Assembly (NCBI GenBank): GCA_043778225.1
Contig: JAYWGM010000098.1
Coordinates: 1 to 62,536 of the forward strand
Length of the DNA stretch: 62,536 bases
Direction: 5' to 3'
From: Deinococcales bacterium
GTDB taxonomy: Bacteria; Deinococcota; Deinococci; Deinococcales; JAAFIG01
A model generated the notes under the pieces. That model saw nothing but the letters and a program-made list of their open reading frames with translations. It did not search any database and was not told the origin of the DNA. Numbering within the stretch: position 1 is the first letter of the stretch; each line of letters opens with the position of its first letter. Made by a program: the position numbers and the translations under genes. Positions 1-62,536 of this stretch are shown here, piece after piece.

Positions 1-97
1 CGGTCAAACTGTCGCTCAAGCGTTAATTCGGTCTTTTATCACTCCTTTTAGTCGGTTAATCAGTCAAAATACACAACTGATTAACATAACTTGGTAT
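1..97 (-). repeat. MITE-like repeat, ATACC-ended family, partial copy cut by the window edge
   Basis: Its reverse complement aligns with 44439-44613 once two inserts are removed. Internal hairpin GTTAATCAGT..ACTGATTAAC lies just downstream of gabT. Confidence 0.8.
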
Positions 98-102
98 GAT
101 TT

Positions 103-1422
103 CTATCCATAAACCTGAGCAAAAGCATCTCGTAAAATCCCAAAGCCCTGCTCAAGTTCAGCTTGGCTGGCATTGAGTGGCACAAGTATCCGAATCGCGT
201 TGCCGTACATTCCGCATTTTATTAAAATTAAACCCATCTCGAGCGCAACCGTACAAATTTTTGTGGCGCTGTCGGCATCTGGTTTTTTGCTGGTTCGGTC
301 TTTGACCAATTCAATTGCCATCATTGCACCAAGCCCACGAACTTCTCCAACCCCAGCGTATTGCAGTTCTAAGGCTTTAAGTTCAGACTCGAGGCGAATA
401 CCAAGTTGTTCGGCTTGGGTCAAAATTCCTTCTTCTTCAAAAACCTCGAGTACCGCCAGTCCAGCCGCACACGCCAATGGATTACCTGCATATGTGCCGC
501 CGAGTCCACCGGGGTGTGGTGCATCCATGATGTCGGCTCTTCCGGTGATGGCTGCCAAGGGTAAGCCACCGCCAATGCTTTTAGCAGTTGTGGTGATGTC
601 TGGGGTCACACCACTGTGTTCAATCGCAAACATTTTGCCCGTCCGTCCATAACCACATTGGATTTCATCATTGATAAAAAGAATGCCGTGCTTGGTGCAG
701 ATGTTGCGTAAAGAGCGCAGATAGGCGGCTGGAGCGGCATTAAAACCACCCTCACCCTGAACTGGTTCAATGATAATCGCGGCGACTTGGCTCGGGTCTA
801 TTTGGGTATGGAACAGCAACTCGAGTCCATCCAAAGCATCCTTGGTGCTGATGCCGTGGTACGGAATCGGAAACGGGGCTTTGTAGACTTCTGGGGCAAA
901 AGGTCCAAAGTTTTGTTTGTAGGGTTTTTGCTTACCTGTCAGGCTCATGCCCATCAGGGTACGCCCATGGAAGCTGTTGTCAAAACTGATAATTGCGGGG
1001 CGATTGGTAAAGGCTCGAGCAATTTTAATCGCGTTCTCGGTGGCTTCCGCACCGGTCGAGACAAAAAAAGTTTTATTGCTGTGTCCTTTTGCCACGGGTA
1101 TCAAGCCATTGAGTTTTTCGGCTAAACGAAGATAACTTTCGTATGCCACAACCTGAAAACAAGTGTGGGTAAACATCTCGAGTTGCTGCTTGATGGCTGC
1201 CACAACTTTAGGGTGAGCATGACCTGTATTGAGGACACCAATTCCACCCGCAAAATCAATAAAATGCTTGCCATCCACATCCCAAAGGCTTGCCCCCGAG
1301 GCTTTAGCTGCAAAAATGGGGGTTAAAGCAGAGACACCACGCGGAATGTGGCTATTGCGTAACTCGAGTAGGGCTTGATTTTGCGAGCTTGCCGATGCTG
1401 GTCGTTCTAGGATTGCTGTCAT
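103..1422 (-). CDS. gabT: 4-aminobutyrate--2-oxoglutarate transaminase (class III PLP aminotransferase)
   Basis: Motifs DFAGGIG, STGAEATENA, EPVQGEGG, DEIQCG, AKSIGGG, GGTYAGNP. Start moved to MTAIL at 1422 (GAGGT RBS); the upstream extension is a tandem repeat. Confidence 0.9.
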   Translation of the reverse strand: MTAILERPASASSQNQALLELRNSHIPRGVSALTPIFAAKASGASLWDVDGKHFIDFAGGIGVLNTGHAHPKVVAAIKQQLEMFTHTCFQVVAYESYLRLAEKLNGLIPVAKGHSNKTFFVSTGAEATENAIKIARAFTNRPAIISFDNSFHGRTLMGMSLTGKQKPYKQNFGPFAPEVYKAPFPIPYHGISTKDALDGLELLFHTQIDPSQVAAIIIEPVQGEGGFNAAPAAYLRSLRNICTKHGILFINDEIQCGYGRTGKMFAIEHSGVTPDITTTAKSIGGGLPLAAITGRADIMDAPHPGGLGGTYAGNPLACAAGLAVLEVFEEEGILTQAEQLGIRLESELKALELQYAGVGEVRGLGAMMAIELVKDRTSKKPDADSATKICTVALEMGLILIKCGMYGNAIRILVPLNASQAELEQGFGILRDAFAQVYG

Positions 1423-1430
1423 AAATACCT

Positions 1431-1482
1431 CGTGGAAGTGGACTGTCATTTTGACTTCGTGAAAGTGGACTGTCATTTTGAC
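1431..1482. repeat. Direct repeat (25-bp unit, 27-bp period) upstream of gabT
   Basis: CGTGGAAGTGGACTGTCATTTTGAC and CGTGAAAGTGGACTGTCATTTTGAC, one mismatch. Confidence 0.9.
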
Positions 1483-1630
1483 CTAATGGCGTTTGAGTTT
1501 GCTAACCCGAATTTGATTAGTCGTATAAATATACATTATTTTGCATAAGTATGCAGATTTTAACTCGTCTTACCACCGACGTGTCAATCGCTGCATCAAA
1601 AAATTAGAATTACTGTAATCACGATACTAT

Positions 1631-1846
1631 AGACCTCTTGCATAAATAATTTCCATCGCTGAAAACAGGATGATGACAAGCGTCACCCCTACAGACAATC
1701 GATTTTTGTAGGCGCGAACCTTGCGACCATGCCCGATAGGTGCGCGTTTATGGTCAAGAAGCGACCATGCCCGATAGGTGCGCGTTTATGGTCAAGAAGT
1801 GTTCGCCCTGCTAAAAATGAATGATTTGGACTTATGCAAGAGGTCT
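1631..1846. mobile_element. MITE-like element with 15-bp terminal inverted repeats, carrying REP-like palindromes and a tandem mini-element
   Basis: Perfect TIR AGACCTCTTGCATAA ... TTATGCAAGAGGTCT; two oppositely oriented GTAGG-starting palindromes inside. Confidence 0.75.
1723..1798 (+). repeat. Two tandem identical 38-bp hairpin mini-elements
   Basis: GCGACCATGCCCGATAGGTGCGCGTTTATGGTCAAGAA at 1723-1760 and 1761-1798. Confidence 0.95.
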
Positions 1847-1871
1847 TATTTATTCGAGCCAATGCCACACC

Positions 1872-2033
1872 CTAACCTACCGACTTGGGCGACTCGAGCC
1901 TTGAATTGGTTTTTCTTCGAGTGACCAAGAAATATAGTGGCACTGGCGGTGCGGCTGAGGCAATAAACAACCGTATTGATGAGCTTTTGATGAAAAACTC
2001 AAGAAGAGTAGCCCAATCCATCACACCACCCAT
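1872..2033 (-). CDS. Possible 53-aa small protein (not in ORF track)
   Basis: Open frame MGGVMDWATLLEFF... preceded by TATCAT-N6-ATG, the leaderless pattern seen at many genes here. No homology recognised. Confidence 0.25.
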   Translation of the reverse strand: MGGVMDWATLLEFFIKSSSIRLFIASAAPPVPLYFLVTRRKTNSRLESPKSVG

Positions 2034-2132
2034 GAGAAGATGATATTCTTTACTTTAAGGAGTCATCCCTAAAGTTATGCAAAGTATCTCTTTCAGCCGT
2101 TTGGCTGTGCAAATTTCCCCAAAGGAGTCATT

Positions 2133-3851
2133 ATGGATCAATTACTTATTGGTCTGCTTATTGGCGCTTTCATCGGGGCTGGAGTCATTTACGCCGTTCT
2201 CAATGCGAATTTTAAGCGCATTCTCGAGACTCGGAGCAATGCTGATACGGAAATTCGTGAAGCCGCGCAACGTGAAGCCGAAACCATCCGACGTGAAGCC
2301 GAAGCAGTTAAACTACAAGCCACCGCCGTTAAAGAAAAAGCTGAGTCCGATGCAGCCCGCATTAAGCAGGATGCTGAGTTACGCGCTCGAGATGATGCCC
2401 AAGCCTTTCAGAACAAGTTAGAAACCGAACTCAAGACCAAATTTGAACTCGAGGCAACTCGAGAGCGGGAAAACATTAAAGCCGATCGTGAAACCGTCAA
2501 GGCTGACCGTGATGCGCTGAAATCCGAACGTGATGGGTTGCGTTCTGAGCGTGAGGAACTGCGGCTCGAGGGCGAACGGCTTTCAAGGCGCGGTGAGCAA
2601 TTGGATATTCGGGTCAGTAAACTCGATGTACTCGAGGAAGCCTTGGAAACGGATAAGAAACGCAATGCCGAATTGCAACTCAGCTTGGAGCAAAAAATCC
2701 ATGAATCCGAACTTAAACTCTATGAGGTTGCTCAATTAACCCGCGAGGCTGCGGCTAAACAGATTCTCGAGAAGCTGGACGACGAACTCGAGGAAGAAAA
2801 AGTGGTGCGAATCCGCACCATGATGAACCGTGTCAATTTAGAAGTCAAACGCCAAAGCCAAAGCATTATCGCCCAAGCAATCCAACGCAGCGCCTCGGAA
2901 ACCACCGCCCAAATTAGTGTAAGCGTTGTGCCAATTCCGTCCGATGCGATGAAAGGCAGGATTATCGGGCGCGAAGGTCGAAATATCCGCGCTTTTGAGG
3001 CTTTGACGGGCGTGGATTTAATTATTGACGACACCCCCGAAGCTGTTATTTTAAGCAGCTTTAACCCAATTCGCCGTGAGGTTGCGGTCAAAGCCCTCGA
3101 GCAATTGGTTGGTGACGGACGGATTCATCCGACTCGAATCGAAGAAGTGGTACAAAAAGCCCAAGACGAAATGAAAACCTATATTCTCGAGCGCGGCGAA
3201 GAAGCCGCCATCGAAGCCAATGTGGTTGGACTCAAACCCGGTTTATTGCAACTCATGGGCAGGATGCACTTTCGCACCAGTTATGCCCAAAATGTGCTAA
3301 AACACAGCATTCAGGTGGCGCACTTAACTGGCATTATGGCAGCCGAACTGGGCTTAGATGCGGTCTTAGCGCGTCGGGCTGGATTGCTGCACGACATTGG
3401 CAAAAGCATAGACCGCGAAATCGAAGGCACACACGTGGACATTGGCATTACCCTCGCCAAACGCTTCGGTGAGCCATTTGAAGTGATTGACGCGATTGCT
3501 CACCACCACGACCCAGAGAATGGCGAAACAGTCTACAGTGTGTTGGCAGCCGCCGCCGATGCGATTAGCGCCGCACGTCCGGGCGCACGGCGCGAAGACC
3601 TCGAGACGTATGTTAAGCGCTTGCAGCAACTCGAGACCATCGCGGTTTCGTTTCCCGGTGTGGAAAATGCCTTTGCGATTCAAGCCGGACGTGAAGTGCG
3701 GGTGATTGTACAACCCGATAAGGTATCCGACAGCAAAGCCACAATGCTTGCCAGAGAAATTGCCACGCGCATTGAACAAGATATGGAATACCCCGGGCAA
3801 GTCCAAGTGACGGTAGTGCGTGAAATGCGGAGCGTTGAATACGCAAGGTAA
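2133..3851 (+). CDS. rny: Ribonuclease Y
   Basis: N-terminal TM, coiled coil, KH ([13 protein letters not shown]), HD domain (LLHDIGK), C-terminal [19 protein letters not shown]. Confidence 0.97.
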
Positions 3852-3856
3852 AGATT

Positions 3857-4627
3857 ATGATTCCAAAAATCCTCAAACCCCTCGAAGTTCAACTTGAGGG
3901 GTTTATGTTAAGTAAAATCACCATTGGTAAATCGGGAGCTGGTGTTTGGCAAGCCTCTCGAGACAAAACAAATTGGTTTATCAAAGCGCAAAAGAATACT
4001 GTTGATCTCGAGATTGAAGCCAACAAAATGCGTTGGTTTGCAGCTCAGGGCATTCAAGTCCCAACTGTGATTGATTACCTCGAGACAAGCAACACCGCTT
4101 TTTTGATTACTCAGGCGCTTACAGGTAAAGATGCCACCCAGTCAGATAACCCTCGAGCAACCGCAATCGCCATAGCACACTTCCTGCACCATTTGCACAG
4201 CCTAAAGCATAGAGATTGCCCATTTGACCGAACCCTCGATAATACCCTCCAGATTGCAAAGCACAACTTACTCAACGGCTTAGTGGATGAAGCAGATTTT
4301 GACCTAGCACGACTTGGTACGCCCGCCGTTCACCTCTATCAGCGATTACTCGAGCAACGTCCAACCAATGAAGATTTGGTGCTAACTCATGGCGATTTTT
4401 GCTTACCAAACATCATTATCGAGAAAAACAGTGTTGTAGGCGTGATTGACCTTGGGCGTGCAGGCATCGCTGACCGTTACCAAGATATTGCTTTAATTCT
4501 CCGCAGTATGGCAAGCAAGATGAACCCAAGCTTTCATGGCTGCACCGACATTTTTACCTACGAGTATGGTATTGACCTCGAGTCAGACAAGCTCGAGTAT
4601 TACTGTTTACTGGACGAATTTTTCTGA
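3857..4627 (+). CDS. APH(3')-family aminoglycoside O-phosphotransferase
   Basis: GKSGA loop, HGDFCLPNII, IDLGRAGIADRYQD, C-terminal YYCLLDEFF. Confidence 0.88.
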   Translation: MIPKILKPLEVQLEGFMLSKITIGKSGAGVWQASRDKTNWFIKAQKNTVDLEIEANKMRWFAAQGIQVPTVIDYLETSNTAFLITQALTGKDATQSDNPRATAIAIAHFLHHLHSLKHRDCPFDRTLDNTLQIAKHNLLNGLVDEADFDLARLGTPAVHLYQRLLEQRPTNEDLVLTHGDFCLPNIIIEKNSVVGVIDLGRAGIADRYQDIALILRSMASKMNPSFHGCTDIFTYEYGIDLESDKLEYYCLLDEFF

Positions 4628-4684
4628 TGTTTATTAGGGCTGCGCGACAGTTTTAGCAGATGAAATTCTGTTCTTCGCACAGCA

Positions 4685-4981
4685 TTATTTCCAACCTCGA
4701 AATTGGTAGTACCGCTCTTTGGGTTCTCCTGTTAGACCATGAATTCCATGTTTAGGTAAATACCAACCATGAATCACCAAGACCAAACCTATCAGTGAAG
4801 CCAAAAACACATAGAACCATATCCGACCTGCAAGTGCTGAAATGGCAATTGAGAGACTCCAAAAGAGCAGTATCTTGATGACTTTGCGTGATTTTGGAGT
4901 GCGCTCTTCAAAGTGTCCAAAGAAAATGTTTCCAATGGCAAATATGCTGCTGATAATCGCAATTTCAAACCAGTAATCCAT
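4685..4981 (-). CDS. Small membrane protein of unknown function
   Basis: Three hydrophobic segments; GAGG RBS upstream. Confidence 0.75.
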   Translation of the reverse strand: MDYWFEIAIISSIFAIGNIFFGHFEERTPKSRKVIKILLFWSLSIAISALAGRIWFYVFLASLIGLVLVIHGWYLPKHGIHGLTGEPKERYYQFRGWK

Positions 4982-4995
4982 TTAGACCTCTTGTA

Positions 4996-5031
4996 TTAGT
5001 CATACCTAAATTATAATTTAGGTATGACTAA
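4996..5031. repeat. Perfect 36-bp loop-less palindrome
   Basis: TTAGTCATACCTAAATTA|TAATTTAGGTATGACTAA, next to a lone AGACCTCTTG TIR copy at 4984-4993. Confidence 0.9.
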
Positions 5032-5148
5032 ATTTCTAGGGACTTTTGAGTTGTATTTCTTTATGCTCGAGAAAAAAGAAATACAAGAAAGTTCAAATGT
5101 ATTTATAGGCGCTCGAGATTCAGTTTGCACCTTGACACATTGTCAAAG

Positions 5149-5943
5149 TCAAGGGCTGTGAATAAATTCCTGCACCGCATCCTCGAGACTGATTTGGTTG
5201 GCATCCACTGTCGTTAAATACTGCTGCAAAAACCTGACCAGAAAACCTTTGCCCTGCACAAACTCGAGCCTGAGCAAATGCCCAAGCGCACCGATTTCTT
5301 GCACATACGCATTGCTAAAATCTGCCAAAGCGGCTTGGCGGTCATACACCACAAACCGAGGCTCGAGTGACCAAGTTGTAGTCTGTGTCAAAATCGCATA
5401 CTGGGCTTCTAATCGCCCACCAAGCGGTAAGCCAGCCGACTCGAGACTCCAAAGTTGGCGGTTATCCCAATGCTTTTCAAACCACTTATGGTTATGTCCA
5501 CGTACAATAAACGGCTCGGTTGTATTTTCAAACATGGCGCGGAGGTCTTCGGTACTCGAGTCAACAAAAATACTTTCAGACAGGCTTTTTGGCGTTGCAT
5601 GGGTAATCAGTAAATCAGATCGGTGCAAAACTCGAGGCAGGGTTCGCATCATCTCGAGGTCAGTCTGGCTAAACTGAGCTTGTGTCCATCGGACACTCTG
5701 AAAACGTTCTTGATGAAGCGTTTCTGTACTGCCCACCGAATAAACATATTCTTCATGATTGCCTTGCAGCACCACACAACCAAGCGACATCACCAGTTCA
5801 AAACATTTTCTCGAGTTTGGATGGATATTGACGGTATCGCCAGCGATGATAATTTCATCCACGCCTTGGGATTTAACATCCTCGAGTATGGCTTCGAGCG
5901 CATGGATATTGCCGTGAATGTCTGAAATAACCGCGATTCGCAT
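5149..5943 (-). CDS. Calcineurin-like metallophosphoesterase
   Basis: SDIHGN, GD, GNHE and GHNH motifs. Confidence 0.9.
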   Translation of the reverse strand: MRIAVISDIHGNIHALEAILEDVKSQGVDEIIIAGDTVNIHPNSRKCFELVMSLGCVVLQGNHEEYVYSVGSTETLHQERFQSVRWTQAQFSQTDLEMMRTLPRVLHRSDLLITHATPKSLSESIFVDSSTEDLRAMFENTTEPFIVRGHNHKWFEKHWDNRQLWSLESAGLPLGGRLEAQYAILTQTTTWSLEPRFVVYDRQAALADFSNAYVQEIGALGHLLRLEFVQGKGFLVRFLQQYLTTVDANQISLEDAVQEFIHSP

Positions 5944-5944
5944 A

Positions 5945-9163
<3,219 letters not shown>

Positions 9164-9167
<4 letters not shown>

Positions 9168-10081
9168 AAATCTAGACCCGCCAAAGTTCTTAATTTTGCA
9201 ATGGTTTGTACAATCAGTAGCCCTTCCTGAACACCGCTTTTAGGGGCAATTCCGCCCTGTAGAAAACCAACAAATTCTTTAAGCTCGGCAAGCAACGGCA
9301 TATTTTTACCAACCACACGTTGTTCTGTACTTGGGCTGGACTGCCGAATATTTCCTCGGTCTTGAATAACTGTAATAAAATCATCATAACCGTCTTCTAA
9401 TTCGGCATACCCCCATTGGCAATGCAAAACAAAACGGCGCTTATAATTTACAAAACGAGCTGAAACCTCCATACTCAGCCAAGGCTTTTGCCCCAACAAT
9501 GCCCGCAAGGAAACCGATTCGCCCGTCACCTCAGCAACCGCCGCCATTGGCTCAGGAATATGCCCAAGAATCTCGAGCGCAATGGATAAATCATGCGGTG
9601 CTAGAATCCAGATTGCATCTGTATCCAAATGCGGATTACCCCAACCGACTCGAGTCGTGGTCAGCCCAAGAACCTCCCCCAATTCACCTGAACGAGCCAG
9701 TTCTGCCAAAGCCAGAATTCCAGCATGATAGCGCCATTTATCCATCACAAAGACCTGTCCCGTGCCAAGATTAGCTATTTTTTTGGCACTTGAAACTGCA
9801 TTGGTCATTGGCTTTTCTACAAAAATCGGCTTATTAAAAGGTAGCAATTGCTCGAGAATTTCGCCATGGGTCGTGGTTGGTGTAGCAACCACAAAACCAT
9901 TCACGTCAGACATCTCGGACAGGCTTTTCACAATCCGCGTGGCATTGTTCTGCTTGGCACGTTCAATACTCTCAGCAGACCTCACCAGTACGCTAACTTC
10001 ACAGCCTAGACTGCATAAATCGCGTAATATAAATTGCCCCCAGCGTCCGCAACCAATCAAACCGATATGAGGTATGTTCAT
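9164..10081 (-). CDS. Gfo/Idh/MocA family oxidoreductase
   Basis: GCGRWG Rossmann motif, VEKPM, LAPHD. Confidence 0.88.
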
Positions 10082-10105
10082 GAATTCCTATCGTATACTG
10101 TTGAC

Positions 10106-11044
10106 ATGAGTCGGGTGGACAGTCCACAAATTTCGGTCATTATTGCAACGTATAATTCTAGCCAAACGCTCAAGTATACAATTCTAAGCGTACTTAACCA
10201 AGATTTCCAAGATTTTGAAATTTGGATTGTGGGCGATGGTTGCACTGATAATTCAGCTGAAATTGTGGCTGGTTTTCAAGATGCTCGAGTCTACTGGCAT
10301 AACTTACCTGTCAATAGTGGAAACCCTGCCGATGCAAATAATTTTGGCTGTTCCCAAGCCAAAGGACAGTACATTGCTACACTTGGACACGATGATTTGT
10401 GGTTTCCATGGCATCTGAGCCGAAACCTTGATTATCTAAAAAGTACAAATGCCGATTTAGTACACTCGATGGTTGCCTATTTTAGTCCAGAGGGCTTCCA
10501 ATATATTTATGGTCCAATTCCACACACAAGAACCCGAGCTAACATGGGGTCGCCCTGTTCTTCGTGGTTATACAAAAAAGGACTTGAAACATGGCAAGCA
10601 AATCCTTACCTCAATCTCGGCATTGATTCTGATTTTTGGTTTCGAGTGGTAAAAAAAGGTAAAAGAATTGAATTGCTCGAGTCCTTGAATGTCATTAAAT
10701 TTCCTTCTCACGATTGGAATCTATATGGAAAACAGCAAAATACGCCAATACAAGCCGAATTTTTAGCAAAGATAGAAGCCGATTCAGTCAAATTGTATCA
10801 CTCTATACTGTTACAAGCCGCAATAGCCCTAGCACGGTCTCAAAACGAAGTATTGCCAATCCACCAAACGATGCGAAAAGCTTTTCGGAAAATCATCCAT
10901 CGTATCATTCTTGATTATGGATGGAACACCTTTCCACTCTCGATTATTCTTGCATGGTATTTACGTTATATACGCCAAAAAATACGAATCAAGCGCGGCT
11001 TAGAACACCAAGAATTGGCAATTCGGCAACCAAAAAAAACTTAA
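10106..11044 (+). CDS. Family 2 glycosyltransferase
   Basis: SVIIATYN, GDGCTD, GHDDLW; start at MSRVD after TATACT-N6. Confidence 0.88.
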   Translation: MSRVDSPQISVIIATYNSSQTLKYTILSVLNQDFQDFEIWIVGDGCTDNSAEIVAGFQDARVYWHNLPVNSGNPADANNFGCSQAKGQYIATLGHDDLWFPWHLSRNLDYLKSTNADLVHSMVAYFSPEGFQYIYGPIPHTRTRANMGSPCSSWLYKKGLETWQANPYLNLGIDSDFWFRVVKKGKRIELLESLNVIKFPSHDWNLYGKQQNTPIQAEFLAKIEADSVKLYHSILLQAAIALARSQNEVLPIHQTMRKAFRKIIHRIILDYGWNTFPLSIILAWYLRYIRQKIRIKRGLEHQELAIRQPKKT

Positions 11045-11811
11045 ACTGACTCAAGCCACGGCAGAATCTCGAGCAGTTCTTTACACTCGAGGTCTGCTTG
11101 AACGGTCTTGGGCTTAAAGCCACGGTCTAGCCAGACAGTTTTCATCCCAGCGTTCTTTCCACCTTGGACATCGCGCTCTGCGTTATCGCCTACCATAACG
11201 CAATGCTCGAGCGGCACATCCAGTTCGTTCGCCACCCAATCAAAAATTCCTTTTTCGGGTTTGCCTATTGCCACCTCGCCAGAAATCGCTACCGCCTCGA
11301 ACCAAGTCTCGAGTCCCGAGCCATGCCATTTTTTGCGTTGCAAGGCTGCAATTCCGTTGGTCACAATACCCAGTTTGTACTTGCCGTATAAGCTCGAGAG
11401 TAATTCGTCGGCATCGGGATAAAGCGGGTATCTCGAGCGCAAAGCTGTCCAACGTTCGGAGAGTTCGACCGCATCGGCATCCAAATCGGTTTCCTCGAGT
11501 GCTTCTAGCCACGCTAAAATTCGGATTCGGTTCATTTCGGTCTCGAGAATCCGTTCTGGCTCGATGGCAGCGTTATAATCTGCCCATAAACCCTCGAGCG
11601 CACTGTGACCAATGCGCTTAGCATACTCGAGTGCGAGGGGCGGCATGGTTAGCCACAGCCGCTTGGCGTGAGCCTCAGCAGCCAGCGCCAAAGCTATGGC
11701 TTTTTGTGGGTCTCGAGTCACGGTTAAAGCCGTGATTCTAAAAGCGTGGCGCACCACAGGTTCATCCAAGATCAGGGTTTCGTCCAAGTCGAATAAAATA
11801 GCTTCAATCAT
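11041..11811 (-). CDS. HAD-family hydrolase
   Basis: FDLDETL, TNG, KP, GDNAERD. Confidence 0.9.
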   Translation of the reverse strand: MIEAILFDLDETLILDEPVVRHAFRITALTVTRDPQKAIALALAAEAHAKRLWLTMPPLALEYAKRIGHSALEGLWADYNAAIEPERILETEMNRIRILAWLEALEETDLDADAVELSERWTALRSRYPLYPDADELLSSLYGKYKLGIVTNGIAALQRKKWHGSGLETWFEAVAISGEVAIGKPEKGIFDWVANELDVPLEHCVMVGDNAERDVQGGKNAGMKTVWLDRGFKPKTVQADLECKELLEILPWLESV

Positions 11812-12027
11812 TTACCCACGCCCAGAAGTGAACAACAAGTTCAGCAAGAAAAACACCGCCACAATTCCACCAACCACCAGCAGTAAATGCGGCAAAATAA
11901 TGCTGTAGGCGGCTAAAGTCAATGCCACAAAATCCTTAAAATCGGTTTTGAGTGGCACGACATCATCCGAAGTTTCGGTGATTGGCGAATCGTTGCGGTA
12001 CACGCCTTGGGGTAAGTCTTCTTTCAT
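11812..12027 (-). CDS. Small membrane protein
   Basis: C-terminal hydrophobic helix, abuts the HAD gene, TAAAAT-N6-ATG. Confidence 0.65.
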   Translation of the reverse strand: MKEDLPQGVYRNDSPITETSDDVVPLKTDFKDFVALTLAAYSIILPHLLLVVGGIVAVFFLLNLLFTSGRG

Positions 12028-12096
12028 GGCTTTATTTTACGCTTTCTCGAACCAAAAGTGACACACGCCTTGGGGTCTCTCGAGTAAACTAATTCC

Positions 12097-13329
12097 ATGT
12101 TTGAAATTACGCGCCGTAAAACTGTGGCTGTCAACATTGGTGGAATCATGATGGGCAGCGACCACCCAATTGTGGTGCAGAGCATGACCAACACCGACAC
12201 CGCCGATGCCGTCAAAACCGCTTCGCAAGTGATTGAATTAGCGGCGGCTGGCTCGGAAATTGTGCGAATTACGGTCAATAACAAAGAAGCCGCCGAGAAA
12301 GTCCCAGAGATTAAACAACGCATCGAAGACGCTGGGTTTCCTGTGCCATTGGTCGGCGATTTTCATTACAACGGACATATTTTGCTGCGCGAGTACCCAG
12401 AAACGGCTCGAGCTTTGGCAAAGTACCGAATTAACCCCGGCAACGTTGGCGTTGGCAAAAAACACGATGATAATTTTAGAACCATGATTGAAGTGGCTGC
12501 CAGTTTTGACCGTCCAGTGCGAATTGGTGTCAATTGGGGCAGCCTAGACCAAGCGATGGTGATTCGGATGATGGACGAAAACACCAAAAACGGTGGAATC
12601 CTCAGTGCCGAAGCAATCATGATTAACGCGATGCTCGAGAGCGCCATCTCGAGTGCCGAAATGGCGGAAAATTATGGGCTAGGCAAAGATAAAATTATCA
12701 TCAGTACCAAAATTTCTAACGCCCCAATGCTCTGGAATGTCTACCAGCGCTTGTCAGCTGCTTGCGATTACGCGCTGCATCTGGGCTTAACCGAAGCGGG
12801 CATGGGTACAAAAGGCATTGCTGCCTCGAGTGTCGCCCTTGCGCCGTTACTTGCCCAAGGCATCGGCGATACGATTCGGGTCAGCCTGACCCCAGAACCC
12901 GGCGCAAGCCGTAAACTCGAGGTTGAAGTCGCCAAACAAATTTTGCAAGCCGTTGGCGCACGGTTTTTTAGTCCACAAGTCACGGCTTGCCCGGGCTGTG
13001 GACGCACCACCAGCAGCTTTTTTCAAGTTTTAGCCCAAGATATTCAAGTCAGTCTGGACTCGAGCATGGCAACGTGGAAAAAAACCCATCCGGGGGTGGA
13101 AAACATGACGGTTGCCGTCATGGGTTGTGTGGTCAACGGACCCGGTGAATCTAAGCACGCCAACATCGGTATTAGTTTACCCGGCACTGGCGAAGAACCA
13201 AAAGCCCCAGTCTACCGCGATGGGGCGCTGGTCACGACCTTGAAAGGCGCACATATCGCCGAGGAATTTATGGGCATGGTGGCAGAATACGTCGAGAATC
13301 GGTATGGGAACTCATCTGTTTTGTCTTAA
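12097..13329 (+). CDS. ispG: (E)-4-hydroxy-3-methylbut-2-enyl-diphosphate synthase
   Basis: [38 protein letters not shown]. Confidence 0.97.
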
Positions 13330-13339
13330 AATAGAGCCG

Positions 13340-13825
13340 ATGACTTTACTTTCAACGAGCTTACTTGAACGTGCCAATGAAGTCGGGATACGTCTTGAGA
13401 TGATCAACGGTATCCCAATCTGGGAAGCCAGTCCCGCTGTCTTGCATCAACGGGAATCGTACCGCATTCAGCAGACCATTAAGCAGCTTGGAGAATGTGG
13501 TTGTTTTCATGTAGCCGACGTTTATGTAAAGTTTTCAGATGATTCAATCAAACGCCCTGACATCAGTATTTTTTGTCGTGAACCAGATGAACTTGACGAG
13601 GCAGTAACACTTTTACCTGAAGCTGTTATTGAAATTATCTCCAAGGGTTATGAAAAAAAAGATAAGGAGCTTGCTCCAAAATTCTACATTGATAATGGCG
13701 TAAAGGACATTCTTGTATTTGACCCTCGGAGCTTAGAAATCTGGCATCACACAGCCAACGGAACTCGAGAATTCACTTCACCGACTGCATTTATACTTGA
13801 GTGTGGTTGTGGTGTTGAAATCTAA
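13340..13825 (+). CDS. Uma2-family (PD-(D/E)xK) endonuclease
   Basis: RPDISI, PEAVIEIISK; paralog of 24355-24858. Confidence 0.85.
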   Translation: MTLLSTSLLERANEVGIRLEMINGIPIWEASPAVLHQRESYRIQQTIKQLGECGCFHVADVYVKFSDDSIKRPDISIFCREPDELDEAVTLLPEAVIEIISKGYEKKDKELAPKFYIDNGVKDILVFDPRSLEIWHHTANGTREFTSPTAFILECGCGVEI

Positions 13826-13831
13826 AGCATC

Positions 13832-14533
13832 ATGACAGACTTACCACTTGGGCAAGGCGTAACAATTCTGAAAACCCACGAAACGGGTTTGATGGCGCTT
13901 CACAAACCCGACGGCATCATGTCGCACCCCAACGAAACTCGAGGACACCCAAAAGCACTTCTTACCTGTGCTTACGAGCATGAGCGGTATTATTGGCAGG
14001 GCGGGGAATTATTCTTGCTGCACCGCTTGGACAGCCCAACCAGTGGCGTGATTCTGGGTTGTACCGATTTTGCATTGGCTCAAGCCATCAAAAAAGCCTT
14101 TGAGGACAACACCGTACAAAAAACCTACCGAGCCTTGGTCTTTGGGTCGCCAACCGCCAAAAAAGAAATCTGGCAAGACCGACTCGAGAAAGACGGCACA
14201 GGCAGCATTCGGGTACGCGGACAATTGAATGCGCTGACCGAAATGAAACTGGTCAGCACCACACGGCTCGAGGACGGGATTTTTTCAGACCTCGAACTCA
14301 AACCAAAAACGGGTAAAACCCATCAGCTTAGGGTGCAAGCCGCCACAAGGGGAATCCCAATGATTGGCGATGCCACCTATGGCAATTTTATATGGAACAG
14401 GGCTTTTACAAGATTGACTAGGCAAAAACGGCTTTTTCTTCACGCTCTCGAGATCTTTGTGAAACTCGAGTGGAAAGGCAGTCTGCTCGAGTTCTACGCG
14501 ACCTCTCCTCTGCCTAAGGAATTTGGGATTTAA
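13832..14533 (+). CDS. RluA-family pseudouridine synthase
   Basis: KPDG, HRLDSPTSG, TGKTHQLR, GDATYG, LHA. Confidence 0.9.
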   Translation: MTDLPLGQGVTILKTHETGLMALHKPDGIMSHPNETRGHPKALLTCAYEHERYYWQGGELFLLHRLDSPTSGVILGCTDFALAQAIKKAFEDNTVQKTYRALVFGSPTAKKEIWQDRLEKDGTGSIRVRGQLNALTEMKLVSTTRLEDGIFSDLELKPKTGKTHQLRVQAATRGIPMIGDATYGNFIWNRAFTRLTRQKRLFLHALEIFVKLEWKGSLLEFYATSPLPKEFGI

Positions 14534-14889
14534 CCAAATTTTAAGCCCAGTAAAAACCCCGGAATAAACGCACCAGCAAAGGGCAAATTATTGGTCATGA
14601 TGCCCAAAATGCTGTTAAATGTATTCTCGAGCGCAGGGCGCTGCAAAGCTGGTTCGGCAAATTGTTGAATTCGCAGCCAGTTAATTTCGACAATCCCCAG
14701 ATACGCCATGACTTGCAGACCAATAAAAATACTACCAAACAAAAAAAGCGCCAGTTTACCGATTTTTTTCATCGCATAACCAGTAGCAAAACCAGCCAAA
14801 CCACCAAAGGAAATCTGCCCAAGGTACGGCGCAATCCAATCTAACACTTGGCTGCTGACTTGCTCGGTTTGAACAGGTGGCTTTTGCAC
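14530..14889 (-). CDS. FUN14-domain membrane protein
   Basis: GGLAGFATGYAMKKIGK, INW, GFLLG pattern. Confidence 0.8.
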   Translation of the reverse strand: MQKPPVQTEQVSSQVLDWIAPYLGQISFGGLAGFATGYAMKKIGKLALFLFGSIFIGLQVMAYLGIVEINWLRIQQFAEPALQRPALENTFNSILGIMTNNLPFAGAFIPGFLLGLKFG

Positions 14890-14928
14890 AGCCGCAGTCT
14901 ACCAGCCCAAAAGATGAAAGCAAACTCA

Positions 14929-15390
14929 TCAAAGTGGCAATACCGTGCTGCGTTTTTCTTCAGAGACCGCAATGATGCTGTTGATGTTGCGAATTCCTGC
15001 AATTCGGGTCAGATGCTCGAGATAAAACTTTTGGTATGCTTCTAGGTCTGCCACACAAATTTTAAGTAAAAAATCGCGGTCGCCAAGAATTAAGTAGCAC
15101 TCGAGAACCTCGGCTCGAGAACGCATTTTCGTGGCAAAATCATCGTAAGTCCCTTTGGTTTGGCGGTCGAGCGTGACCATCACAAATACCGTTAAACCCA
15201 CACCAACTTTTTTGGCATCCAAAAGCGCCGTGTAAGCCGAAATAAAACCATCTTCCTCGAGCCGCCGTACCCGCCGCAAACATGGGGCTGGAGTCAGCCC
15301 AACCTCGTCGGCAAGGTCGGTATTAGCAATTCGGGCATTGCGCTGCAAGACCTCGAGAATTTTTTTATCCGTTGTGTCTAAATCGGGCAT
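14929..15390 (-). CDS. Lrp/AsnC family transcriptional regulator, divergent from gcvT
   Basis: LDTTDKKIL..LQRNAR, PCLRRVRRLEEDG. Confidence 0.92.
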   Translation of the reverse strand: MPDLDTTDKKILEVLQRNARIANTDLADEVGLTPAPCLRRVRRLEEDGFISAYTALLDAKKVGVGLTVFVMVTLDRQTKGTYDDFATKMRSRAEVLECYLILGDRDFLLKICVADLEAYQKFYLEHLTRIAGIRNINSIIAVSEEKRSTVLPL

Positions 15391-15594
15391 AGGACTAGAC
15401 TACGAAAAAAAATTGGAACATTCAATTTTCTATACGATTTTCACGGCTCGGGCGGCATGAAAGACAGCATCACCATTGCACCATAAGCAACAAAACAACT
15501 TTTTGGCTCGAGAAAACGCAACAAAGCACAACAACCCCTCAAGACTCGAGGCTAAAACGCAATCATTACGGCTCGAGTCTTGCTACAATAAGAC

Positions 15595-16674
15595 ATGACA
15601 ACCCTGAAACGCACCACGCTCTTTGACACTCATGTCGCCGTTGGCGCTCGAATGGTGGAGTTCGGCGGTTGGGAAATGCCAGTACAATATGCTGGCATCA
15701 TTGCCGAACACTTGGCAGTGCGAACCAAAGCCGGGATTTTTGATGTCTCGCACATGGGCGAATTTATTGTCAGCGGCAGACAAGCGCTCGAGTTTTTGCA
15801 ATACACTTGCGCCAACGATGCCGGCAAACTTAAATCGGGCAAAGCCCATTACAGCATTTTACTCAACGATTCTGGTGGCGTGGTGGACGATATATATGTC
15901 TACCGCCTCGAGCTAGAAGCCTTTATGGTCGTGGTCAATGCCAGCAACATCGAAAAGGACTGGGCGCACCTCGAGAGAATAGCGGCAAAATTTGATGTCA
16001 GCCTCGAGAACCGCTCTGACGAAAATGCCTTAATTGCCGCGCAAGGACCACTGGCTGCCGAACTGCTCGAGCCTGTGACTAGCGCCGACTTACAGAGTTA
16101 CCGCAAAAACAGTGTTTTCCCCAGTACACTTTTTGGCATAGATGTGCTGATGGCACGAACGGGCTACACAGGCGAAGATGGTTTCGAGATTTTCTGTCAC
16201 CCTCGAGAAGCGGCTTTTTTATGGGCTGAACTGCACAAAATCGGCTTTGCGATGTGCGGCTTGGGCGCACGCGACACGCTGCGGCTCGAGGCTGGATTCC
16301 CATTGTACGGGCATGAATGGAACGATGAATCTAATATTCTCGAGACACCGTTTACATGGGTTTCCAAAGAATACAAAGACTTTATTGGGCGCGACGCAAT
16401 GCTCAGTAAACCACGATCAAAAATGCTGCGCGGGATTCGGATGATTGGGCGCGGCATTCCTCGAGAACACATGACGGTCAAGTTGGCAGGGCAAGTAATT
16501 GGGCAAACGACCAGTGGCACACAAAGCCCAAGTCTGAAACAAGGCATTGCGCTGGCGTACCTACCAAAAGACCTGGAACTAGGCACGAAGATTAGCCTCG
16601 AGATACGCGGTGTAGATATTGAAGCCCAAATTTGCGAACCAGTTTTCATCTCGAGAAGCAGTCCGGGGCAGTAA
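15595..16674 (+). CDS. gcvT: Glycine cleavage aminomethyltransferase T
   Basis: FGGWEMPVQY, FDVSHMGE, RTGYTGEDGFE, GARDTLRLEAG. Confidence 0.97.
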   Translation: MTTLKRTTLFDTHVAVGARMVEFGGWEMPVQYAGIIAEHLAVRTKAGIFDVSHMGEFIVSGRQALEFLQYTCANDAGKLKSGKAHYSILLNDSGGVVDDIYVYRLELEAFMVVVNASNIEKDWAHLERIAAKFDVSLENRSDENALIAAQGPLAAELLEPVTSADLQSYRKNSVFPSTLFGIDVLMARTGYTGEDGFEIFCHPREAAFLWAELHKIGFAMCGLGARDTLRLEAGFPLYGHEWNDESNILETPFTWVSKEYKDFIGRDAMLSKPRSKMLRGIRMIGRGIPREHMTVKLAGQVIGQTTSGTQSPSLKQGIALAYLPKDLELGTKISLEIRGVDIEAQICEPVFISRSSPGQ

Positions 16675-16675
16675 A

Positions 16676-17023
16676 ATGATACTTATTATCCGTGAAAAAG
16701 CCACACCAGAACAACTAAAAGCCATGCTTGAAAGGCACAGCAATATCAATTATGTCAAAGTTGCTGTTGACATTGAACAAGGCATTCTGGCAGGCGGCGG
16801 CGATATGCACTCAGACTGCAAAGAAATCTTACTCGAGCATGAATGCGGACAACACAACATTTGGGGCGCAGGATGGCATTGGGATACTCGAGAAGTCAAA
16901 TTCGATTCCCTTATCGACATTCGACCCAAACAAGGAAATCGCGGCATCGAACTCACCGACCCAAATCTCCGCAAACGCATTGCTGAAATCATTCTCGAAT
17001 TCTTTGAAGGGGTACAACCATGA
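16676..17023 (+). CDS. DUF5674-like protein
   Basis: VKVAVDI..GILAGGG.MHSDC, IWGA, SLIDIRP.QGN recalled as this family; start at MILII. Confidence 0.7.
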   Translation: MILIIREKATPEQLKAMLERHSNINYVKVAVDIEQGILAGGGDMHSDCKEILLEHECGQHNIWGAGWHWDTREVKFDSLIDIRPKQGNRGIELTDPNLRKRIAEIILEFFEGVQP

Positions 17024-17355
17024 CTTTTTTCTCAGAAAAATATCAAAATTTTATGCGCTACCCCTTTGAGCGAAGATTAGGAAACCTCGCTGTTAATTTC
17101 AACCGCATAGCCGAATATGCAACTCAAACCGACAAAGCCCTCTACTTTATTCAAGAAACAAAATACCTTACGGATTGGTGCGCTATTGATTCCGCACTGG
17201 AAACACAACTCGAGTTACAAGCAGCCCAAAGAAAACTATCAAAATGGTCAAATCATTGGGAGGAAATAAGTCAAACACCAGAAAAAACCATTCAAGCCCA
17301 AACCGAAGCTCGAGCCATCAGCCAACGCCTCCTCGAGATAGCAGGATTAACATGA
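17020..17355 (+). CDS. Hypothetical helical protein coupled to the DUF5674-like gene
   Basis: ATGA overlaps on both sides; RLGNLAVNFNRI motif. Confidence 0.7.
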   Translation: MTFFSEKYQNFMRYPFERRLGNLAVNFNRIAEYATQTDKALYFIQETKYLTDWCAIDSALETQLELQAAQRKLSKWSNHWEEISQTPEKTIQAQTEARAISQRLLEIAGLT

Positions 17356-17705
17356 ACACCACCCAAACACAACTCAAAGACATGGCTCGAGTCATGGGCA
17401 TAGCCTCTGGCGCAAAGCAAGTGATTTTATTTGGCAGTACCGCCAGAGGTGAAGCCACCGAAGACAGCGACCTCGATTTTTTATTAGTTATGCGTGACGA
17501 AGACTGGAAATGGCATGGAAAAACCCTAGAAAAACTCGAGCCAGCCATGAAAGCCAGAGATGCTTTTCATGAAGCAGGTTACTGGATACCCTTAGATGTG
17601 CTGCCACTCCCAGAAAGCCGTTACAAGGACCCAAGTTCGTACTTAGCAAGCGAAGTCCAACGCGACGGAATTGTTTTATTTGAACAAGGAGAAAGCCATG
17701 CCTGA
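17352..17705 (+). CDS. Minimal nucleotidyltransferase (MNT, MntA-like antitoxin)
   Basis: LFGSTARGEATEDSDLDFL (GSx10DxD). Confidence 0.88.
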   Translation: MNTTQTQLKDMARVMGIASGAKQVILFGSTARGEATEDSDLDFLLVMRDEDWKWHGKTLEKLEPAMKARDAFHEAGYWIPLDVLPLPESRYKDPSSYLASEVQRDGIVLFEQGESHA

Positions 17706-18090
17706 TTCAAAAGACCCCAACCGTTGGATTGAATATGCTGAAAATGACTACCAAGCAGCGTTTCAACTCAAAAACACCATTGCTTCATCTGCCGCTTTTT
17801 TATTTCATGCTTCTGTCGAAAAATACCTGAAAGCCGTACTGCTTTATCAGAAAAAAAGAGTCCCACAAATTCATGATATTGCAAAGCTGCTCGAGTTGGT
17901 CTCACCACAACTAACAACTCAATCTCGAGAACAACAAGCCGCGAAACTACTCGACATTATATTCAACTTCAGCCGATACCCAGATGACTTACTCGAGATG
18001 GGTTTAGAAGAAACAAGCAGTATTTACGAAGCCAGCACTGTGCTACGCGCCTATGCTCGAGGCGAATTGGGGCTAGAAGGAGATTTATGA
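17698..18090 (+). CDS. HEPN domain protein
   Basis: AENDY, EKYLKA, RVPQIHD, RYP; overlaps the MNT gene. Confidence 0.85.
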   Translation: MPDSKDPNRWIEYAENDYQAAFQLKNTIASSAAFLFHASVEKYLKAVLLYQKKRVPQIHDIAKLLELVSPQLTTQSREQQAAKLLDIIFNFSRYPDDLLEMGLEETSSIYEASTVLRAYARGELGLEGDL

Positions 18091-18569
18091 CATGGCAAGA
18101 CGTAATCATAGATAAAAGCCTACAAAACCTGCCGTACAAAATCGAATTAAGCAAAACAGGGAGAATCGAAATGAGTCCAGCTACCAACTGGCACGCCTAC
18201 TGGCAATACGAAATTGCGGGAATCCTACGTGAACAACTCCGCAGCCAAGGCATAGGCTTCACCGAAGCCAGCATAGACACCCCCGAGGGCGTAAAAGTAG
18301 CCGATGTCGCATGGGGCAGCCACGAATTTTTGGCTCGAGTTGGCATGAACACACCATTTTCAAACGCACCAGAACTCTGTGTGGAAATTATCAGCCCAAG
18401 CAACAGCAAAGAAGAAATAGCTCAGAAAGTACGGCTATACCTCGAGCAAGGCGCAAATGAAGTTTGGTTATGCGATTTGAACGGGAAAATAGAAATGCAG
18501 AACAAAGACGGGAAACTCGAGCAGAGTAAAATAGCACCAGAATTTCCAAAGCAACTCGAGAAGGTCTAA
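18087..18569 (+). CDS. Uma2-family endonuclease
   Basis: GVKVADVAW, APELCVEIISPSN, GANEVW. Confidence 0.88.
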   Translation: MTWQDVIIDKSLQNLPYKIELSKTGRIEMSPATNWHAYWQYEIAGILREQLRSQGIGFTEASIDTPEGVKVADVAWGSHEFLARVGMNTPFSNAPELCVEIISPSNSKEEIAQKVRLYLEQGANEVWLCDLNGKIEMQNKDGKLEQSKIAPEFPKQLEKV

Positions 18570-18580
18570 AAGGTGAAATC

Positions 18581-18808
18581 ATGAGCGTTAAAGAAAAGTT
18601 ACTCGAGAAAATAGAAACCATGACTCCAGCCGACCTTGAATGGCTAAATTCTGTACTCGAGGCACACGAGTACCCAGATATTCGTGTAGATTATGGTGAG
18701 GCAAAACGATTAGAAATGGTTGACATTATCGAAAAATTAGGCGCACCAAGCGACACAGACATGACCGACTTCAATAACTCAATTCAGCGCCGCCCTTGGA
18801 AATCATGA
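18581..18808 (+). CDS. Putative antitoxin (VapB-like)
   Basis: 75 aa, ATGA-coupled upstream of a PIN gene. Confidence 0.65.
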   Translation: MSVKEKLLEKIETMTPADLEWLNSVLEAHEYPDIRVDYGEAKRLEMVDIIEKLGAPSDTDMTDFNNSIQRRPWKS

Positions 18809-19215
18809 GATACACGCTCGATACCAATTTTATGTCCGCAATCATCAATCAAAATCATGATTGCATCCAGCGATTGGCTCGAGCCATCTTTGAAAAACAT
18901 GAAGTAACCTTGAACCCAATAGCTTATTTTGAAAGCAAACGCGGACTGATGAAACCACAGTATGCAAAAAAACTTGCTGAACTCGAGCGGATGGGACTGA
19001 CTTATCCAATGCTTACAGTCAATAAAGATGTAGCCGATACAGCCGCAAAAATCCAAGCTGATTTAGAACAAGCAGGAATGACGATTCACGAAATGGATAC
19101 TTTAATTGCAGCAACCGCAATAACGCACCAAGCCATAGTCATAACCAGAAATGTAAAGCACTTTGCTCGAGTACCAAGAATCAGGTTTGAAAATTGGGAG
19201 GATGAAACTGCCTAA
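18805..19215 (+). CDS. vapC: PIN-domain toxin (VapC family)
   Basis: YTLDTN, E, DTLIAATA, TRNVKHF. Confidence 0.9.
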   Translation: MRYTLDTNFMSAIINQNHDCIQRLARAIFEKHEVTLNPIAYFESKRGLMKPQYAKKLAELERMGLTYPMLTVNKDVADTAAKIQADLEQAGMTIHEMDTLIAATAITHQAIVITRNVKHFARVPRIRFENWEDETA

Positions 19216-19349
19216 GCTAAGGCAGAATGAAAATGGAAAACTCCAAACTGGTACAACAGCACCAGCGTTTTCAAAGAAACTAAAAAGGTCTAGGCAATGT
19301 GAGCATAACTCATGCTACAACAACAATTGACAAATTAAGGAGCATACAA

Positions 19350-19928
19350 ATGCCGAAAAAATTTGAAAAATGGGGAAACTTCGTTAAAAGCGCTGACACG
19401 GATTTGTTAGCCCTAGGAGTCTTACAGATTTCAGAGCAGCAAACCCTAGCAATTTATCATGGAGTACAGGCTTTAGAAAAATATTTAAAAGCTTTGAAAA
19501 TGTCAATTCTTGACCCGAGTGGCTCATTTGCAACAGCAGACACAGAGAAAAAGTGGATTAAAACTCATAGTCTATCAAAATTAGCTCAAAAATGTCAACC
19601 ACAATTTCCATTTTATATAGACCCTATTGTACTTAAAAATTTCAAAAAATACTCAGAATTTGACCAAGCCACACGGTATCCTTGGGTATTAACAGAACTA
19701 ACTAATGGAAATTCTACTGATGATTTGCGTTTAATCTTGGATTACATTAAACAAGCAAGACAAGATATTCCAATAACAAAAGACGATTATCCATTGGGTT
19801 TAAGTATCCGTGGTCATTTTCATAGGAAAAACGAACAAACTGCCAATGTAAGCCTTGGTGACCAATTTGCCGTTCTCACACTTCGTAAATTGCGGTCTGA
19901 CTTAGATGAATTTATACGCTGGCAATAA
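19350..19928 (+). CDS. Stand-alone HEPN domain protein, AT-rich
   Basis: QALEKYLKA, KTHSL, TRYP; AAGGAG RBS before MPKK. Confidence 0.75.
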   Translation: MPKKFEKWGNFVKSADTDLLALGVLQISEQQTLAIYHGVQALEKYLKALKMSILDPSGSFATADTEKKWIKTHSLSKLAQKCQPQFPFYIDPIVLKNFKKYSEFDQATRYPWVLTELTNGNSTDDLRLILDYIKQARQDIPITKDDYPLGLSIRGHFHRKNEQTANVSLGDQFAVLTLRKLRSDLDEFIRWQ

Positions 19929-19967
19929 GTACAAATACAATTAGTGATATGAATTTAAGGAGCAATT

Positions 19968-20348
19968 ATGAACATCCCATCCGACCTGCAATACCTCAAA
20001 TCCCACGAGTACCTTCGTCTCGAGGGCGACATCGCCACGATTGGCATTACCGACTTTGCCCAAGACCAACTTGGCGATGTTGTGTACGTCGAACTGCCCG
20101 AAGTTGGACGTATCGTCTCGAGCGGCGAAGCTGTGGCAGTGGTTGAAAGCGTCAAAACCGCTTCGGACATTTACAGCCCTGTCTCTGGTGAGGTGATCGA
20201 AATTAACTCGAGCCTGACTGACGAACCTGAAAACATAAATGCCGAACCTTACGGCAATGGTTTCTTATTCAAAGTCCAAGTGACCGACACCTCAAGCGAC
20301 CTGATGAACGCTGCTGCTTACCGCGAAGTTGCCGAAGCAGAGGCATAA
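19968..20348 (+). CDS. gcvH: Glycine cleavage H protein
   Basis: [19 protein letters not shown], lipoyl site VESVKTAS. Confidence 0.97.
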
Positions 20349-20385
20349 GCAAAACTGGGCTAGTAGAAAAGATGCAATGCCCTAC

Positions 20386-20573
20386 AACTCCCCCTCTCTT
20401 GACCCTGAAGCAGCACCTTCGGGCTTTGGTCGCTCGCTTCTCTTGACCATAAACGCGCACCTGACGGGCATGGTCGCTCGCTCGACCCCTCAAAGAGGGG
20501 TACTAGGTCTTAGGTCTTGATTTTAAGCCCCCCTCTTTGAGGGGGAAACTCGAGGAACGAGAGTGGGGGAGTT
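20386..20573 (-). repeat. Multi-hairpin dispersed repeat (ACTCCCCC...GGGGGAGT ends) carrying two mini-element inserts
   Basis: Reverse complement aligns with 58565-58668; inserts at 20396-20433 and 20440-20477. Confidence 0.85.
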
Positions 20574-20589
20574 GCCCCAAAGGAAATCT

Positions 20590-21912
20590 ATGAATTACAC
20601 CCCACATACCCCTGAAGATATTTCGCTGATGCTCGAGACGATTGGTGTTCCGAGTGTTGATTCGCTTTTTGATGATTTACCGCTTCCTATTCGTAATCCA
20701 AAAATTGATATTCCAGCAGGTCTGGATGAATTCGGTGTTCTCGAGCATATGAAAGGCTTGGCGGCAAAAAACATCAGTCTCGAGGCTGCACCGAGTTTTC
20801 TTGGTGGTGGTATGCGTCATCATTTCCAGCCATCTGCGGTCAATGCGCTGACCTTTCAAAGTTCGTTTGTGACCGCCTACACGCCATATCAACCCGAGGT
20901 TTCGCAAGGCGAATTGCAAGCCATGTTTGAGTACCAAAGCATGATTGCGGCACTAACAGGCTTGGATATTTCTAACTCGAGTCTGTACGATGGCGCGACC
21001 GCCGTGGCAGAAGCAGCTTTGCTTGCGATGCGCCACACAAATCGCAGTACGGTCTTGGTCAGCCGTGGTGTGCATCCAGAGTACCGTGAGACGCTCACCA
21101 CTTTTCTCGAGTGTGTGGATGCCAAACTGGTGAATCTTGAACTCGAGGGAACAACGACCATTTCACAAGCTGTTGACCCCGACATTGCGGCAGTGATTGT
21201 GCAGAATCCAAATTTTTTGGGGTCGCTCGAGGATATGAAGGCTTTAGCGGCTCGAGCGCATGAGGCTGGGGCGCTGTTTATTGCAGTGGTTGACCCGCTA
21301 TCGCTGGCGGTTGTCCAAGCCCCCTCGGAGTACAGCGCGGATATTGCCGTGGGAGATGGTCAGGTGATTGGGAATGCAGCAAATTTTGGCGGTCCTGCAT
21401 ATGGATTTATTGCGGTCAAAGATGCGTTAATGCGCCAATTGCCGGGGCGAATTGTTGGGGCAACCAGGGATGTGGATGGCAAACGCGGTTTTGTGCTGAC
21501 GTTGCAAGCTCGAGAACAGCATATTCGCAGGGCAAAAGCCAAGTCCAACATTTGTAGTAATCACGCGCTGATGGCGTTGCAAAGTTCGATTTACTTGGCT
21601 TCGCTCGGACCAAATGGACTGCGAGAAGTGGCAACCGTCAGTGCCATCATGGCTCGAGAACTCGAAACAGTACTTAATCGGGTGGGACTCAAAACGATTA
21701 CCACTGGAAAATACCTGAATGAATTTGTGGTCAAACTTCCTAAGAAGCCTGAGGAAATTCGGGCTGCTCTTAGCTCAAGTGGCTTGCATGGTTGCGTACC
21801 GATTCCGCTCGAGTATGGTTTTGGTGATGCTGGTTTGTTCGCAGCCACGGAATTGACCACATCACATGACATTGCGAAACTCGAGGCAGTTCTGAAAACT
21901 ATTTTGGTGTAG
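20590..21912 (+). CDS. gcvPA: Glycine dehydrogenase subunit 1
   Basis: YTPHT, TAYTPYQPEVSQG, LYDGATA, REQHIRR, SNICSN. Confidence 0.96.
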   Translation: MNYTPHTPEDISLMLETIGVPSVDSLFDDLPLPIRNPKIDIPAGLDEFGVLEHMKGLAAKNISLEAAPSFLGGGMRHHFQPSAVNALTFQSSFVTAYTPYQPEVSQGELQAMFEYQSMIAALTGLDISNSSLYDGATAVAEAALLAMRHTNRSTVLVSRGVHPEYRETLTTFLECVDAKLVNLELEGTTTISQAVDPDIAAVIVQNPNFLGSLEDMKALAARAHEAGALFIAVVDPLSLAVVQAPSEYSADIAVGDGQVIGNAANFGGPAYGFIAVKDALMRQLPGRIVGATRDVDGKRGFVLTLQAREQHIRRAKAKSNICSNHALMALQSSIYLASLGPNGLREVATVSAIMARELETVLNRVGLKTITTGKYLNEFVVKLPKKPEEIRAALSSSGLHGCVPIPLEYGFGDAGLFAATELTTSHDIAKLEAVLKTILV

Positions 21913-21915
21913 CCT

Positions 21916-22170
21916 ATGTCTAAGAAACAGAAATTATTGTTAAAACTGAGTAACAGCCAAAAGAATGTTCGTTTTGATGATTTGGTTTTACTTGCAACTT
22001 ATCTGGGCTTTGAAATAAAGGAAATCAACGGCAGTCATCATCAACTTCGTCATCCTGCACTAAAAGCTCAACTTAATTTTCAGCCGAATCGAGATCAAGC
22101 TAAAACGTACCAAGTTAGACAACTCTTAAAACTCATTGAAGAACTCGGAATTCAATTGGAGGACGAATGA
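21916..22170 (+). CDS. hicA: HicA-family toxin
   Basis: NVRFDDL, GSHH, AKTYQVRQLL. Confidence 0.85.
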   Translation: MSKKQKLLLKLSNSQKNVRFDDLVLLATYLGFEIKEINGSHHQLRHPALKAQLNFQPNRDQAKTYQVRQLLKLIEELGIQLEDE

Positions 22171-22424
22171 AAGACTATCATATCAACGTTTTTTATAGTG
22201 AAGAGGATGAATGCTACATCGCTGATATTCCTGATTTGCGTTACTGTTCAGCTCATGGTGACACTCCACTCGAGGCAGTACGCGAAGTTGAAATTGCCAA
22301 ATCCATGTGGCTTCAATGTGCTAAGGAACATGGCGACATTATTCCAGAACCTAAGTATCGCCCTCTGATTTATCAAGCAATTTTTCAAGCCCCAACAAAC
22401 ACAGGTATTCCCATTTCTCTATGA
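22167..22424 (+). CDS. hicB: HicB-family antitoxin
   Basis: YIADIPDLRYCSAHGDTPLEA, IPEP. Confidence 0.88.
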   Translation: MKDYHINVFYSEEDECYIADIPDLRYCSAHGDTPLEAVREVEIAKSMWLQCAKEHGDIIPEPKYRPLIYQAIFQAPTNTGIPISL

Positions 22425-22741
22425 GCAAAAAAGCCAAACAACCACAAAAACCAGTTCTCGAGCCAATGCCACCGACCACCGCGGTCTCGAGTGCAAAGTC
22501 GTTCTGGCGGCGCAATGGTTTATTTTTTGCCATTGGGTTGTTTATCATGGCAAATGTTTTATTACTGGCAATGGATAGTCAGCGAATTGCAGCCACAGCT
22601 TTTGGGGTGATTGCATTTCTAACAGTCTTTTCGATTATTTTGGCAGTCACCTACGGTTTGCAGTATCTACAAGTCAAGCGCAGGGCGGAACTCGAGGTGT
22701 GGTCAGAGCGCCAATGGAAACTCTGGAAGGAAGGGTTTTAG
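22421..22741 (+). CDS. Hypothetical two-TM membrane protein
   Basis: Two hydrophobic helices; ATGA overlap with hicB. Confidence 0.65.
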   Translation: MSKKAKQPQKPVLEPMPPTTAVSSAKSFWRRNGLFFAIGLFIMANVLLLAMDSQRIAATAFGVIAFLTVFSIILAVTYGLQYLQVKRRAELEVWSERQWKLWKEGF

Positions 22742-22799
22742 GTGACTGAGCGCAACAAGAAGTTTGTGGAGCAAAACAAAGTTTTAATTTGGAGGCTAT

Positions 22800-24284
22800 A
22801 TGAATGCAGTTCTCGAGAAACAAAAAATTCAAGCAGATTTCCCGCTTATCTTTGAGCGTTCCAAAACGGGTCGGCGTGGGGTCATTCCGCCTCAAGCGGC
22901 AAAAGCACAAGGCGTAAAGCTCGAGGATTTATTAGGCGCAGAAAACCTGCGTGTCTCGAGCTTGCCGCTGCCTGAAGTTTCCGAACTCGATTTGGTACGT
23001 CACTATTCGGGCTTGGCAAATCGGCAGATGAGTGTGGATGCCAATTTTTATCCGCTTGGCAGTTGCACCATGAAGTACAACCCCAAAGTCAACGAGGTCG
23101 CGGCGGCGTGGTTCACAAGTTTGCATCCGTATCAAGACCCAAGTACGGCTCAGGGTGCGCTCGAGTTGCTGTACCACTTGGCAAGAGACTTGGCACAGAT
23201 TACGGGCATGGATGCGGTGACACTGCAACCAGCCGCAGGAGCGCATGGTGAATTCACGGGCATTCTGATGATTCGTAAGTATTTTGAAGCCAAAGGCGAA
23301 CTCGAGACTCGCCGCATTGTAATTTGCCCCGACGCAGCCCACGGGACGAATCCAGCCACAGCAGCCATGGCTGGTTTTGATGTTGTAGAGATTCCTGGCG
23401 ACGAGCGCGGTGAAGTGGATTTTGTGGCGCTTGAGGCAGCCTTAAACCCAAGTGTGGCAGCAATCATGCTGACCAATCCGAATACGCTGGGGATTTTTGA
23501 AACGCGAATTCTCGAGATTAGCGCCAAAGCCAAAGCACTTGGAATTCAATTGTATTACGATGGTGCAAACACCAATGCAATTGTTGGTCGGGCGCGTCCG
23601 GGCGACATGGGCTTTGATGTGATTCATCTTAATTTGCACAAAACCTTTACCGTACCGCATGGTGGTGGAGGTCCCGGAACAGGTCCTGTGGGCGTGAAGG
23701 CTCACCTCGAGCCATTTTTGCCAACGCCGATTATTGCAAAGGCTGAAAATAACTTTGTTCTCGAGTTTGACCGTCCACAGAGCATCGGACGGGTTCGCAG
23801 TTTCTACGGTAATTTTGGCAATCTGGTACGGGCGTACACTTATATTCGCAGTTTAGGCGCGGAAGGACTTCACGATGCCTCGAGCATGGCGGTTTTGAAT
23901 GCCAATTATTTACGGGTTAAATTCCAAAAAATTGGTTTTGAAACCGCGTACAACCGAGTCAATATGCACGAATTTGTGGCAGTACCACCCAAAGGCATGA
24001 AAACCTTAGATTTTGCCAAGGCACTCCTTGATTATGGCATTCACCCGATGACCGTTTATTTTCCATTGGTGGTTTCCGAATCCATGATGGTAGAACCCAC
24101 CGAAACTGAAAGCCTCGAGACCATGGACAGATTTGTAGAGGTGATGCAGGAGATTCTGGAGAAAGCCAAAGCCAATCCAGCTTGGCTCGAGAATGCGCCG
24201 TACAATACCGTGGTGCGGCGTTTGGATGAAGTGCTGGCGGCAAAAAAGCCAATGCTAACGTATCAGAAGCTCTCGAGAAACTGA
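22800..24284 (+). CDS. gcvPB: Glycine dehydrogenase subunit 2
   Basis: YPLGSCTMKYNP, HGTNPA, HLNLHKTF..PHGGGGPG. Confidence 0.97.
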   Translation: MNAVLEKQKIQADFPLIFERSKTGRRGVIPPQAAKAQGVKLEDLLGAENLRVSSLPLPEVSELDLVRHYSGLANRQMSVDANFYPLGSCTMKYNPKVNEVAAAWFTSLHPYQDPSTAQGALELLYHLARDLAQITGMDAVTLQPAAGAHGEFTGILMIRKYFEAKGELETRRIVICPDAAHGTNPATAAMAGFDVVEIPGDERGEVDFVALEAALNPSVAAIMLTNPNTLGIFETRILEISAKAKALGIQLYYDGANTNAIVGRARPGDMGFDVIHLNLHKTFTVPHGGGGPGTGPVGVKAHLEPFLPTPIIAKAENNFVLEFDRPQSIGRVRSFYGNFGNLVRAYTYIRSLGAEGLHDASSMAVLNANYLRVKFQKIGFETAYNRVNMHEFVAVPPKGMKTLDFAKALLDYGIHPMTVYFPLVVSESMMVEPTETESLETMDRFVEVMQEILEKAKANPAWLENAPYNTVVRRLDEVLAAKKPMLTYQKLSRN

Positions 24285-24292
24285 TACAAATT

Positions 24293-24324
24293 AAAAAACT
24301 GGCGAAATCTAATCGCCAGTTTTT
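24293..24324 (+). terminator. Intrinsic terminator after gcvPB
   Basis: AAAAACTGGCGA-loop-TCGCCAGTTTTT. Confidence 0.8.
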
Positions 24325-24354
24325 CTTTTCAGACTCGAGGAGTACAATTTTTGT

Positions 24355-24858
24355 ATGACCATTCCGTTTGATTACTTGGTGCGCGAAGCCGAAAGCATTA
24401 ACGTCAAGCTCGAGATGATTGCTGGCGTGCCTGTTTGGGAAGCCAGTCCAGTCTTTAGACACCAACAAGCATCCCAACGCATTGCCACGAGTCTAAAGCC
24501 ATTACCAGACTCGAGTTGTGCTTGTATTCAGACGCAAGATACTTATTTTAAGTTTCCTGATGGTTCGCAAAAACGCCCTGATATTGCTGTTCTTTGCCAA
24601 GAACCGCCACTCGAGGCTCAGGATGCGCCGCTCGAGATGATCCCTGTCGCAGTGGTAGAAATCATCTCGAAGAATTACGAATACAAGGATTTAGTGCTTG
24701 CTCCACCGTTTTATCTCGAGGTTGGGGTTTTGGACATTCTGATTTTTAATCCAGCCGACAATTCGGTGCTGCATTATCGCCGTGACTTTGAGCAACCCAA
24801 GCAATACATTTCACCAATTACGCTGCAACTCGAGTGTGGTTGTGAAATCACAGTCTAA
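24355..24858 (+). CDS. Uma2-family endonuclease
   Basis: RPDIAV, VVEIISK; paralog of 13340-13825. Confidence 0.85.
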   Translation: MTIPFDYLVREAESINVKLEMIAGVPVWEASPVFRHQQASQRIATSLKPLPDSSCACIQTQDTYFKFPDGSQKRPDIAVLCQEPPLEAQDAPLEMIPVAVVEIISKNYEYKDLVLAPPFYLEVGVLDILIFNPADNSVLHYRRDFEQPKQYISPITLQLECGCEITV

Positions 24859-24902
24859 ATCGACTTTTTACCTTTTATCCCTTTTACCTTTTAACCCTGC
24901 CC

Positions 24903-25958
24903 TTAAACCATCGGCAGCATGATTTGTAAACTTTGCACACTAATCCGCCCTGCGATGGCTCGAGCCACATCGGTTAGGGCAATGGCTTCTTTGGTATTTG
25001 GATTTGAAACCACGACTGGAGCGCCATTGTCGCCAGCCGCCCTAACCTCGAGTCCAATTGGAATTTCGCCCAGCACTGGAATACCAAGTTTATCAGCTTG
25101 GGTTTTAGCACCGCCATGTCCGAAAATATCGTAGCGGTTGCCCGTGTCTGGGGCAATAAAGTAACTCATGTTTTCGACGATGCCTAAAATTGGCACATTG
25201 GCTTTGCGAAACATATCCACAGCCCTTGTCGCATCTATCCACGCGACATCTTGAGGCGTAGAAACAATCACAGCGCCTGTTATCGTTACGCTTTGGGTCA
25301 GGGATAACTGGACATCACCAGTCCCCGGTGGCAAATCTATGACCAAGTAATCCAACTCGCCCCACGCCGCATCGTGCAGGGTTTGGCGCACAAAACTGTG
25401 CAGCATTGGTCCGCGCCAAACAGTGGCTTGTCCGGGCGCAACTAAATTGCCCATGCTGATGAATTTAAGTCCGTGTTTCTCGAGCGGCAGCATTTTTTTG
25501 TTCTCATCAGCAAACATTCGCTCGTCGGTCATGCCGAACATATGGGCGATGCTTGGTCCGTAAACGTCCGAATCGAGCAGTCCAACTTTTGCACCGTCTT
25601 TGGCAAGCGAACAAGCAATGTTGGCGGCGACCGTACTTTTGCCTACGCCGCCTTTGCCGCTTCCGACCACAATCACGTGCTTGACCCCCGGAATTGGGTT
25701 TTCGGTCGGTGGGCGTACCTGAGCGCCAAAGGTCACAACAACGTGTTTGACTTCGGGGACTTTCAGGACAGCCGCCACCACATCGGATTCGATTTTGCCT
25801 TTTAATGGACAGGCTGGGGTGGTCAATTCAACTTTGACATGAACAATGTTGCCTTCAATAGACATTTTTTCAATCATCCCAAGCGTGACCAAATCCTTAT
25901 GAAGTTCGGGGTCATTAACGGTTCGTAAAGCATTCATCACAGCAGCTTCGGTAATCAT
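24903..25958 (-). CDS. mrp: Mrp/NBP35 Fe-S cluster carrier ATPase with N-terminal DUF59-like domain
   Basis: DPEL, TTPACP, GKGGVGKST, WRGPM, DLPPGTGD, ENMS. Confidence 0.93.
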   Translation of the reverse strand: MITEAAVMNALRTVNDPELHKDLVTLGMIEKMSIEGNIVHVKVELTTPACPLKGKIESDVVAAVLKVPEVKHVVVTFGAQVRPPTENPIPGVKHVIVVGSGKGGVGKSTVAANIACSLAKDGAKVGLLDSDVYGPSIAHMFGMTDERMFADENKKMLPLEKHGLKFISMGNLVAPGQATVWRGPMLHSFVRQTLHDAAWGELDYLVIDLPPGTGDVQLSLTQSVTITGAVIVSTPQDVAWIDATRAVDMFRKANVPILGIVENMSYFIAPDTGNRYDIFGHGGAKTQADKLGIPVLGEIPIGLEVRAAGDNGAPVVVSNPNTKEAIALTDVARAIAGRISVQSLQIMLPMV

Positions 25959-26005
25959 GGGGCAAGAATATCCTGATAAGCGCTTAAACTCGCGGGACTC
26001 GAGTC

Positions 26006-26076
26006 ACCAAGCCGATGTGAAACTCGTATGACCAAGCCGATGTGCAACTCGTATGACCAAGCCTGAGTGAAACTCG
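26006..26076. repeat. 25-bp tandem repeat, about 3 copies
   Basis: ACCAAGCCGATGTG(A/C)AACTCGTATG twice plus a degenerate third copy. Confidence 0.9.
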
Positions 26077-26202
26077 AGTCCCACAAAGTTCATGTCGTGT
26101 CAATAACATCATTTGCGTAGGTTCAGACACAGGCTCGAGGTAACTTTTACAACATCCAACAAGGTTTTATCTAACGTATGCTTTTGCGGTAAAGGGGTGC
26201 AT

Positions 26203-27063
26203 ATGAAAAGAATTTTAGTCGCGGCTTTGGGCGTTTCGATACTCGGTTTAAGTTTAGCCCAAAAAACAGCCATCGAGGTCAAAGGCGGTTTTCAAACACC
26301 AGAATCCATTTTGGTGGACACAAAAAATGATGTTTATCTGGTCTCAAACATCAATGGCAATCCGTCCGAAGCTGATAACAATGGTTTTATTTCCAAAGTT
26401 GCCCCAGACGGCACAATTCTCGAGTTAAAGTGGCTCGAGGGTGGCGTGGGCGGCATCAGCTTAAATGCGCCAAAAGGCATGGCATTAGTCGGTAATTCGT
26501 TGTACATAACAGATTTGAACGTTGTGCGGGTCTTTGACAAAAACAGCAAGCGCAGCCTTGGCACAATTAAAATTCCAGACAGCAGCTTTTTGAACGACTT
26601 GGCGACCGATAACATGGGCAATGTTTATGTTTCGGACAGTGGTCTTAAACCAGATTTTAGCCCAAGTGGCACAGCCGCTGTCTATAAAATCAATCGTCTG
26701 CGCGAAATAACTGCTGTTGCCAAAGGCGAAGCGCTGGCACTGCCCAATGGTCTGAGTGTCGCCAACGGCGAATTGTATGTTGTGCCGTTTGGCAGTAAAG
26801 ATGTCTACACCCTTGGCGCAAATGGCAAGCAGACCAACGTAGTACAACTGCCCGGTGGAAGTTTAGACGGCATCGAATGGTTTAACGGCGCTTGGTATAT
26901 CTCGAGTTGGGAAACCTCGAGTGTCTACAGCATTAAAAACGGCGTGGTCAGTGTGGTTGTGGATAAAATCCCATCACCTGCTGATATTGGCATTGACACC
27001 AAGCGCGGTCATTTGTTGATTCCAGTCTTTAACGAAAACCGTTTGGTCTTCCAACCGCTTTAA
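26203..27063 (+). CDS. Secreted SMP-30/gluconolactonase-like beta-propeller protein
   Basis: Signal peptide, TPES, APKGM, FLND, PNGL, LDGI, PADIG. Confidence 0.8.
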   Translation: MKRILVAALGVSILGLSLAQKTAIEVKGGFQTPESILVDTKNDVYLVSNINGNPSEADNNGFISKVAPDGTILELKWLEGGVGGISLNAPKGMALVGNSLYITDLNVVRVFDKNSKRSLGTIKIPDSSFLNDLATDNMGNVYVSDSGLKPDFSPSGTAAVYKINRLREITAVAKGEALALPNGLSVANGELYVVPFGSKDVYTLGANGKQTNVVQLPGGSLDGIEWFNGAWYISSWETSSVYSIKNGVVSVVVDKIPSPADIGIDTKRGHLLIPVFNENRLVFQPL

Positions 27064-27079
27064 GATTTTTGATTTCTCG

Positions 27080-27110
27080 AGCAGCCAGCCCAGACTGGCT
27101 GCTTTTTATT
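27080..27110 (+). terminator. Intrinsic terminator
   Basis: AGCAGCCAG-loop-CTGGCTGCT followed by a T-tract. Confidence 0.8.
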
Positions 27111-27122
27111 TATACTGGTTCT

Positions 27123-28133
27123 ATGGATAAAAAATTTCGGGTTGTTCTGGTTGGTTGTGGCAGCATGGCACACACTTGGGTTGAGTATGCCAAGACACGC
27201 GACGACACCAGCCTTGTGGCGGTGGTGGATATTCAGCTTGCAGCAGCCACTGCCCTGCTCGAGCGCCATGTTTTGACCTGCCAAGCCTTTACGAGCCTGA
27301 CAGAAGCCCTAAACGCCACCAATGCCAATCTGGTGTTTGATGTGACCATCCCCGAGGCACACGAAGAAGTGGTTCTAACCGCCTTAAAGGCTGGTTGTGA
27401 TGTCTTTGGCGAGAAACCCTTAGCCGCTTCTTTGGCAGCCGCACAAGGCATGGTCAAGACGGCACTCGAGACAGGTCGGACGTTTGCAATCATGCAGAAT
27501 CGGCGCTTTAACAATCAAATTCGAGCGTATCAAGATTTGATAAAAGTTATTGGCGATGTTGGTTTTTTGAGTGCCAATTTTTTTATTGCGCCACATTTTG
27601 GTGGTTTTCGTGAAGCCATGCAGAGTCCGTTGCTGCTCGATATGGCAATTCATACCTTTGATGCCGCCCGTTTTTTATCTGGTGCAGATGCGGTGTCGGT
27701 CTACTGCCATGAATTTAATCCTAAGGGTTCTTGGTACGCGGGTCATGCCAATGCCATCTGTATTTTTGAAATGTCGGATGGTTCTGTCTTTTCTTATAAC
27801 GGTTCATGGGCTGCCGAAGGCGCTTCTACCGCTTGGGAAGCCGAGTGGCGGGTGGTCGGTTCTCGAGGGACAGCCATTTGGGATGGTACAAACCCGCCAT
27901 TTGCCGAAATTGTTCAAAACCCAGAGCAAGAAAGTTTTATCAAAGACTACACTCGAGTAACAGCCATTGTGCCAACACTGCCAGAAGGACACCATGCTTG
28001 TTTGGAGGATATGTTTACGGCGCTGCTGGAAAACCTTGCGCCACAAACCATTTGCACCGATAACATCAAAAGTCTTGCGATGGTTTTTGCTGCCCTCGAG
28101 AGTTCGCGGCTTGGACAAAAAGTGATGCTTTAA
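27123..28133 (+). CDS. Gfo/Idh/MocA family oxidoreductase
   Basis: GCGSMA, GEKPL, QNRRF, DMAIHTFD. Confidence 0.9.
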   Translation: MDKKFRVVLVGCGSMAHTWVEYAKTRDDTSLVAVVDIQLAAATALLERHVLTCQAFTSLTEALNATNANLVFDVTIPEAHEEVVLTALKAGCDVFGEKPLAASLAAAQGMVKTALETGRTFAIMQNRRFNNQIRAYQDLIKVIGDVGFLSANFFIAPHFGGFREAMQSPLLLDMAIHTFDAARFLSGADAVSVYCHEFNPKGSWYAGHANAICIFEMSDGSVFSYNGSWAAEGASTAWEAEWRVVGSRGTAIWDGTNPPFAEIVQNPEQESFIKDYTRVTAIVPTLPEGHHACLEDMFTALLENLAPQTICTDNIKSLAMVFAALESSRLGQKVML

Positions 28134-28141
28134 CCCGAAAT

Positions 28142-29977
28142 TTACAATCTCCCCCAACCGATCCCAAAAGGCAATTCGGACTCGAGCCATTCTTGCAAAT
28201 TGGGTTTGAATAAAAAACGTTTTTCAAAATTAAATACACCAGATTCTAAACGCACAATCACTTCACGACTGGCAAAACGATTCGGATGCCGCAAAGCAAT
28301 CTGCTGCGGCTCGAGCTTAACCGCATGGCAATGCACAAAATCGGTGTTTTCAATGACTCGCCAGATTGCCCCAAGCCCAGCAAAAGCGTACAACTCGAGA
28401 ATAGAACCATGAAGCTCACAGCAATGCAGTACAGGCTCGAGACGCACAGGTAAACGCCCAACAGCTTCCCACCAATCCTTATGCAAGTTGCGTTCAACAA
28501 TCAGTTCATCATCTAATTCTGGGCGTAAAGTCTGCCAGTCCTCGAGACCAACCGTATGTTCTGGTTGTGAGGCGTACAAAACGCGGTGCTTAGGACTCAG
28601 ATGCGCTGGCAGCATTTGAAATCGCATGACCTGATTGCATAATTCATCCAATGGCTGACGGTCAGCCCCAAAGAACCGAATGGCATAAGGTTCAGTTCGC
28701 AATTTAACTTCGATATGCAGTTCGTCTAAATCAAAGTCTAAAGGGTACTCGAGTGCCATTTCGCCAGTCGAATCCCACTTTGCTTGCCAACGCTTACGTA
28801 CATAACGACCATCTTCTTTAATTCGGACTTCGGCAACTAGGCTACGACCCTCGAGTGGACGATGACTTAATTTTTCACCACGATGATCATAAAACGACCA
28901 TTCGAGTTCGGGTAAACAAAATAAGCGTTTGACACGAGCGGCTGGCTCATTTTCCACAAATACCTGCGCTGAGGTTTCACCGATATTTAAGCGAAAAGTA
29001 ACTTGGTTGCTTTTAAAATGAATTTCTTTCTCAGTCGTTCCACTTAGCTTTAAGACTCGAGTACCCATTGGTAAATCTGAAAATTTGAGTTCGACTTCGC
29101 TACCGACTTCGTAAGTATTATCCGAGTATTGAACTTCAACCTGAAATTCTTCTCGAGTCCGCTTGGGTTGCAGAACCTCATCTTCATCTGGTTCTTGTTC
29201 AATACGAATGAATTTGGGTTTGGCTTGAACAACTTTTAATTCACCACGCAATTGAACCAACAGCGTTTTTAAGGCTTTTTCGGCTTTGTTGCGAAAAAAT
29301 TCAATTGGATTGGGGTCAGAAAAAACAAATCCTGCTTCGTGTAAACGTTGGCTTAGGGTCTCGAGATGAGCGGTATCTACTCTATTTTTTAGGATAAATT
29401 CAATGGCTTCTCGTAAACCAGAAAAGATTCGGTTGTAAGAAGCACATTGGCGTACAGTTCGTTCAATTTCTTCGGGTGAAGCATCCACCAGCAATTTACG
29501 AATTAGCTCAGGAGTCATTTCAAACTGGGTAGCTTGAAAAAAGTACCGCCGAAACAGCTTCTCGAGTGTTTTTGCGTTTAGGCTTTTAATACCCCAAATG
29601 GCATCAATGGTTTTAACAAATTCCCGACGGTCATCTTGTACAAATAAATTCCTTATTCGAGAATCAGACTTTAATGCACGCTCGAGCAAATCACGATGAG
29701 TATTTTTTAAGGTACTTTGAAACTGAAGTTCGTGATGTAAATTTGACCAGAATTCACGTTCATTTTCACCAAGTTCACGAAAAAATGAGTAGCCACGAAA
29801 AAAGAGCAGTAACCTTTGGTAACTCGCTTGATTCCAACCCCAAGGTTGTTTCCATATCAATAAAATTTGTGGCAGCAGATGATTCCGATACTCGGTATAA
29901 CTGACTTCAACATTGATTGGATCATCACGTTCAAGTCGGCTCAGTAGATTTTTGTCAAGAATTTGGTCAAAACTCAT
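28142..29977 (-). CDS. Uncharacterised 611-aa protein, gene 4 of the helicase operon
   Basis: Long ORF, ATGA-coupled to 29974-30558; helical-looking N half and beta-rich C half; no motif recognised. Confidence 0.8.
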   Translation of the reverse strand: MSFDQILDKNLLSRLERDDPINVEVSYTEYRNHLLPQILLIWKQPWGWNQASYQRLLLFFRGYSFFRELGENEREFWSNLHHELQFQSTLKNTHRDLLERALKSDSRIRNLFVQDDRREFVKTIDAIWGIKSLNAKTLEKLFRRYFFQATQFEMTPELIRKLLVDASPEEIERTVRQCASYNRIFSGLREAIEFILKNRVDTAHLETLSQRLHEAGFVFSDPNPIEFFRNKAEKALKTLLVQLRGELKVVQAKPKFIRIEQEPDEDEVLQPKRTREEFQVEVQYSDNTYEVGSEVELKFSDLPMGTRVLKLSGTTEKEIHFKSNQVTFRLNIGETSAQVFVENEPAARVKRLFCLPELEWSFYDHRGEKLSHRPLEGRSLVAEVRIKEDGRYVRKRWQAKWDSTGEMALEYPLDFDLDELHIEVKLRTEPYAIRFFGADRQPLDELCNQVMRFQMLPAHLSPKHRVLYASQPEHTVGLEDWQTLRPELDDELIVERNLHKDWWEAVGRLPVRLEPVLHCCELHGSILELYAFAGLGAIWRVIENTDFVHCHAVKLEPQQIALRHPNRFASREVIVRLESGVFNFEKRFLFKPNLQEWLESELPFGIGWGRL

Positions 29978-30558
29978 TGTGTTACCTCAGTAATTTCAAG
30001 CCAACGTAAAAGTACCCATTGAGCAATTAAAAATCGTCTGGCTTGGACTAAATCAGGATTTTTACCTTGATAGGCTTGTTCCAGACAATCTTGAATTTCA
30101 AGTTGCCAGTGTGTAACTGCCGTCTGGACAGCTTCTTTTGGAGCTTGGTGTTCATGTCCGTAAATTGCTGGGAAATCATCTACGCTTTCAGCAAATTCAA
30201 GGGCGATGCTATGCCAAAATCCCTCTCGAGAAACCCTATTTTGAAGTTTTTTTAGCTGAATTTGTGCTTCCAGTAAAGAATTTTTAAGTAACTCTAAATT
30301 GTCTAACTCGGCAATTTTAGATTTGAGTAATTCAAGTTCAGAACGTAAATGACCGCTTTCCATCTCGAGTGTCGGTATGCGACTGGCTTGTGCGGCTTGC
30401 AATTTTAAGCTGTGATGCTCGAGCCTGAGTTTTTCAAGGCTTGACTCTAGCTCCAAGCGCTTTTGGCGTTCCTCTATCCGAAGTAGTTGTTCTTTTTGCC
30501 ATTCAGATTCATAAAAGTCTTTATGTTCCTGTAGGGTAATTCGTTCATTTTCGGTCAT
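29974..30558 (-). CDS. Coiled-coil protein, gene 3 of the helicase operon
   Basis: Heptad-rich N-terminal ~105 aa, small helical C-terminal domain (FLIAQWVLLRWLE); ATGA overlaps. Confidence 0.8.
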   Translation of the reverse strand: MTENERITLQEHKDFYESEWQKEQLLRIEERQKRLELESSLEKLRLEHHSLKLQAAQASRIPTLEMESGHLRSELELLKSKIAELDNLELLKNSLLEAQIQLKKLQNRVSREGFWHSIALEFAESVDDFPAIYGHEHQAPKEAVQTAVTHWQLEIQDCLEQAYQGKNPDLVQARRFLIAQWVLLRWLEITEVTQ

Positions 30559-31853
30559 GCTATGCCTCGGTAACGTGGTGACTCGAGTATGCCAAGTAAT
30601 TGCTTTAGAACATTTTCCTGACGAAAAACTTGGGATTTCAAAAATGTGGTTAATGGTAAATTTACCGAGTCAAGCAGCAGTTGCTCGAGACCAAGCAGTA
30701 ACACCCCTCGAATCTGATTTTTTGGGTCTGTAAAATCCGAATAATTGGTTTGAGTCAGCAGACTATTGTCATGGTTCAGAAATGCCTTATAAATTTCTAG
30801 CAATCGAATCAATCTTTGGGCGGGTTCAAACGATAAGTGGCGATAATCAATAATCAGAGCATTCTCGAGTTTATTGCTACCAATACTTTCTTGTTGTCCA
30901 CGTTCGCGCTGGGCGTACTCTTGAGCTAATTTCTTTTGGTTATTTTGGGCTTTTTCGAGTTCTTGAGTCAAATCGTTGTTGCGCTGGCGAAGCTGCAATC
31001 TGGCAGCATTAACTTCGAGCAAGGCTTGGGTTTTCTCGAGTAAATCAGCAGCTAAACGCTGGTTTGTTTGGCGTAAAGGTTCGAGCGTAAGTTCAGCTTG
31101 GTTAGCTTTGGCAGTAAGTAACTTGGTTACTTCCTCAATTTTAGTTTTGGTGGCAGCCGTTTCTTGTTGTTCTCGCGCCAATGAATCTTTTAGCCGAGTT
31201 ATTTGGGCTTTGAATTTTTTGGCTTCCTCAAGTTGTTTTTGTTGCTCTACACGAATAGCTTGTTGAATTTGAGTTGTGTGTGCTTGCTCGAGTCGCATCT
31301 TTTGTTGGGCTAACTCTTTTTGTTTGACTGCCTCGGCTTGCTCGAACTTACGTTTTACCTGCTCGAGTTCACGTTCAAGTTGTTGATTGCGTTGCTTTTC
31401 AGTGCGTAAATTCTGCTCAAGCTCAACTATTTGTTTGGTTTGTGTAGTGAGCCGACCTGACCAAATATCAGAAGATTCTTTACCTACTAAAAAATTAGCA
31501 ATCTCAAGAACTGCATTACTGGTTGTTTCGTCTATGGTTTGGTTATTCTCGAGTTTTTCAAGTGTAGCGCTTTGACTGTCAATCCAGATTTGGGCGTACT
31601 GCTCGAGAAGTTTTGGTTCTTGCTCACAGATTTTTGTTAGAGCATCAAGAATTTGCTGGCTGCGAATGTCAGCTAGTTTACTGACTTTAGCCCCAATTAA
31701 ACGTACTCCCATCGCTGGGGATTTACGGAAAAACTTGATGTAAATATCGGAAATTGTTTTCTGTGGCATCATTGTAATAGCTCGAGTCAAGTAATCGCTA
31801 TTTTCTAGCTCGAGCAGCTTATTTTTGTATTGTTCGATGTTTTCTGGGGTCAT
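30555..31853 (-). CDS. Long coiled-coil protein, gene 2 of the helicase operon
   Basis: Q/E/K-rich heptads over about aa 135-320 between globular ends; ATGA overlaps. Confidence 0.82.
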   Translation of the reverse strand: MTPENIEQYKNKLLELENSDYLTRAITMMPQKTISDIYIKFFRKSPAMGVRLIGAKVSKLADIRSQQILDALTKICEQEPKLLEQYAQIWIDSQSATLEKLENNQTIDETTSNAVLEIANFLVGKESSDIWSGRLTTQTKQIVELEQNLRTEKQRNQQLERELEQVKRKFEQAEAVKQKELAQQKMRLEQAHTTQIQQAIRVEQQKQLEEAKKFKAQITRLKDSLAREQQETAATKTKIEEVTKLLTAKANQAELTLEPLRQTNQRLAADLLEKTQALLEVNAARLQLRQRNNDLTQELEKAQNNQKKLAQEYAQRERGQQESIGSNKLENALIIDYRHLSFEPAQRLIRLLEIYKAFLNHDNSLLTQTNYSDFTDPKNQIRGVLLLGLEQLLLDSVNLPLTTFLKSQVFRQENVLKQLLGILESPRYRGIA

Positions 31854-34800
31854 ATCGTTTTACCTCGTTTGCCTGTTTTCTCGAGTTCTTGCAATCCATA
31901 TTCACTAATTTTATAAATTGGATGACCATTAAACTCAGCTTCATTCATCAGTTTTCGTCCCGTTAAGGTCTGAATGGCTTTTTCAATGTCGCTGTGGGTT
32001 GCACCTATCAGACTACCAAAATGTCTCGAGTTAGATTCAAACCATTTAAGTTGAATCGGGTGTTCCTGTCCGCCAAATTCGCTTTCAGCCCCACGCAGCA
32101 CCATCGAAATTCGGCGCGTACCTATTCCACTGTACTCAAGGTTAAAACTCGGGTCAGCTTTGCGCTTTTTCTCAATCCAAGCAAGACGTTCTTTGCGATG
32201 GTCGCGTAAAAACTCGAGAATGGCTCGGTTGGGTTTGAGGATTTGTACGATTTCATCATCGGTAATGCGTGGTGTGTCTGACCACGGCTTATAATCCTGG
32301 TTGCAATTACCGCAACACGTTTCTTTGTCACGTTTTGGGTCGGCCCGTTCAGCAAAGACTTTGAGTAGTGAGTCGCGTTTGCAAGCACTGACACTCGCAT
32401 ATTGTTTGATGGCTTGTATGCCAATTTTTCGTTCTTGGAATCGTTTTTCAATCACTCGAGAAAACTCGGTCAAATCGGGGTTTGTCTCGGCTTTGATTTC
32501 AATGCTGGATTCAAAAGTTGCAAAAAACAAAGAGGGGTCAGCAATTTGACGGCGCAACTCGTGCAGCGCGTCGCTGAGGGCATTGGCTTCTGCTTTCGGC
32601 AATTCCGTAAAATCTATCCAATGCCTCTGTCGAGCCTTGCTAATCGAGGTTATTTTTAATTTCTCGAGACTTATAAGATTTTCTGCCCCTAAATCTTGCA
32701 GCACTGACCACTGACTAATAAATAACTGGGCTTTACCGAGTTCATAGGTGTAATCAAGCAGTTTGCTTTGCTGCATGGTATTTAGTAGCCACAGCACCCC
32801 TTCTGGCTCGAGGTCAGCTTTTTGCTCGTCGGTGCTTAAAATTTCGTTAATGGCTTCTTGGATTTTATCGTTGTACATTCGGATTGTGCCTTTGTTTTTG
32901 CGTAATAACTCGAGCAAGGCTTCGGCATGGTACTTTTGGGGTTGTCCAAGCTGCCCGATGTATTCGTGCAAACTCCAATCTCGGCTCGAGTGCATCAGTA
33001 CGGCGTAAGCTGGTTTGTGGTCACGTCCCGCCCGTCCTGCTTCTTGAACATAAGCGGGTATGTTGCTGGGTGGCTCGAAGTGAATCACGGCTCGAACATT
33101 GGTTTTATCCACACCCATACCAAAGGCGTTGGTGGCGACAATCACTTTGTTTGTACCTTCAATAAAATGATCTTGAATTTCACTGCGAATCACTGCCGAT
33201 AAACCACCGTGATAGGCTTCAATCACTTGTCCCGTGTAGGTGCTTAAAGCTCGAGCCACGGTTTCGGCTTTTTTGCGAGTGGATACATAAACAATAATGG
33301 CGTAGTCGTCTTTAAATTTTTCGGCTGCCCAAGTCAGAATTTGGATGGTGCTGCGAAGTTTGCTGCGGTCATCGCTACGATCATCTCGTTTCCCCGGAAA
33401 ATGTTCCGCATGGTATTCGATGTTTGGGCGGTTGCTGCTGTCCCAAATGGCTTCTTGGACATTCAGGTTCAGATTTTTTTGCAAGTCATCACGCACTGCT
33501 TGGGTTGCAGTGGCAGTCAGGCAGACCGTTGGCAATTTTAAGCCAATCTCAGCAATTTTACTTTTCACCCGCAGGTAATCAGGGCGAAAATCATGTCCCC
33601 AATCCGATAAACAATGGGCTTCGTCATAAACAAGGCGTTTAAGTTTCCCTTTGGAAGCCAAGCGCAATAGCACTTGCTGGAGGTCATTATTCTTGTTGAC
33701 TCGCTCTGGGCTAAGGTACAACAAATTGACATCACCTTTTTCGGCTTGCTCGAGAATACTGCGTTGCTCTGCGCCTGGAATCCCAGAGTAAATAGCGGCG
33801 ACTGGCGCTCCTCGATCTTTCAAACCCTGCACTTGGTCTTTCATCAGGGCAATTAGTGGCGATATGACAATTGTTAGCCCACCCTCGAGAATGGCTGGTG
33901 CTTGAAAGGTAAGGCTTTTCCCATAACCAGTTGGTAGCAGCACAAGTGCATCTTGTTTGTTAATCGCAGCTTCAATAGCTTGTTGTTGTTTGGGTTTGAT
34001 CTCTCGCCCCTCAGTCCAATACAAGCGCATTAGCTCCGCAAGCGCAGCTTTCAACGAAATGGTTTTGCTTGCCCATTTTTCTCGTAACTCGAGTAAGTCC
34101 TTGGTGGTTTTATCCATTAGTGTCTCTTCAAAGCCACTAAAATTGATGCCCAGAATTTCTTCTAATTTTTTGTAAAACTCAATTCGACTCTTGGGTTTAT
34201 GCACTTGGTCGCCGTCAATAAATTTTCGTGGCAAAGATTCTAGAACATCAAAGTAATATGTGGAGGTTAAAATTCGTCTATCCCACAGAACAAATGCGCC
34301 ATTGCCCGATAGCGCTCGGTCATCGCGGATTAAACGTCCGAAGGCTTGGGTAAACGTCAGTAAGGCTTTGCCAAGGTAATATGTCCAAGCAGCATCACGT
34401 CCATGCGCTTTTTCGATTCTGGCTTTGCGTTTCTCGAGCAGAGGTGTCGGTGTCGGAAACGGAATCCGCTCGAGTGCCACAAGGTTCAGGTCGTAAAAAT
34501 CTACGCCTTCCATAAAGGCTCGAGTACCAAGTGCCACGGCTTTATCGCTACGCTTATTAACATCGCTGAGTGCCTGAGAAACAGCTTCGCGTTCACGGCG
34601 AGTCAGTGGGGCATGGAGTCTTCCCACGATTTCGGATTCTTTTTCTAGCACTTTCTTGGTTTTCTCGAGCCGACTTCGGGCAGTAAATAAGTTCAGGCTT
34701 CGGTTAATTTGTGGTAATAAATTTTTCAGTTCTTCTTGGTGCAGTTTTTGGAATCGTTCCATGCTCGACATTCGTGCTTCGGGCAAATGTGATGGCAGCA

Positions 34801-37141
34801 GAATATGGGCGCGGTCATACGGCAATGTTTCCTCGAGTCGGCGTTTTTGAATCTCACCAAGGTACAAAACGCTGGTAAAATACTCAAATTCGTCTTTTTC
34901 GCCGGGCAACAAAGTTGCACTGGTTAGTGTGACACTTTTAGCGCGTTCCCAAAGCGGTTTTAGAAATTGCTCGAGGTCAATTGGTTGGGCAACGTGTTCC
35001 CAGTTATTCTTGGCATCTAGGGTGGTTAAGTATAACCAATCATCGTCAGGTTCAATCTCTGTGTCTGAGGTTTGTTGGTTTTGATTGCTTTTGGTAGCTT
35101 CAAGGCGCTCTTGCAGCATTTCATTGTGTTGCTTGAAAAATTCTAAGGTCGGCTCGAGTTTGAATCTTATTTGATGGGCTTGGCGCACGAATTCGTACAA
35201 TGCAGCTTGAAGGTTTTGCATCGCTTCACGCCAGCGTTTTTCATAAAGAATCAGACGCATCCACTCTGGGGTTTTCATACTTTTTAAGGTGTAGGTTAGC
35301 CCATACTCGATTTCGCCTTTGCCAAATTGTTTAACGAACTGGGTCATCTCGCGGTGATATTCGTTAAACCGCTCAAAGGCTTCAGGAATCAGTCTTTGGC
35401 GCACATGGGTCGCAAGTTCAAGTACCGTGGTTGCATTTTTACCAAGCTGCTCGATTAACTTTTGGCTGTTCAGCAAAATACTACCGTCGGTCAAGCGATT
35501 ACTTGCCAATACCCCTTTTCGAGTCCGTGCATCAAACAATTTCCGCAGATGAAAAACCACATCTTCGGATTTGGAGATTCTGGTAAAGCTATTGGTGGCG
35601 ACATCCTCGAGATTATGGGCTTCATCTATGACCAGATGAAAGGCTTTTTCTTCGACACTTTCGGTATTGGAGTCATCTCGAGACTGGGCTAAACGACTGA
35701 GTAAATAGGCTTGATTGGTAATCCAAAGGCTGCTGGTACTGCGTTGCCGCACATCGGTTTGATAAGCACAGAACTTATAAAATGGGCATTTTTCACGGCA
35801 TCGGCTCGAGACGGTTTGAACATTAAATTTGAGCTCTCGGTAGGCACTCGAGGCTTGCCAATAAAACGGTAAGCTCTCGAGATCAAATTCAGAATTGCGA
35901 ATTAACGCTACCAGCACGGCTCGAGCCGCACCGCCCTGACGAAAATCATCGTCTTCTTCGGGTTTATACTCGAGAATGCTTTCTTCGAGCGCTTCGGTAC
36001 AAATCGAATCCCTGGCGCTTTTGACATTGCTGGCTTTAACGCTGTAGCCCTTAGCGGCAATCTCGCGCAGTTCGTTCATGGCTTGTTCTTGCAGTACCTT
36101 GGTGTGCGTGGCAACAATAATCGTTTCGTTGGACGTATGACTCTGATGATACAAAGCTGGAAAAATGTAGCCTTTGGTTTTACCTGTGCCAGTTGGAGCT
36201 TGAATCATGGCTTTTGGGTTTCGTTCCTCAAAGGCTGCCGTGACCATATGCGCCATTTCGCCTTGAGGGGCGCGGTACTTGGGTAAGTGTTTTTGCATGG
36301 TTTTTAAGGACTCGATTTGTTGGACATCAAAACCATTTGGGACGCGGTTGTGTTTAAGCTCCTCGAGTGCCGTATTGAGTTGCTCCAAACTAAAAAGATT
36401 CTGCTCGAGACCTGTTTTGACCCAAGCTGGAAACAAATCTTTTGAAGCTGGGAATGCCAGTCCTGTAGAATTGAGGAAAGGCACTTGGGCTTCGATTTCT
36501 AGCGCTGCCCGTAATTCAGTCTCGAGGTTAAGTGCTATATCTGGGTAAAACCGTGCTTCTGGTAAGTCCAGCATCTTCCATAAACGCATTTGGATGGCAT
36601 CAGATGGTGGTTTAGCAATCAGACGCTCGAGAACAGTGCGAGTGGCTTTACAGTCCTCTAAGGCTTGGTGAGCGCCTTCCATATCCAGACTTGTAAAGTA
36701 CCGAAACAAATGCCCGACTGAATAACCAAGCAAACCCTCGGGTGGTGTTGGGAATAACAGGTGCGACCAACGCAAAGTGTCCACAGCATTTTTCACGCCA
36801 ACAGGTTCGGGCAAATCAGCTTCTTTTAGAACTCGAGTCAGAATTGGCAAGTCATACTCGTAGATATTATGCCCACACAGCACAGCATCACCAATAAACT
36901 CGAGAAAATCTTGTAAAGCGTGTTCGATGGGAATTTTACCAGCTTCGTATTCGGCATAATCAATGTGCTGGAAAGCATAAAGGTCTTGGCGCAGCTTAGT
37001 TTTGGTTTCAAGAAAACGATGAAAAGTACGTTCACCACAAATTGCAGCCAATTCGACAATCTCGGCTTTTCCTGTATCTGTGTCGGTTGTCTCAAGATCA
37101 AAAATGACTAACTTAGCGCTATCCAAGACCGTATTTTGCAT
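31850..37141 (-). CDS. Fusion of DEDDh 3'-5' exonuclease, DinG-type Fe-S SF2 helicase and RecQ-type helicase
   Basis: Exonuclease: FDLETT, GHNI..YD, HQALED. DinG: QAPTGTGKT, four Cys, IDEAHNL, TSATL, EGVD, QAFGRLIR. RecQ: LPTGYGKS, DEAHC..WGHDFRPDY, TATAT, ATNAFGMGVDK, QEAGRAGRD, C..CCGNC. Confidence 0.92.
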   Translation of the reverse strand: MQNTVLDSAKLVIFDLETTDTDTGKAEIVELAAICGERTFHRFLETKTKLRQDLYAFQHIDYAEYEAGKIPIEHALQDFLEFIGDAVLCGHNIYEYDLPILTRVLKEADLPEPVGVKNAVDTLRWSHLLFPTPPEGLLGYSVGHLFRYFTSLDMEGAHQALEDCKATRTVLERLIAKPPSDAIQMRLWKMLDLPEARFYPDIALNLETELRAALEIEAQVPFLNSTGLAFPASKDLFPAWVKTGLEQNLFSLEQLNTALEELKHNRVPNGFDVQQIESLKTMQKHLPKYRAPQGEMAHMVTAAFEERNPKAMIQAPTGTGKTKGYIFPALYHQSHTSNETIIVATHTKVLQEQAMNELREIAAKGYSVKASNVKSARDSICTEALEESILEYKPEEDDDFRQGGAARAVLVALIRNSEFDLESLPFYWQASSAYRELKFNVQTVSSRCREKCPFYKFCAYQTDVRQRSTSSLWITNQAYLLSRLAQSRDDSNTESVEEKAFHLVIDEAHNLEDVATNSFTRISKSEDVVFHLRKLFDARTRKGVLASNRLTDGSILLNSQKLIEQLGKNATTVLELATHVRQRLIPEAFERFNEYHREMTQFVKQFGKGEIEYGLTYTLKSMKTPEWMRLILYEKRWREAMQNLQAALYEFVRQAHQIRFKLEPTLEFFKQHNEMLQERLEATKSNQNQQTSDTEIEPDDDWLYLTTLDAKNNWEHVAQPIDLEQFLKPLWERAKSVTLTSATLLPGEKDEFEYFTSVLYLGEIQKRRLEETLPYDRAHILLPSHLPEARMSSMERFQKLHQEELKNLLPQINRSLNLFTARSRLEKTKKVLEKESEIVGRLHAPLTRREREAVSQALSDVNKRSDKAVALGTRAFMEGVDFYDLNLVALERIPFPTPTPLLEKRKARIEKAHGRDAAWTYYLGKALLTFTQAFGRLIRDDRALSGNGAFVLWDRRILTSTYYFDVLESLPRKFIDGDQVHKPKSRIEFYKKLEEILGINFSGFEETLMDKTTKDLLELREKWASKTISLKAALAELMRLYWTEGREIKPKQQQAIEAAINKQDALVLLPTGYGKSLTFQAPAILEGGLTIVISPLIALMKDQVQGLKDRGAPVAAIYSGIPGAEQRSILEQAEKGDVNLLYLSPERVNKNNDLQQVLLRLASKGKLKRLVYDEAHCLSDWGHDFRPDYLRVKSKIAEIGLKLPTVCLTATATQAVRDDLQKNLNLNVQEAIWDSSNRPNIEYHAEHFPGKRDDRSDDRSKLRSTIQILTWAAEKFKDDYAIIVYVSTRKKAETVARALSTYTGQVIEAYHGGLSAVIRSEIQDHFIEGTNKVIVATNAFGMGVDKTNVRAVIHFEPPSNIPAYVQEAGRAGRDHKPAYAVLMHSSRDWSLHEYIGQLGQPQKYHAEALLELLRKNKGTIRMYNDKIQEAINEILSTDEQKADLEPEGVLWLLNTMQQSKLLDYTYELGKAQLFISQWSVLQDLGAENLISLEKLKITSISKARQRHWIDFTELPKAEANALSDALHELRRQIADPSLFFATFESSIEIKAETNPDLTEFSRVIEKRFQERKIGIQAIKQYASVSACKRDSLLKVFAERADPKRDKETCCGNCNQDYKPWSDTPRITDDEIVQILKPNRAILEFLRDHRKERLAWIEKKRKADPSFNLEYSGIGTRRISMVLRGAESEFGGQEHPIQLKWFESNSRHFGSLIGATHSDIEKAIQTLTGRKLMNEAEFNGHPIYKISEYGLQELEKTGKRGKTI

Positions 37142-37149
37142 ATGTTTGA

Positions 37150-37182
37150 ATTATAACGCTTGCGTGTCGCATATTCGTCGCA
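37150..37182 (-). promoter_or_regulatory. Putative promoter of the helicase operon: TATAAT plus a TGCGAC direct repeat
   Basis: Minus strand reads TGCGAC-N5-TGCGAC-N10-TATAAT-N8-ATG. Confidence 0.55.
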
Positions 37183-37256
37183 TTCAGTATAAAACCCTGA
37201 TAGCTATAAAATTACTTGAGCTTACTTAACTCAAGTACAAAAAAATTGAGCCTTTA

Positions 37257-39710
37257 CTATTTTTTACGTACAACCCCGCGCACTGCCTGAGCAGTGTACG
37301 GGTCTTCTGCCCACGAATGCTTTGGGTATTTGATTTTTAGTTCGCGGCGCACATTGGGGTACGTATTTTTCCAGAAACTACTTAAATCCTGTGTGACTTG
37401 AACGGGTCGGTAAGCTGGGCTGAGAAGATGCAGCAGCACTGGATTGCGTCTATCATTAACGCTTGGGGTCTCGAGCAAGCCAAAGACTTCTTGGAGGCGC
37501 ACCGCCAGCACGGGCGCAGCGCCATCCAAGTGGTACTCGAGCCGAATCTGGCTACCACTCGGGACAAGCATTTTGGCTGGAGCGAACGTGTCTATTTGGC
37601 GCTGAATTTCCCATGGCAGACTTTGCTCGAGGATGACACGCAAATCAAGGCGGGTAAAATCGGCTTGGCGGCGGACTGGCTCGAGGTGTGGGGCTAACCA
37701 AGTCTCGAGGCTTTCGAGTAATGCCATATCCGAAAAATCCGGGAAAGCATCACCACGCCACAGATGCAGACTCTGAACTCGAGCTTGAAATTGTCGTGCA
37801 TTTTCTGACCACTCGAGCAAGTTTGGGTTCGCCCGAATGGCTTGGCACAGCACACGGTTTTTCTCGAGCATTGGAATAGTAAGCAGTGGTTTAGATTCCA
37901 GTATCAGTTCACCGATTCGGATTTCGGTTCGGGCAATCAGTGCGCCTTCTCGAGTATCCCAACGCAGCACCTCAAGGCTTGTACAAAACGGCTCGAGGTC
38001 TTGGCTCTCGAGCGGGGCGCACAAAAAGACTTTGCCTTCTTCGCTGCCCGCATCGGCTTGAGCAACCGCCAACCACGGCGTACTCTGCAATGGGTCGGAA
38101 GCTGGGAGTTGCACGCCGCGCCCCAAGGCGAGTTTGTAGCGGCGACTCTCGCCTGTTCGCAAGTTTGCAATTCGGTCTGGGTACGCCAGCGCCACAAGTT
38201 TTCCAACCTCAGCATGATTAAATTCGGTAGTCTCGAGTTTGGTTTTAAGAAGTTTTGCCCACTGCTGTGCCACCCGTTCAACTCGGTCTAGGCGCTGTTT
38301 ATCGGCTTCAAAAATTCGTTTGCCCAGTCGGGCAGCCCGTAAGGCTTGGACTCGAGTGCCAAGGTCGGTGCTGTCGGATTCTAAAAAATCGCGTTCCTCG
38401 AGTATCGCTGCCACATCGGCTGCCAGCCCCGCCAAACCTAGGCGCTGCCCCTCGAGTGCCAAATGTGCCAAACGCGGATGGGCTGGAAAGCGCAACATCG
38501 CTTGCCCACGGGTGGTGATGCGGTTGTTTTCGATTGCGCCAAGCCGATTTAGCAGGTCGTTGGCTTTCTCAAGGGCTGTGGGGGCTGGGGGCGTAACCCA
38601 CTCGAGGTTCTGAGCGCCCCAAGCGGCAAGCTCGAGCGCAAGCGGCGCTAAGTCGGACTCGAGAATTTCTGGTTTTCTGGTTCTTTCAAGGCTGGCGTGT
38701 TGGCTTTGTGTCCAAAGTCGGTAGACAATTCCAGCTTGGGTACGCCCAGAGCGTCCAGCCCGTTGGGTGGCTGCGTCAACAGTCACACGCACCGTCTCGA
38801 GCCGCGTCAGGCTGCTCTGTGGGTCAAACCTTGGCACTCGAGCCACACCGCTATCCACCACAATTCGCACCCCTTCGATCGTCAGGCTGGTCTCGGCAAT
38901 GCTAGTGGCAAGCACAATTTTGCGCTTGCCATGTGGGTCGGGCAAAATCGCTTTGGTCTGGGCATCCAAGCTCAGTTCGCCGTACAGAGGCAACACCACT
39001 GCGCCGCAGTCCTCGAGCATTTCCATACAGCGCAAAATTTCGCCAGCCCCAGGCAAAAATGCCAGAATATCGCCAGTCTCGGCTTCGAGCGCTCGAAAAA
39101 TGCTTTGGGCAACTCGGTTTGGGATTGGTGTCTCGAGTTGTTTTGCTGCATAACGAATTTCGATTGGGTAGGAGCGCCCCTCGGCGCGAATAATCGGCGC
39201 ATTCAGTACACTCGAGAGGTGCTGACCATCGAGCGTGGCGCTCATGATGATGATTTTTAAGTCTGGGCGAATTTCGCGTTGAATCTCGCGGCACAGTGCC
39301 AAGGCTAAATCGGCATGGATACTGCGTTCGTGAAACTCGTCAAAAATAACACAGCCCACACCCTCGAGCGTCGGGTCGTCTTGCAACTGGCGGGTTAAAA
39401 GCCCTTCAGTCAGGACAAAAAGCTGGGTTTGGCTCGAGACAACTTTTTCAAAACGCACCTGATAGCCAACGCGCTGCCCAACATTTTGCCACAGTAAACT
39501 TGCCATGCGGGTTGCTACGCTTCTGGCTGCCAAACGACGCGGCTCGAGCATGATCATTTTGCCTTGGATTTGCCCGAGTAAAAAAAGTGGCAACAGCGTA
39601 CTTTTACCCGCTCCTGGGGGGGCTTCTATAATCAAGGTCTGGTTGGTCTCGAGTTGGGCGGCAAGCTCGGGGAGGATTGATTCGATTGGCAGTTGAAACT
39701 TATCAGACAT
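37257..39710 (-). CDS. hrpB: ATP-dependent RNA helicase HrpB
   Basis: APPGAGKS, EPRRLAAR, DEFHER, MSATL, ATSIAETSLTI, QRAGRSGR, C-terminal YPKHSW. Confidence 0.95.
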   Translation of the reverse strand: MSDKFQLPIESILPELAAQLETNQTLIIEAPPGAGKSTLLPLFLLGQIQGKMIMLEPRRLAARSVATRMASLLWQNVGQRVGYQVRFEKVVSSQTQLFVLTEGLLTRQLQDDPTLEGVGCVIFDEFHERSIHADLALALCREIQREIRPDLKIIIMSATLDGQHLSSVLNAPIIRAEGRSYPIEIRYAAKQLETPIPNRVAQSIFRALEAETGDILAFLPGAGEILRCMEMLEDCGAVVLPLYGELSLDAQTKAILPDPHGKRKIVLATSIAETSLTIEGVRIVVDSGVARVPRFDPQSSLTRLETVRVTVDAATQRAGRSGRTQAGIVYRLWTQSQHASLERTRKPEILESDLAPLALELAAWGAQNLEWVTPPAPTALEKANDLLNRLGAIENNRITTRGQAMLRFPAHPRLAHLALEGQRLGLAGLAADVAAILEERDFLESDSTDLGTRVQALRAARLGKRIFEADKQRLDRVERVAQQWAKLLKTKLETTEFNHAEVGKLVALAYPDRIANLRTGESRRYKLALGRGVQLPASDPLQSTPWLAVAQADAGSEEGKVFLCAPLESQDLEPFCTSLEVLRWDTREGALIARTEIRIGELILESKPLLTIPMLEKNRVLCQAIRANPNLLEWSENARQFQARVQSLHLWRGDAFPDFSDMALLESLETWLAPHLEPVRRQADFTRLDLRVILEQSLPWEIQRQIDTFAPAKMLVPSGSQIRLEYHLDGAAPVLAVRLQEVFGLLETPSVNDRRNPVLLHLLSPAYRPVQVTQDLSSFWKNTYPNVRRELKIKYPKHSWAEDPYTAQAVRGVVRKK

Positions 39711-39757
39711 ATTGCGCGTAGAATACCCTTGGGTTTACCCAAATAAGGAGAATTACC

Positions 39758-40159
39758 ATGGATGAAGTTAAAAATGTTGTTGCAAATGTCGGCGAACAAG
39801 CCAAAGCTGGACTCGAGAATGCCCACAATGTAGCTGGAGATGTGGCTGGTCAAGCCAAAGCGGGTCTCGAGGGTGCTGGGCAAGCGGCTGGCGACTTAGG
39901 CGCAAAAGCCGCCGATATGGCTGGCGATGCCGCCGCTAAAGCCAAAGACATGGCTGGCGACTTGGGCGAGAAAGCCAAAGAACTCTTAGGCGATGCCCCA
40001 GAACAAGCCAAAGAATTTGCCGAAAATGCTTTTGAAACTGTTAAGGATGTTGCTGAAGATGTCGCTAAGGGTGTTTCCGATGCCGTTGGCGGCGCAATCG
40101 AGGGCGCTAAAAACCTCTTGGGTGGTTTACTTGGCGGCGGCAAAGACAAAGACGCATAA
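39758..40159 (+). CDS. Low-complexity amphipathic repeat protein (LEA-like)
   Basis: A/G/D/K-rich 11-mer repeats (LGAKAADMAGD, AAAKAKDMAGD, LGEKAKELLGD); AAGGAG RBS. Confidence 0.7.
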   Translation: MDEVKNVVANVGEQAKAGLENAHNVAGDVAGQAKAGLEGAGQAAGDLGAKAADMAGDAAAKAKDMAGDLGEKAKELLGDAPEQAKEFAENAFETVKDVAEDVAKGVSDAVGGAIEGAKNLLGGLLGGGKDKDA

Positions 40160-40167
40160 TCTGAGTG

Positions 40168-40198
40168 AAAAAAAGCGCAGCTTCGGCTGCGTTTTTTT
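40168..40198. terminator. Bidirectional intrinsic terminator
   Basis: A-tract GCGCAGC TTCG GCTGCGT T-tract between convergent genes. Confidence 0.85.
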
Positions 40199-41282
40199 AT
40201 GCCCGAGCCAAGAGGTCTTGCTCGAGCCGCTCGGCAGTCAAAAGCCCAATACCAATCAAGCCCGCATCACGTCCCAAAGCCGATAACTCAAGTGGAGTGT
40301 GCAGACCAATACTTTCAAGCATGACTCGCAACGGCTCAAGCACCAGTTCTCGGGTATGAGGAAATTCTTGACGCAGCACAATTCGGTCTGGGTCAAGGGT
40401 GGTGATGATTCCAGCCACCGCCAAGGCAAGATGCTGCACCGCCTGCTGGACTGCTTTTTGCGCCAAACTCGAGCCTTGTTGAGCCGCCTGAAAAACTTCT
40501 GATTCCCAATTTTGGATCGTTGGGTCAGAACTGACCGCCCGCAATGCCTCAAAAAAACCATAGGCGAGAGCGCCAAGCCGTGGTTTTTCAAAGCCAACCA
40601 GACTGCTTGGCAAATAACTCATCTCGCCAGCCGCACCCCTCGAGCCACGCAGTAAGTTTTTGTTCAGCACAATTCCAGCCCCAATACCAAAGGCAAAAAT
40701 CATAAAGGCAAAATTAGCTGTGCCATGTCCTTGGCGCAACTCACCCCAAGCTGCACTGCGGGCATCATTCTCGAGCAGCACAGGTTTTTCCAGGGCTTGT
40801 TGCAGGGTTTCTAAAGACAATGGTTGCAAACCAAACAACCATGAATGCTCAAGGTCATTGGTTGGGCTGATAATTCCGGGGGCGCAAATGCCAATCCGTT
40901 GTGCCTTTGGGTGAATCATGGCTTGAAGAAACTGCAAAGCATCGGCTCGGCTGAGTTTTGAGAAACTAAAAAGGCTAATGCTCTCTTGTTGCTCGAGTTG
41001 TTGACCATGTAAGTCAAAAAGTGCCGTCTGAAGCCTCGAGCCACCCAAGTCTATGGCTTGAATCAGGTGTTGTTCGGGAGTTGTGCGGTAGCGTTTGGCG
41101 GGTCTGCCTTGCCCACGAATTTGTCCATCCTCGAGAATCAGCTTTTGTTGCTCCAAGCGCTTCATGGCGTGAATCACGGCTGGTAGGCTTAGCCCCGTGC
41201 TGCCAACAAGTTCGGGCTGGGTCTGTGGGCTGACTTGACGCAAGGCTGCGTAGACTCGATGAAGTGCCTGATTGTAACTCAC
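40197..41282 (-). CDS. ROK family transcriptional regulator
   Basis: N-terminal HTH with GRP, IDLGGS, LENDA, GIGAG, GAAGE. Confidence 0.9.
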   Translation of the reverse strand: MSYNQALHRVYAALRQVSPQTQPELVGSTGLSLPAVIHAMKRLEQQKLILEDGQIRGQGRPAKRYRTTPEQHLIQAIDLGGSRLQTALFDLHGQQLEQQESISLFSFSKLSRADALQFLQAMIHPKAQRIGICAPGIISPTNDLEHSWLFGLQPLSLETLQQALEKPVLLENDARSAAWGELRQGHGTANFAFMIFAFGIGAGIVLNKNLLRGSRGAAGEMSYLPSSLVGFEKPRLGALAYGFFEALRAVSSDPTIQNWESEVFQAAQQGSSLAQKAVQQAVQHLALAVAGIITTLDPDRIVLRQEFPHTRELVLEPLRVMLESIGLHTPLELSALGRDAGLIGIGLLTAERLEQDLLARA

Positions 41283-41303
41283 ATTGCATATTTTACTACA
41301 AAT

Positions 41304-41315
41304 ACTTTATAAAGT
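41304..41315. promoter_or_regulatory. Candidate ROK operator
   Basis: Perfect palindrome ACTTTATAAAGT in the divergent intergenic region. Confidence 0.45.
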
Positions 41316-41354
41316 CTACTTTACAAACTCACAATTTAGTGCTTGGAGGCATTT

Positions 41355-42650
41355 ATGAAAAAACGCTTATCGCTTCTCGTTGCTTTTGGTCTGGCTACGG
41401 CTGTTGCCGTTGGTCTCGCCCAGAATAGCCCTGCTACTGACCCGCTCAAAGGCAACACAAAGTTAAGTGGCGAGATTTCTTTGTTCAGTTGGGCAGAGCC
41501 TAGTTATGCTCCTTTTGTGGCAGAGTTTAATAAGCTCTACCCGAACATCAAAGTTAAATTTGTGACCGTCGGTTACGGTGATGCCTACCCACGCATCACC
41601 GCCAGTCTAGCGGGCAATGTGCCACTTGCCGATGTGGTGATGATTGAATCCGAACGGGTCGAAATTTACGGCTCGCGCTTTCCCAATGCTTTTACCGACC
41701 TAAGCGCATGGGGCAACAAATGGGAGCGCAATTTTGACCGCAGCAAATGGGCGCAAAGTGTCGTCAAAGGTAAACTCATCACCATGCCAACCGATGCCGC
41801 ACCGGTCGGAATGTGGTACAGAGCCGATATGCTCGAGAAGGCTGGGGTCAATCCAAGCAGCATCAAAACTTGGAACGATTACTTGGCGGCTGGCAAAAAA
41901 GTCGTGGCAGCCAACCCGGGGGTCAAAATGGCAGGTATTGACTCAACTGGCTCAGAAACACTTTTACGGATTTTAATTCAGCAACAAGGCAGTTTCTACA
42001 TTGATGCCGACGGCAAAATTGCGGTCAATTCAGCAAAGATGGTACGGGCTTTGACTTTTCTTAAAACCGCTTGGGAGGCTGGAATCCTCGCTAATATCCA
42101 AGGCACAGATGGCTTGATTGGCGCAGTCAAAGGCAACCGTGTGGCTGGCGTAAATTTACCCGTCTGGATGATTGGAATTTTCAAGACCTTTACCCCAGAA
42201 CAAAAAGGCAAATGGGGTGTGGCACAAATCCCAGCCCTGACCGCAGGTGGCGGACAAAGCGCTTACATTGGTGGCTCGAGTCTCGCCATACCCGCCAACA
42301 GCCAAAACAAAGAAGCCGCATGGGCATTTGTCGAGTGGTACACGACTTATGGTTCTAAAAGAGTTCTCGAGTTACGCGGCAGTTGGCCCTCCTTTGTGCC
42401 AAGCCTGAACGCCCCAGTCCTCAATGCCCCAGACCCATTTTTTGCCACCCCCAATGTCTTTGAACCCTTTAAGAAAAGCGCCTTTTTGGGTCGCCCATTG
42501 CGTTACTCGAGCGATTACGACAAAGCCTTTGGCGTGGTGGTCGCCGCCCAAAGCAGCGTCCTAAACGGTGGACAAAATGTCCAAACCGCCTTAGACAAAG
42601 CCGCCAACGACCTAAAAAATGCCACTGGGCGCGAGATTGCAGCCAAGTAA
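41355..42650 (+). CDS. Sugar ABC transporter substrate-binding protein
   Basis: Signal peptide, FNKLYPNIKV, WYRADM, TWND, GGSSLAIP, AWAFV. Confidence 0.92.
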   Translation: MKKRLSLLVAFGLATAVAVGLAQNSPATDPLKGNTKLSGEISLFSWAEPSYAPFVAEFNKLYPNIKVKFVTVGYGDAYPRITASLAGNVPLADVVMIESERVEIYGSRFPNAFTDLSAWGNKWERNFDRSKWAQSVVKGKLITMPTDAAPVGMWYRADMLEKAGVNPSSIKTWNDYLAAGKKVVAANPGVKMAGIDSTGSETLLRILIQQQGSFYIDADGKIAVNSAKMVRALTFLKTAWEAGILANIQGTDGLIGAVKGNRVAGVNLPVWMIGIFKTFTPEQKGKWGVAQIPALTAGGGQSAYIGGSSLAIPANSQNKEAAWAFVEWYTTYGSKRVLELRGSWPSFVPSLNAPVLNAPDPFFATPNVFEPFKKSAFLGRPLRYSSDYDKAFGVVVAAQSSVLNGGQNVQTALDKAANDLKNATGREIAAK

Positions 42651-42738
42651 GGTAAAAAGTAGAAAAGGTTAAAAGGTCAAAAGGGGATATGGAACTTTTA
42701 ACCTTTTTACCCTCTGACCTTTTAACCCTTTGACCTCT
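42651..42738. repeat. Inverted array of degenerate octamers (AAAAGGTY / RACCTTTT)
   Basis: Purine-rich units followed by complementary pyrimidine-rich units; related arrays at about 24865-24897 and 54909-54980. Confidence 0.7.
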
Positions 42739-43596
42739 ATGAAACATTTCCCTTTTGCACCACTTGCGTTCCTAGCGCCAGCACTTTTGCTGTATGCGCT
42801 TTTTACGGCTTTTCCTGTAGCTCGAGCCTTGATTTTAAGTTTGCAACGCAATGTAGACGGCGAGATTCGCTGGGCAGGTTTGGGGCAGTATCAACGGCTT
42901 TTAGGCGATGATATTTTTAAGCAAGCCCTATTTAACACTGGCATTTTTTTAGTCATTCAAGTGCCAATCATGCTGGTCACTGCCCTCTTATTGGCTGTGG
43001 CACTGAATTCTAGGCGCTTTGCTTTTCGGGATGTGTTTCGCAGTGCCTACTTTTTGCCAAGCATCATGAGCTTGGTGGCAGTGGGTGTGCTTTTTCGGGT
43101 TTTACTGAACGAGGATTTAGGCTTGGTCAATTACTTGTTGCGTTCTATCGGACTTGAGTCTGTGCCTTGGATTACTCATCCGTGGTGGGCAAAAGTGACG
43201 GTCATGCTGATTTTAACGTGGCGTTACACAGGCTTTATGATGGTGATTTATTTATCGGGTTTACAAAGCATTCCCGACGAACTTTTTGAAGCTGCCCAAA
43301 TAGATGGCTCGAGTCCAGTCCAGTCATTTTGGTTTATTACCCTGCCATTACTTCGCCCAACGATACTATTTACCACGATTTTATCCACCATTGGGGTGCT
43401 GCAAATTTTTGATGAGGCGGTGATTGTGACCCGTGGCGGACCTGCCAACGAAACTTTAACGCTGGGCTTGTACTTATACCAAACTGCCTTTCAAAGCGTG
43501 GATTTTCATTATGCCGCCGCCTTGAGTTGGGTGCTGGTCATCCTGATTGGCGCTCTGAGCCTTGTGCAACTCAAACTCGGGGAGCATGGACAATGA
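42739..43596 (+). CDS. Sugar ABC transporter permease
   Basis: TM helices and EAA motif (LFEAAQIDG). Confidence 0.93.
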   Translation: MKHFPFAPLAFLAPALLLYALFTAFPVARALILSLQRNVDGEIRWAGLGQYQRLLGDDIFKQALFNTGIFLVIQVPIMLVTALLLAVALNSRRFAFRDVFRSAYFLPSIMSLVAVGVLFRVLLNEDLGLVNYLLRSIGLESVPWITHPWWAKVTVMLILTWRYTGFMMVIYLSGLQSIPDELFEAAQIDGSSPVQSFWFITLPLLRPTILFTTILSTIGVLQIFDEAVIVTRGGPANETLTLGLYLYQTAFQSVDFHYAAALSWVLVILIGALSLVQLKLGEHGQ

Positions 43597-44435
43597 AAAA
43601 ACCATTCACCCTACTCGAGACCGTGGCACTGATTATCGTTGCGATTGGCGCGTTGCTGGCAGTCTTTCCATTTTACTGGATGTTTAGTTCTGCCACTCGA
43701 GCCTCGGCGGATGTCTTGGGGATTCCACCGCGCTTAGATTTTGGGGCAGCCTTGTGGGACAACATCCAAACACTCATCGGCAAGGGTTTTTTACGTTCGA
43801 TTTGGAATTCTACGTTTATCGCGGCACTTGATACGGTTGGGACATTGTTGGTGGCAAGCATGGCTGGATTTGCCTTAACCCAATACCGTTTTAAGACTCG
43901 AGAATTTATTTTTGGCTTATTCTTACTGACTTTAATCGTTCCACCACAAGTCACGATTGTGCCGCTTTTTCAGTTAATGGCTGGGCAGAATCCGTTTGGT
44001 TTGAATTTATTAGGCACACCTTGGGCAATTATTTTACCAGCTTTATCCAGTAGTTTTGCGATTTTTTTTATGCGTCAGGCTTTTCAAAAATACCCGCCCG
44101 AACTGAGCGATGCGGCTCGAGTAGATGGCGCAAATGATTGGATTGTGTTTTGGAAAATTGCTCTGCCGACAATGCGCCCAAGTCTGGCAGCCCTGAGTAT
44201 TTTTGTGTTTTTGGGGCAGTGGAATAGTTTTTTCTTGCCACTGATTATGAATGGCAACAACACCGACGGACGCACCTTGCCCTTGGCAATCTCGAGCTTG
44301 ATTGGTGAAAACGAAATTGACTATGGGGCGCTGATTACAGGCACAGCAATTTCGGTACTTCCTGTGCTGATTTTCTTTTTGTTCGCCCAGCGCTTGTTTG
44401 TTTCTGGGGCATTATCTGGGTCAGTCAAAGGATAA
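43593..44435 (+). CDS. Sugar ABC transporter permease
   Basis: TM helices and EAA-like motif (ELSDAARVDGA). Confidence 0.93.
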   Translation: MKKPFTLLETVALIIVAIGALLAVFPFYWMFSSATRASADVLGIPPRLDFGAALWDNIQTLIGKGFLRSIWNSTFIAALDTVGTLLVASMAGFALTQYRFKTREFIFGLFLLTLIVPPQVTIVPLFQLMAGQNPFGLNLLGTPWAIILPALSSSFAIFFMRQAFQKYPPELSDAARVDGANDWIVFWKIALPTMRPSLAALSIFVFLGQWNSFFLPLIMNGNNTDGRTLPLAISSLIGENEIDYGALITGTAISVLPVLIFFLFAQRLFVSGALSGSVKG

Positions 44436-44438
44436 CTG

Positions 44439-44652
44439 ATACCAAATTGTGTTAATCAGTCGCGTATTTTGACTGATTAACCGACTAAGCGACCCTGCCC
44501 GTGAGGTGCGTGTTTAGGGTCAAGAAAAGGAGTGACAACGAAACCGAATTAACATTTGAAGCGCGAACAGCCCGCAAGGTGCTGTCTTGTGAGCAAGAAC
44601 GACAGTTTGACCGTTTTTTGGGCAAACGAGAGTGATTAAGTTAATTCGGTAT
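44439..44652 (+). mobile_element. MITE-like repeat (imperfect TIR ATACC.AATT..TTAATCA) with two mini-element inserts
   Basis: Matches the 1-97 copy apart from inserts at 44489-44526 and 44561-44599. Confidence 0.8.
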
Positions 44653-44702
44653 GGGCTTTATTAAAAACTCTTTACGTCTCGAGTGAAGAAAAGGAAGACA
44701 TC

Positions 44703-46802
44703 ATGGATATTGAAAAAAAAGCTCAAGCAGTTTTAGATGGTTTGACCCTCGAGCAAAAATGTGCCGCCATGTCTGGCAATACGCCATTCTGGAAAGGACT
44801 TTCTGATTTACTCTTGGATGGTGGTTACGAAAATCACCCTTGGAAAGGCGGGGTTTTAGACCATCCCGATGTACCAGAAATTCGTTTTTCCGATGGTCCT
44901 CGAGGCGTGGTGGTTGGCATCAGCACGACTTTTCCTGTTTCAATCGCACGTGGCGCAACTTGGGACACCAATCTCGAAGCACGCATTGGGGCAGTCATCG
45001 GACTCGAGGCAAGAGCAGAAGGCGCAACCCTTTATGGTGGGGTCTGCATTAACTTGTTGCGTCATCCAGCTTGGGGACGCGCCCAAGAAACTTACGGCGA
45101 AGACAGTTTTATGCTCGGCGAGTTTGGCGTGGCATTGACTCAGGGCGCGCAACAACACCTGATGGCTTGTGTTAAACATTTTGCCCTCAACAGCATGGAA
45201 AATGCGCGTTTTAGCGTCGATGTCAAGATTTCGCCACGAGCGCTGCATGAAGTCTATTTGCCACATTTCAAACGCACCATCGAGGCGGGTGTTGCCAGTG
45301 TGATGAGTGCCTATAACAGCGTCAATGGGCAGTGGGCGGGTCACTCGAGCGAGTTGCTGCAAGGCATTCTGAAAGACCGTTGGGGTTTTAAGGGGTTTGT
45401 CACGACCGACTGGATTTTTGGAATGCGTGATGCAAAACTGGCAGCCCTGGGTGGGCAAGACCTCGAGATGCCTTTTTTAATGCACTTTCATACTGATTTA
45501 CTGCCTCTGGTAAAATCTGGCGAAATTCCAGAAGCCCGAATAGACGATGCGCTGCTGCGAATGCTGCGGATGCAATTGCGTTTTATTCGTACCGAACCCG
45601 TAGAAAAAACCGTCAAAGCCAGCCCAGCCCATATTGCACTGGCTCGAGAGGCTGCCGAAAAAAGCATTGTGTTGCTTAAAAATGGGATTTTACCACTCGA
45701 GAAAAACACCAAAATCGCCGTGATTGGACATTTAGCCAACACGATTAACACTGGCGATGGTGGCTCGAGTCGCACCAACAGCCCCTATGTGATTACGCCA
45801 CTCGAGGGAGTCCATACAGCCTTTGATCATGTCGTATTTGACGATGGCTCAAACCTTGAAAGCGCCCAAGCTGTGGCTCGAGCCGCCGATATCGTGCTGC
45901 TGGTGGTCGGTTATACCAAAGAACACGAAGGCGAATTTTTAAGCCCAGACAGCACCAGTGGCTTACGTTCGATGTTTCCAGCCCCAGCCGACCCCGACGA
46001 AACAGCCTTAGCCCAAGATGTTGCCAGTGGCTTAGCCGCCAGACTGGTGTCCGAAGGAAAATTTGCCAGAGGCGGAGACCGTGCCAGTTTAGGTTTGCTC
46101 CCCGAAGATCAAGCCCTGATTCATGCCATCTCGAGTACCCATAAAAAGGTAGTTGTGGCAATTATGGCGGGCAGTGCGGTTTTAATGAACGCTTGGCAGG
46201 AAGATGTTTCGAGTATTTTGCTGCTTTGGTATCCTGGCATGGAAGGCGGTCATGCCCTCGCCGATGTGCTGCTTGGGACAGTCAATCCAAGTGGCAAATT
46301 ACCATTCAGTATTGCCCAAGACGAAACACACTATCCACACTTTGACCGTGCAGCCTCCAGCATCGAATACGACCTTTGGCATGGCTACCGCAAACTCGAG
46401 CGCGATGGCAACAAGGCTGCTTATCCATTTGGTTTTGGAATGTCCTACACAAATTATAGCTATAAAAACATGATGCTCGAGAAAACCAATACCAGCCTTA
46501 AAATCTCGCTTGAGGTGCATAACATAGGTTCTCGAGATGGCGAAGAGATTGTACAAATTTATGTTGGTGCGCTTGGCTCAAAAGTCGAACGCGCCAAAAA
46601 AGAACTCAAAGCCTTTGCGCGGGTTTTTGTTCCGTTAGGACAAGCCAAATTGGTGTCACTTGAAGTAAAATTCGAGGATTTACGGTACTTTGACGAGCCA
46701 CAAAATGACTTTATTCTAGAAGCCCTCGAGTACGAAATTATCGCGGCTCGGCACAGCGCCGACACCGATGCGTTGCGTGCAAAATTCCTGATTTTGAATT
46801 GA
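44703..46802 (+). CDS. GH3 beta-glucosidase
   Basis: SDGPRG, GRAQETYGED, KHFA, MSAYN, nucleophile TDW, PFGFGMSYT, C-terminal Fn3-like domain. Confidence 0.93.
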   Translation: MDIEKKAQAVLDGLTLEQKCAAMSGNTPFWKGLSDLLLDGGYENHPWKGGVLDHPDVPEIRFSDGPRGVVVGISTTFPVSIARGATWDTNLEARIGAVIGLEARAEGATLYGGVCINLLRHPAWGRAQETYGEDSFMLGEFGVALTQGAQQHLMACVKHFALNSMENARFSVDVKISPRALHEVYLPHFKRTIEAGVASVMSAYNSVNGQWAGHSSELLQGILKDRWGFKGFVTTDWIFGMRDAKLAALGGQDLEMPFLMHFHTDLLPLVKSGEIPEARIDDALLRMLRMQLRFIRTEPVEKTVKASPAHIALAREAAEKSIVLLKNGILPLEKNTKIAVIGHLANTINTGDGGSSRTNSPYVITPLEGVHTAFDHVVFDDGSNLESAQAVARAADIVLLVVGYTKEHEGEFLSPDSTSGLRSMFPAPADPDETALAQDVASGLAARLVSEGKFARGGDRASLGLLPEDQALIHAISSTHKKVVVAIMAGSAVLMNAWQEDVSSILLLWYPGMEGGHALADVLLGTVNPSGKLPFSIAQDETHYPHFDRAASSIEYDLWHGYRKLERDGNKAAYPFGFGMSYTNYSYKNMMLEKTNTSLKISLEVHNIGSRDGEEIVQIYVGALGSKVERAKKELKAFARVFVPLGQAKLVSLEVKFEDLRYFDEPQNDFILEALEYEIIAARHSADTDALRAKFLILN

Positions 46803-46805
46803 GTT

Positions 46806-47207
46806 TTACTCGGCAAGTTTTTTACCCAAAGCACCATAAATCCGAATAGATTTGTGGTGCTTTAACTCGAGTTTTGCCCCAAACAACCAAAAATTTTGGG
46901 TTGGCTTGATGCTTTGCACATCCGTCCACGGGATATACAAACGCGGATGGGCAAACTTAAAAAACCAAATTGGCTCGAGAAAAAGCCCGTCTTGATTCTC
47001 CCAAACATTTAAGCAATTTCGGTAAGAAGCAATTCCAATTCGAGCCGTGATAAGTGCATGGTGTGTTCCGGTTGGGTTGTCTCGAGTTTCCCAGTACGTC
47101 CCAAATCCTGCCCAGCCAAACTGTGAAATCAGCCAAATTACCCCAAGCCAAAAAAGAGGAAAGATGGCAAAGAAAGCCATGGGAATCCAAAAAAATGTGC
47201 TATCCAT
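46806..47207 (-). CDS. Hypothetical membrane protein
   Basis: N-terminal TM, HPRLYIPW; start at MDSTFF. Confidence 0.65.
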   Translation of the reverse strand: MDSTFFWIPMAFFAIFPLFWLGVIWLISQFGWAGFGTYWETRDNPTGTHHALITARIGIASYRNCLNVWENQDGLFLEPIWFFKFAHPRLYIPWTDVQSIKPTQNFWLFGAKLELKHHKSIRIYGALGKKLAE

Positions 47208-47241
47208 ACTCTTTAGAATGCCACAAATCTCGAGACAACTG

Positions 47242-47781
47242 TCACCAAAATTTCCAGAACGGCTTTTTGTCAAAGCCAGTTTGACGCAAAACAATCGGCT
47301 CGAGAACCACCGACTGCATTAAACGTTGCAATTCGGCTCTGGCTCGAGTCAAGCCATGGGCTGGGTGCAAAGCATCGGCTGCCACACTCAAATTCTCGCG
47401 CTGTAACGTCTCGAGTGCCTGAATTTTCAGGACAAAACTGCCATCCTTAAACGGCAATGCAAGGCTCGAGACAAAGGTCAAACCCGTGGGTTTAGCTGGT
47501 GCAACCATGGTTAAGTAAATCGCCTTGACAGCCGCTACGGTTTGTACCTCGAAGTCCAGCACTTCGGCATTCTGGGTTTTAGCGGCTCGAGCATAATAAT
47601 CTTTTAAGCCGCTTAAATCCGACAATTGCACAGGAATATCTGGCTTGGTCGCAAATGCCCTAAGCTCGAGAACATCGTTAAAGCCGTTTAGCCAAAGTTT
47701 ACGGCTCGGTTCGTTTTTACGCAACATCAAACCCGATTCGTTAAGGCTCAAATTTAAGGTGACAAAAACACTCATATTCAA
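47242..47781 (-). CDS. Hypothetical protein
   Basis: Open frame overlapping the DUF433 gene; HPAHGL.RAR and terminal KKPFWKFW. Confidence 0.65.
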   Translation of the reverse strand: MNMSVFVTLNLSLNESGLMLRKNEPSRKLWLNGFNDVLELRAFATKPDIPVQLSDLSGLKDYYARAAKTQNAEVLDFEVQTVAAVKAIYLTMVAPAKPTGLTFVSSLALPFKDGSFVLKIQALETLQRENLSVAADALHPAHGLTRARAELQRLMQSVVLEPIVLRQTGFDKKPFWKFW

Positions 47782-47972
47782 TTAGAACGCCATACAGCAT
47801 ACTCGAGTGCAGCTTGAATATCCTCGAGTTCTAAATACGGATATGCCTCCAGAATTTTAGTGTTTGAGTATCCAGAAGCAAGTAAACCAACCACTGTTCC
47901 AACAGTGACACGCATTCCACGAATACAGGCTTTTCCACCCATTACCAAAGGATTGAAGGTGATTCGATTCAT
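47778..47972 (-). CDS. DUF433 domain protein (antitoxin-like)
   Basis: RITFNP.VMGGKACIRGMRVTV, YPYLELEDI.AAL. Confidence 0.88.
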   Translation of the reverse strand: MNRITFNPLVMGGKACIRGMRVTVGTVVGLLASGYSNTKILEAYPYLELEDIQAALEYAVWRSN

Positions 47973-48012
47973 ATTTCTACTATACCTGATTGATTGCGGT
48001 AAACTCGAGCCT

Positions 48013-48708
48013 ATGAAAATTAACGTCTTGTTCTTTGCTCATCACCGCCGAGCGACTGGGATTCCCGAAACGAGTCTATCTGTTCCTGACGGCTCGAGTG
48101 TTAAAGTTATTGCCGATTTAATTGCCCTACAATTCAACCTTAATTTCAAAGGCAGCATGATTGCCGTCAACGATGCCTATGCCAGCCCAGAACAAATTCT
48201 CGAGAACAACGACACAATTGCTTTTATTCCCCCAGTCTCGGGTGGCTCAGTTCCCCCAGTCTCGGGTGGCTCGAACGATGATGTTTTTTTAGTCACAGAA
48301 CAGCCATTACAACTCGAGGATTTACACGCCCACCTGACCAAAGCCGAATGGGGCGGGCAAGCGATGTTTACAGGTTCGACTCGCAGCCCGAACAAAGGTC
48401 AAACCATTGTTCATCTCGAGTACGAAGCCTATCCTGCTTTTTGTCTGGCAGAGATGCAACGCATTGCCCTCAAAGCTCGAGAACAATTTGAACTCGGGCG
48501 AATTGTTATGGCGCACCGAACTGGCATAGTTTTACCAGCCCAAGTCTCGATTTTTATTGGGGCTGCCAGCAGCCATCGCCGCGCCTGTCTCGAGGCAGTT
48601 CCATGGATGCTCGATGAAGCCAAAACCCGATTGCCTGTTTGGAAACTCGAGATTACACAACATGGCGAGCGCTGGGTCGAAGGCAGCACCGCCGCGCCAA
48701 CCTTATGA
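48013..48708 (+). CDS. moaD-moaE: Molybdopterin synthase MoaD-MoaE fusion
   Basis: MKINVLFFA..AVN..PPVSGG followed by MoaE motifs F.G, LEYEAY, HRTG, HR, PVWK. Confidence 0.92.
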   Translation: MKINVLFFAHHRRATGIPETSLSVPDGSSVKVIADLIALQFNLNFKGSMIAVNDAYASPEQILENNDTIAFIPPVSGGSVPPVSGGSNDDVFLVTEQPLQLEDLHAHLTKAEWGGQAMFTGSTRSPNKGQTIVHLEYEAYPAFCLAEMQRIALKAREQFELGRIVMAHRTGIVLPAQVSIFIGAASSHRRACLEAVPWMLDEAKTRLPVWKLEITQHGERWVEGSTAAPTL

Positions 48709-49445
48709 AACCCGAAGATATTCTCGAACAACATGGGCTTTTTGATGTCCTCGAGCCTGCTGTTAGCCTTGCCAACACGGTTTTTATTGGACAGCATTAC
48801 GTGGTGCGAATCGCCAAGTATGAACACGCTGACCATACTCGAGAAGCTGAGATTGCACTTCATGCCGTTGAGTTAGGTATTCGTACTGCCAAGCCATTGT
48901 TCTGGGCTAAAAATTACAGCATTTACCAGCGTTTAGACGGCTCAAGCGCCACGCCTGACGTACCAAAGGCTGTCTGGCTCGAGATGCTGGATGACTTAAA
49001 AAAATTTCATGCTATTCCTTTTGAACCAAGAACCCTCGAGTCCATGTACTGGGATGGCGCACTGCATTTGCTTGAATCTATTTTTGCGGCTGACCTCTCC
49101 CCTATCCAATTGCGTCTGGCTCGAGAAATGCTACAACCACACACCTCGAGTAACTTGGTTTTTGCTCATGCCGATGCTTGGCGCAGTAATGTCATGGTCA
49201 AAGATAATCAGTACGTTGGTCTGATTGACTGGGGCAATGCGTCTTGGCAGTCGCTTGAGCGCGAAATGGCATGGCTCGAGGATACAGCGCTGACTTTGGC
49301 ACTCGAGCAATTTGATTTTAACTTACCGCAACTGTATGCGCGTCGGCTCGAGATTATGCTGCTGGCTGGAATGAGTGGACGCGGTAGGATTGAAGATGTT
49401 CGGCGTGTTCTCGAGTGGTTCGATGGTGTTACTCTAAACCTATGA
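48705..49445 (+). CDS. APH/choline kinase-like phosphotransferase
   Basis: HADAWRSNV, LIDWG. Confidence 0.78.
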   Translation: MKPEDILEQHGLFDVLEPAVSLANTVFIGQHYVVRIAKYEHADHTREAEIALHAVELGIRTAKPLFWAKNYSIYQRLDGSSATPDVPKAVWLEMLDDLKKFHAIPFEPRTLESMYWDGALHLLESIFAADLSPIQLRLAREMLQPHTSSNLVFAHADAWRSNVMVKDNQYVGLIDWGNASWQSLEREMAWLEDTALTLALEQFDFNLPQLYARRLEIMLLAGMSGRGRIEDVRRVLEWFDGVTLNL

Positions 49446-50143
49446 GCTTTACCCGTGAACAACTCAAACGGTACTCGAGACAGATTCTCCTGCCTGAAAT
49501 TGGCTTAAATGGCACGGAACGCCTGCGTGACTCGAGTGTCTTGGTGATTGGCGCGGGTGGCTTGGGCAGTCCTGTCTTAACCTATCTGACCTCAAGCGGC
49601 GTAGGTCGTATTCGCATTGCCGAAGCCGATACACTCGAGGTTTCTAATTTGCAGCGCCAGTTCTTGTACAGTACCGAAGCTGTGGGGCAGCCGAAACTCG
49701 AGTTGGCGGTTCAGCGCCTTAAAGCCTTCAACCCCGAAATCCGTCTCGAGCCAGTTGGAAAATTTGACTCGAGCAACGCCAGCGATTTGATTGGCTCGAG
49801 TACCGTGACGGTGGATTGCTCCGATACTTTCCAAACACGGTTACTTGTTTCTGACACCGCCAGCCAACTCGAGAAAACGTGGGTTTGGGGGGCAGCCGAA
49901 GGGTTTACGGGCATGACAGCCGTTTTTAACTCGGGTTTAACCTTGCGCCAAGCCTTCCCCGAGGCTGAGCCGACCGAAAACTGCGATACGATTGGCGTTT
50001 TTGCGCCGCTTCTTGGGGTGATTGGGTCTTTAATGGCGGGTTCGGCTTTGCGTTTACTGCTTGGTCTCGAGGTCAAACACAGCCAATTAACCATTTTTGA
50101 TGCCCTCGACTCGAGTTTTCGTAGCATCAAGTTAAAGCCCTAA
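49442..50143 (+). CDS. MoeB/ThiF family adenylyltransferase
   Basis: RYSRQILL, GAGGLGS, SNLQRQ, DCSD, ENC..IGV. Confidence 0.9.
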   Translation: MSFTREQLKRYSRQILLPEIGLNGTERLRDSSVLVIGAGGLGSPVLTYLTSSGVGRIRIAEADTLEVSNLQRQFLYSTEAVGQPKLELAVQRLKAFNPEIRLEPVGKFDSSNASDLIGSSTVTVDCSDTFQTRLLVSDTASQLEKTWVWGAAEGFTGMTAVFNSGLTLRQAFPEAEPTENCDTIGVFAPLLGVIGSLMAGSALRLLLGLEVKHSQLTIFDALDSSFRSIKLKP

Positions 50144-50391
50144 AATCCAAAGAATAGCTCGAGACCAAGCTCACTCTTCGCTTTTCACTTTCCTCTGCCA
50201 TTTCTGGCTTTGGGCATATGTCCTCGCACTAATCTTAGAAACTGTAGCCAGAGCGTCGGACTCGTTAGCCCTGTTTGTCCTTTGGGTTTTTCGGATAAGC
50301 TGTAGCTCGTTAGGCAATACAACTTTTATTCGCGCCACCTCGAGTCTGACTTGGGGTCGTGTTGCACGAAAGAAAGGAAGGAGGAGGGGTC

Positions 50392-50709
50392 TTGGAAGCC
50401 AACACTGGGGTTTTGAAAGAACTTGCAATGCGTGAAGCACAACTCATGGCTAAGGTATCGCAGGTCAAAGAAGATGCGCTTAAACTCGTTTCGGATGCCG
50501 AAAGCAAAGCCAAAGAGCTATTGGCAAAAGCCGATGCTGATGTCAATGCGTTAGAAGCCGAATACAAGCAAAAGCGCGAAGGCGAGGAAAAGTCTATTTT
50601 TGAAGCTGGAATAGCCGCCGCAAAAATGACAGCCGATGCAGTATCAAGTGCCGCCGCAGGCAAAATTGCGGGGGCAGTGCAAGTTATTGTCTCGAAGGTT
50701 TTGCCCTAA
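50392..50709 (+). CDS. V/A-type ATP synthase subunit G
   Basis: First gene of the operon; coiled coil ending VLP; AGGAGG then TTG start. Confidence 0.8.
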   Translation: MEANTGVLKELAMREAQLMAKVSQVKEDALKLVSDAESKAKELLAKADADVNALEAEYKQKREGEEKSIFEAGIAAAKMTADAVSSAAAGKIAGAVQVIVSKVLP

Positions 50710-50723
50710 AGGAGTTTAGGAAA

Positions 50724-52694
50724 ATGGCGATTGCAGAAATGTCCGAAATCCTAATTCTCGGACGAAAACGAGATAATCTCGAGGTCATTCGGGCGCTCCA
50801 AGACGCAGCCGTGGTGCAAATTGACCCACTCGAAGACAGCCAAATCCCCAAGGGGGTTTTGCTTGGCGCAGACGCGGAACGAAAAGCAAAATTAGAAAGA
50901 ATGTTGGCGCGTACCGAATCGGCTTTGGCAGCCATGGGTGCGTCTGATACATTGCCAGACCCAAGTAAGCTGCGCGGTATCGAACTCGAACCCTTGCTCG
51001 AAGAAGTTGGTAAGCGCTCCGATGTTTTGGCGCTCGAGAAATCTGAGTTAAGCCAAGAATTGAGCGCCATTGGTTCGTTTCAAAGTACGGCTCGGGTGCT
51101 GGGCGAACTGGCGGCTGGGCTTGGCAAGAGTGGTCGCTTGGTGGCAATTGGTTTTACTGTCTCGGACAACAAAGAACTCGAGAAGTTAAAGGCGGCTTTA
51201 ACCGAAGCCAAAATCAATTTTGAACTTGGTCATCAGCCAAGTGGTAAAACTTCCGCCGCCGTGCTGGCGGTTCGCGCTCAAGACGCAGCCGTGGCTCGCA
51301 GTGCTGTCTCGAGGGCTGGACTTGCCGAATTACGCTTTCCGGGGCGTTTTGAAGGTCTAGCTTATTCGGAAGCCGCTGCCTTAATGGAACAACGCGCCAA
51401 AACCTCGCCCGAAGAAATGCAGGGCATTTTACAGAGCATCGAGGGTCTTAAAGCCCAGCACGCCAGTACCTTGGCGGCGGCTCGAGTCGAACTCAAAGAC
51501 GAATTAGCCCGTTTTGAAGCAGTCAGTTCAAGCGTGGCGGGCAAGTACGGTTTTGCCTTACGTGGCTGGATTCCAAAGGCAAATCATGCCCAACTCGAGC
51601 AGGCACTTACGCCGCTTAAAGGGCAGGTTATTTATCAGTTCTCAGATGCGCCGCACCACCATGCCGACCATGTGCCAGTTAAATTAGTCAACAACAGTTT
51701 TGTTAAACCATTTGAAATGCTGATTGGAGTGGTGCCACTTCCAGCATATGGCACTTTCGATCCATCATGGGTGCTGGCAATCTGCTTCCCACTGTTCTTT
51801 GGCTGGATTATCGGTGATATTGGCTTGGGTGCTATTTCAGTGGTGGTGTCGTTTTGGCTGGCTGCCCAGAGCAAGGCTGGTAAAACCCTCAACATCGATT
51901 TGTTCGGCGCTAAACTCGCTCCGCAAGTGCTGGCAAATATCTCGCATATTTTGCTTTGGATGGGCATTTCGAGCATGATTTTTGGTGTAGTCTTCGGTGA
52001 AATGTTCGGCACCTTGGGCGAGCATATCGGACTGTTTAAGTTCGCTGGCGAAACCCAGTCGGCATTGATTACCGCACCTATCCATCGTGTTTCCCCTGAA
52101 GCCGCATCCATTATGATTCTCATTTCACTGATTCCGGGTGTGCTGCAAGTGCTGGGCGGTTGGTTCCTTCGCGCCCAACTCGGCTTTAAGCACAATGACA
52201 AGCCGCATTTGTTTGAAGGTATCGGAATGTTTTTGGGTGTCGTAGGGCTGCTTCCTTGGGTTGGGCAATTTGCCTTGGGTTGGACAATGCCAAGCTGGAT
52301 GATTCTTGTCCAACTTGGACTGATCATCTTTGGTGTGTTTGTGCTTGGCACAATTGCCAAAAAGACGCTGATTATGGGTATTGAAATGGTTTCAAATTTC
52401 AGTAACCTTTTGTCTTATTTGCGTCTTTACGCAGTGGGTCTGTCGGGTGCGGCTCTGGCAAACTTCGCCACAGATGCGGGTTGGAGTTGGGGGAATAGCC
52501 AAGGCAATATTCTCGGCATTGTTGGAGGAATTGTCATTGCCACGATTTTGCATTTGGCGTTCATCGCTTTGACGATTATCGGACACATGCTTACACCACT
52601 TCGTTTGCACCTTGTTGAGTTCTTCACCAAATTTGGTTACTACGACCATGCTGGTCGCGCTTATCGCCCTCTCGCAAAAATTAGCAACAAATAA
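50724..52694 (+). CDS. atpI: V/A-type ATP synthase subunit I
   Basis: GDIG.G, GEMFG, LSYLRLYAVG, RLHLVEFFTKF. Confidence 0.95.
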   Translation: MAIAEMSEILILGRKRDNLEVIRALQDAAVVQIDPLEDSQIPKGVLLGADAERKAKLERMLARTESALAAMGASDTLPDPSKLRGIELEPLLEEVGKRSDVLALEKSELSQELSAIGSFQSTARVLGELAAGLGKSGRLVAIGFTVSDNKELEKLKAALTEAKINFELGHQPSGKTSAAVLAVRAQDAAVARSAVSRAGLAELRFPGRFEGLAYSEAAALMEQRAKTSPEEMQGILQSIEGLKAQHASTLAAARVELKDELARFEAVSSSVAGKYGFALRGWIPKANHAQLEQALTPLKGQVIYQFSDAPHHHADHVPVKLVNNSFVKPFEMLIGVVPLPAYGTFDPSWVLAICFPLFFGWIIGDIGLGAISVVVSFWLAAQSKAGKTLNIDLFGAKLAPQVLANISHILLWMGISSMIFGVVFGEMFGTLGEHIGLFKFAGETQSALITAPIHRVSPEAASIMILISLIPGVLQVLGGWFLRAQLGFKHNDKPHLFEGIGMFLGVVGLLPWVGQFALGWTMPSWMILVQLGLIIFGVFVLGTIAKKTLIMGIEMVSNFSNLLSYLRLYAVGLSGAALANFATDAGWSWGNSQGNILGIVGGIVIATILHLAFIALTIIGHMLTPLRLHLVEFFTKFGYYDHAGRAYRPLAKISNK

Positions 52695-52710
52695 TCCTTT
52701 GGAGGATGTT

Positions 52711-53022
52711 ATGAAAAAAGCCATTAAATTCTTATTGCCCGCCCTCGCACTCGCCCTTCTCTCGAGCATCGGTTTAGCCGCCGAAGGCGCAACCGCTGGA
52801 CTGAATGATGGTAACGGCTTGGCTGCCATTGGCGCAGGCTTGGCACTTGGTTTAGCGGGTATTGGTGCAGGTATTGGTCTGGGTCAAATCGGTTCAGCTG
52901 CCGCAGGCGCAGTCGCCGAGAAGCCCAGCATGTTCGGTCAAATGCTCATTTACTTGGCACTCCCAGAATCCATCGTGATTATCGGCTTCGTTATTGCCAA
53001 CACCCTTGCCGGTAAGGTCTAA
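52711..53022 (+). CDS. atpK: V/A-type ATP synthase proteolipid subunit K/L
   Basis: Leader, Gly-rich helix, LPES carboxylate; GGAGG RBS. Confidence 0.92.
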   Translation: MKKAIKFLLPALALALLSSIGLAAEGATAGLNDGNGLAAIGAGLALGLAGIGAGIGLGQIGSAAAGAVAEKPSMFGQMLIYLALPESIVIIGFVIANTLAGKV

Positions 53023-53023
53023 T

Positions 53024-53593
53024 ATGGCTGACCTTGCCAAACTGCTCGAAAGCGAAGCCAGTGCCGAAATCGAAACGATTTTAGCAGAAGCCCGCAGTCG
53101 TGCTGATGGCATCGTAAAGCAAGCCGAAGAACAAGCGAAAAGCATTCTCGAGGGTAAGCGTCGCGCCCTCGAGAATGAACTGTCCGCCGCGAGGGTACGT
53201 GCCAAAAGCGCGTCTGATCTCGAGGGTTCAGCGCTGAAGCTCGGAGCGAGCCACGGTGCGAGTCAGCAAGCCTTTGTGAGTGCCGAATCGGAATTGCGTA
53301 ATTTTACGAAATCCGCCGAGTACGGCAATGTTTTAGAGAAATTGATTCGTGAAGCCAGCAGTGCTTTAGGTGGTTTAAGTAAACTCGAGGTTCATTCAAC
53401 TGACCTTGAAATTGCTAAAAAAGCGGCGGCGGCGGCTGGTTTACAAATCGAAGTTCATGCCAATAACCAAATTGAAACTGGTATTCGCGGTGTTGGGCTT
53501 AGTGGCTCGAGCAGCGTTACCAACACGCTCCTTGGGCGCTTAGCCAGAGCCAAAGACGGTTTGTTAGCCGACGTTGCAAAGGTACTGGGTTAA
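53024..53593 (+). CDS. atpE: V/A-type ATP synthase subunit E
   Basis: Operon position, N-terminal coiled coil, VTNTL..RL. Confidence 0.88.
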   Translation: MADLAKLLESEASAEIETILAEARSRADGIVKQAEEQAKSILEGKRRALENELSAARVRAKSASDLEGSALKLGASHGASQQAFVSAESELRNFTKSAEYGNVLEKLIREASSALGGLSKLEVHSTDLEIAKKAAAAAGLQIEVHANNQIETGIRGVGLSGSSSVTNTLLGRLARAKDGLLADVAKVLG

Positions 53594-53594
53594 T

Positions 53595-54593
53595 ATGCCA
53601 GACGATTATGGTTATATCAATGCTCGAGTGCGGGTCATGCACTCTGGATTGGTGACCAAGAAACTCGATGAGGCGATTAACGCGGCTTCGTATTCCGAGT
53701 TTCTAAGAATCCTGTCCGAAACCAGCATGAGTGCCGACTTGGGCGATGCCACTGCCTCTGGTGCTGGATTGCCACAACTCGATGCAGCCCTGTCCAGAAA
53801 CTTTTTTAACACAGCGCAAAAAATTGTTGGTATGGGAACAGGTTCGGCAGGTAAAGACATTGCGCTGCTTTTTGCGCGTTATGACCTCCTGAACCTAAAA
53901 GCCGTGGCTCGAGGTAAAATCGGTGGGCGCAGCCCAGAAGAAATTCTGGCGAACTTGACCCCTGCCGGTAGCCTCAAACCTGTGGTGCTGCAAGCCCTAG
54001 CCAGTGCTTCTGATATTGGTAACTTGGCGGGTGTGGCAGGAGTCAATGCTTCGCCGCTTTCCAGTGCTTTCCGTAAAGCCGCCCAAGCCCTGACCGCCGA
54101 TAACAATTTACTCGAGTACGAAGTCGCCCTTGACCAAGCCTATTACAACACTGCCATCAAAGGCGCAGATTCTACAGTCCTAAAAGACTATTTGCGCCGC
54201 GAAGTAGACGGAGCGAACCTGTTGACCGCCATGAAATTAAAAGCTTCAGGGGCAAATGCCAATTCGGATTTGTACTTTGTGAAAGGCGGCAAAGAAGTCA
54301 ATCAAGCTCGGTTTGACCAAATTGTGTCGGGTAACGGCGGACTCGAGGGCTTAACTGCCTTTGCTCGAGTAAGCGAGACCACCGACTTAGGACAAGCCGA
54401 GAATGCTGTTCGCAGCGTCATGCTCGAAAATGCCAAAAAAGCCTACACGGGCGATGCACTCGGCATTGGCGTGGTGATTGGTTTTTTGAAAGAAAAAGAA
54501 CAAGAAGTTGCTCTTGCACGCTTAATCGCCAGAGCCAAGTTCTACAATGTCCCCACCGATGTGATTAAAAAGGAGGTCGGACGTGGCGCTTAA
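53595..54593 (+). CDS. atpC: V/A-type ATP synthase subunit C
   Basis: DDYGYINARVR, YDLLNLK, EVALD..YY. Confidence 0.92.
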   Translation: MPDDYGYINARVRVMHSGLVTKKLDEAINAASYSEFLRILSETSMSADLGDATASGAGLPQLDAALSRNFFNTAQKIVGMGTGSAGKDIALLFARYDLLNLKAVARGKIGGRSPEEILANLTPAGSLKPVVLQALASASDIGNLAGVAGVNASPLSSAFRKAAQALTADNNLLEYEVALDQAYYNTAIKGADSTVLKDYLRREVDGANLLTAMKLKASGANANSDLYFVKGGKEVNQARFDQIVSGNGGLEGLTAFARVSETTDLGQAENAVRSVMLENAKKAYTGDALGIGVVIGFLKEKEQEVALARLIARAKFYNVPTDVIKKEVGRGA

Positions 54594-54909
54594 ACTCGCA
54601 GTTCTGACCGATGGCGAAACCGCCACTGGCTTTAGATTAGCTGGCGTGGACGTTCTCGAAGCCACCAAAGACACCGCCATTAAAACCTTAGAAGCTGCCA
54701 TCCAAAGTAACAACTTTGGTTTAATCGCCGTTGACGAAGCCGTGATTGCCGACCCAGCCAAGTCGCTCGAGCGTCAAATGCGCGGACGGCAACTGCCAGT
54801 CTTGTTGCCAATTCCAAGCCTGACCGCCGCCTTTTCCGACAACGTAGACGCAAAAGCCTATATGCGCGAATTGGTACGCAGCACCATCGGATTTGAAATA
54901 AAACTTTAG
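54583..54909 (+). CDS. atpF: V/A-type ATP synthase subunit F
   Basis: ETATGFRLAGV, VRSTIGFEIKL. Confidence 0.93.
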   Translation: MALKLAVLTDGETATGFRLAGVDVLEATKDTAIKTLEAAIQSNNFGLIAVDEAVIADPAKSLERQMRGRQLPVLLPIPSLTAAFSDNVDAKAYMRELVRSTIGFEIKL

Positions 54910-54992
54910 GTGAAAAGGAAAAATAGGGAAAAAGGTTAAAAGTTTTCCCAATCCACCTTTCACCCTTTCACCCTGTTTTTCTGGAGGTACAA

Positions 54993-56729
54993 ATGGCAGG
55001 TAAAATTAAGAAAATTGCCGGTCCAGCCGTAATCGTCGAGGACTTAGAAGGCGCGAAAATGAACGACATTGTTCGCGTTGGTAATGAACAACTCGTTGGC
55101 GAGATTATTCGGTTAGATGGTAAGGAATGCTTCGTGCAGGTCTACGAAGATACAAACGGTCTGTGTGTGGGCGAAACGGTGATTACCACCAATTTGCCGT
55201 TAGCCGTAGAACTTGGTCCGGGGATGCTCAATGGTGTGTTTGACGGAATTCAACGTCCACTGGACAAAATCCGTGAAGCCTCTGGCGATTTTATTGCCCG
55301 TGGTGTCAACGTAAAGTCCCTCTCGAGAACCCAAAAATGGGCTTTTACCCCGACTTCTAAAGTTGGCGATAAAGTTCTTGGCGGCTCGAGCATTGGGTCA
55401 GTCCCAGAATTTAGTTTTGTCCATAAAATTCTTGTTCCACCCAATGTTTCTGGCACAATCAAAAGCATCCAAGCGGCTGGCGAATATACCCTTGATGATG
55501 TCATGGCGACCCTCGAGGACGGCACTGAACTGCGGATGTACCACACTTGGGCAGTACGTCGTCCGCGCCCAGTCACCAAGAAACTCGAGCCTAACCTGCC
55601 GTTTTTGACCGGAATGCGAATTTTGGATGTCCTTTGCCCATTAACTGCTGGTGGGACAGCCGCGATTCCAGGTCCGTTCGGCGCTGGTAAAACTGTGACC
55701 CAACAAAGCGTTGCTAAATACGGTAATGCCGATGTCGTGGTTTACGTTGGATGCGGCGAACGCGGTAACGAAATGACCGATGTGTTGGTCGAATTCCCAG
55801 AACTCGAGGATCCAAAAACGGGTAAGCCACTGATGCAGCGCACGTTACTCCTGGCAAACACTTCCAATATGCCAGTGGCTGCCCGTGAAGCCAGTCTGTA
55901 CTGCGGTATTACATTGGCAGAATACTTCCGCGACCAAGGCTATGCCGTCTCGATGATGGCAGACAGCACCAGCCGTTGGGCAGAAGCCTTGCGTGAAATT
56001 GCTTCGCGCTTGCAAGAAATGCCAGCCGAGGAAGGCTACCCGCCGTACCTTGCTTCGCGTCTTAGTGCATTCTACGAACGTGCAGGTCGGGTTACGACCC
56101 TCGCTGGTGACACTGGTAGCGTTTCGGTTATCGGTGCGGTAAGTCCAGCAGGTGGCGACTTCTCCGAACCTGTGACCCAAGCCACCTTGCGTATCACTGG
56201 TGCATTCTGGGCGCTTGATGCCAGCCTTAGCCGCGCACGTCACTTCCCAGCCATTAACTGGGCGCAGAGCTACAGCTTATTCAACCGTATTCTCGAGCCT
56301 TGGTACAGAGAAAACATTGCAAAGGATTACCCAGAAAAACGCATTGCGCTCATCAACTTGCTGCAAAAAGAAGCTGCCTTACAAGAAGTCGTACAACTGG
56401 TCGGACCAGACGCTCTAGCCGACAACGAACGCCTTAGCCTCGAGGTTGGACGGATTGTGCGCGAGGATTTCTTGCAACAAAACGGTTACGACAAAGTGGA
56501 CGCGAGTTGCTCGATGCAAAAAGCCTACGGCATGATGAACATGATGCTCGAGTTGTACAAAGCTGGCGACGCAATGCTAAGTAAAGGCGGCGCAATCACC
56601 GATTTCTTAGATGATGCAGCCACGATTGAAAAAGTCGGTCGCGCCCGTTTCGTACCCGAAGATGAATTCCCAGCCTACCAAGCCGAGTACATGAAAATGC
56701 TCGAGACTTCGTTTCGCGCCAAAGCATAG
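54993..56729 (+). CDS. atpA: V/A-type ATP synthase subunit A
   Basis: [30 protein letters not shown]. Confidence 0.97.
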
Positions 56730-56766
56730 AATTAGTGCTACTCAGATGTGCAAATCGAGGTGACGT

Positions 56767-57084
56767 ATGAAACTCCTAAAAATTATTTTATTGATAGCGA
56801 TTTGTACGGGCTGCACAGCACCTCAAGATTCGTCAACACCAAAAATAGCTGTTGATAATGTTGAAGGATACCTCGATCCAAGACTTCCAGAAAAAGAAAA
56901 AGCAGTGATGCGTAACATATTGCAATCCATGCAACCAGATTCGAGATCAAATTATGTGGATTATATTGACTCCCAAGGGAAACAACATTCAAACAACTAT
57001 GAGAGATACCACGAAATTCAATTAGGGCTAAATCTTTTTGAATATAATTCCGATGTTGGACCACTACCACAAGGCTCGAATTAA
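56767..57084 (+). CDS. Putative lipoprotein inserted between atpA and atpB
   Basis: [25 protein letters not shown] lipobox-like signal; AT-rich. Confidence 0.65.
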
Positions 57085-57127
57085 AACATCACTGCAACAA
57101 CTGAGTAGCAAGAAATGGAGGTACAGA

Positions 57128-58531
57128 GTGAGCTTATTAACCAAAGAATACACCGAAGTCGAATACGTTTCAGGACCACTTTTGTTCTTGAAAAGTGCCT
57201 CTGATTTGCCTTATGGCGCTATCGTTGACATCACCGATGGTGTGAACCGCGTCCGTGGTGGTCAGGTCATCGAAGTTTCCGACGAATACACCGTGCTTCA
57301 AGTCTTCGAGGAAACATCAGGTTTAGACCTTGCCCGTACCAAAGTCTCCTTGGTCGAAGATGTCGCCCGTCTTGGCGTATCCAAAGAAATGATTGGTCGT
57401 CGCTTCAACGGAATCGGCAAACCCATTGACGGACTGCCACCTGTTGTCGCCGAAAAGCGGCTCCCAATTAACGGAAGCGCGATTAACCCAGTTTCTCGAG
57501 AAAAACCAGAAGAATTTATTCAAACAGGCATCTCGAGCATTGACGTGAACATCTCACTTGTGCGCGGACAGAAACTCCCGATTTTCTCGGCATCTGGTCT
57601 GCCACACAACGAACTTGCCTTGCAAATTGCCCGTCAAGCCAAAGTGCTAGGCGAAGGCGAAGGGTTTGCTGTGGTCTTTGCCGCCATGGGTATTACCCAA
57701 CGCGAAGCCAGCCAATTCGTATCTGGATTCGAGCAAACAGGAGCGCTTGCGCGTTCGGTGTTGTTCCTGAACCAAGCCGACGACCCAACCGTAGAACGTC
57801 TTCTGACCCCACGCATGGCATTGACCGCCGCCGAGTACCTAGCTTTCGAGCATGGCTACCACGTACTGGTCATCCTGACCGACCTTACGAACTACTGCGA
57901 AGCACTTCGTGAAATCGGTGGCGCTCGAGAAGAAATCCCAGGTCGTCGTGGCTACCCAGGTTATATGTACACCGACCTTGCCTCGCTATACGAACGCGCA
58001 GGTGTCATCCACGGCAAACCAGGTTCGGTTACCCAAATTCCAATTCTCTCGATGCCCGGCGACGACATCACCCACCCAATTCCAGACTTAACCGGTTACA
58101 TCACCGAAGGTCAAATCTACGTGGCTCGTAACTTGGACAGCGCTGGTATTTACCCACCGATCAACGTCCAACCAAGCCTGAGCCGCCTCATGAACAACGG
58201 CATCGGAAAAGGCAAAACTCGAGCCGACCACAAAGAAGTCGCCGATCAACTCTTTGCTTCTTACGCCCGTGGCATGGACTTGCGCCGCCTCGTTGCCATC
58301 ACCGGTGAAGATGCACTGACCGATAACGACAAGAAGTACCTGCGTTTCGCTGATGGCTTTGAAAAAACCTTCATCAACCAAGGACAAGCCAACCGTTCAA
58401 TCGAAGACAGCCTGAACATCGCATGGGCATTGCTATCCGAATTCCCAAAGAGCGAACTCAAACGTATTCGCAAAGAATTTATTGAAACGAACTACGGCAC
58501 GCAGAAACTTTCAGAACTTGTCACAGCTTAA
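57128..58531 (+). CDS. atpB: V/A-type ATP synthase subunit B
   Basis: [36 protein letters not shown] then GTG start. Confidence 0.97.
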
Positions 58532-58564
58532 TTTGCAATGTAGAAAAGAAGCAAGCTCCTAGGC

Positions 58565-58668
58565 ACTCCCCCACTCTCGTTCCTCGAGTTTCCCCCTCCA
58601 TGAGGGGGGCTAAAGACCCAAAACCTAGCACCCCTCTTTGAGGGGTCGAGCCTCCGGCGAGGGGGAGT
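58565..58668 (+). repeat. Multi-hairpin dispersed repeat, insert-free copy
   Basis: ACTCCCCC...GGGGGAGT ends; homologous to 20386-20573. Confidence 0.85.
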
Positions 58669-58733
58669 TCGTGAGAAGTGACGTTTTTTCGGTACAACAT
58701 TTAGAAGTAAAACCTCTCTAAGGAGGTGAACAT

Positions 58734-59408
58734 ATGGCAGAACAAATCAGTCCTACCCGCTCGAACCTTCTGGCTCGGCGTGGCTCGAGACGACTAGCAG
58801 TACAAGGCGCTGACCTTCTTAAACGCAAACGCGACGCGCTGATTGGCGAGTTTTTTGCGCTGGTTAAGGAATCTTTGGCGGCTCGAGAGATGCTTCAGCA
58901 GTCGAGTAAAGATGCTTACTTTGCACTTTTTGTGGCTAAGGCTTGGGATTCACCAGAAGCGGTGGAATCGCTGGCATTGGCTAAACCATCGGGGTTAGAA
59001 CTTGAACTCGAGGTAGAAAGTATTTACGGAGTGAAAATTCCAAAGATACAACAACCAACCTTTAGTAAAGAATTGCCTTTCTCGCCAATTGGGGCTGGCG
59101 CAAGGACGCTCGAGGCGGCAGCTCAGTTCCAGAATTTGGTCGAAGCCATTATTAAAGTGGCAGCCACCGAGAATAAATTACGGCGCATTGGAGAGGAAAT
59201 CAAGAAGACCTCGAGACGAGTGAATGCGCTCGAGCAAATTGTAATTCCGAACATCCAAGGCGAAATTAAATTTATTACCGATACGCTCGACCAACGCGGA
59301 CTCGAGGAAGTCACCACGCTCAAACGAATTAAAGCCAAAATTGACCTTGATAAAGCCACGGCTAAAGGGGTTATTAGTGCCGCCAATGAAATTGGTGCGG
59401 GTCTGTAA
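58734..59408 (+). CDS. atpD: V/A-type ATP synthase subunit D
   Basis: SPTRSNL, LLKRKRDAL, TSRRVNALEQ. Confidence 0.96.
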   Translation: MAEQISPTRSNLLARRGSRRLAVQGADLLKRKRDALIGEFFALVKESLAAREMLQQSSKDAYFALFVAKAWDSPEAVESLALAKPSGLELELEVESIYGVKIPKIQQPTFSKELPFSPIGAGARTLEAAAQFQNLVEAIIKVAATENKLRRIGEEIKKTSRRVNALEQIVIPNIQGEIKFITDTLDQRGLEEVTTLKRIKAKIDLDKATAKGVISAANEIGAGL

Positions 59409-59425
59409 AGAAAACACAGCAATTC

Positions 59426-59466
59426 AAATGCGCTCGAGTCTAGGCTTGGGCGCGTTTTTATTTTTT
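59426..59466 (+). terminator. Intrinsic terminator of the ATPase operon
   Basis: ATGCGCTCGAGTC-TA-GGCTTGGGCGCGT stem with G-U pairs, then a T-tract. Confidence 0.7.
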
Positions 59467-59483
59467 GATGCTATGCTGTTTTT

Positions 59484-59642
59484 ATGTCCGAAATAGTAAC
59501 GATAGACGAAACGATTCAAGGCGAAATTGTTGAACAAAATGGAATGTTTATATGGACTGGAGCATTACCAAATGTTGATACTCAAGACTTAATTGAACAA
59601 ATGCGCGAAGACCGAATCAATGCAATTCTCGAGAACATTTGA
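59484..59642 (+). CDS. 52-aa acidic protein, possibly antitoxin-derived (not in ORF track)
   Basis: MSEIVTIDETIQGEIVEQNGMFIWTG...IEQMREDRI; TATGCT-N6-ATG. Confidence 0.5.
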   Translation: MSEIVTIDETIQGEIVEQNGMFIWTGALPNVDTQDLIEQMREDRINAILENI

Positions 59643-59674
59643 AACGGCTGCTCGAGATTATAGGGGTTAAGTTT

Positions 59675-59896
59675 ATGAAACGAAATTACAAAAAATTACT
59701 AACCGAAAGCCTGAACGAAGCCGCAGAAATTCGCTTAGGGGCAAAAGCAACTCGAGAGACGATGCTTGAAAATGCCGTGCCAGACTTAACAGAAGCCGAG
59801 AAACTCGAGATTGACAGACGAATAACAGCATATGATGCAAACCCAAGCAGTGGTCGTTCGTGGGCAGAAGCTCGAGAACGATTACAACAGAGTTAA
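59675..59896 (+). CDS. Putative addiction-module component (antitoxin-like)
   Basis: LTEAEKLEIDRRITAYDANP..GRSW.EARERL signature. Confidence 0.7.
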   Translation: MKRNYKKLLTESLNEAAEIRLGAKATRETMLENAVPDLTEAEKLEIDRRITAYDANPSSGRSWAEARERLQQS

Positions 59897-59900
59897 AACC

Positions 59901-60083
59901 ATGATTCAAAACCCGTACACCTCGAGTAAACCTGCCGAAGAAGTAGCGCAGGAACTTCTCGAGCAAGGAATTTATGGCGAATTGCGAGATGCCTTAGCTG
60001 CGGTTAAACGTGCCAGAAGTGGTAAATCTAGGTTAGGGCGAACAGCAGTATTTCCAAATGGACAAATTACCAAAGTGGCATAG
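59901..60083 (+). CDS. Small hypothetical protein
   Basis: ATG 4 nt after the previous stop; 60 aa. Confidence 0.45.
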   Translation: MIQNPYTSSKPAEEVAQELLEQGIYGELRDALAAVKRARSGKSRLGRTAVFPNGQITKVA

Positions 60084-60190
60084 GATAATTCACTTGCATA
60101 TTTGCATAGTTTTTGAACTTAAACTAGCTAATTTTTATAGTAATAAACTATTCACTTGACAAAATTAACTATTTTGTGTATCATTCTCTC

Positions 60191-60865
60191 ATGAATTTAA
60201 AACTTTCAACTAATCCTTTTGACCGCGCTGTATCTGACACTATCCCACTTTTTGTTTTGTTCGATCTAGTAACTGAGATACGCAACGCATATCGAGTTGC
60301 TGCCTCCGAAACTCTTGAAAACCCATTATTTTCTGCTGGTATTACTTCCGAACATTTCCCTCAAGAAAGACGGTTTAGAGTTCAACAAGCCTTAGTAACT
60401 ATTGCACTGAAGCATTCACGATTTTTAAAGTATGACGAGAAAAAAACTAAGCCAAAAGGTGGCAGATTTGTTACTCTAGTGGCTGAAAATCTGTTGCTAA
60501 TAGAGAAATTCTTATCTAATCCTTCAAAATTGCCAGTACGAAAGTATGTAAGTTATTTAACAGCACAACCAAGTATTTTTGAGCCAGAATTAGAAAGCAA
60601 AGACCCAATCTTTGCAGTTATTATTCACGGCTATGATAAAATTTCGATTTTTCCAGATGCACCCGACTTTATTGATATTATTTTCCCCGACCCTGTTGAC
60701 CCAGCAAACCTGAAATCTGCGTTACATAGAATTAAATTAATGGATTTAGAATTTACTCCTACATTAGAAGAATCAATTCCGGTAGTTCCTGAAACTGTTA
60801 TCACACTTAAAAGTGAGGTGGAGTTACCCTCGGAAGTTGACCCCGAACGAGGTGAATTAAAGTGA
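60191..60865 (+). CDS. Hypothetical protein coupled to the XRE-metallopeptidase gene (candidate toxin/effector)
   Basis: AT-rich; GTGA overlap with the next gene; TATCAT-N6-ATG. Confidence 0.7.
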   Translation: MNLKLSTNPFDRAVSDTIPLFVLFDLVTEIRNAYRVAASETLENPLFSAGITSEHFPQERRFRVQQALVTIALKHSRFLKYDEKKTKPKGGRFVTLVAENLLLIEKFLSNPSKLPVRKYVSYLTAQPSIFEPELESKDPIFAVIIHGYDKISIFPDAPDFIDIIFPDPVDPANLKSALHRIKLMDLEFTPTLEESIPVVPETVITLKSEVELPSEVDPERGELK

Positions 60866-61998
60866 GAACACAATCAAGTCCTGGATTTATGCCAGAGCGA
60901 TTAAAACAGGCACGAGCGGCAATGGAGTTAAGTATCACTGCCCTGTCAGAACAGATAGGTGTCAGTCGTCAAAGTATTGACCAATTTGAACGAGGTCAGA
61001 CTACACCATCTGAGCTTACCTTATCTCAATTTGTTGATAAATTAAAGCATCCTCGTGAATTTTTTTTTAAGCCATTACCAGAATTTGATATATCTACAAT
61101 CTTCTATAGGTCAAATTCTAAAGCGAAACAACCTATGAAGAGACGTGTTGAAGTCAGAATGTTGTGGCTATGCGAACTGACAGAATTCTTAGATAAGTAT
61201 GTCAATTTGCCGAAATTTATCTTTCCTAGTTTTGATTGGATTCCCGATGACCCAAGGGCAATTAATCAACAAATGATTGAAAAAGCTGCTGACGAATTGA
61301 GGGCTTTTTGGGGTATTGCTGACCATCACCCAATTCCAGATCTTATTCGATTATTGGAATTTAATGGATTTATCATTGCCACAGATGATTTATGCGATGA
61401 AGGCATTGAAGCTCTTTCAGCTTGGGGTTATTTAGACCGTGGCTATATTCTTATTCACAAGTATGTGGGTTCGGCAGTAAGAATGCGCTTTGGAATTGCC
61501 CACGAATTAGGACATCTTATCTTGCATAGAAAAATTATTAAATCTCAAGAATTTGCAAAAGATTTTATCGATATTCTTGAAAATCAAGCTAATGCCTTTT
61601 CTGGCGCTTTTCTCGCTCCCCGCGCAGCTTTTTTACGAGATGCAGGAGCAGTAAACCTAGATAGATTACGTATCATAAAGACAAAATGGCTTATTTCTAT
61701 AGGAGCTATGATAAAAAGGGCAGAGAACATTGGATTACTTTCAAAAGAAAGTGTTAAGAGTTTATTTATTAACTACGGTAGGAGAGGCTGGCGCGGGTTT
61801 GAGCCTCTTGACGATACAATCGCATTTGAAGAGCCAAAAGTAATTCCGAATGCAATAAATCTTCTAATAACGCAACGATTTTTTTCTTCGGCTGGTCTTG
61901 AAACTTCAAGTGGCGTTTCATTTCATTTTACATCAAGTTTAATGAATTCTAGACTTGATACTTCTGGATTATCTAGCAATTATCAATCATTAAATTAG
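60862..61998 (+). CDS. XRE HTH fused to ImmA/IrrE-family (COG2856) metallopeptidase
   Basis: RLKQAR..LSEQIGVSRQSI.QFERG..P; RFGIAHELGH; ENQANAFSGAFL. Confidence 0.92.
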   Translation: MRTQSSPGFMPERLKQARAAMELSITALSEQIGVSRQSIDQFERGQTTPSELTLSQFVDKLKHPREFFFKPLPEFDISTIFYRSNSKAKQPMKRRVEVRMLWLCELTEFLDKYVNLPKFIFPSFDWIPDDPRAINQQMIEKAADELRAFWGIADHHPIPDLIRLLEFNGFIIATDDLCDEGIEALSAWGYLDRGYILIHKYVGSAVRMRFGIAHELGHLILHRKIIKSQEFAKDFIDILENQANAFSGAFLAPRAAFLRDAGAVNLDRLRIIKTKWLISIGAMIKRAENIGLLSKESVKSLFINYGRRGWRGFEPLDDTIAFEEPKVIPNAINLLITQRFFSSAGLETSSGVSFHFTSSLMNSRLDTSGLSSNYQSLN

Positions 61999-62438
61999 AC
62001 GGGAACGTTCTAGGCTCGAGAATAATTTGCTCGAGCCACGGCTTTTGTATGGGCTATACAGAATTAATCTCCCTCGAGTCCAGTCCAACTGTGCTACTGT
62101 TCCCCTGTAAACCCCGAATGTCCCTCTGGCGCTGAAAATGCGTGTACGGCTTCGGGGTATCGTCTTGTTTATGGCTTTTCTCATTTTGCTGCATGGCTAA
62201 GTTTACATGGATTTGTGCTGCTCAAGCCTCAGCTTTTGCCGCTAGATGCTAGATTATTTCCATGTTGCTGACCCTAACGCTTGACCCTGCGCTCGAGCAA
62301 CGGCTTTTGCTTGAGCATGGGCTGCCACTCGAGATGTGGTTGGCTCAAGACTTAAAATCTCGTTTTCAAGCCGATGTTTGAGGAAACTGTTTTGCTGCAA
62401 AGAATTTCTTTGGGGCTGCCTGAGTCTTTTTGGTTGTC

Positions 62439-62536
62439 ATACCAACTTTAGGTAGATAATACGGAATGTCAAGATTAGGCACACCTCTGACCGCGCACCA
62501 CACAACTGAAGAACTCGAGAAGCATTACAAGCAGTG
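62439..62536 (+). mobile_element. Probable left end of an IS630-like element, with the transposase start at 62466 (truncated by window)
   Basis: ATACCAA end motif, then MSRLGTPLTAHHTTEELEKHYKQ, which resembles N-termini of IS630-type winged-helix transposases. Only 23 codons visible. Confidence 0.45.

Follow-up and report, generated by a model that had tools for sequence, protein, structure and literature searches.

A 62,536-nucleotide stretch of DNA from a Deinococcales bacterium (contig JAYWGM010000098.1; here called the window) carries six copies of a discrete, non-coding and non-autonomous unit of 38 to 40 nt (cores 35 to 40 nt) that has inserted many times independently. Its mobility is well supported, because empty alleles were identified for 111 of the 151 sites in the source genome, orthologous loci in related species may be empty, hold another variant or hold the element in reverse, and some protein genes carry it in frame. 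These comparisons bear out the preliminary description of the window, which proposed that a tiny unit, non-autonomous and reminiscent of cyanobacterial small dispersed repeats (SDRs), invades structured repeats.

All six copies lie where they were first placed, and a looser pattern found no seventh in the window. Copies 1 and 2 (1723..1760 and 1761..1798, forward strand) form an identical head-to-tail tandem, the first a 37-nt core (1723-1759) followed by A and the second with its core at 1761-1797. Together they split a GTAG-footed REP-like hairpin (1708..1810, forward strand), which has an aminotransferase class III gene on one side and an RNase Y gene on the other; the empty form of this host has 14 near-matches across the genome, and its label follows the GTAG/GTGG definition in the accessible text of PMC6006769. 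Upstream of the RNase Y gene synteny is lost in relatives, which leaves this pair with no orthologous locus for comparison. Copies 3 and 4, on the reverse strand in the interval that separates the H and P genes of glycine cleavage, interrupt a C-run/G-run double-hairpin repeat (20386..20575, reverse strand). Both proved to be 39-nt inserts, slightly longer than first drawn (20395..20433 and 20439..20477), in which 37-nt cores (20397-20433, with a GAA triloop, and 20441-20477) are followed by GA repeating the last two bases of the target. The segment at 58565..58668 (forward strand, between V/A-type ATPase genes) is an insert-free paralogue of this host, as had been proposed, but its sequence departs from that of the host where the first insert lies, so that it is no exact empty allele there. 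Copies 5 and 6, on the forward strand, comprise a 37-nt core (44489-44525) plus A at 44489..44526 and a 38-nt core of the tandem G.A subfamily (44561-44598) plus A at 44561..44599. Their host is a MITE-like repeat (44440..44651, forward strand) that measures about 135 bp without inserts and carries short terminal inverted repeats; nhmmer gave 45 hits to it in the genome, and the orthologous site lacks it in two relatives (G006 and G007). Removing the two inserts restores colinearity with an empty copy at 1..96 (reverse strand, cut by the contig end; 1-97 in the preliminary description). The three pairs are of two kinds: one is an identical tandem, and in each of the other two, unlike variants occupy different sites of a single host. 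Contigs from two possible source runs contained no joint that skipped the copy at 1723 or those at 20.4 kb, a result that weighs neither for nor against mobility.

Across the source genome the 151 copies, 25 of which became visible only after an inner copy had been peeled away, fall into 100 clusters: 64 single, 26 pairs and 10 with three to five copies. The claim that copies always occur in pairs therefore holds for the window only. Nor is the element confined to repeats, as had been thought, since long open ORFs house 11 of the 100 clusters (in some cases within a repeat inside the ORF) and one copy sits in a tRNA gene. With an exact pattern, one uncultured Deinococcales family had the element in 18/18 genomes, compared to 0/22 among other Deinococcales genomes, and the strict pattern had no match in either of two genome-sized order-4 Markov controls. 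Pattern matches numbered 1 in G002, 7 in G013 and 19 to 151 in the remaining family genomes. A covariance model (R1; 44 candidates scored per genome) gave weak hits in 13 of 149 other Deinococcota genomes, at 22 to 27 bits compared to 47 to 56 for true copies. Among the 114 GTDB loci listed, none was cyanobacterial; 12 fell outside Deinococcota, one per genome, and were treated as chance and excluded from counts, although one of them (L015) retains a 5-bp outer stem. Five IMG/VR pattern matches without the outer stem and one match in the source genome (C54) were likewise attributed to chance, and PLSDB plasmids matched only at an E value of about 7. Judged from these searches, the element is restricted to one uncultured Deinococcales family. 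In the papers open to searching, among them 10.64898/2026.10.21.760802 and PMC3733652, no description of it in Deinococcota was found.

Each unit begins with a fixed GCG and ends with a fixed AAGA followed by one or two variable bases. One strand folds into an outer stem of 5 to 7 bp of free sequence, a one-sided bulge of 4 to 6 nt, and an inner stem with a bulged T and a GNNA or GNA loop at its tip; a subfamily, with five copies in the source genome, has one extra base on each inner-stem arm. Ends and inner stem, bulged T included, are invariant over 19 genomes, while the outer stem varies freely. The outer stem nevertheless covaries strongly. In 36 sequences five of its six pairs change on both sides and 95.3% remain paired, a level reached by 0/500 shuffles and compared to 24 to 42% in slid controls; in 218 distinct sequences 86% of pairs are Watson-Crick, against 54% with partners shuffled. 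Loops among these 218 were GNYA (109), GNRA (77) and GNA (23), with a free third base; the last A was fixed by the search patterns, and so was the first G in the cross-genome set. Both GNNA tetraloops and GNA triloops are described as stable DNA loops in the portion of PMC10085684 consulted. The ends are not complementary, confirming that the element lacks terminal inverted repeats. A likeness to group II intron domain V was considered and dropped, since the 5' AGC has no partner.

Could the element be a fixed part of composite repeats that spreads only passively, along with REPs and MITEs? Some copies did travel with their host, as several contigs hold one and the same variant at a matching position in the MITE. 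However, empty alleles exist, at least five host types as well as unique genes are occupied, unlike variants nest in one another, and the gcvH-gcvP locus of five relatives already contradicts this reading, to which we give almost no credence. There the host is empty in G003 and holds one other variant in G007, and in the other relatives a REP is empty in G006, filled forward in G005 and filled in the opposite orientation in G001. Likewise, dnaX lacks the element in 4/4 relatives. Going by gene names assigned from sequence, the in-frame inserts lie in dnaX, purL and dnaE, and also in metH and nuo genes, and add 13-residue peptides to essential proteins.

Insertion added 1 nt at 66 of the 111 sites with empty alleles, 2 nt at 44 and none at one. 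There is no fixed target duplication, as first described, with the qualification that the added bases often repeat the target. The target base before the insert was A at 51/72 sites and the base after it G at 54/72, and 29 of 59 well-supported junctions fell exactly at A^G, which reads C|T on the opposite strand. Sites are not random: 21/103 empty sites, self-nesting ones counted, were at the end of a closed GNA/GNNA loop, compared to a background of 2.6%. The element thus favors A^G steps in hairpin loops, including its own. By eye, the highly iterated palindrome CTCGAG was the target at 1/151 sites. Orientation was 35 sense to 26 antisense relative to genes (P = 0.31), 16 same to 9 opposite relative to REP hosts (after two hand corrections), and, as a tentative count on contigs with weak skew, 22 to 14 relative to replication.

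All 29 nests were on the same strand and none joined identical copies; in contrast, 7 of 11 tandems were identical and 10 of 11 agreed within 1 nt (random pairs, 0.9%). Nests would then record separate insertion events, and an identical tandem a single one, through a second turn round a circle or through slippage.

Such tandems also fit a scheme without a dedicated enzyme, in which host replication or repair moves the element. Within a target loop, a nick or a stalled 3' end would prime on a donor copy or small circle through one or two matching bases, copy the element once or more, and be ligated back. Consistent with this, the last added base equals the last base of the target at 49/58 junctions (10/18 where that base is not A, and 5/13 after removal of homopolymer-ambiguous rows), and no enzyme gene tracks the element's presence. 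On the other hand, the ends and the bulged-T inner stem are invariant while the outer stem varies freely, which implies that a specific protein recognizes them, and the element is limited to one family, so we regard host repair as an unlikely mover.

We favor instead, at slightly less than even confidence, a non-autonomous element moved as single-stranded DNA by an enzyme acting in trans, most likely a Y1/HUH (RAYT-like) nuclease. Four observations speak for an intermediate of single-stranded DNA: the loop variants, the same-strand nesting, the lack of gene-direction bias and the scarcity of reverse transcriptases. A fixed GCG...AAGA core with one or two variable bases, inserted mostly at A^G, suggests an HUH-type enzyme, because the opposite strand then reads C|T, the step that TnpA-REP is reported to cut on single-stranded DNA in the available part of PMC8266576. 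Such an enzyme would recognize the invariant inner hairpin, copy the unit out as a 38- to 39-nt circle carrying one or two bases of the old flank, and join it into exposed single-stranded targets with a matching last base.

This HUH-type enzyme is the best candidate mobilizer, but it is unproven. RAYT-like genes occur in 17/19 genomes of the family, but also in 6/22 element-free genomes, and none was found in G005 (51 pattern matches; genome 84% complete). Their flanks carry GTAG REPs of their own, and the element is nearby in only 5/28 RAYT rows, where it lies inside the upstream REP at the three loci whose upstream sequence was inspected. The element itself has no GTAG guide and occupies REP hosts on either strand, and C|T is read on the complement of the strand that bears the GNNA loop and the tandem G.A pairs. 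That only half of the well-supported junctions are exactly A^G also counts against HUH transfer, as do the variable added bases, which precise transfer would not give. Folding predictions are weak (z, -0.15 to -1.62), the two strands cannot be told apart by their DNA energies, and no circle was observed. No partner gene recurred beside copies when 102 loci (±300 nt) were compared with the ORFs of the source genome and their paralogue families.

Having one sharp junction and one ragged one with untemplated A or C, the element might instead move through an RNA intermediate, excised from transcripts and retro-inserted with the help of a borrowed reverse transcriptase, with the untemplated base and short duplications arising at priming. 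RNA folding prefers the top strand in 174/218 sequences, and T.G stands at one inner position in 40/218. We nonetheless consider this route quite unlikely: GNYA and GNA loops outnumber GNRA, there is no sense bias, the window holds no Rfam match at gathering score, and reverse transcriptase genes occur in just 5/19 family genomes, with none found in the one closed chromosome. That of the source genome is a lone 447-amino-acid RVT_1 protein, not beside any copy.

An IS110 clade (domains DEDD_Tnp_IS110 and Transposase_20) inserts in the element's loop, with a CT core at both ends. Its guide-like segments match both target halves; the predicted right target guide equals the host loop at 8/8 loci with both visible, and follows the element's loop variants. 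On domains, core and guide-target match, the clade appears to be a bridge-RNA element, and it could provide a natural series of guides that change with their target. It may be a dedicated hyperparasite that uses the element's loop as a landing site rather than the mover. Were its recombinase to move the element as well, half-match recombination at the CT core would release a single-stranded circle, much as IS621 is said to excise such circles and insert by half matches in the part of 10.64898/2026.08.31.748434 available; IS110 and nested copies do share the AG/CT step of the loop, and elements also lie in the IS110 non-coding end. We think this improbable, given that the clade was found in only 8/19 genomes (one query), the fit between the element's ends and the IS donor junction is poor, most targets have nothing in common with the guides, AG is absent from half of the junctions, and no free-standing permuted copies were seen by eye among the orphan halves listed.

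We raise as a doubtful but consequential possibility that this element and the cyanobacterial SDRs form an unrecognized class of 20- to 50-nt mobile single-stranded DNA hairpins, moved by an undescribed host-encoded strand-transfer activity, with the element forming, in this family, the base of a three-tier parasite system. If so, the element would invade the guide locus of IS110 as well as REPs, MITEs and genes, and IS110 would reprogram its guide to the loop variants. The family supplies hundreds of insertions dated by nesting, together with exact empty alleles, its invariant core defines what the mover must recognize, and a 39-mer can be made as a single oligonucleotide and assayed.

Elhai and colleagues reportedly described SDR1 to SDR8 of Nostoc and its relatives in 2008. 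These repeats are 21 to 27 nt long, nest in themselves, show compensatory changes, and are hosted by short tandem repeats and minitransposons. To our knowledge their mobilizer is not known, and how elements below 50 nt move has been an open question since SDRs were described. Self-nesting and compensatory change are shared by our element. In the accessible text of PMC4390886, PMC5861425, PMC2884548 and PMC3116915, SDRs are very small, gene-less, free of terminal inverted repeats and precisely inserted into other repeats, with a length of about 20, reports only from Nostocaceae, and SDR5 aimed at HIP1. As far as those texts go, the likeness extends to tiny size, dispersal, precise insertion and the presence of filled and empty sites; it is a likeness of description. 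Ours is 38 to 40 nt long, belongs to Deinococcota, and is not aimed at the local palindrome CTCGAG. With REPs and REPINs, as portrayed in the parts of PMC6006769, PMC8266576 and PMC3733652 at hand, it shares a short imperfect hairpin, high copy number, lineage restriction, strand specificity and C|T on one strand. Unlike them it has no GTAG/GTGG or CGTC foot but invariant GCG and AAGA ends, its stem is asymmetric and bulged, it inserts into REPs, and it is not the cognate flanking repeat of RAYT genes. Rickettsia palindromic elements (excerpts of PMC3733652) also insert in frame in housekeeping genes, whereas ours is far shorter, self-nesting and mostly intergenic. It differs from MITEs in having neither terminal inverted repeats nor a target duplication of fixed size (the added bases vary, 1 to 2 nt), and from IS200/IS605-derived elements in having one hairpin rather than two subterminal ones and a weak A^G preference rather than a fixed tetranucleotide. 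Finally, the passenger IS shares domains, CT core and predicted guides with the REP-targeting IS621/IS110 elements, so far as the available text of PMC11208160 describes them, but its target is itself a mobile mini-element.

The six copies of the 38- to 40-nt hairpin element described from the window (1723-44599) are present in the sequence, and the window holds no further copy. As had been proposed, excision of the two inserts at 44.5 kb leaves a sequence colinear with the repeat at 1-97. The repeat at 58.6 kb, presented in the preliminary description as an empty copy of the 20.4-kb host, is an insert-free paralogue but differs from that host at the first insertion point. We searched the whole source genome (4.03 Mb, the window being its contig C98) with a strict pattern, removing inner copies iteratively over three rounds. 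This search returned 152 matches (127, 21, and 4 per round), one of which was discarded as chance, leaving 151 copies with 107 sequences; two Markov control genomes gave no match to the same pattern. A longer inner stem characterizes five additional copies beyond the 151. Because 64 of the 100 clusters into which the 151 copies group are single (26 are pairs and 10 are larger), the earlier statement that the element always occurs in pairs is not a rule.

By a rough automatic sort, in which the class "other" (28 copies) includes several missed repeats, the hosts are MITE-like repeats (29 copies), the element's own copies (27), GTAG REP-like hairpins (25), tandem neighbours (16), C-run/G-run repeats (16), and octamer tandem repeats (10). 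The MITE-like family, found in the window at 1-96 and 44440-44651, is ∼135 bp long with short TIRs and T-N-A-like flanks, and many of its 45 nhmmer hits lie at contig ends. Octamer-like tandem repeats of the AAAAGGTT type occupy intergenic, element-free positions in the window (24863-24898 and 42649-42737); on other contigs, repeats of this type carry elements. An aminotransferase gene begins with a 27-nt direct repeat (window 1429-1482) that is not found in the orthologues of five relatives. The genome's most frequent hexamer, by a wide margin, is the HIP-like palindrome CTCGAG (24,878 counts), which is no target of the element.

Long open ORFs contain 11 of the 100 clusters. From their sequences, judged by eye, we take these ORFs to include purL (twice), dnaE, dnaX (four copies), metH, two nuo genes, a U32 peptidase gene, and an IS3 transposase gene. 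IS3-like elements with an inserted copy occur at C38:27871, C94:5474, and C73:15834 (contig:position); two of these copies lie between the two ORFs, and the third is within the transposase ORF, close to its end. One antisense element lies in a tRNA-Ile(TAT) gene, where ARAGORN reports the insert as an intron; this gene is part of a tRNA gene cluster whose members are unusual or degenerate (contig C28, 45850-46070; L162).

The firmest result of our analysis is that the element has inserted repeatedly and independently, as established by empty and filled alleles both within the source genome and across its relatives. When the joined flanks of each copy (24 nt, ≤2 mismatches) were sought elsewhere in the genome, an empty allele was found for 111 of 151 copies, the remaining 40 being without a match or at a contig end. 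The insert at these sites was the core plus one base (66), two bases (44), or none (1). Among five relatives compared at the 20.4-kb site, one has the same host, empty, and another has the same host with one different element variant, shifted one base further on; in the three other species a different REP host occupies the site, without an insert in one, with a forward insert in another, and with a reversed insert in the third. The dnaX element is missing from all four relatives compared. A gene on contig C15 has an empty homologue in relative G001 and a filled one in G005, and the REP upstream of a RAYT gene has an element in the source genome, a different variant in G006, and none in G001.

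All 18 other genomes of the same Deinococcales family carry the exact pattern (1 to 151 matches each), compared to none of 22 genomes from four other families, and the named carriers are uncultured Deinococcales MAGs. Among the at least 114 loci listed in a GTDB scan, 102 are in Deinococcota MAGs. A covariance model run on 149 other Deinococcota gave weak hits only, in 13. These negative results apply to the genomes searched. The lone Microbacterium match (L015) retains a 5-bp outer stem and is probably chance.

The element folds as an unpaired GC, an outer stem of 5 to 7 bp, an inner stem (GCCC/GG-T-GC) with an invariant bulged T, and a 3- to 4-nt loop; the 3' arm has a 4- to 6-nt bulge, and the AAGA end is unpaired. 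Single-sequence folding is weak. In 36 gap-free sequences, two-sided changes occur at five of six outer pairs and 95.3% of cells are paired, although these counts, taken over related copies, overstate independent events. None of 500 shuffles reached this level of pairing, and slid controls gave 24 to 42%. The four inner pairs are invariant in the 36 sequences and hence uninformative by themselves; they are supported because one subfamily adds one base per inner arm. Another subfamily, of 34 sequences, has tandem G.A in place of two C-G pairs.

RNA hairpins would prefer GNRA loops. Among 218 sequences we counted 109 GNYA, 77 GNRA, 23 GNA, and 9 other loops, the last A being imposed by the search patterns and the third base unconstrained. 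Both GNNA and GNA loops are stable in DNA, according to excerpts of PMC10085684. Relative to genes, copies show no orientation bias (35 of 61 sense, P = 0.31). Nested pairs always share a strand (29/29) and are never identical, while 7 of 11 tandem pairs are identical and 10 differ by at most one base. The reverse transcriptase domain RVT_1 is present in 5 of 19 family genomes. In combination, these loops, orientations, nests, tandems, and RVT_1 counts favour, we infer, strand-specific single-stranded DNA as the intermediate, and we regard movement by a reverse transcriptase as improbable. The lone 447-aa reverse transcriptase of the source genome (L130, contig C65) appears by eye not to be intron-like and is probably of a defence type.

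At 72 unique, non-tandem sites, the base before the insertion is A at 51 and the base after it G at 54. Among 59 better-supported junctions, 40 follow a target A, and at 39 of these the last added base is also A; where the target base is not A, the addition repeats it at 10 of 18 (5 of 13 without homopolymers); added C, A, CA, or AA without counterpart in the target are also seen. Given this mixture, there is no fixed target duplication. A circle carrying one or two donor bases and preferring a matching target end would best fit the junctions. On the opposite strand the split A^G step reads C|T, which matches the TnpA-REP (RAYT) cut site described in excerpts of PMC8266576.

The source genome encodes one reverse transcriptase, one RAYT-like protein, one IS110, and one IS200/IS605 TnpA with a TnpB-like neighbour. 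RAYT-like genes are present in 17 of the 19 family genomes and in 6 of the 22 others. Since these genes carry their own REPs on their flanks, and no gene recurring beside element copies was found, every mover remains a candidate. A HUH enzyme is the leading, if tentative, candidate; that host replication or repair moves the element seems unlikely.

The IS110 (contig C26, ∼30339-31780; L132) lies within a MITE that holds three copies nested in one another, and occupies the loop of the innermost one; relatives of this IS110 occur in 8 of 19 family genomes. The 14 matches inspected (loci including L219-L235) include a distinct IS110 (31% identity) that lies in no element. In the remainder, element halves adjoin all nine visible left and all ten visible right ends, with a CT core. 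One stretch of the 5' non-coding end is identical to the loop of the host copy at all eight loci where both are visible, covering four loop variants; another stretch matches the left target. These putative guides would resemble IS110 bridge-RNA guides, which match their target halves (PMC11208160). Nesting also runs in reverse, with the element inserted into the IS110 non-coding end and, in some copies, within the transposase gene. That IS110 itself moves the element we consider very unlikely.

On the features tested, the element is neither a REP, nor a MITE, nor derived from IS200/IS605, and the literature searched held no description of it. It is a variant of the SDR-like kind of repeat: it behaves like the Nostoc SDRs in the features compared, and differs from them in length and range.

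Follow-up and report, generated by a model that had tools for sequence, protein, structure and literature searches.

A four-gene operon built around an exonuclease-DinG-RecQ fusion in Deinococcales, a candidate helicase-nuclease defence system

Introduction

What purpose is served by a four-gene operon of a Deinococcales bacterium in which one giant protein joins an exonuclease to two different helicases: defence against invading DNA, DNA repair, or the needs of the replicons that carry it? According to the accessible text of Omelchenko et al. (2005; PMC1274311), a three-domain DnaQ-DinG-RecQ fusion is present on pTT27 of Thermus thermophilus HB27, was placed among repair-type genes, and is missing from pTT27 of strain HB8. 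As far as their accessible text goes, Thermus papers count the fusion as “recQ” in recombinational repair, and the HB27 gene is described as a shell gene that is highly permissive in Tn-seq. Partner genes, operon, distribution and function are not mentioned in the accessible portions of PMC1274311 or of the Thermus “recQ” papers. The proposal of an earlier note on this DNA, that the locus is an undescribed system, therefore holds within that literature for the operon and its partners, but not for the fusion itself, on record since 2005.

Layout of the operon and its upstream region

The window (the whole stretch of DNA that was analysed, 62,536 nucleotides) holds the following features at the locus:

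27069-28133, plus strand: Gfo/Idh/MocA-type oxidoreductase (NCBIfam), convergent with the operon
28142-29977, minus strand: gene 4 (P0004, 611 aa)
29974-30558, minus strand: gene 3 (P0003, 194 aa)
30555-31853, minus strand: gene 2 (P0002, 432 aa)
31850-37141, minus strand: gene 1 (P0001, 1763 aa)
37155-37150, minus strand: TATAAT hexamer, possible -10 box, 8 nt before the gene 1 ATG
37237-37213, minus strand: terminator-like hairpin, downstream of the hrpB stop and upstream of gene 1
37257-39710, minus strand: hrpB (TIGR01970, E 1.4e-280), upstream of gene 1 and co-directional with it

The four genes are taken from the ORF list, start with ATG and are translated without internal stops. Their coordinates and lengths are exactly those of the four co-directional genes at 28142-37141 in the earlier note, and its placement of the operon between hrpB and a convergent oxidoreductase was borne out by the TIGR01970 match and the plus-strand oxidoreductase. 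Stop/start overlaps had been read at every junction, and the gap is indeed -4 at all three, which together with the ATG starts gives ATGA each time. A TATAAT promoter belonging to the operon had also been claimed. The hexamer is present, and judging by the letters alone a promoter of the operon’s own is plausible there, at a position that suggests a leaderless or near-leaderless mRNA; however, a consensus promoter scan found no -35/-10 pair at this TATAAT, so the hexamer stands and its promoter role is putative. Promoter-like sites in the region numbered 9, no excess over shuffled sequences (13.5 +/- 3.8). The GC content of the operon is 44.2%, vs 47.9% in the remainder of the window. Across the gene 1 start, the letters bear a loose resemblance to the Deinococcus RDRM palindrome; an RDRM-type radiation/desiccation motif was dropped as a candidate there, since no conserved palindrome lies upstream of 16 other operons, two g7 loci included.

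The exonuclease-DinG-RecQ fusion

Pfam and NCBIfam agree in assigning to gene 1 the composition that the earlier note had given it: RNase_T (12-169), a DinG-type region (284-981; ResIII, DEAD_2 and Helicase_C_2 in Pfam), a RecQ-type region (1047-1436) and a displaced RecQ Zn-binding motif (1562-1613). The protein is a DEDDh 3′-5′ exonuclease followed by an XPD/DinG-type SF2 helicase, a RecQ-type SF2 helicase and a C-terminal tail. In an alignment of 17 gene 1 orthologues, all retain the exonuclease residues (DxE, D, H-x4-D), the Walker A and DE(A/G)H motifs of the DinG module, and, in the RecQ module, Walker A, DEAH and motif VI. Of the Fe-S cysteines of the DinG module, all four are kept in 13 orthologues, the third being missing from the four f4 loci.

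Residues 1047-1393 belong to the RecQ subfamily TIGR00614 (333.9 bits, cut-off 219.8). Gene 1 falls below the cut-offs of the housekeeping RecQ equivalogs (TIGR01389, 358.2 vs 640.2; NF008279, 287.5 vs 1015), of the curated DinG models (TIGR01407, 225 vs 547.7; NF005569, 132 vs 794) and of the DpdF equivalog NF041063 (223.5 vs 550). Among the best 25 of 47 PADLOC-DB v2 families, its matches are to generic helicases only, including a generic match to typeIV_DinG (1.3e-72).

In WRN, a DEDD 3′-5′ exonuclease lies N-terminal to a RecQ helicase. Exo-DinG proteins, the DinG of S. aureus and B. subtilis, are described in the accessible text of two papers as a DEDD 3′-5′ exonuclease fused N-terminally to DinG (PMC12525004, PMC12345164), and gene 1 has this layout too. 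It differs from both in having the two helicases on a single polypeptide and four Fe-S cysteines in its DinG part. The word RecQ is absent from a review of DinG (PMC11981726).

The partner proteins and their relatives beside YprA-type helicases

Genes 2, 3 and 4 match no Pfam, NCBIfam or PADLOC-DB v2 family, and the Pfam column for the gene 4 family is empty in precomputed annotation. By alignment, gene 2 consists of an N-terminal domain (~11-133), a coiled coil (~135-325) and a conserved C-terminal helical domain (~329-432), and gene 3 of an N-terminal coiled coil and a conserved C-terminal helical domain ending in a W-x-L-L-x-W-L-E-like motif; profiles of the two match each other over 11 coiled-coil columns only. 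Gene 4 begins with an all-helical domain (1-242), after which beta-sandwich domains of Ig/FN3-like type extend over 246-590, and it is a candidate sensor or adaptor. Profile searches of PDB sequences gave coiled-coil matches only for gene 2, coiled-coil noise for gene 3, and coiled-coil or chance matches for gene 4. These layouts fit the multi-subunit machine with coiled-coil scaffold and possible sensor that had been envisaged, as far as its parts are concerned; their assembly into one complex would be the conjectural step.

Two of the partners have relatives elsewhere. In profile comparisons, the N-domain of gene 4 is similar to that of a ~1000-aa family (probability 98.3%), and the N-domain of gene 2 to that of a ~490-aa coiled-coil family (probability 94.6%, E 7e-8), which has no similarity to gene 3. 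In three of the four loci examined, the ~1000-aa and the ~490-aa protein are both neighbours of a DEAD + Helicase_C + MZB helicase, whose best PADLOC matches are DpdJ, DruE, DrmA and SngC. The YprA-type helicase loci (L063-L067) combine a protein of ~140 aa, the ~490-aa coiled-coil protein, the helicase and the ~1000-aa protein, and those examined adjoin HerA-NurA, SIR2-caspase and nSTAND-SIR2 genes. This genomic context points to a defence role for the ~1000-aa family, which has no PADLOC, Pfam or precomputed Pfam match. The same four kinds of part, with homologous N-domains in genes 4 and 2, thus recur in both settings, whereas helicase family, gene order and protein sizes differ and a DpdA/TGT-like gene is often present in the YprA-type loci. 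ARMADA, BRIGADE and TALON, by their definitions in the accessible text of bioRxiv 10.1101/2025.09.15.676423, do not cover these loci. The fold of gene 4 and the homology of the gene 4 and gene 2 N-domains to partners of YprA helicases are new here.

For gene 4, kinship with DruH of Druantia III is no more than a lead. DruH is reported to have the same layout, a helical domain and Ig-like sandwiches, and in the ESM Atlas the nearest clusters to gene 4 are of YjiT_N (0.91), YjiT being the family of DruH (PF27201/PF27205). No profile comparison was significant: hhalign against the gene 4 profile gave a probability of 2.4% for K-12 YjiT and 4.3% for a DruH profile, and a further profile test of the link gave 1.6%. 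The DruH structure 9tud_A is not among the fold matches listed for gene 4; it is in the PDB sequence set and may lie outside the fold set.

Distribution and genomic setting

The four genes recur in the same order, mostly with stop/start overlaps, in 15 of 16 other loci, so the arrangement is not a matter of chance, nor are the downstream genes absent where the fusion occurs elsewhere. Pairwise identities of the four genes are correlated across 120 locus pairs (r 0.92-0.98). Of the 22 genomes that carry a gene 4 homologue, 19 have a close fusion (E <= 1e-50); a remnant and two contig ends account for the other three. Far from being universal core, the block is present in just 22 of 201 genomes from the order, with carriers in each of its five families, and is missing from the syntenic site in a sister genome of the same genus (G010), where the oxidoreductase, an M20 peptidase and hrpB stand. 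In another genome (G075), all that is left is 77 residues from the 3′ end of gene 4. Every gene 4 homologue in the plasmid collection lies on a Thermaceae megaplasmid, 21 in all, with pTT27 of T. thermophilus HB27 among them. The block is accessory and horizontally mobile, not core. In the identity comparison the loci group by host family, and much of the spread may therefore reflect vertical inheritance with loss.

The neighbours frequently belong to R-M, BREX, CRISPR or toxin-antitoxin systems, or serve integration or plasmid replication. Some loci lie beside HsdR, an integrase and IS200 (L025), HsdS (L026), an integrase (L031), an Xre-RES pair (L032), DUF499 (L037) or an HTH_11+WCX regulator (L038). 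On pTT27 of HB27, a type III-B Cmr module is found 4 kb from the operon; other copies on named plasmids have VapBC and IS256, or BrxL and XerD, nearby, and that of M. taiwanensis has a PIN-type toxin-antitoxin pair. Several loci have housekeeping neighbours only, such as RecA with RNase Y (L030), a transporter, an aldehyde dehydrogenase or a P-type ATPase, and the window’s operon itself stands between HrpB and the oxidoreductase.

Comparison with named systems

The locus had not been recognised as a named system, and none was found for it in PADLOC-DB v2, where the partners are without a match and gene 1 has generic helicase matches alone among the best 25 of 47 families. Druantia III resembles it in having a very large SF2 helicase-nuclease, a partner with a helical N-terminal region and Ig-like domains, and a setting in defence islands or mobile elements. 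It differs in that DruE is of YprA/MZB type, whereas gene 1 combines DinG, RecQ and a DEDDh exonuclease; there are also two extra coiled-coil genes here, and gene 4 is half as long as DruH. Pfam detects no MZB domain in gene 1, nor does a DruE model appear among its best 25 of 47 PADLOC families. The partners match no Dpd model in PADLOC, and NCBIfam detects no cas genes among the eight ORFs flanking the window’s operon, which lacks the csf/cas neighbours of type IV-A CRISPR CasDinG. ARMADA, BRIGADE and TALON are defined, in the accessible text of bioRxiv 10.1101/2025.09.15.676423, by a YprA-like helicase with BrxHII + PglX, with Dpd-like genes, or with NERD + TPR-CSD + TBP, and the operon has no YprA-like helicase. 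A functional analogy may be drawn with RecBCD/AddAB, in which two motors of opposite polarity and a nuclease work on one machine; those motors are SF1, in contrast to the unrelated SF2 helicases here, and we know of no Chi logic for an exonuclease-DinG-RecQ system.

Proposed function and its alternatives

With confidence slightly better than even, we read the four genes as an unnamed helicase-nuclease defence system, accessory and mobile, that acts against invading DNA, be it phage, plasmid or transforming DNA. Gene 1 would be the effector. DinG/XPD enzymes characterised so far move 5′-3′ and RecQ enzymes 3′-5′. With these opposite polarities, the motors of gene 1 could advance together on the two strands from an end, nick or fork, as RecB and RecD do within RecBCD, while the DEDDh exonuclease would trim the 3′-ended strand, by analogy with WRN and Exo-DinG. 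Gene 4, with its helical N-domain and Ig-like sandwiches, would sense a trigger, or act as an adaptor, and license the effector, and genes 2 and 3 would supply coiled-coil proteins as a scaffold or for dimerisation of the assembly. Counting against defence, repair is the classic role of the DinG and RecQ families, and PADLOC names no system.

The foremost alternative, which we consider unlikely if well worth keeping in mind, is an accessory repair or recombination machine, an optional megaplasmid extra in which the single-chain bipolar helicase-nuclease resects ends or processes stalled forks, with the partners as loaders or scaffolds. DinG, RecQ and DnaQ-like exonucleases are all known from repair. 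To our knowledge, Deinococcus-Thermus lacks RecBC, and for repair families in such a phylum an end-resection role would be natural. UvrD-type helicases occur near the operon in L024, L040, L054 and T. oshimai, in addition to the RecA of L030 and the HrpB upstream in the window, and the repair assignments of the fusion in the literature agree with this. Several observations speak against it: the restriction of the block to 22 genomes and its absence from the sister’s syntenic site, a separate RecQ-like paralogue in genome G000 (C15), the permissive, shell character of the HB27 gene, the lack of a conserved damage-response palindrome upstream of the operons, and the homology of two partners to proteins that accompany a defence-type YprA helicase within defence islands.

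A function for the megaplasmid or mobile element itself, such as processing of replication intermediates, plasmid maintenance, plasmid competition or DNA transfer, in place of host immunity, appears improbable. The Thermaceae megaplasmids that hold all 21 plasmid-collection matches would suit it, as would RepA directly upstream of the operon in L037, RepA/ParAB near it in M. taiwanensis, and the intermixing of genera within f5. These megaplasmids are, however, typed non-mobilizable, the copies of the window, f4 and f3 lie on chromosomes or large contigs with ordinary genes around them, and the reported lack of the fusion on HB8 pTT27 implies that the replicon type does not need it. That the four genes are mere neighbours without joint function is very improbable: divergent gene 1 relatives in genomes of the genus g7 do have a single 897-aa partner protein instead, one that resembles neither the gene 4 nor the gene 2 profile, but order, overlaps and co-variation are kept across five families, and the block is present or lost as a whole.

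The defence reading can be carried further, with confidence clearly short of even. Genes 2-4 might form a portable sensor/scaffold cassette that has become paired with two or more giant SF2 effectors unrelated to each other, Exo-DinG-RecQ in Deinococcus-Thermus and YprA helicases of DruE/DrmA type elsewhere. They would then belong to a new helicase-centred immune superfamily distantly tied to Druantia III, in which the fusion, a bipolar helicase-nuclease made of one polypeptide, would shred foreign DNA in a RecBCD-like manner.

Significance

Should the operon serve in defence, it would add a new type of effector, an exonuclease and two motors of opposite polarity in one chain, to those of Druantia, DISARM, Dpd and ARMADA, and accessory proteins would prove exchangeable between unrelated helicases, which bears on how infection is sensed. 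Testing would decide what is done by a gene listed in Thermus papers as a repair helicase, and a bipolar helicase-nuclease in heat-stable form could make a useful enzyme. The operon can be tested directly in the genetically tractable and non-pathogenic HB27, which carries it on pTT27, with HB8 reported to be without the fusion. In HB27, the same four genes stand in the same order (TT_RS10770-10755); the gene 1 orthologue is TT_RS10770 (‘RecQ family helicase’), and the fourth is labelled ‘transcription antiterminator BglG’ in the annotation.

Organization of the Operon and the Gene 1 Fusion

The four-gene block is a real, conserved, accessory module. ORF listing recovers the four co-directional genes that the earlier note had read from sequence, each with an ATG start and a translation free of stops, and a 4-nt stop/start overlap occurs at every one of the three junctions. 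The block lies, as proposed, between an upstream hrpB and a convergent oxidoreductase.

Features of the operon and its flanks (window coordinates)
27069-28133, convergent to the operon, Gfo/Idh/MocA-type oxidoreductase (family scan)
28142-29977, minus, gene 4, 611 aa
29974-30558, minus, gene 3, 194 aa
30555-31853, minus, gene 2, 432 aa
31850-37141, minus, gene 1, 1763 aa
37155-37150, minus, TATAAT hexamer (sequence read, manual count)
37237-37213, minus, terminator-like hairpin 3′ of hrpB
37257-39710, minus, co-directional and upstream, hrpB (HrpB equivalog, E 1.4e-280)

The suggestion that the operon has its own TATAAT promoter stands in part: the hexamer is present 8 nt 5′ of the gene 1 ATG, but scanning for the consensus revealed no -35/-10 pair at this position, and promoter-like sites are not in excess across the region (9 observed vs 13.5 ± 3.8 in shuffles). 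GC content is 44.2% in the operon vs 47.9% in the rest of the window, with genes 2-4 at 40-42%.

All three module types of the claimed exonuclease-DinG-RecQ fusion are found in the gene 1 protein, P0001, by Pfam and NCBIfam.

Modules of P0001 (residues)
12-169, RNase_T
284-981, DinG-type modules (ResIII, DEAD_2, Helicase_C_2)
1047-1436, RecQ-type core (DEAD + Helicase_C)
1562-1613, RecQ Zn-binding motif

The protein scores above the cut-off of the recQ_fam subfamily model (333.9 bits; cut-off 219.8) and below the equivalog cut-offs of the NCBIfam RecQ, DinG, Exo-DinG and DpdF models. The DEDDh residues, the DinG-module Walker A and DE(A/G)H motifs, and the RecQ-module Walker A, DEAH and motif VI are intact in all 17 aligned orthologues, and all three activities are therefore under selection. 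The four Fe-S cysteines are present in 13/17, the third being missing in four loci of one family (f4). The window's genome, G000, also carries a further RecQ-like gene, on contig 15.

Conservation and Co-Inheritance

Gene 4 profile matches occur in 22/201 genomes of the order (17/178 among high-quality genomes), and, with G000 left out, are spread over its families as f1 3/18, f2 1/53, f3 2/53, f4 4/23 and f5 11/53. Eighteen loci were retrieved, 16 of them containing the gene 1 orthologue; in 15 of these 16 it is followed by the three partners (1654-1738 aa, then 291-432, 138-223 and 499-635 aa), with junctions mostly overlapping by 1 to 26 nt. In the sixteenth (L025, genome G051), an insertion at L025:8081-8868 with a DDE-transposase ORF (PF13586/PF01609) interrupts gene 2 of an otherwise complete operon, so this copy is probably inactivated. 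A P0001 search of the 201 genomes placed all close full-length fusions in gene 4-bearing genomes. Conversely, 19 of the 22 gene 4 genomes (18 plus one fragment) have a close fusion; of the other three, G075 has a remnant and the contigs of G044 and G110 end at the locus. Across 120 locus pairs, the four genes are correlated in pairwise identity (r 0.92-0.98, inflated by genome relatedness), and no partner mixing was seen. Loci cluster by host family, with genera intermixed within f5.

The distribution is patchy, a point that the earlier note had proposed to check, also within the window's own genus, sampled by eight genomes. The operon adjoins hrpB in G055, is absent from G010, where ApbC, oxidoreductase, M20 peptidase and hrpB occupy the site, and in G075 survives only as 77 residues from the 3′ part of gene 4 (L041:3948-4190, 75% identity). 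This position appears to act as an exchange hotspot for gene blocks. The G075 piece has an M20 peptidase gene on one side and, on the other, two co-directional ORFs (566 and 456 aa), neither with a Pfam family.

A divergent triple fusion is encoded in three genomes of genus g7 (frames of 1753-1771 aa, 35-39% identity over the middle). In both loci analyzed (L054:2820-10783, G166; L055:8353-16310, G092), the ~1762-aa fusion is followed by one single ~895-aa protein, without family and unrelated to genes 2 or 4. A UvrD-type helicase lies directly 5′ of the fusion in L054, and an AAA_5/nSTAND3-like ATPase lies 5′ of it in L055.

Plasmid Copies and Neighborhoods

A Thermus-type gene 4 query returned 21 plasmid records, every one a Thermaceae megaplasmid, including pTT27 of T. 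thermophilus HB27, where a reverse-gyrase remnant and a type III-B Cmr module lie downstream of the four genes.

Equivalents on pTT27 of HB27
TT_RS10770, gene 1, annotated 'RecQ family helicase'
TT_RS10765 and TT_RS10760, genes 2 and 3, annotated hypothetical
TT_RS10755 (L058:12998-14542), gene 4, annotated 'transcription antiterminator BglG'

The BglG name looks like a misannotation, because the window's protein and three scanned family members have no Pfam match. In the available portions of the sources, the HB27 protein is described as a 'unique three-domain fusion (DnaQ, DinG, RecQ)' missing from HB8 (PMC1274311, 2005), and is treated as recQ on pTT27, a shell gene highly permissive in Tn-seq (PMC13140390, PMC11143384); a recQ helicase is also recorded on a Thermus megaplasmid (PMC5529391). 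The word 'RecQ' is absent from the accessible part of a DinG review (PMC11981726), and our literature search, supplements aside, found no published study of the operon or its partners.

The earlier note had proposed a check for defence-island neighbors, and a scan of 70 flanking ORFs from 16 gene 1 loci turned up defence or mobile genes beside several of them.

Defence or mobile neighbors of operon loci
L025, HsdR, integrase, IS200
L026, HsdS
L031, integrase, with transporter or metabolic flanks
L032, Xre-RES
L033 and L034, VWA and tubulin-like genes
L035, SUKH immunity
L037, RepA, DUF499
L038, HTH_11+WCX regulator

On named plasmids, the operon neighbors VapBC and IS256; BrxL, MoxR-VWA, UvrD and XerD; and RepA/ParAB with a PIN-type toxin-antitoxin pair. 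In a number of Thermaceae loci (L033, L034, L060, L061), VWA-domain genes partnered by MerR, MoxR or tubulin-like genes lie just 3′ of the operon. UvrD-type helicases are likewise found repeatedly close to the operon or to the sister form (L024, L040, L054, L060).

Partner Genes and Links to Other Helicase Systems

PADLOC assigned gene 1 generic helicase models only (DpdF, PsyrT, typeIV_DinG), in keeping with the earlier note, which did not recognize the gene combination as a named system. Genes 2, 3 and 4 have no Pfam, NCBIfam or PADLOC family, save weak coiled-coil JetC matches of gene 2. The predicted coiled-coil partners are present: in alignments, gene 2 has an N-domain, coiled coil and conserved C-domain, and gene 3 a coiled coil and conserved C-domain; PDB searches with both profiles returned coiled coils only. 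The gene 4 family is tiny, with 13 proteins by word index among 5.8 billion and 63 representative clusters (52 at E <= 1e-30) in an exhaustive profile search of 1.84 billion.

In the ESM Atlas, gene 4 is closest to clusters with PF27201 YjiT_N and PF27205 (score 0.91, 192/256 features). DruH of Druantia III is placed in the YjiT family in the available part of a 2026 preprint, which describes an N-terminal helical region with Ig-like domains and a likely sensor role in partnership with the helicase-nuclease DruE (10.64898/2026.05.12.724681). Against the gene 4 family profile, K-12 YjiT (probability 2.4%) and an 18-sequence DruH profile (4.3%) fell below significance, PADLOC gave no match for a gene 4-DruH link, and the solved DruH, 9tud_A, perhaps outside the fold library, was not among the fold matches listed.

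By profile comparison, a solid link joins the gene 4 N-domain to four ~1000-aa proteins that first surfaced as its weak matches (probability 98.3%, E 2.6e-14, 225 columns). Four of the six loci of this family (metagenome contigs L063-L068) were analyzed. Three share a gene order of ~140 aa, ~490-aa coiled coil, helicase and ~1000-aa protein, often followed by a DpdA/TGT-like gene, and adjoin HerA-NurA, SIR2-caspase or nSTAND-SIR2 genes; the fourth contig stops before any helicase could appear. Their helicases (1461-1489 aa, DEAD + Helicase_C + MZB) best match DpdJ, DruE, DrmA and SngC in PADLOC. The ~490-aa protein has the gene 2 N-domain (probability 94.6%, E 7e-8), and the ~140-aa protein's similarity to the gene 2 C-domain is suggestive only (23%, E 9e-4). 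These loci fall outside the section 5 definitions of ARMADA, BRIGADE and TALON in 10.1101/2025.09.15.676423, and L063-L068 are apparently an unnamed YprA-type helicase system in defence islands.

Possible Functions

Defence against invading DNA is the most likely role of the operon, a reading we hold with moderate confidence. On this view, gene 1 would supply the effector, a bipolar helicase-exonuclease; gene 4 would act as sensor or adaptor, and the products of genes 2 and 3 would serve as scaffolds. The polarities of the helicases, the assembly of a complex and the target are inferred. Counted against defence are the flanks in L030 (RecA and RNase Y), in L027, L028, L031 and L036 (transporters or metabolic genes), and in the window (HrpB and the oxidoreductase). 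Accessory repair is a less likely alternative, and plasmid functions are less likely still.

On T. oshimai pTHEOS01, a separate 594-aa '3′-5′ exonuclease' CDS (THEOS_RS14130, L060:3666-5450) sits directly 5′ of the fusion gene (1716 aa) and may represent an N-terminal module that was duplicated or split off. In the window, a ~35-45 nt stretch at 24863-24910, in the gap between ORFs 24355-24858 (+) and 24903-25958 (-), has ~25 other matches in G000 and same-genus genomes (83-94% identity) and resembles a dispersed short repeat of REP or MITE type.

Follow-up and report, generated by a model that had tools for sequence, protein, structure and literature searches.

The window, the whole 62,536-nucleotide stretch of Deinococcales DNA that was analysed, carries a fusion gene (gene 1) that joins a DEDDh exonuclease, a DinG-type motor and a RecQ-type motor. 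Judging from sequence comparisons, the operon that it leads is probably a mobile, previously undescribed helicase-nuclease defence module with a two-motor effector. The three-module architecture is itself already known, having been noted in 2005 for TT_P0128 of Thermus thermophilus HB27 and in 2009 for Deide_06510 of Deinococcus deserti, both times listed under DNA repair; what is new is its position as the lead gene of a conserved four-gene operon. Gene 1 is an orthologue of both genes with no essential difference. TT_P0128 (TT_RS10770, WP_011174436.1), on pTT27, shares its three modules and their order with gene 1, is 36% identical to it over 98% of the length, and is followed by counterparts of genes 2, 3 and 4, arranged as in the window (locus L070). 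The published accounts of the fusion that were found consist of annotation and a Tn-seq class, and label the downstream genes Smc and BglG, not partners. The preliminary description had allowed that the architecture might already be well characterised. It has been in print since 2005; however, a literature search found no biochemical or functional study of a DnaQ/DinG/RecQ fusion.

The gene 1 reading frame (37141..31850) is open throughout with zero internal stops, and its features are given in Table 1. Searches with Pfam, NCBIfam and PADLOC profiles matched RNase_T (aa 12–169), DinG (from aa 274 or 284 to 981, with Helicase_C_2 at 813–971) and RecQ (aa 1047–1403) on one chain. The preliminary description, which had proposed this domain search, had also recognized intact exonuclease motifs and complete DinG and RecQ modules, and these were all located. 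The DinG motor contains a Walker A motif (36199–36176, K321), a DEAH box (D506-E507), motif VI (932–939) and four iron-sulfur (FeS) cysteines (C381/C448/C452/C458). The RecQ motor contains its own Walker A motif (33937–33914, K1075), DEAHC-WGHDFRP from residue 1172 and motif VI at 1366–1374. The catalytic residues of all three enzymes, including D15, E17, D97, H158 and D163 of the exonuclease, are retained in 112–113 of 113 long homologues. Both motors and the nuclease are evidently under strong selection.

Table 1. Features of the gene 1 operon and its upstream boundary, in window coordinates.
Feature	Position	Strand	Details
Gene 1, DEDDh exonuclease-DinG-RecQ fusion	31850..37141	-	1763 aa
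DEDDh 3'-5' exonuclease domain	36635..37108	-	aa 12-169; D15, E17, D97, H158, D163; PF00929 E 3e-11
DinG/XPD-type SF2 motor	34199..36292	-	aa 284-981; four FeS Cys; Walker A K321
Inter-motor linker	34004..34198	-	aa 982-1046
RecQ-type SF2 motor core	32972..34003	-	aa 1047-1390; Walker A K1075
Insertion of ~160 aa, RecQ motif VI to Zn site	32462..32944	-	alpha/beta, winged-helix-like element order (model secondary structure)
RecQ Zn-binding site	32303..32458	-	aa 1562-1613; PF16124 E 0.001
RQC winged helix	31862..32269	-	aa about 1625-1760
Gene 2, coiled-coil protein with conserved C-terminal domain	30555..31853	-	432 aa; start overlaps gene 1 stop
Gene 3, coiled-coil plus helical protein	29974..30558	-	194 aa; start overlaps gene 2 stop
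Gene 4, helical N-terminal domain (1-252) and Ig/Fn3-like beta-sandwich domains	28142..29977	-	611 aa
Probable promoter	37142..37212	-	TATAAT 8 nt 5' of ATG and repeated TGCGAC; presumed function
Terminator-like hairpin after hrpB, dividing hrpB from operon	37213..37237	-	1 found vs 0.3 expected

The RecQ part of gene 1 has the features of its family (core, Zn site and RQC winged helix), with the latter two displaced by an insertion. The core scores 333.9 bits against TIGR00614 (cut-off 219.8) and matches E. coli RecQ (1oyw) with an E-value of 7e-63. The insertion, whose fold was scarcely probed by the fold search, is kept in 111 of 111 homologues, in which motif VI and the Zn cysteines lie 183–238 aa apart. 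While the RecQ_Zn_bind profile falls below its cut-off (20.1 bits against 25), the Zn cysteines (C1587/C1609/C1610/C1613) occupy columns held in 104–111 of 113 homologues. A winged helix had been considered probable at the carboxy terminus; the model of this region has a pLDDT of 93 and its best fold match is the WRN RQC domain (Z 10.7, rmsd 3.1, 101 aligned). A Pfam search identified no HRDC domain after the RQC, and compared to the housekeeping RecQ equivalog TIGR01389, gene 1 is well below the cut-off (358 bits against 640).

The three downstream genes are more difficult to place. None of them matches a Pfam family, gene 2 has no match above cut-off in PADLOC, NCBIfam or Pfam and only coiled-coil matches below 0.9 in the ESM Atlas, and PADLOC assigns the operon to no system. 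A complex predicted between gene 3 and the C-terminal domain of gene 2 scored 0.01, which speaks neither for nor against an interaction. GC3 of genes 2–4 is 0.30–0.37, where the 5th percentile of the genome is 0.36. Upstream, the TATAAT and repeated TGCGAC elements of the candidate promoter are both retained in the locus of a relative (L003), although a sigma-70 scan did not detect it. A search with a consensus of the radiation-response motif found none 5' of gene 1, and the 21 matches in the window compare with 22.9 by chance. The hrpB gene was considered as a partner and rejected since it is present in all five same-genus genomes searched, four of which show no fusion gene, and is followed by the terminator-like hairpin. 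Within the window, the operon is flanked by hrpB and a Gfo oxidoreductase and by no defence gene. The preliminary description covered neither the three partner genes nor the mobile, defence-island setting.

Gene 4 bears a weak likeness to DruH, the YjiT-family protein with three Ig-like domains that is the likely sensor of Druantia type III. Its top ESM Atlas match is a YjiT_N cluster (0.91; Atlas TM 0.43). A profile of gene 4 aligned to the DruH amino terminus by hhalign with an E-value of 0.0055 over 120 columns at a probability of 6.6%; the score of 27.6 exceeded 100 of 100 block shuffles, the best of which reached 26.9. Against E. coli YjiT as a single sequence, the E-value was only 0.032. 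Distant gene 4 relatives of 1000 aa did not match YjiT, neither gene 4 nor its relatives matched the PADLOC DruH model (a true DruH scores E 0), and PDB sequences gave no match. The fold matches listed for gene 4 did not include DruH, which does not speak against such a match, and the Ig-like array matched with Z up to 9.0, this being a common fold. One distant gene 4 relative is preceded by a coiled-coil gene and a DpdJ/DruE-like helicase. The small and coiled-coil genes of locus L071 gave no significant match to genes 2 and 3.

In Druantia III and in this operon alike, a large helicase-nuclease of the SF2 class is encoded next to a protein that combines a helical amino terminus with an Ig array. 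DruE has a single YprA-like motor, an MrfA Zn module and a PLD nuclease, whereas gene 1 has two motors and a DEDDh nuclease, and the operon has two extra coiled-coil genes. Gene 4 (611 aa, against about 1100 in DruH) lacks the C-terminal half of DruH. At a threshold of E 0.1, a Pfam search of the operon detected neither DUF1998 nor PLD, and DruE is absent from the best 25 of 47 PADLOC families.

The fusion gene was found in 35 of 364 Deinococcota genomes, representing 14 of 60 genera. All 35 also have a partner, either gene 4 (23 genomes) or an alternative (12 genomes), and never both. At the level of loci, the order helicase-gene 2-gene 3-gene 4 is kept in 21 of 35, and the alternative partner follows the helicase directly in 12; a single locus (L066) has neither type. 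The idea that the alternative partner is a fusion of genes 2–4 was rejected, there being no similarity (probability 0.1–0.3%). With respect to mobility, full-length gene 1 homologues occur on 21 complete plasmids, and a same-genus genome (G130; 94% complete, contiguous) presents an empty site. The neighbours across loci include restriction-modification, Cas, CBASS and SIR2 genes and integrases, and on pTT27 the fusion gene lies between cas3 and cmr genes. Of the 35 loci, 12 have clear defence neighbours, and none of the 16 control windows does (p 0.005), a comparison in which the controls are chromosomal while many test loci are plasmid-borne, kin are not independent and the categories were set after the matches were known. 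The remaining 23 loci have no clear defence neighbour, and one (L046) adjoins recA/cinA.

These neighbourhoods also bear on an alternative in which the fusion is an accessory enzyme of DNA repair and fork processing carried on megaplasmids, with the DinG and exonuclease modules acting on crosslinks or R-loops, RecQ acting on forks, and the partners serving as a scaffold. Both papers that named the fusion took it for a repair gene, and a UvrD-family gene is present in 13 of 35 loci. Among the nearest described counterparts are the ExoDinG proteins of S. aureus and B. subtilis, in which a DEDDh 3'-5' exonuclease is likewise fused to DinG. The S. aureus enzyme is described as having 5'-3' helicase and 3'-5' exonuclease activity and as acting in crosslink repair that needs both. 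Gene 1 keeps all five DEDDh residues and a DinG motor with four FeS cysteines; however, a further 780 residues with a whole RecQ follow, and the TIGR01407 score is 225 bits against a cut-off of 547.7. The term RecQ occurs nowhere in the text of a 2025 DinG review. In Deinococcaceae and Thermales, the fusion is the only DinG-type gene found, and the source genome (89% complete) has no match to PDDEXK_1, the RecB/AddAB nuclease. The lack of a short DinG in that genome is uninformative since the assembly is missing the entire region, including PNPase. Against a repair role, 329 of 364 genomes lack the fusion at the threshold used, the neighbours across loci are the defence genes and integrases named above, two other RecQ-like genes are present in the source genome (on C15 and C28), and a 3'-5' nuclease would give the wrong tail for RecA. 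In the HB27 Tn-seq study, TT_P0128 was classed as 'Highly Permissive' and shell genome, and was dispensable without stress. An accessory repair or fork-processing role is unlikely.

A less probable alternative is a genotoxic helicase-nuclease that is restrained by its partners, as in RqlH-RqlI or PsyrTA, and whose release would kill the cell or arrest it, or that serves to stabilise its own replicon. The likeness lies in a RecQ-like helicase without HRDC that always occurs with a partner; the PsyrT model matches aa 1036–1432 of gene 1 with an E-value of 9e-87. The HB27 Tn-seq scores of the helicase gene lay between +0.95 and +2.05 in each of the four libraries, and those of gene 4 (TT_P0125) were −0.44 to −0.67, a weak hint that loss of gene 4 carries a cost. 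Yet gene 4 was classed as 'Intermediate' and not essential, the helicase of locus L066 stands without either partner type, and gene 2 is interrupted at two loci (L045 and L035) where the helicase is whole. Pfam identified no DprA-like partner, genes 2–4 have no match to PsyrA, and gene 1 adds an exonuclease and a DinG motor. A similar comparison applies to CasDinG of type IV-A, described as having csf/cas genes in its operon and a pseudo-FeS domain: the typeIV_DinG model matches gene 1 (E 1e-72), yet genes 2–4 match no Cas model and gene 1 has its four FeS cysteines.

In a further alternative, the two motors are not a bipolar pair. They may act in sequence or on different substrates (R-loops or RNA-DNA hybrids for DinG, forks or G-quadruplexes for RecQ), or one may be only an ATP-driven clamp. 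S. aureus DinG was reported in earlier work to have become a nuclease, and there are clades without FeS among the homologues; the cysteines are missing in 10 of 113, so that unwinding by DinG may not be common to every member. However, the DinG single-strand-binding motifs and every ATPase motif are retained, and a dead motor was rejected since the catalytic residues are kept and the sequence gives no sign of one. Trees of the two modules showed 0 conflicts among 68 well-supported splits, and the spacing from DinG motif VI to the RecQ Q-motif is held at 105–125 aa in 111 homologues. Two motors operating as a single machine would be expected to show such co-evolution and such a fixed linker length, and motors that act apart are improbable. 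An assembly chimera or chance fusion can be dismissed: as the proposed check of the junction found, two public contigs, which may be the source of the window DNA, cover the whole window without a single difference and at even depth, residues 438–1154 are covered at 91% identity by a contig from a related Deinococcales MAG, the module trees are congruent, and complete plasmid records carry the full-length gene.

From family membership, DinG would move 5'-3' and RecQ 3'-5', and the two could plausibly travel in bipolar fashion, one on each strand. If the operon does serve in defence, the chances that the motors are coupled on opposite strands are about even. In such a mechanism, gene 4, with its DruH-like helical domain and Ig array, would sense infection or hold the enzyme off until needed, with genes 2 and 3 as coiled-coil adaptors. 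The enzyme would load at a DNA end or fork, RecQ tracking the 3'-ended strand 3'-5' and DinG the other strand 5'-3', so that both would advance into the duplex. The DEDDh domain would degrade the freed 3' end behind the motors. With its 3' strand destroyed and its 5' strand left single, phage or plasmid DNA would be blocked from circularising, recombining and replicating.

RecBCD has SF1 motors of opposite polarity on separate subunits and a PD-(D/E)XK nuclease, is controlled by Chi and leaves a 3' tail. The analogy to RecB/RecD drawn in the preliminary description extends at most to the two motors, whose polarities are expected to be opposite, serving one nuclease. It does not extend to the nuclease itself or, compared with RecBCD and AddAB, to the SF2 motors on one chain. 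A 3'-5' exonuclease would remove the 3'-ended strand needed for RecA loading, which fits destruction rather than RecBCD-style repair resection. In its most specific form, the proposal is a single-chain bipolar helicase-nuclease with two SF2 motors, arriving independently at the RecBCD motor plan. It would be the effector in a previously undescribed anti-phage system of four genes, which a DruH-like sensor with an Ig array would activate and which T. thermophilus HB27 has and HB8 lacks; this full combination is put forward tentatively and is rather doubtful.

With a thermostable copy and a natural pair of strains with and without it (HB27 and HB8), the proposal would be quick to test. If it is true, a naturally occurring single polypeptide with two oppositely directed helicase motors would allow motor coupling to be studied directly, and a gene counted by Thermus genetics as a RecQ repair helicase would be recast as a defence effector. 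A YjiT/DruH-like sensor tied to a different effector would also point to module swapping among helicase defence systems.

The fusion carries every motif named in the preliminary description at the positions assigned to it, and family scans place its domains as listed in the table. The winged helix anticipated there is supported by a model of residues 1385–1763 (pLDDT = 93) that is predicted to end in such a fold, for which the WRN RQC domain was the best match among 48,161 chains (Z 10.7, RMSD 3.1, 101 residues). An insertion of ~160 residues lies between RecQ motif VI and the Zn site, and no HRDC domain was found after the winged helix. Among solved structures, the exonuclease domain (window 36635–37108) is matched best by 195-aa proteins (9l85/9l87 and 9mrc/9mrd, with E from 7e-16 to 5e-11).

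Domain composition of the fusion protein
Feature	Position	Strand	Basis or remark
Fusion ORF	37141..31850	minus	1763 residues, stop-free
DEDDh exonuclease	residues 12–169		family scans
DinG motor	residues about 284–981		family scans
RecQ core	residues 1047–1403		family scans
RecQ Zn site	residues 1562–1613		family scans

An assembly artifact at the DinG-RecQ junction is ruled out by a related MAG contig that spans the junction independently with 91% identity, by full-length homologs and by plasmid copies, 21 of 23 of which match over 80% or more of its length. Support also came from two of four public contig sets over 27500–38000, which contain the entire stretch in a single piece at even depth with no differences; these may themselves be the source of the window DNA and so may not be independent. 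Most of the best 120 homologs listed are full length and come from Thermus, Meiothermus, Marinithermus, Deinococcus and Chloroflexota; members of the homolog cluster include ones named Acidimicrobiaceae and Blastocatellia. Of these 120, 113 have at least 1500 residues (a count that includes the query); in 112–113 of them the five DEDDh residues are kept, as are the Walker A lysines, Walker B pairs and motif VI arginine pairs of both motors, and the FeS cysteines are absent in ten distant members. For 111 sequences longer than 1600 residues, trees built from DinG and from RecQ have 81 of 108 splits in common, none of the 68 well-supported DinG splits contradicts a well-supported RecQ split, and DinG motif VI lies 105–125 residues from the RecQ Q motif. 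Judged from these sequence comparisons, the fusion is old, stable and under selection as one unit.

The window protein is an ortholog of a fusion whose annotation dates back twenty years. Literature searches, with most subscription papers out of reach, found neither an experimental test nor a functional study of it. In the portions of the sources available, Deide_06510 is a 'Multidomain protein: DnaQ/DinG/RecQ' listed next to a UvrD gene (PMC2669436, 2009) and an entry in a table of Zn proteins (PMC7907104), Thermus papers count the fusion as RecQ (PMC11143384, PMC9751324, PMC5529391), and the HB27 copy, TT_P0128, is 'Highly Permissive' and in the shell genome (PMC13140390). The portions seen of PMC6300522, PMC11232893, PMC13316683 and bioRxiv 10.1101/2022.05.11.491447 hold nothing on the fusion, and 'RecQ' appears nowhere in a 2025 DinG review (PMC11981726).

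Behind the fusion lie genes 2, 3 and 4 (432, 194 and 611 residues), each start codon overlapping the stop before it; family scans gave no match above cut-off for any of the three. The products of genes 2 and 3 are coiled-coil proteins whose C-terminal domains are conserved. Upstream (window 37142–37212), a TATAAT 8 nt 5' of the ATG may indicate a leaderless message and two TGCGAC copies with 11-base spacing a possible regulator site, both also seen in locus L003. Of 364 Deinococcota genomes, 35 carry the fusion, spread over 14 of 60 genera; among the 263 high-quality genomes it is present in 29. The tallies over 364 genomes include G324, flagged unpublished and used for denominators and the short-DinG count only. 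Gene 4 occurs in 29 of the 364, and 23 of these genomes also have the fusion. In the remaining 12 fusion genomes an alternative partner is present, and no genome has both partners. Four of the six gene 4 genomes lacking a fusion match were inspected (G230 and G129 were not): the C-terminus of the fusion is visible at a contig end in G212, gene 4 is by itself on its contig in G135, G181 holds only a fragment and G208 no usable ORF.

The loci compared were 35, from 33 fusion genomes outside the genus of the window. Since the partner profiles were built from the same loci, only order and adjacency are informative: the window-type order was found in 21 (with a gene 3 score in 20 of these, and gene 2 broken up in two loci), an unrelated gene of 550–900 residues follows the fusion in 12, all Deinococcaceae, and of the remaining two, one has a UvrD-like gene behind the fusion and one ends at a contig edge. 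In HB27, the four operon genes sit between cas3 and cmr genes. Three loci show decay: gene 2 is interrupted by an insertion bearing TnpB in L045:10089–13315 and broken by a frame change in L035:6406–8795; in L062:5517–13472 both fusion and partner are in pieces. In the nearest relative, G132, a divergent gene 2-like ORF, not gene 3, precedes gene 4 (L079:3227–4294). The alternative partner (L054–L065, a second operon type, duplicated in L065) has a middle part rich in beta structure and ends in a domain that also occurs in helicase-nuclease proteins of ~1730 residues (MTES_1575/AAA helicases); the one checked was assigned to MTES_1575, with a weak DUF3320 match.

Gene 4 is modeled with a helical domain (residues 1–252, pLDDT = 80–90) followed by predicted beta-sandwich domains that match Fn3/Ig folds. 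Its top match in the ESM Atlas was a YjiT_N cluster (0.91, 192 of 256 features), with a TM of 0.43 to a 996-residue YjiT_N cluster. DruH is described as a YjiT-family protein that has three Ig-like domains and is likely to be the Druantia III sensor; its partner DruE is described there as a helicase-nuclease that loads on 3' tails (bioRxiv 10.64898/2026.05.12.724681, seen in part). Profiles of the gene 4 N-terminus (51 sequences) and the DruH N-terminus (38 of 114 sequences) aligned in register across 120 columns (probability 6.6%, E 0.0055), and the score of 27.6 exceeds all of 100 block shuffles (best 26.9), a reversed profile and 15 unrelated profiles. PADLOC DruH models did not match gene 4 or its relatives. 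Gene 4 probably resembles DruH; the operon that carries it is not Druantia. Nine distant gene 4 relatives (725–1003 residues) have the N-terminal domain in common. The sole locus recovered among them, from a metagenome (L071:3713–13024), encodes a 140-aa protein, a 469-aa coiled coil and a 1472-aa DpdJ/DruE-like helicase ahead of a 1007-aa gene 4 relative, and may be a sister system built on another helicase. The set adjoins a RAMP gene.

The operon appears as an insertion when G130 (same genus, 94% complete) is considered, where the genes for the Gfo oxidoreductase, M20 peptidase and hrpB directly adjoin and the operon is absent; in G132 the operon occupies the same site as in the window. The M20 peptidase gene, which follows the Gfo gene in both (L072:8692–10293), is missing from the window, and the last stop of the operon is 8 bases from the Gfo stop (28136–28142). 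GC3 is 0.30–0.37 in genes 2–4 and 0.44 in gene 1; across the genome its median is 0.50 and its 5th percentile 0.36. Further low-GC stretches are at 18001–20000 (0.41) and 60001–62000 (0.37), and a 167-aa ORF at 24355–24858 (plus strand) is one that we take to resemble a Uma2-type endonuclease. G130 also has a stand-alone short DinG of about 520–540 aa (L103:6957–8540), a type that is near-core in two Deinococcota families (16/18 and 124/128 with any DinG match) and was not found in fusion-less Deinococcaceae or Thermales genomes.

Neighbors were counted among flanking ORFs of at least 200 residues, in author-set categories chosen after the fact, with 16 of 20 fixed-position 11 kb windows from the chromosomes of ten of the same genomes as controls; the controls are thus all chromosomal, and related loci are not independent. 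A clear defense gene was found in 12 of 35 loci versus none of 16 controls (p 0.005), the kinds being type I, III or ISP restriction, GmrSD, Cas, CBASS, SIR2 and DUF499, with DISARM DrmA in one locus. An integrase, transposase or Rep gene was found in 11 of 35 versus 0 of 16 (p 0.009). Restricted to matched genomes, the comparison gave 5 of 10 versus 0 of 16. The flanks of the window's own operon are housekeeping genes. A UvrD-family helicase gene in variable orientation is present in 13 of 35 loci (L037, L038, L041, L054–L057, L060, L063–L066, L068) and not at the window locus; the two best checked have a PcrA Tudor domain and that of L041 a PD-(D/E)XK. In four Thermaceae loci (L047, L050, L053, L077), vWA and tubulin-like (Tubulin_2) genes follow the operon, with a WYL/WCX regulator in two. 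In G015, an ORF of >1820 aa with a C-terminal RecQ-like motor faces a second copy of the fusion in head-to-head orientation (L066:1–5463).

DinG helicases move 5'–3' and RecQ helicases 3'–5'. If both motors were to load at one end or fork, they would advance jointly on opposite strands, as the preliminary description proposed. Since the exonuclease requires a 3' end, it would degrade the RecQ-tracked strand and leave a 5' tail, the opposite of RecBCD resection for RecA. The earlier observation of three enzymes in one chain is confirmed, and the interpretation offered with it finds partial support. S. aureus ExoDinG, from the parts of the reports seen, combines a 5'–3' helicase with a 3'–5' exonuclease and has a role in crosslink repair (PMC12345164); earlier work on S. 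aureus DinG had not observed helicase activity (PMC3270479, PMC11981726).

That the fusion is an accessory repair enzyme is unlikely. A genotoxic enzyme restrained by its partners is more doubtful still; in the portion seen of an HB27 Tn-seq study, which gives a weak hint in its favor, the helicase scored above zero and gene 4 slightly below it in each of the four libraries (PMC13140390). Uncoupled motors are slightly less probable again. In view of its conserved partners, the empty site in G130 and the defense genes near related loci, the operon is best read as an undescribed helicase-nuclease defense module, a reading that is favored with some reserve. The 5'-tail outcome would suit the destruction of foreign DNA.
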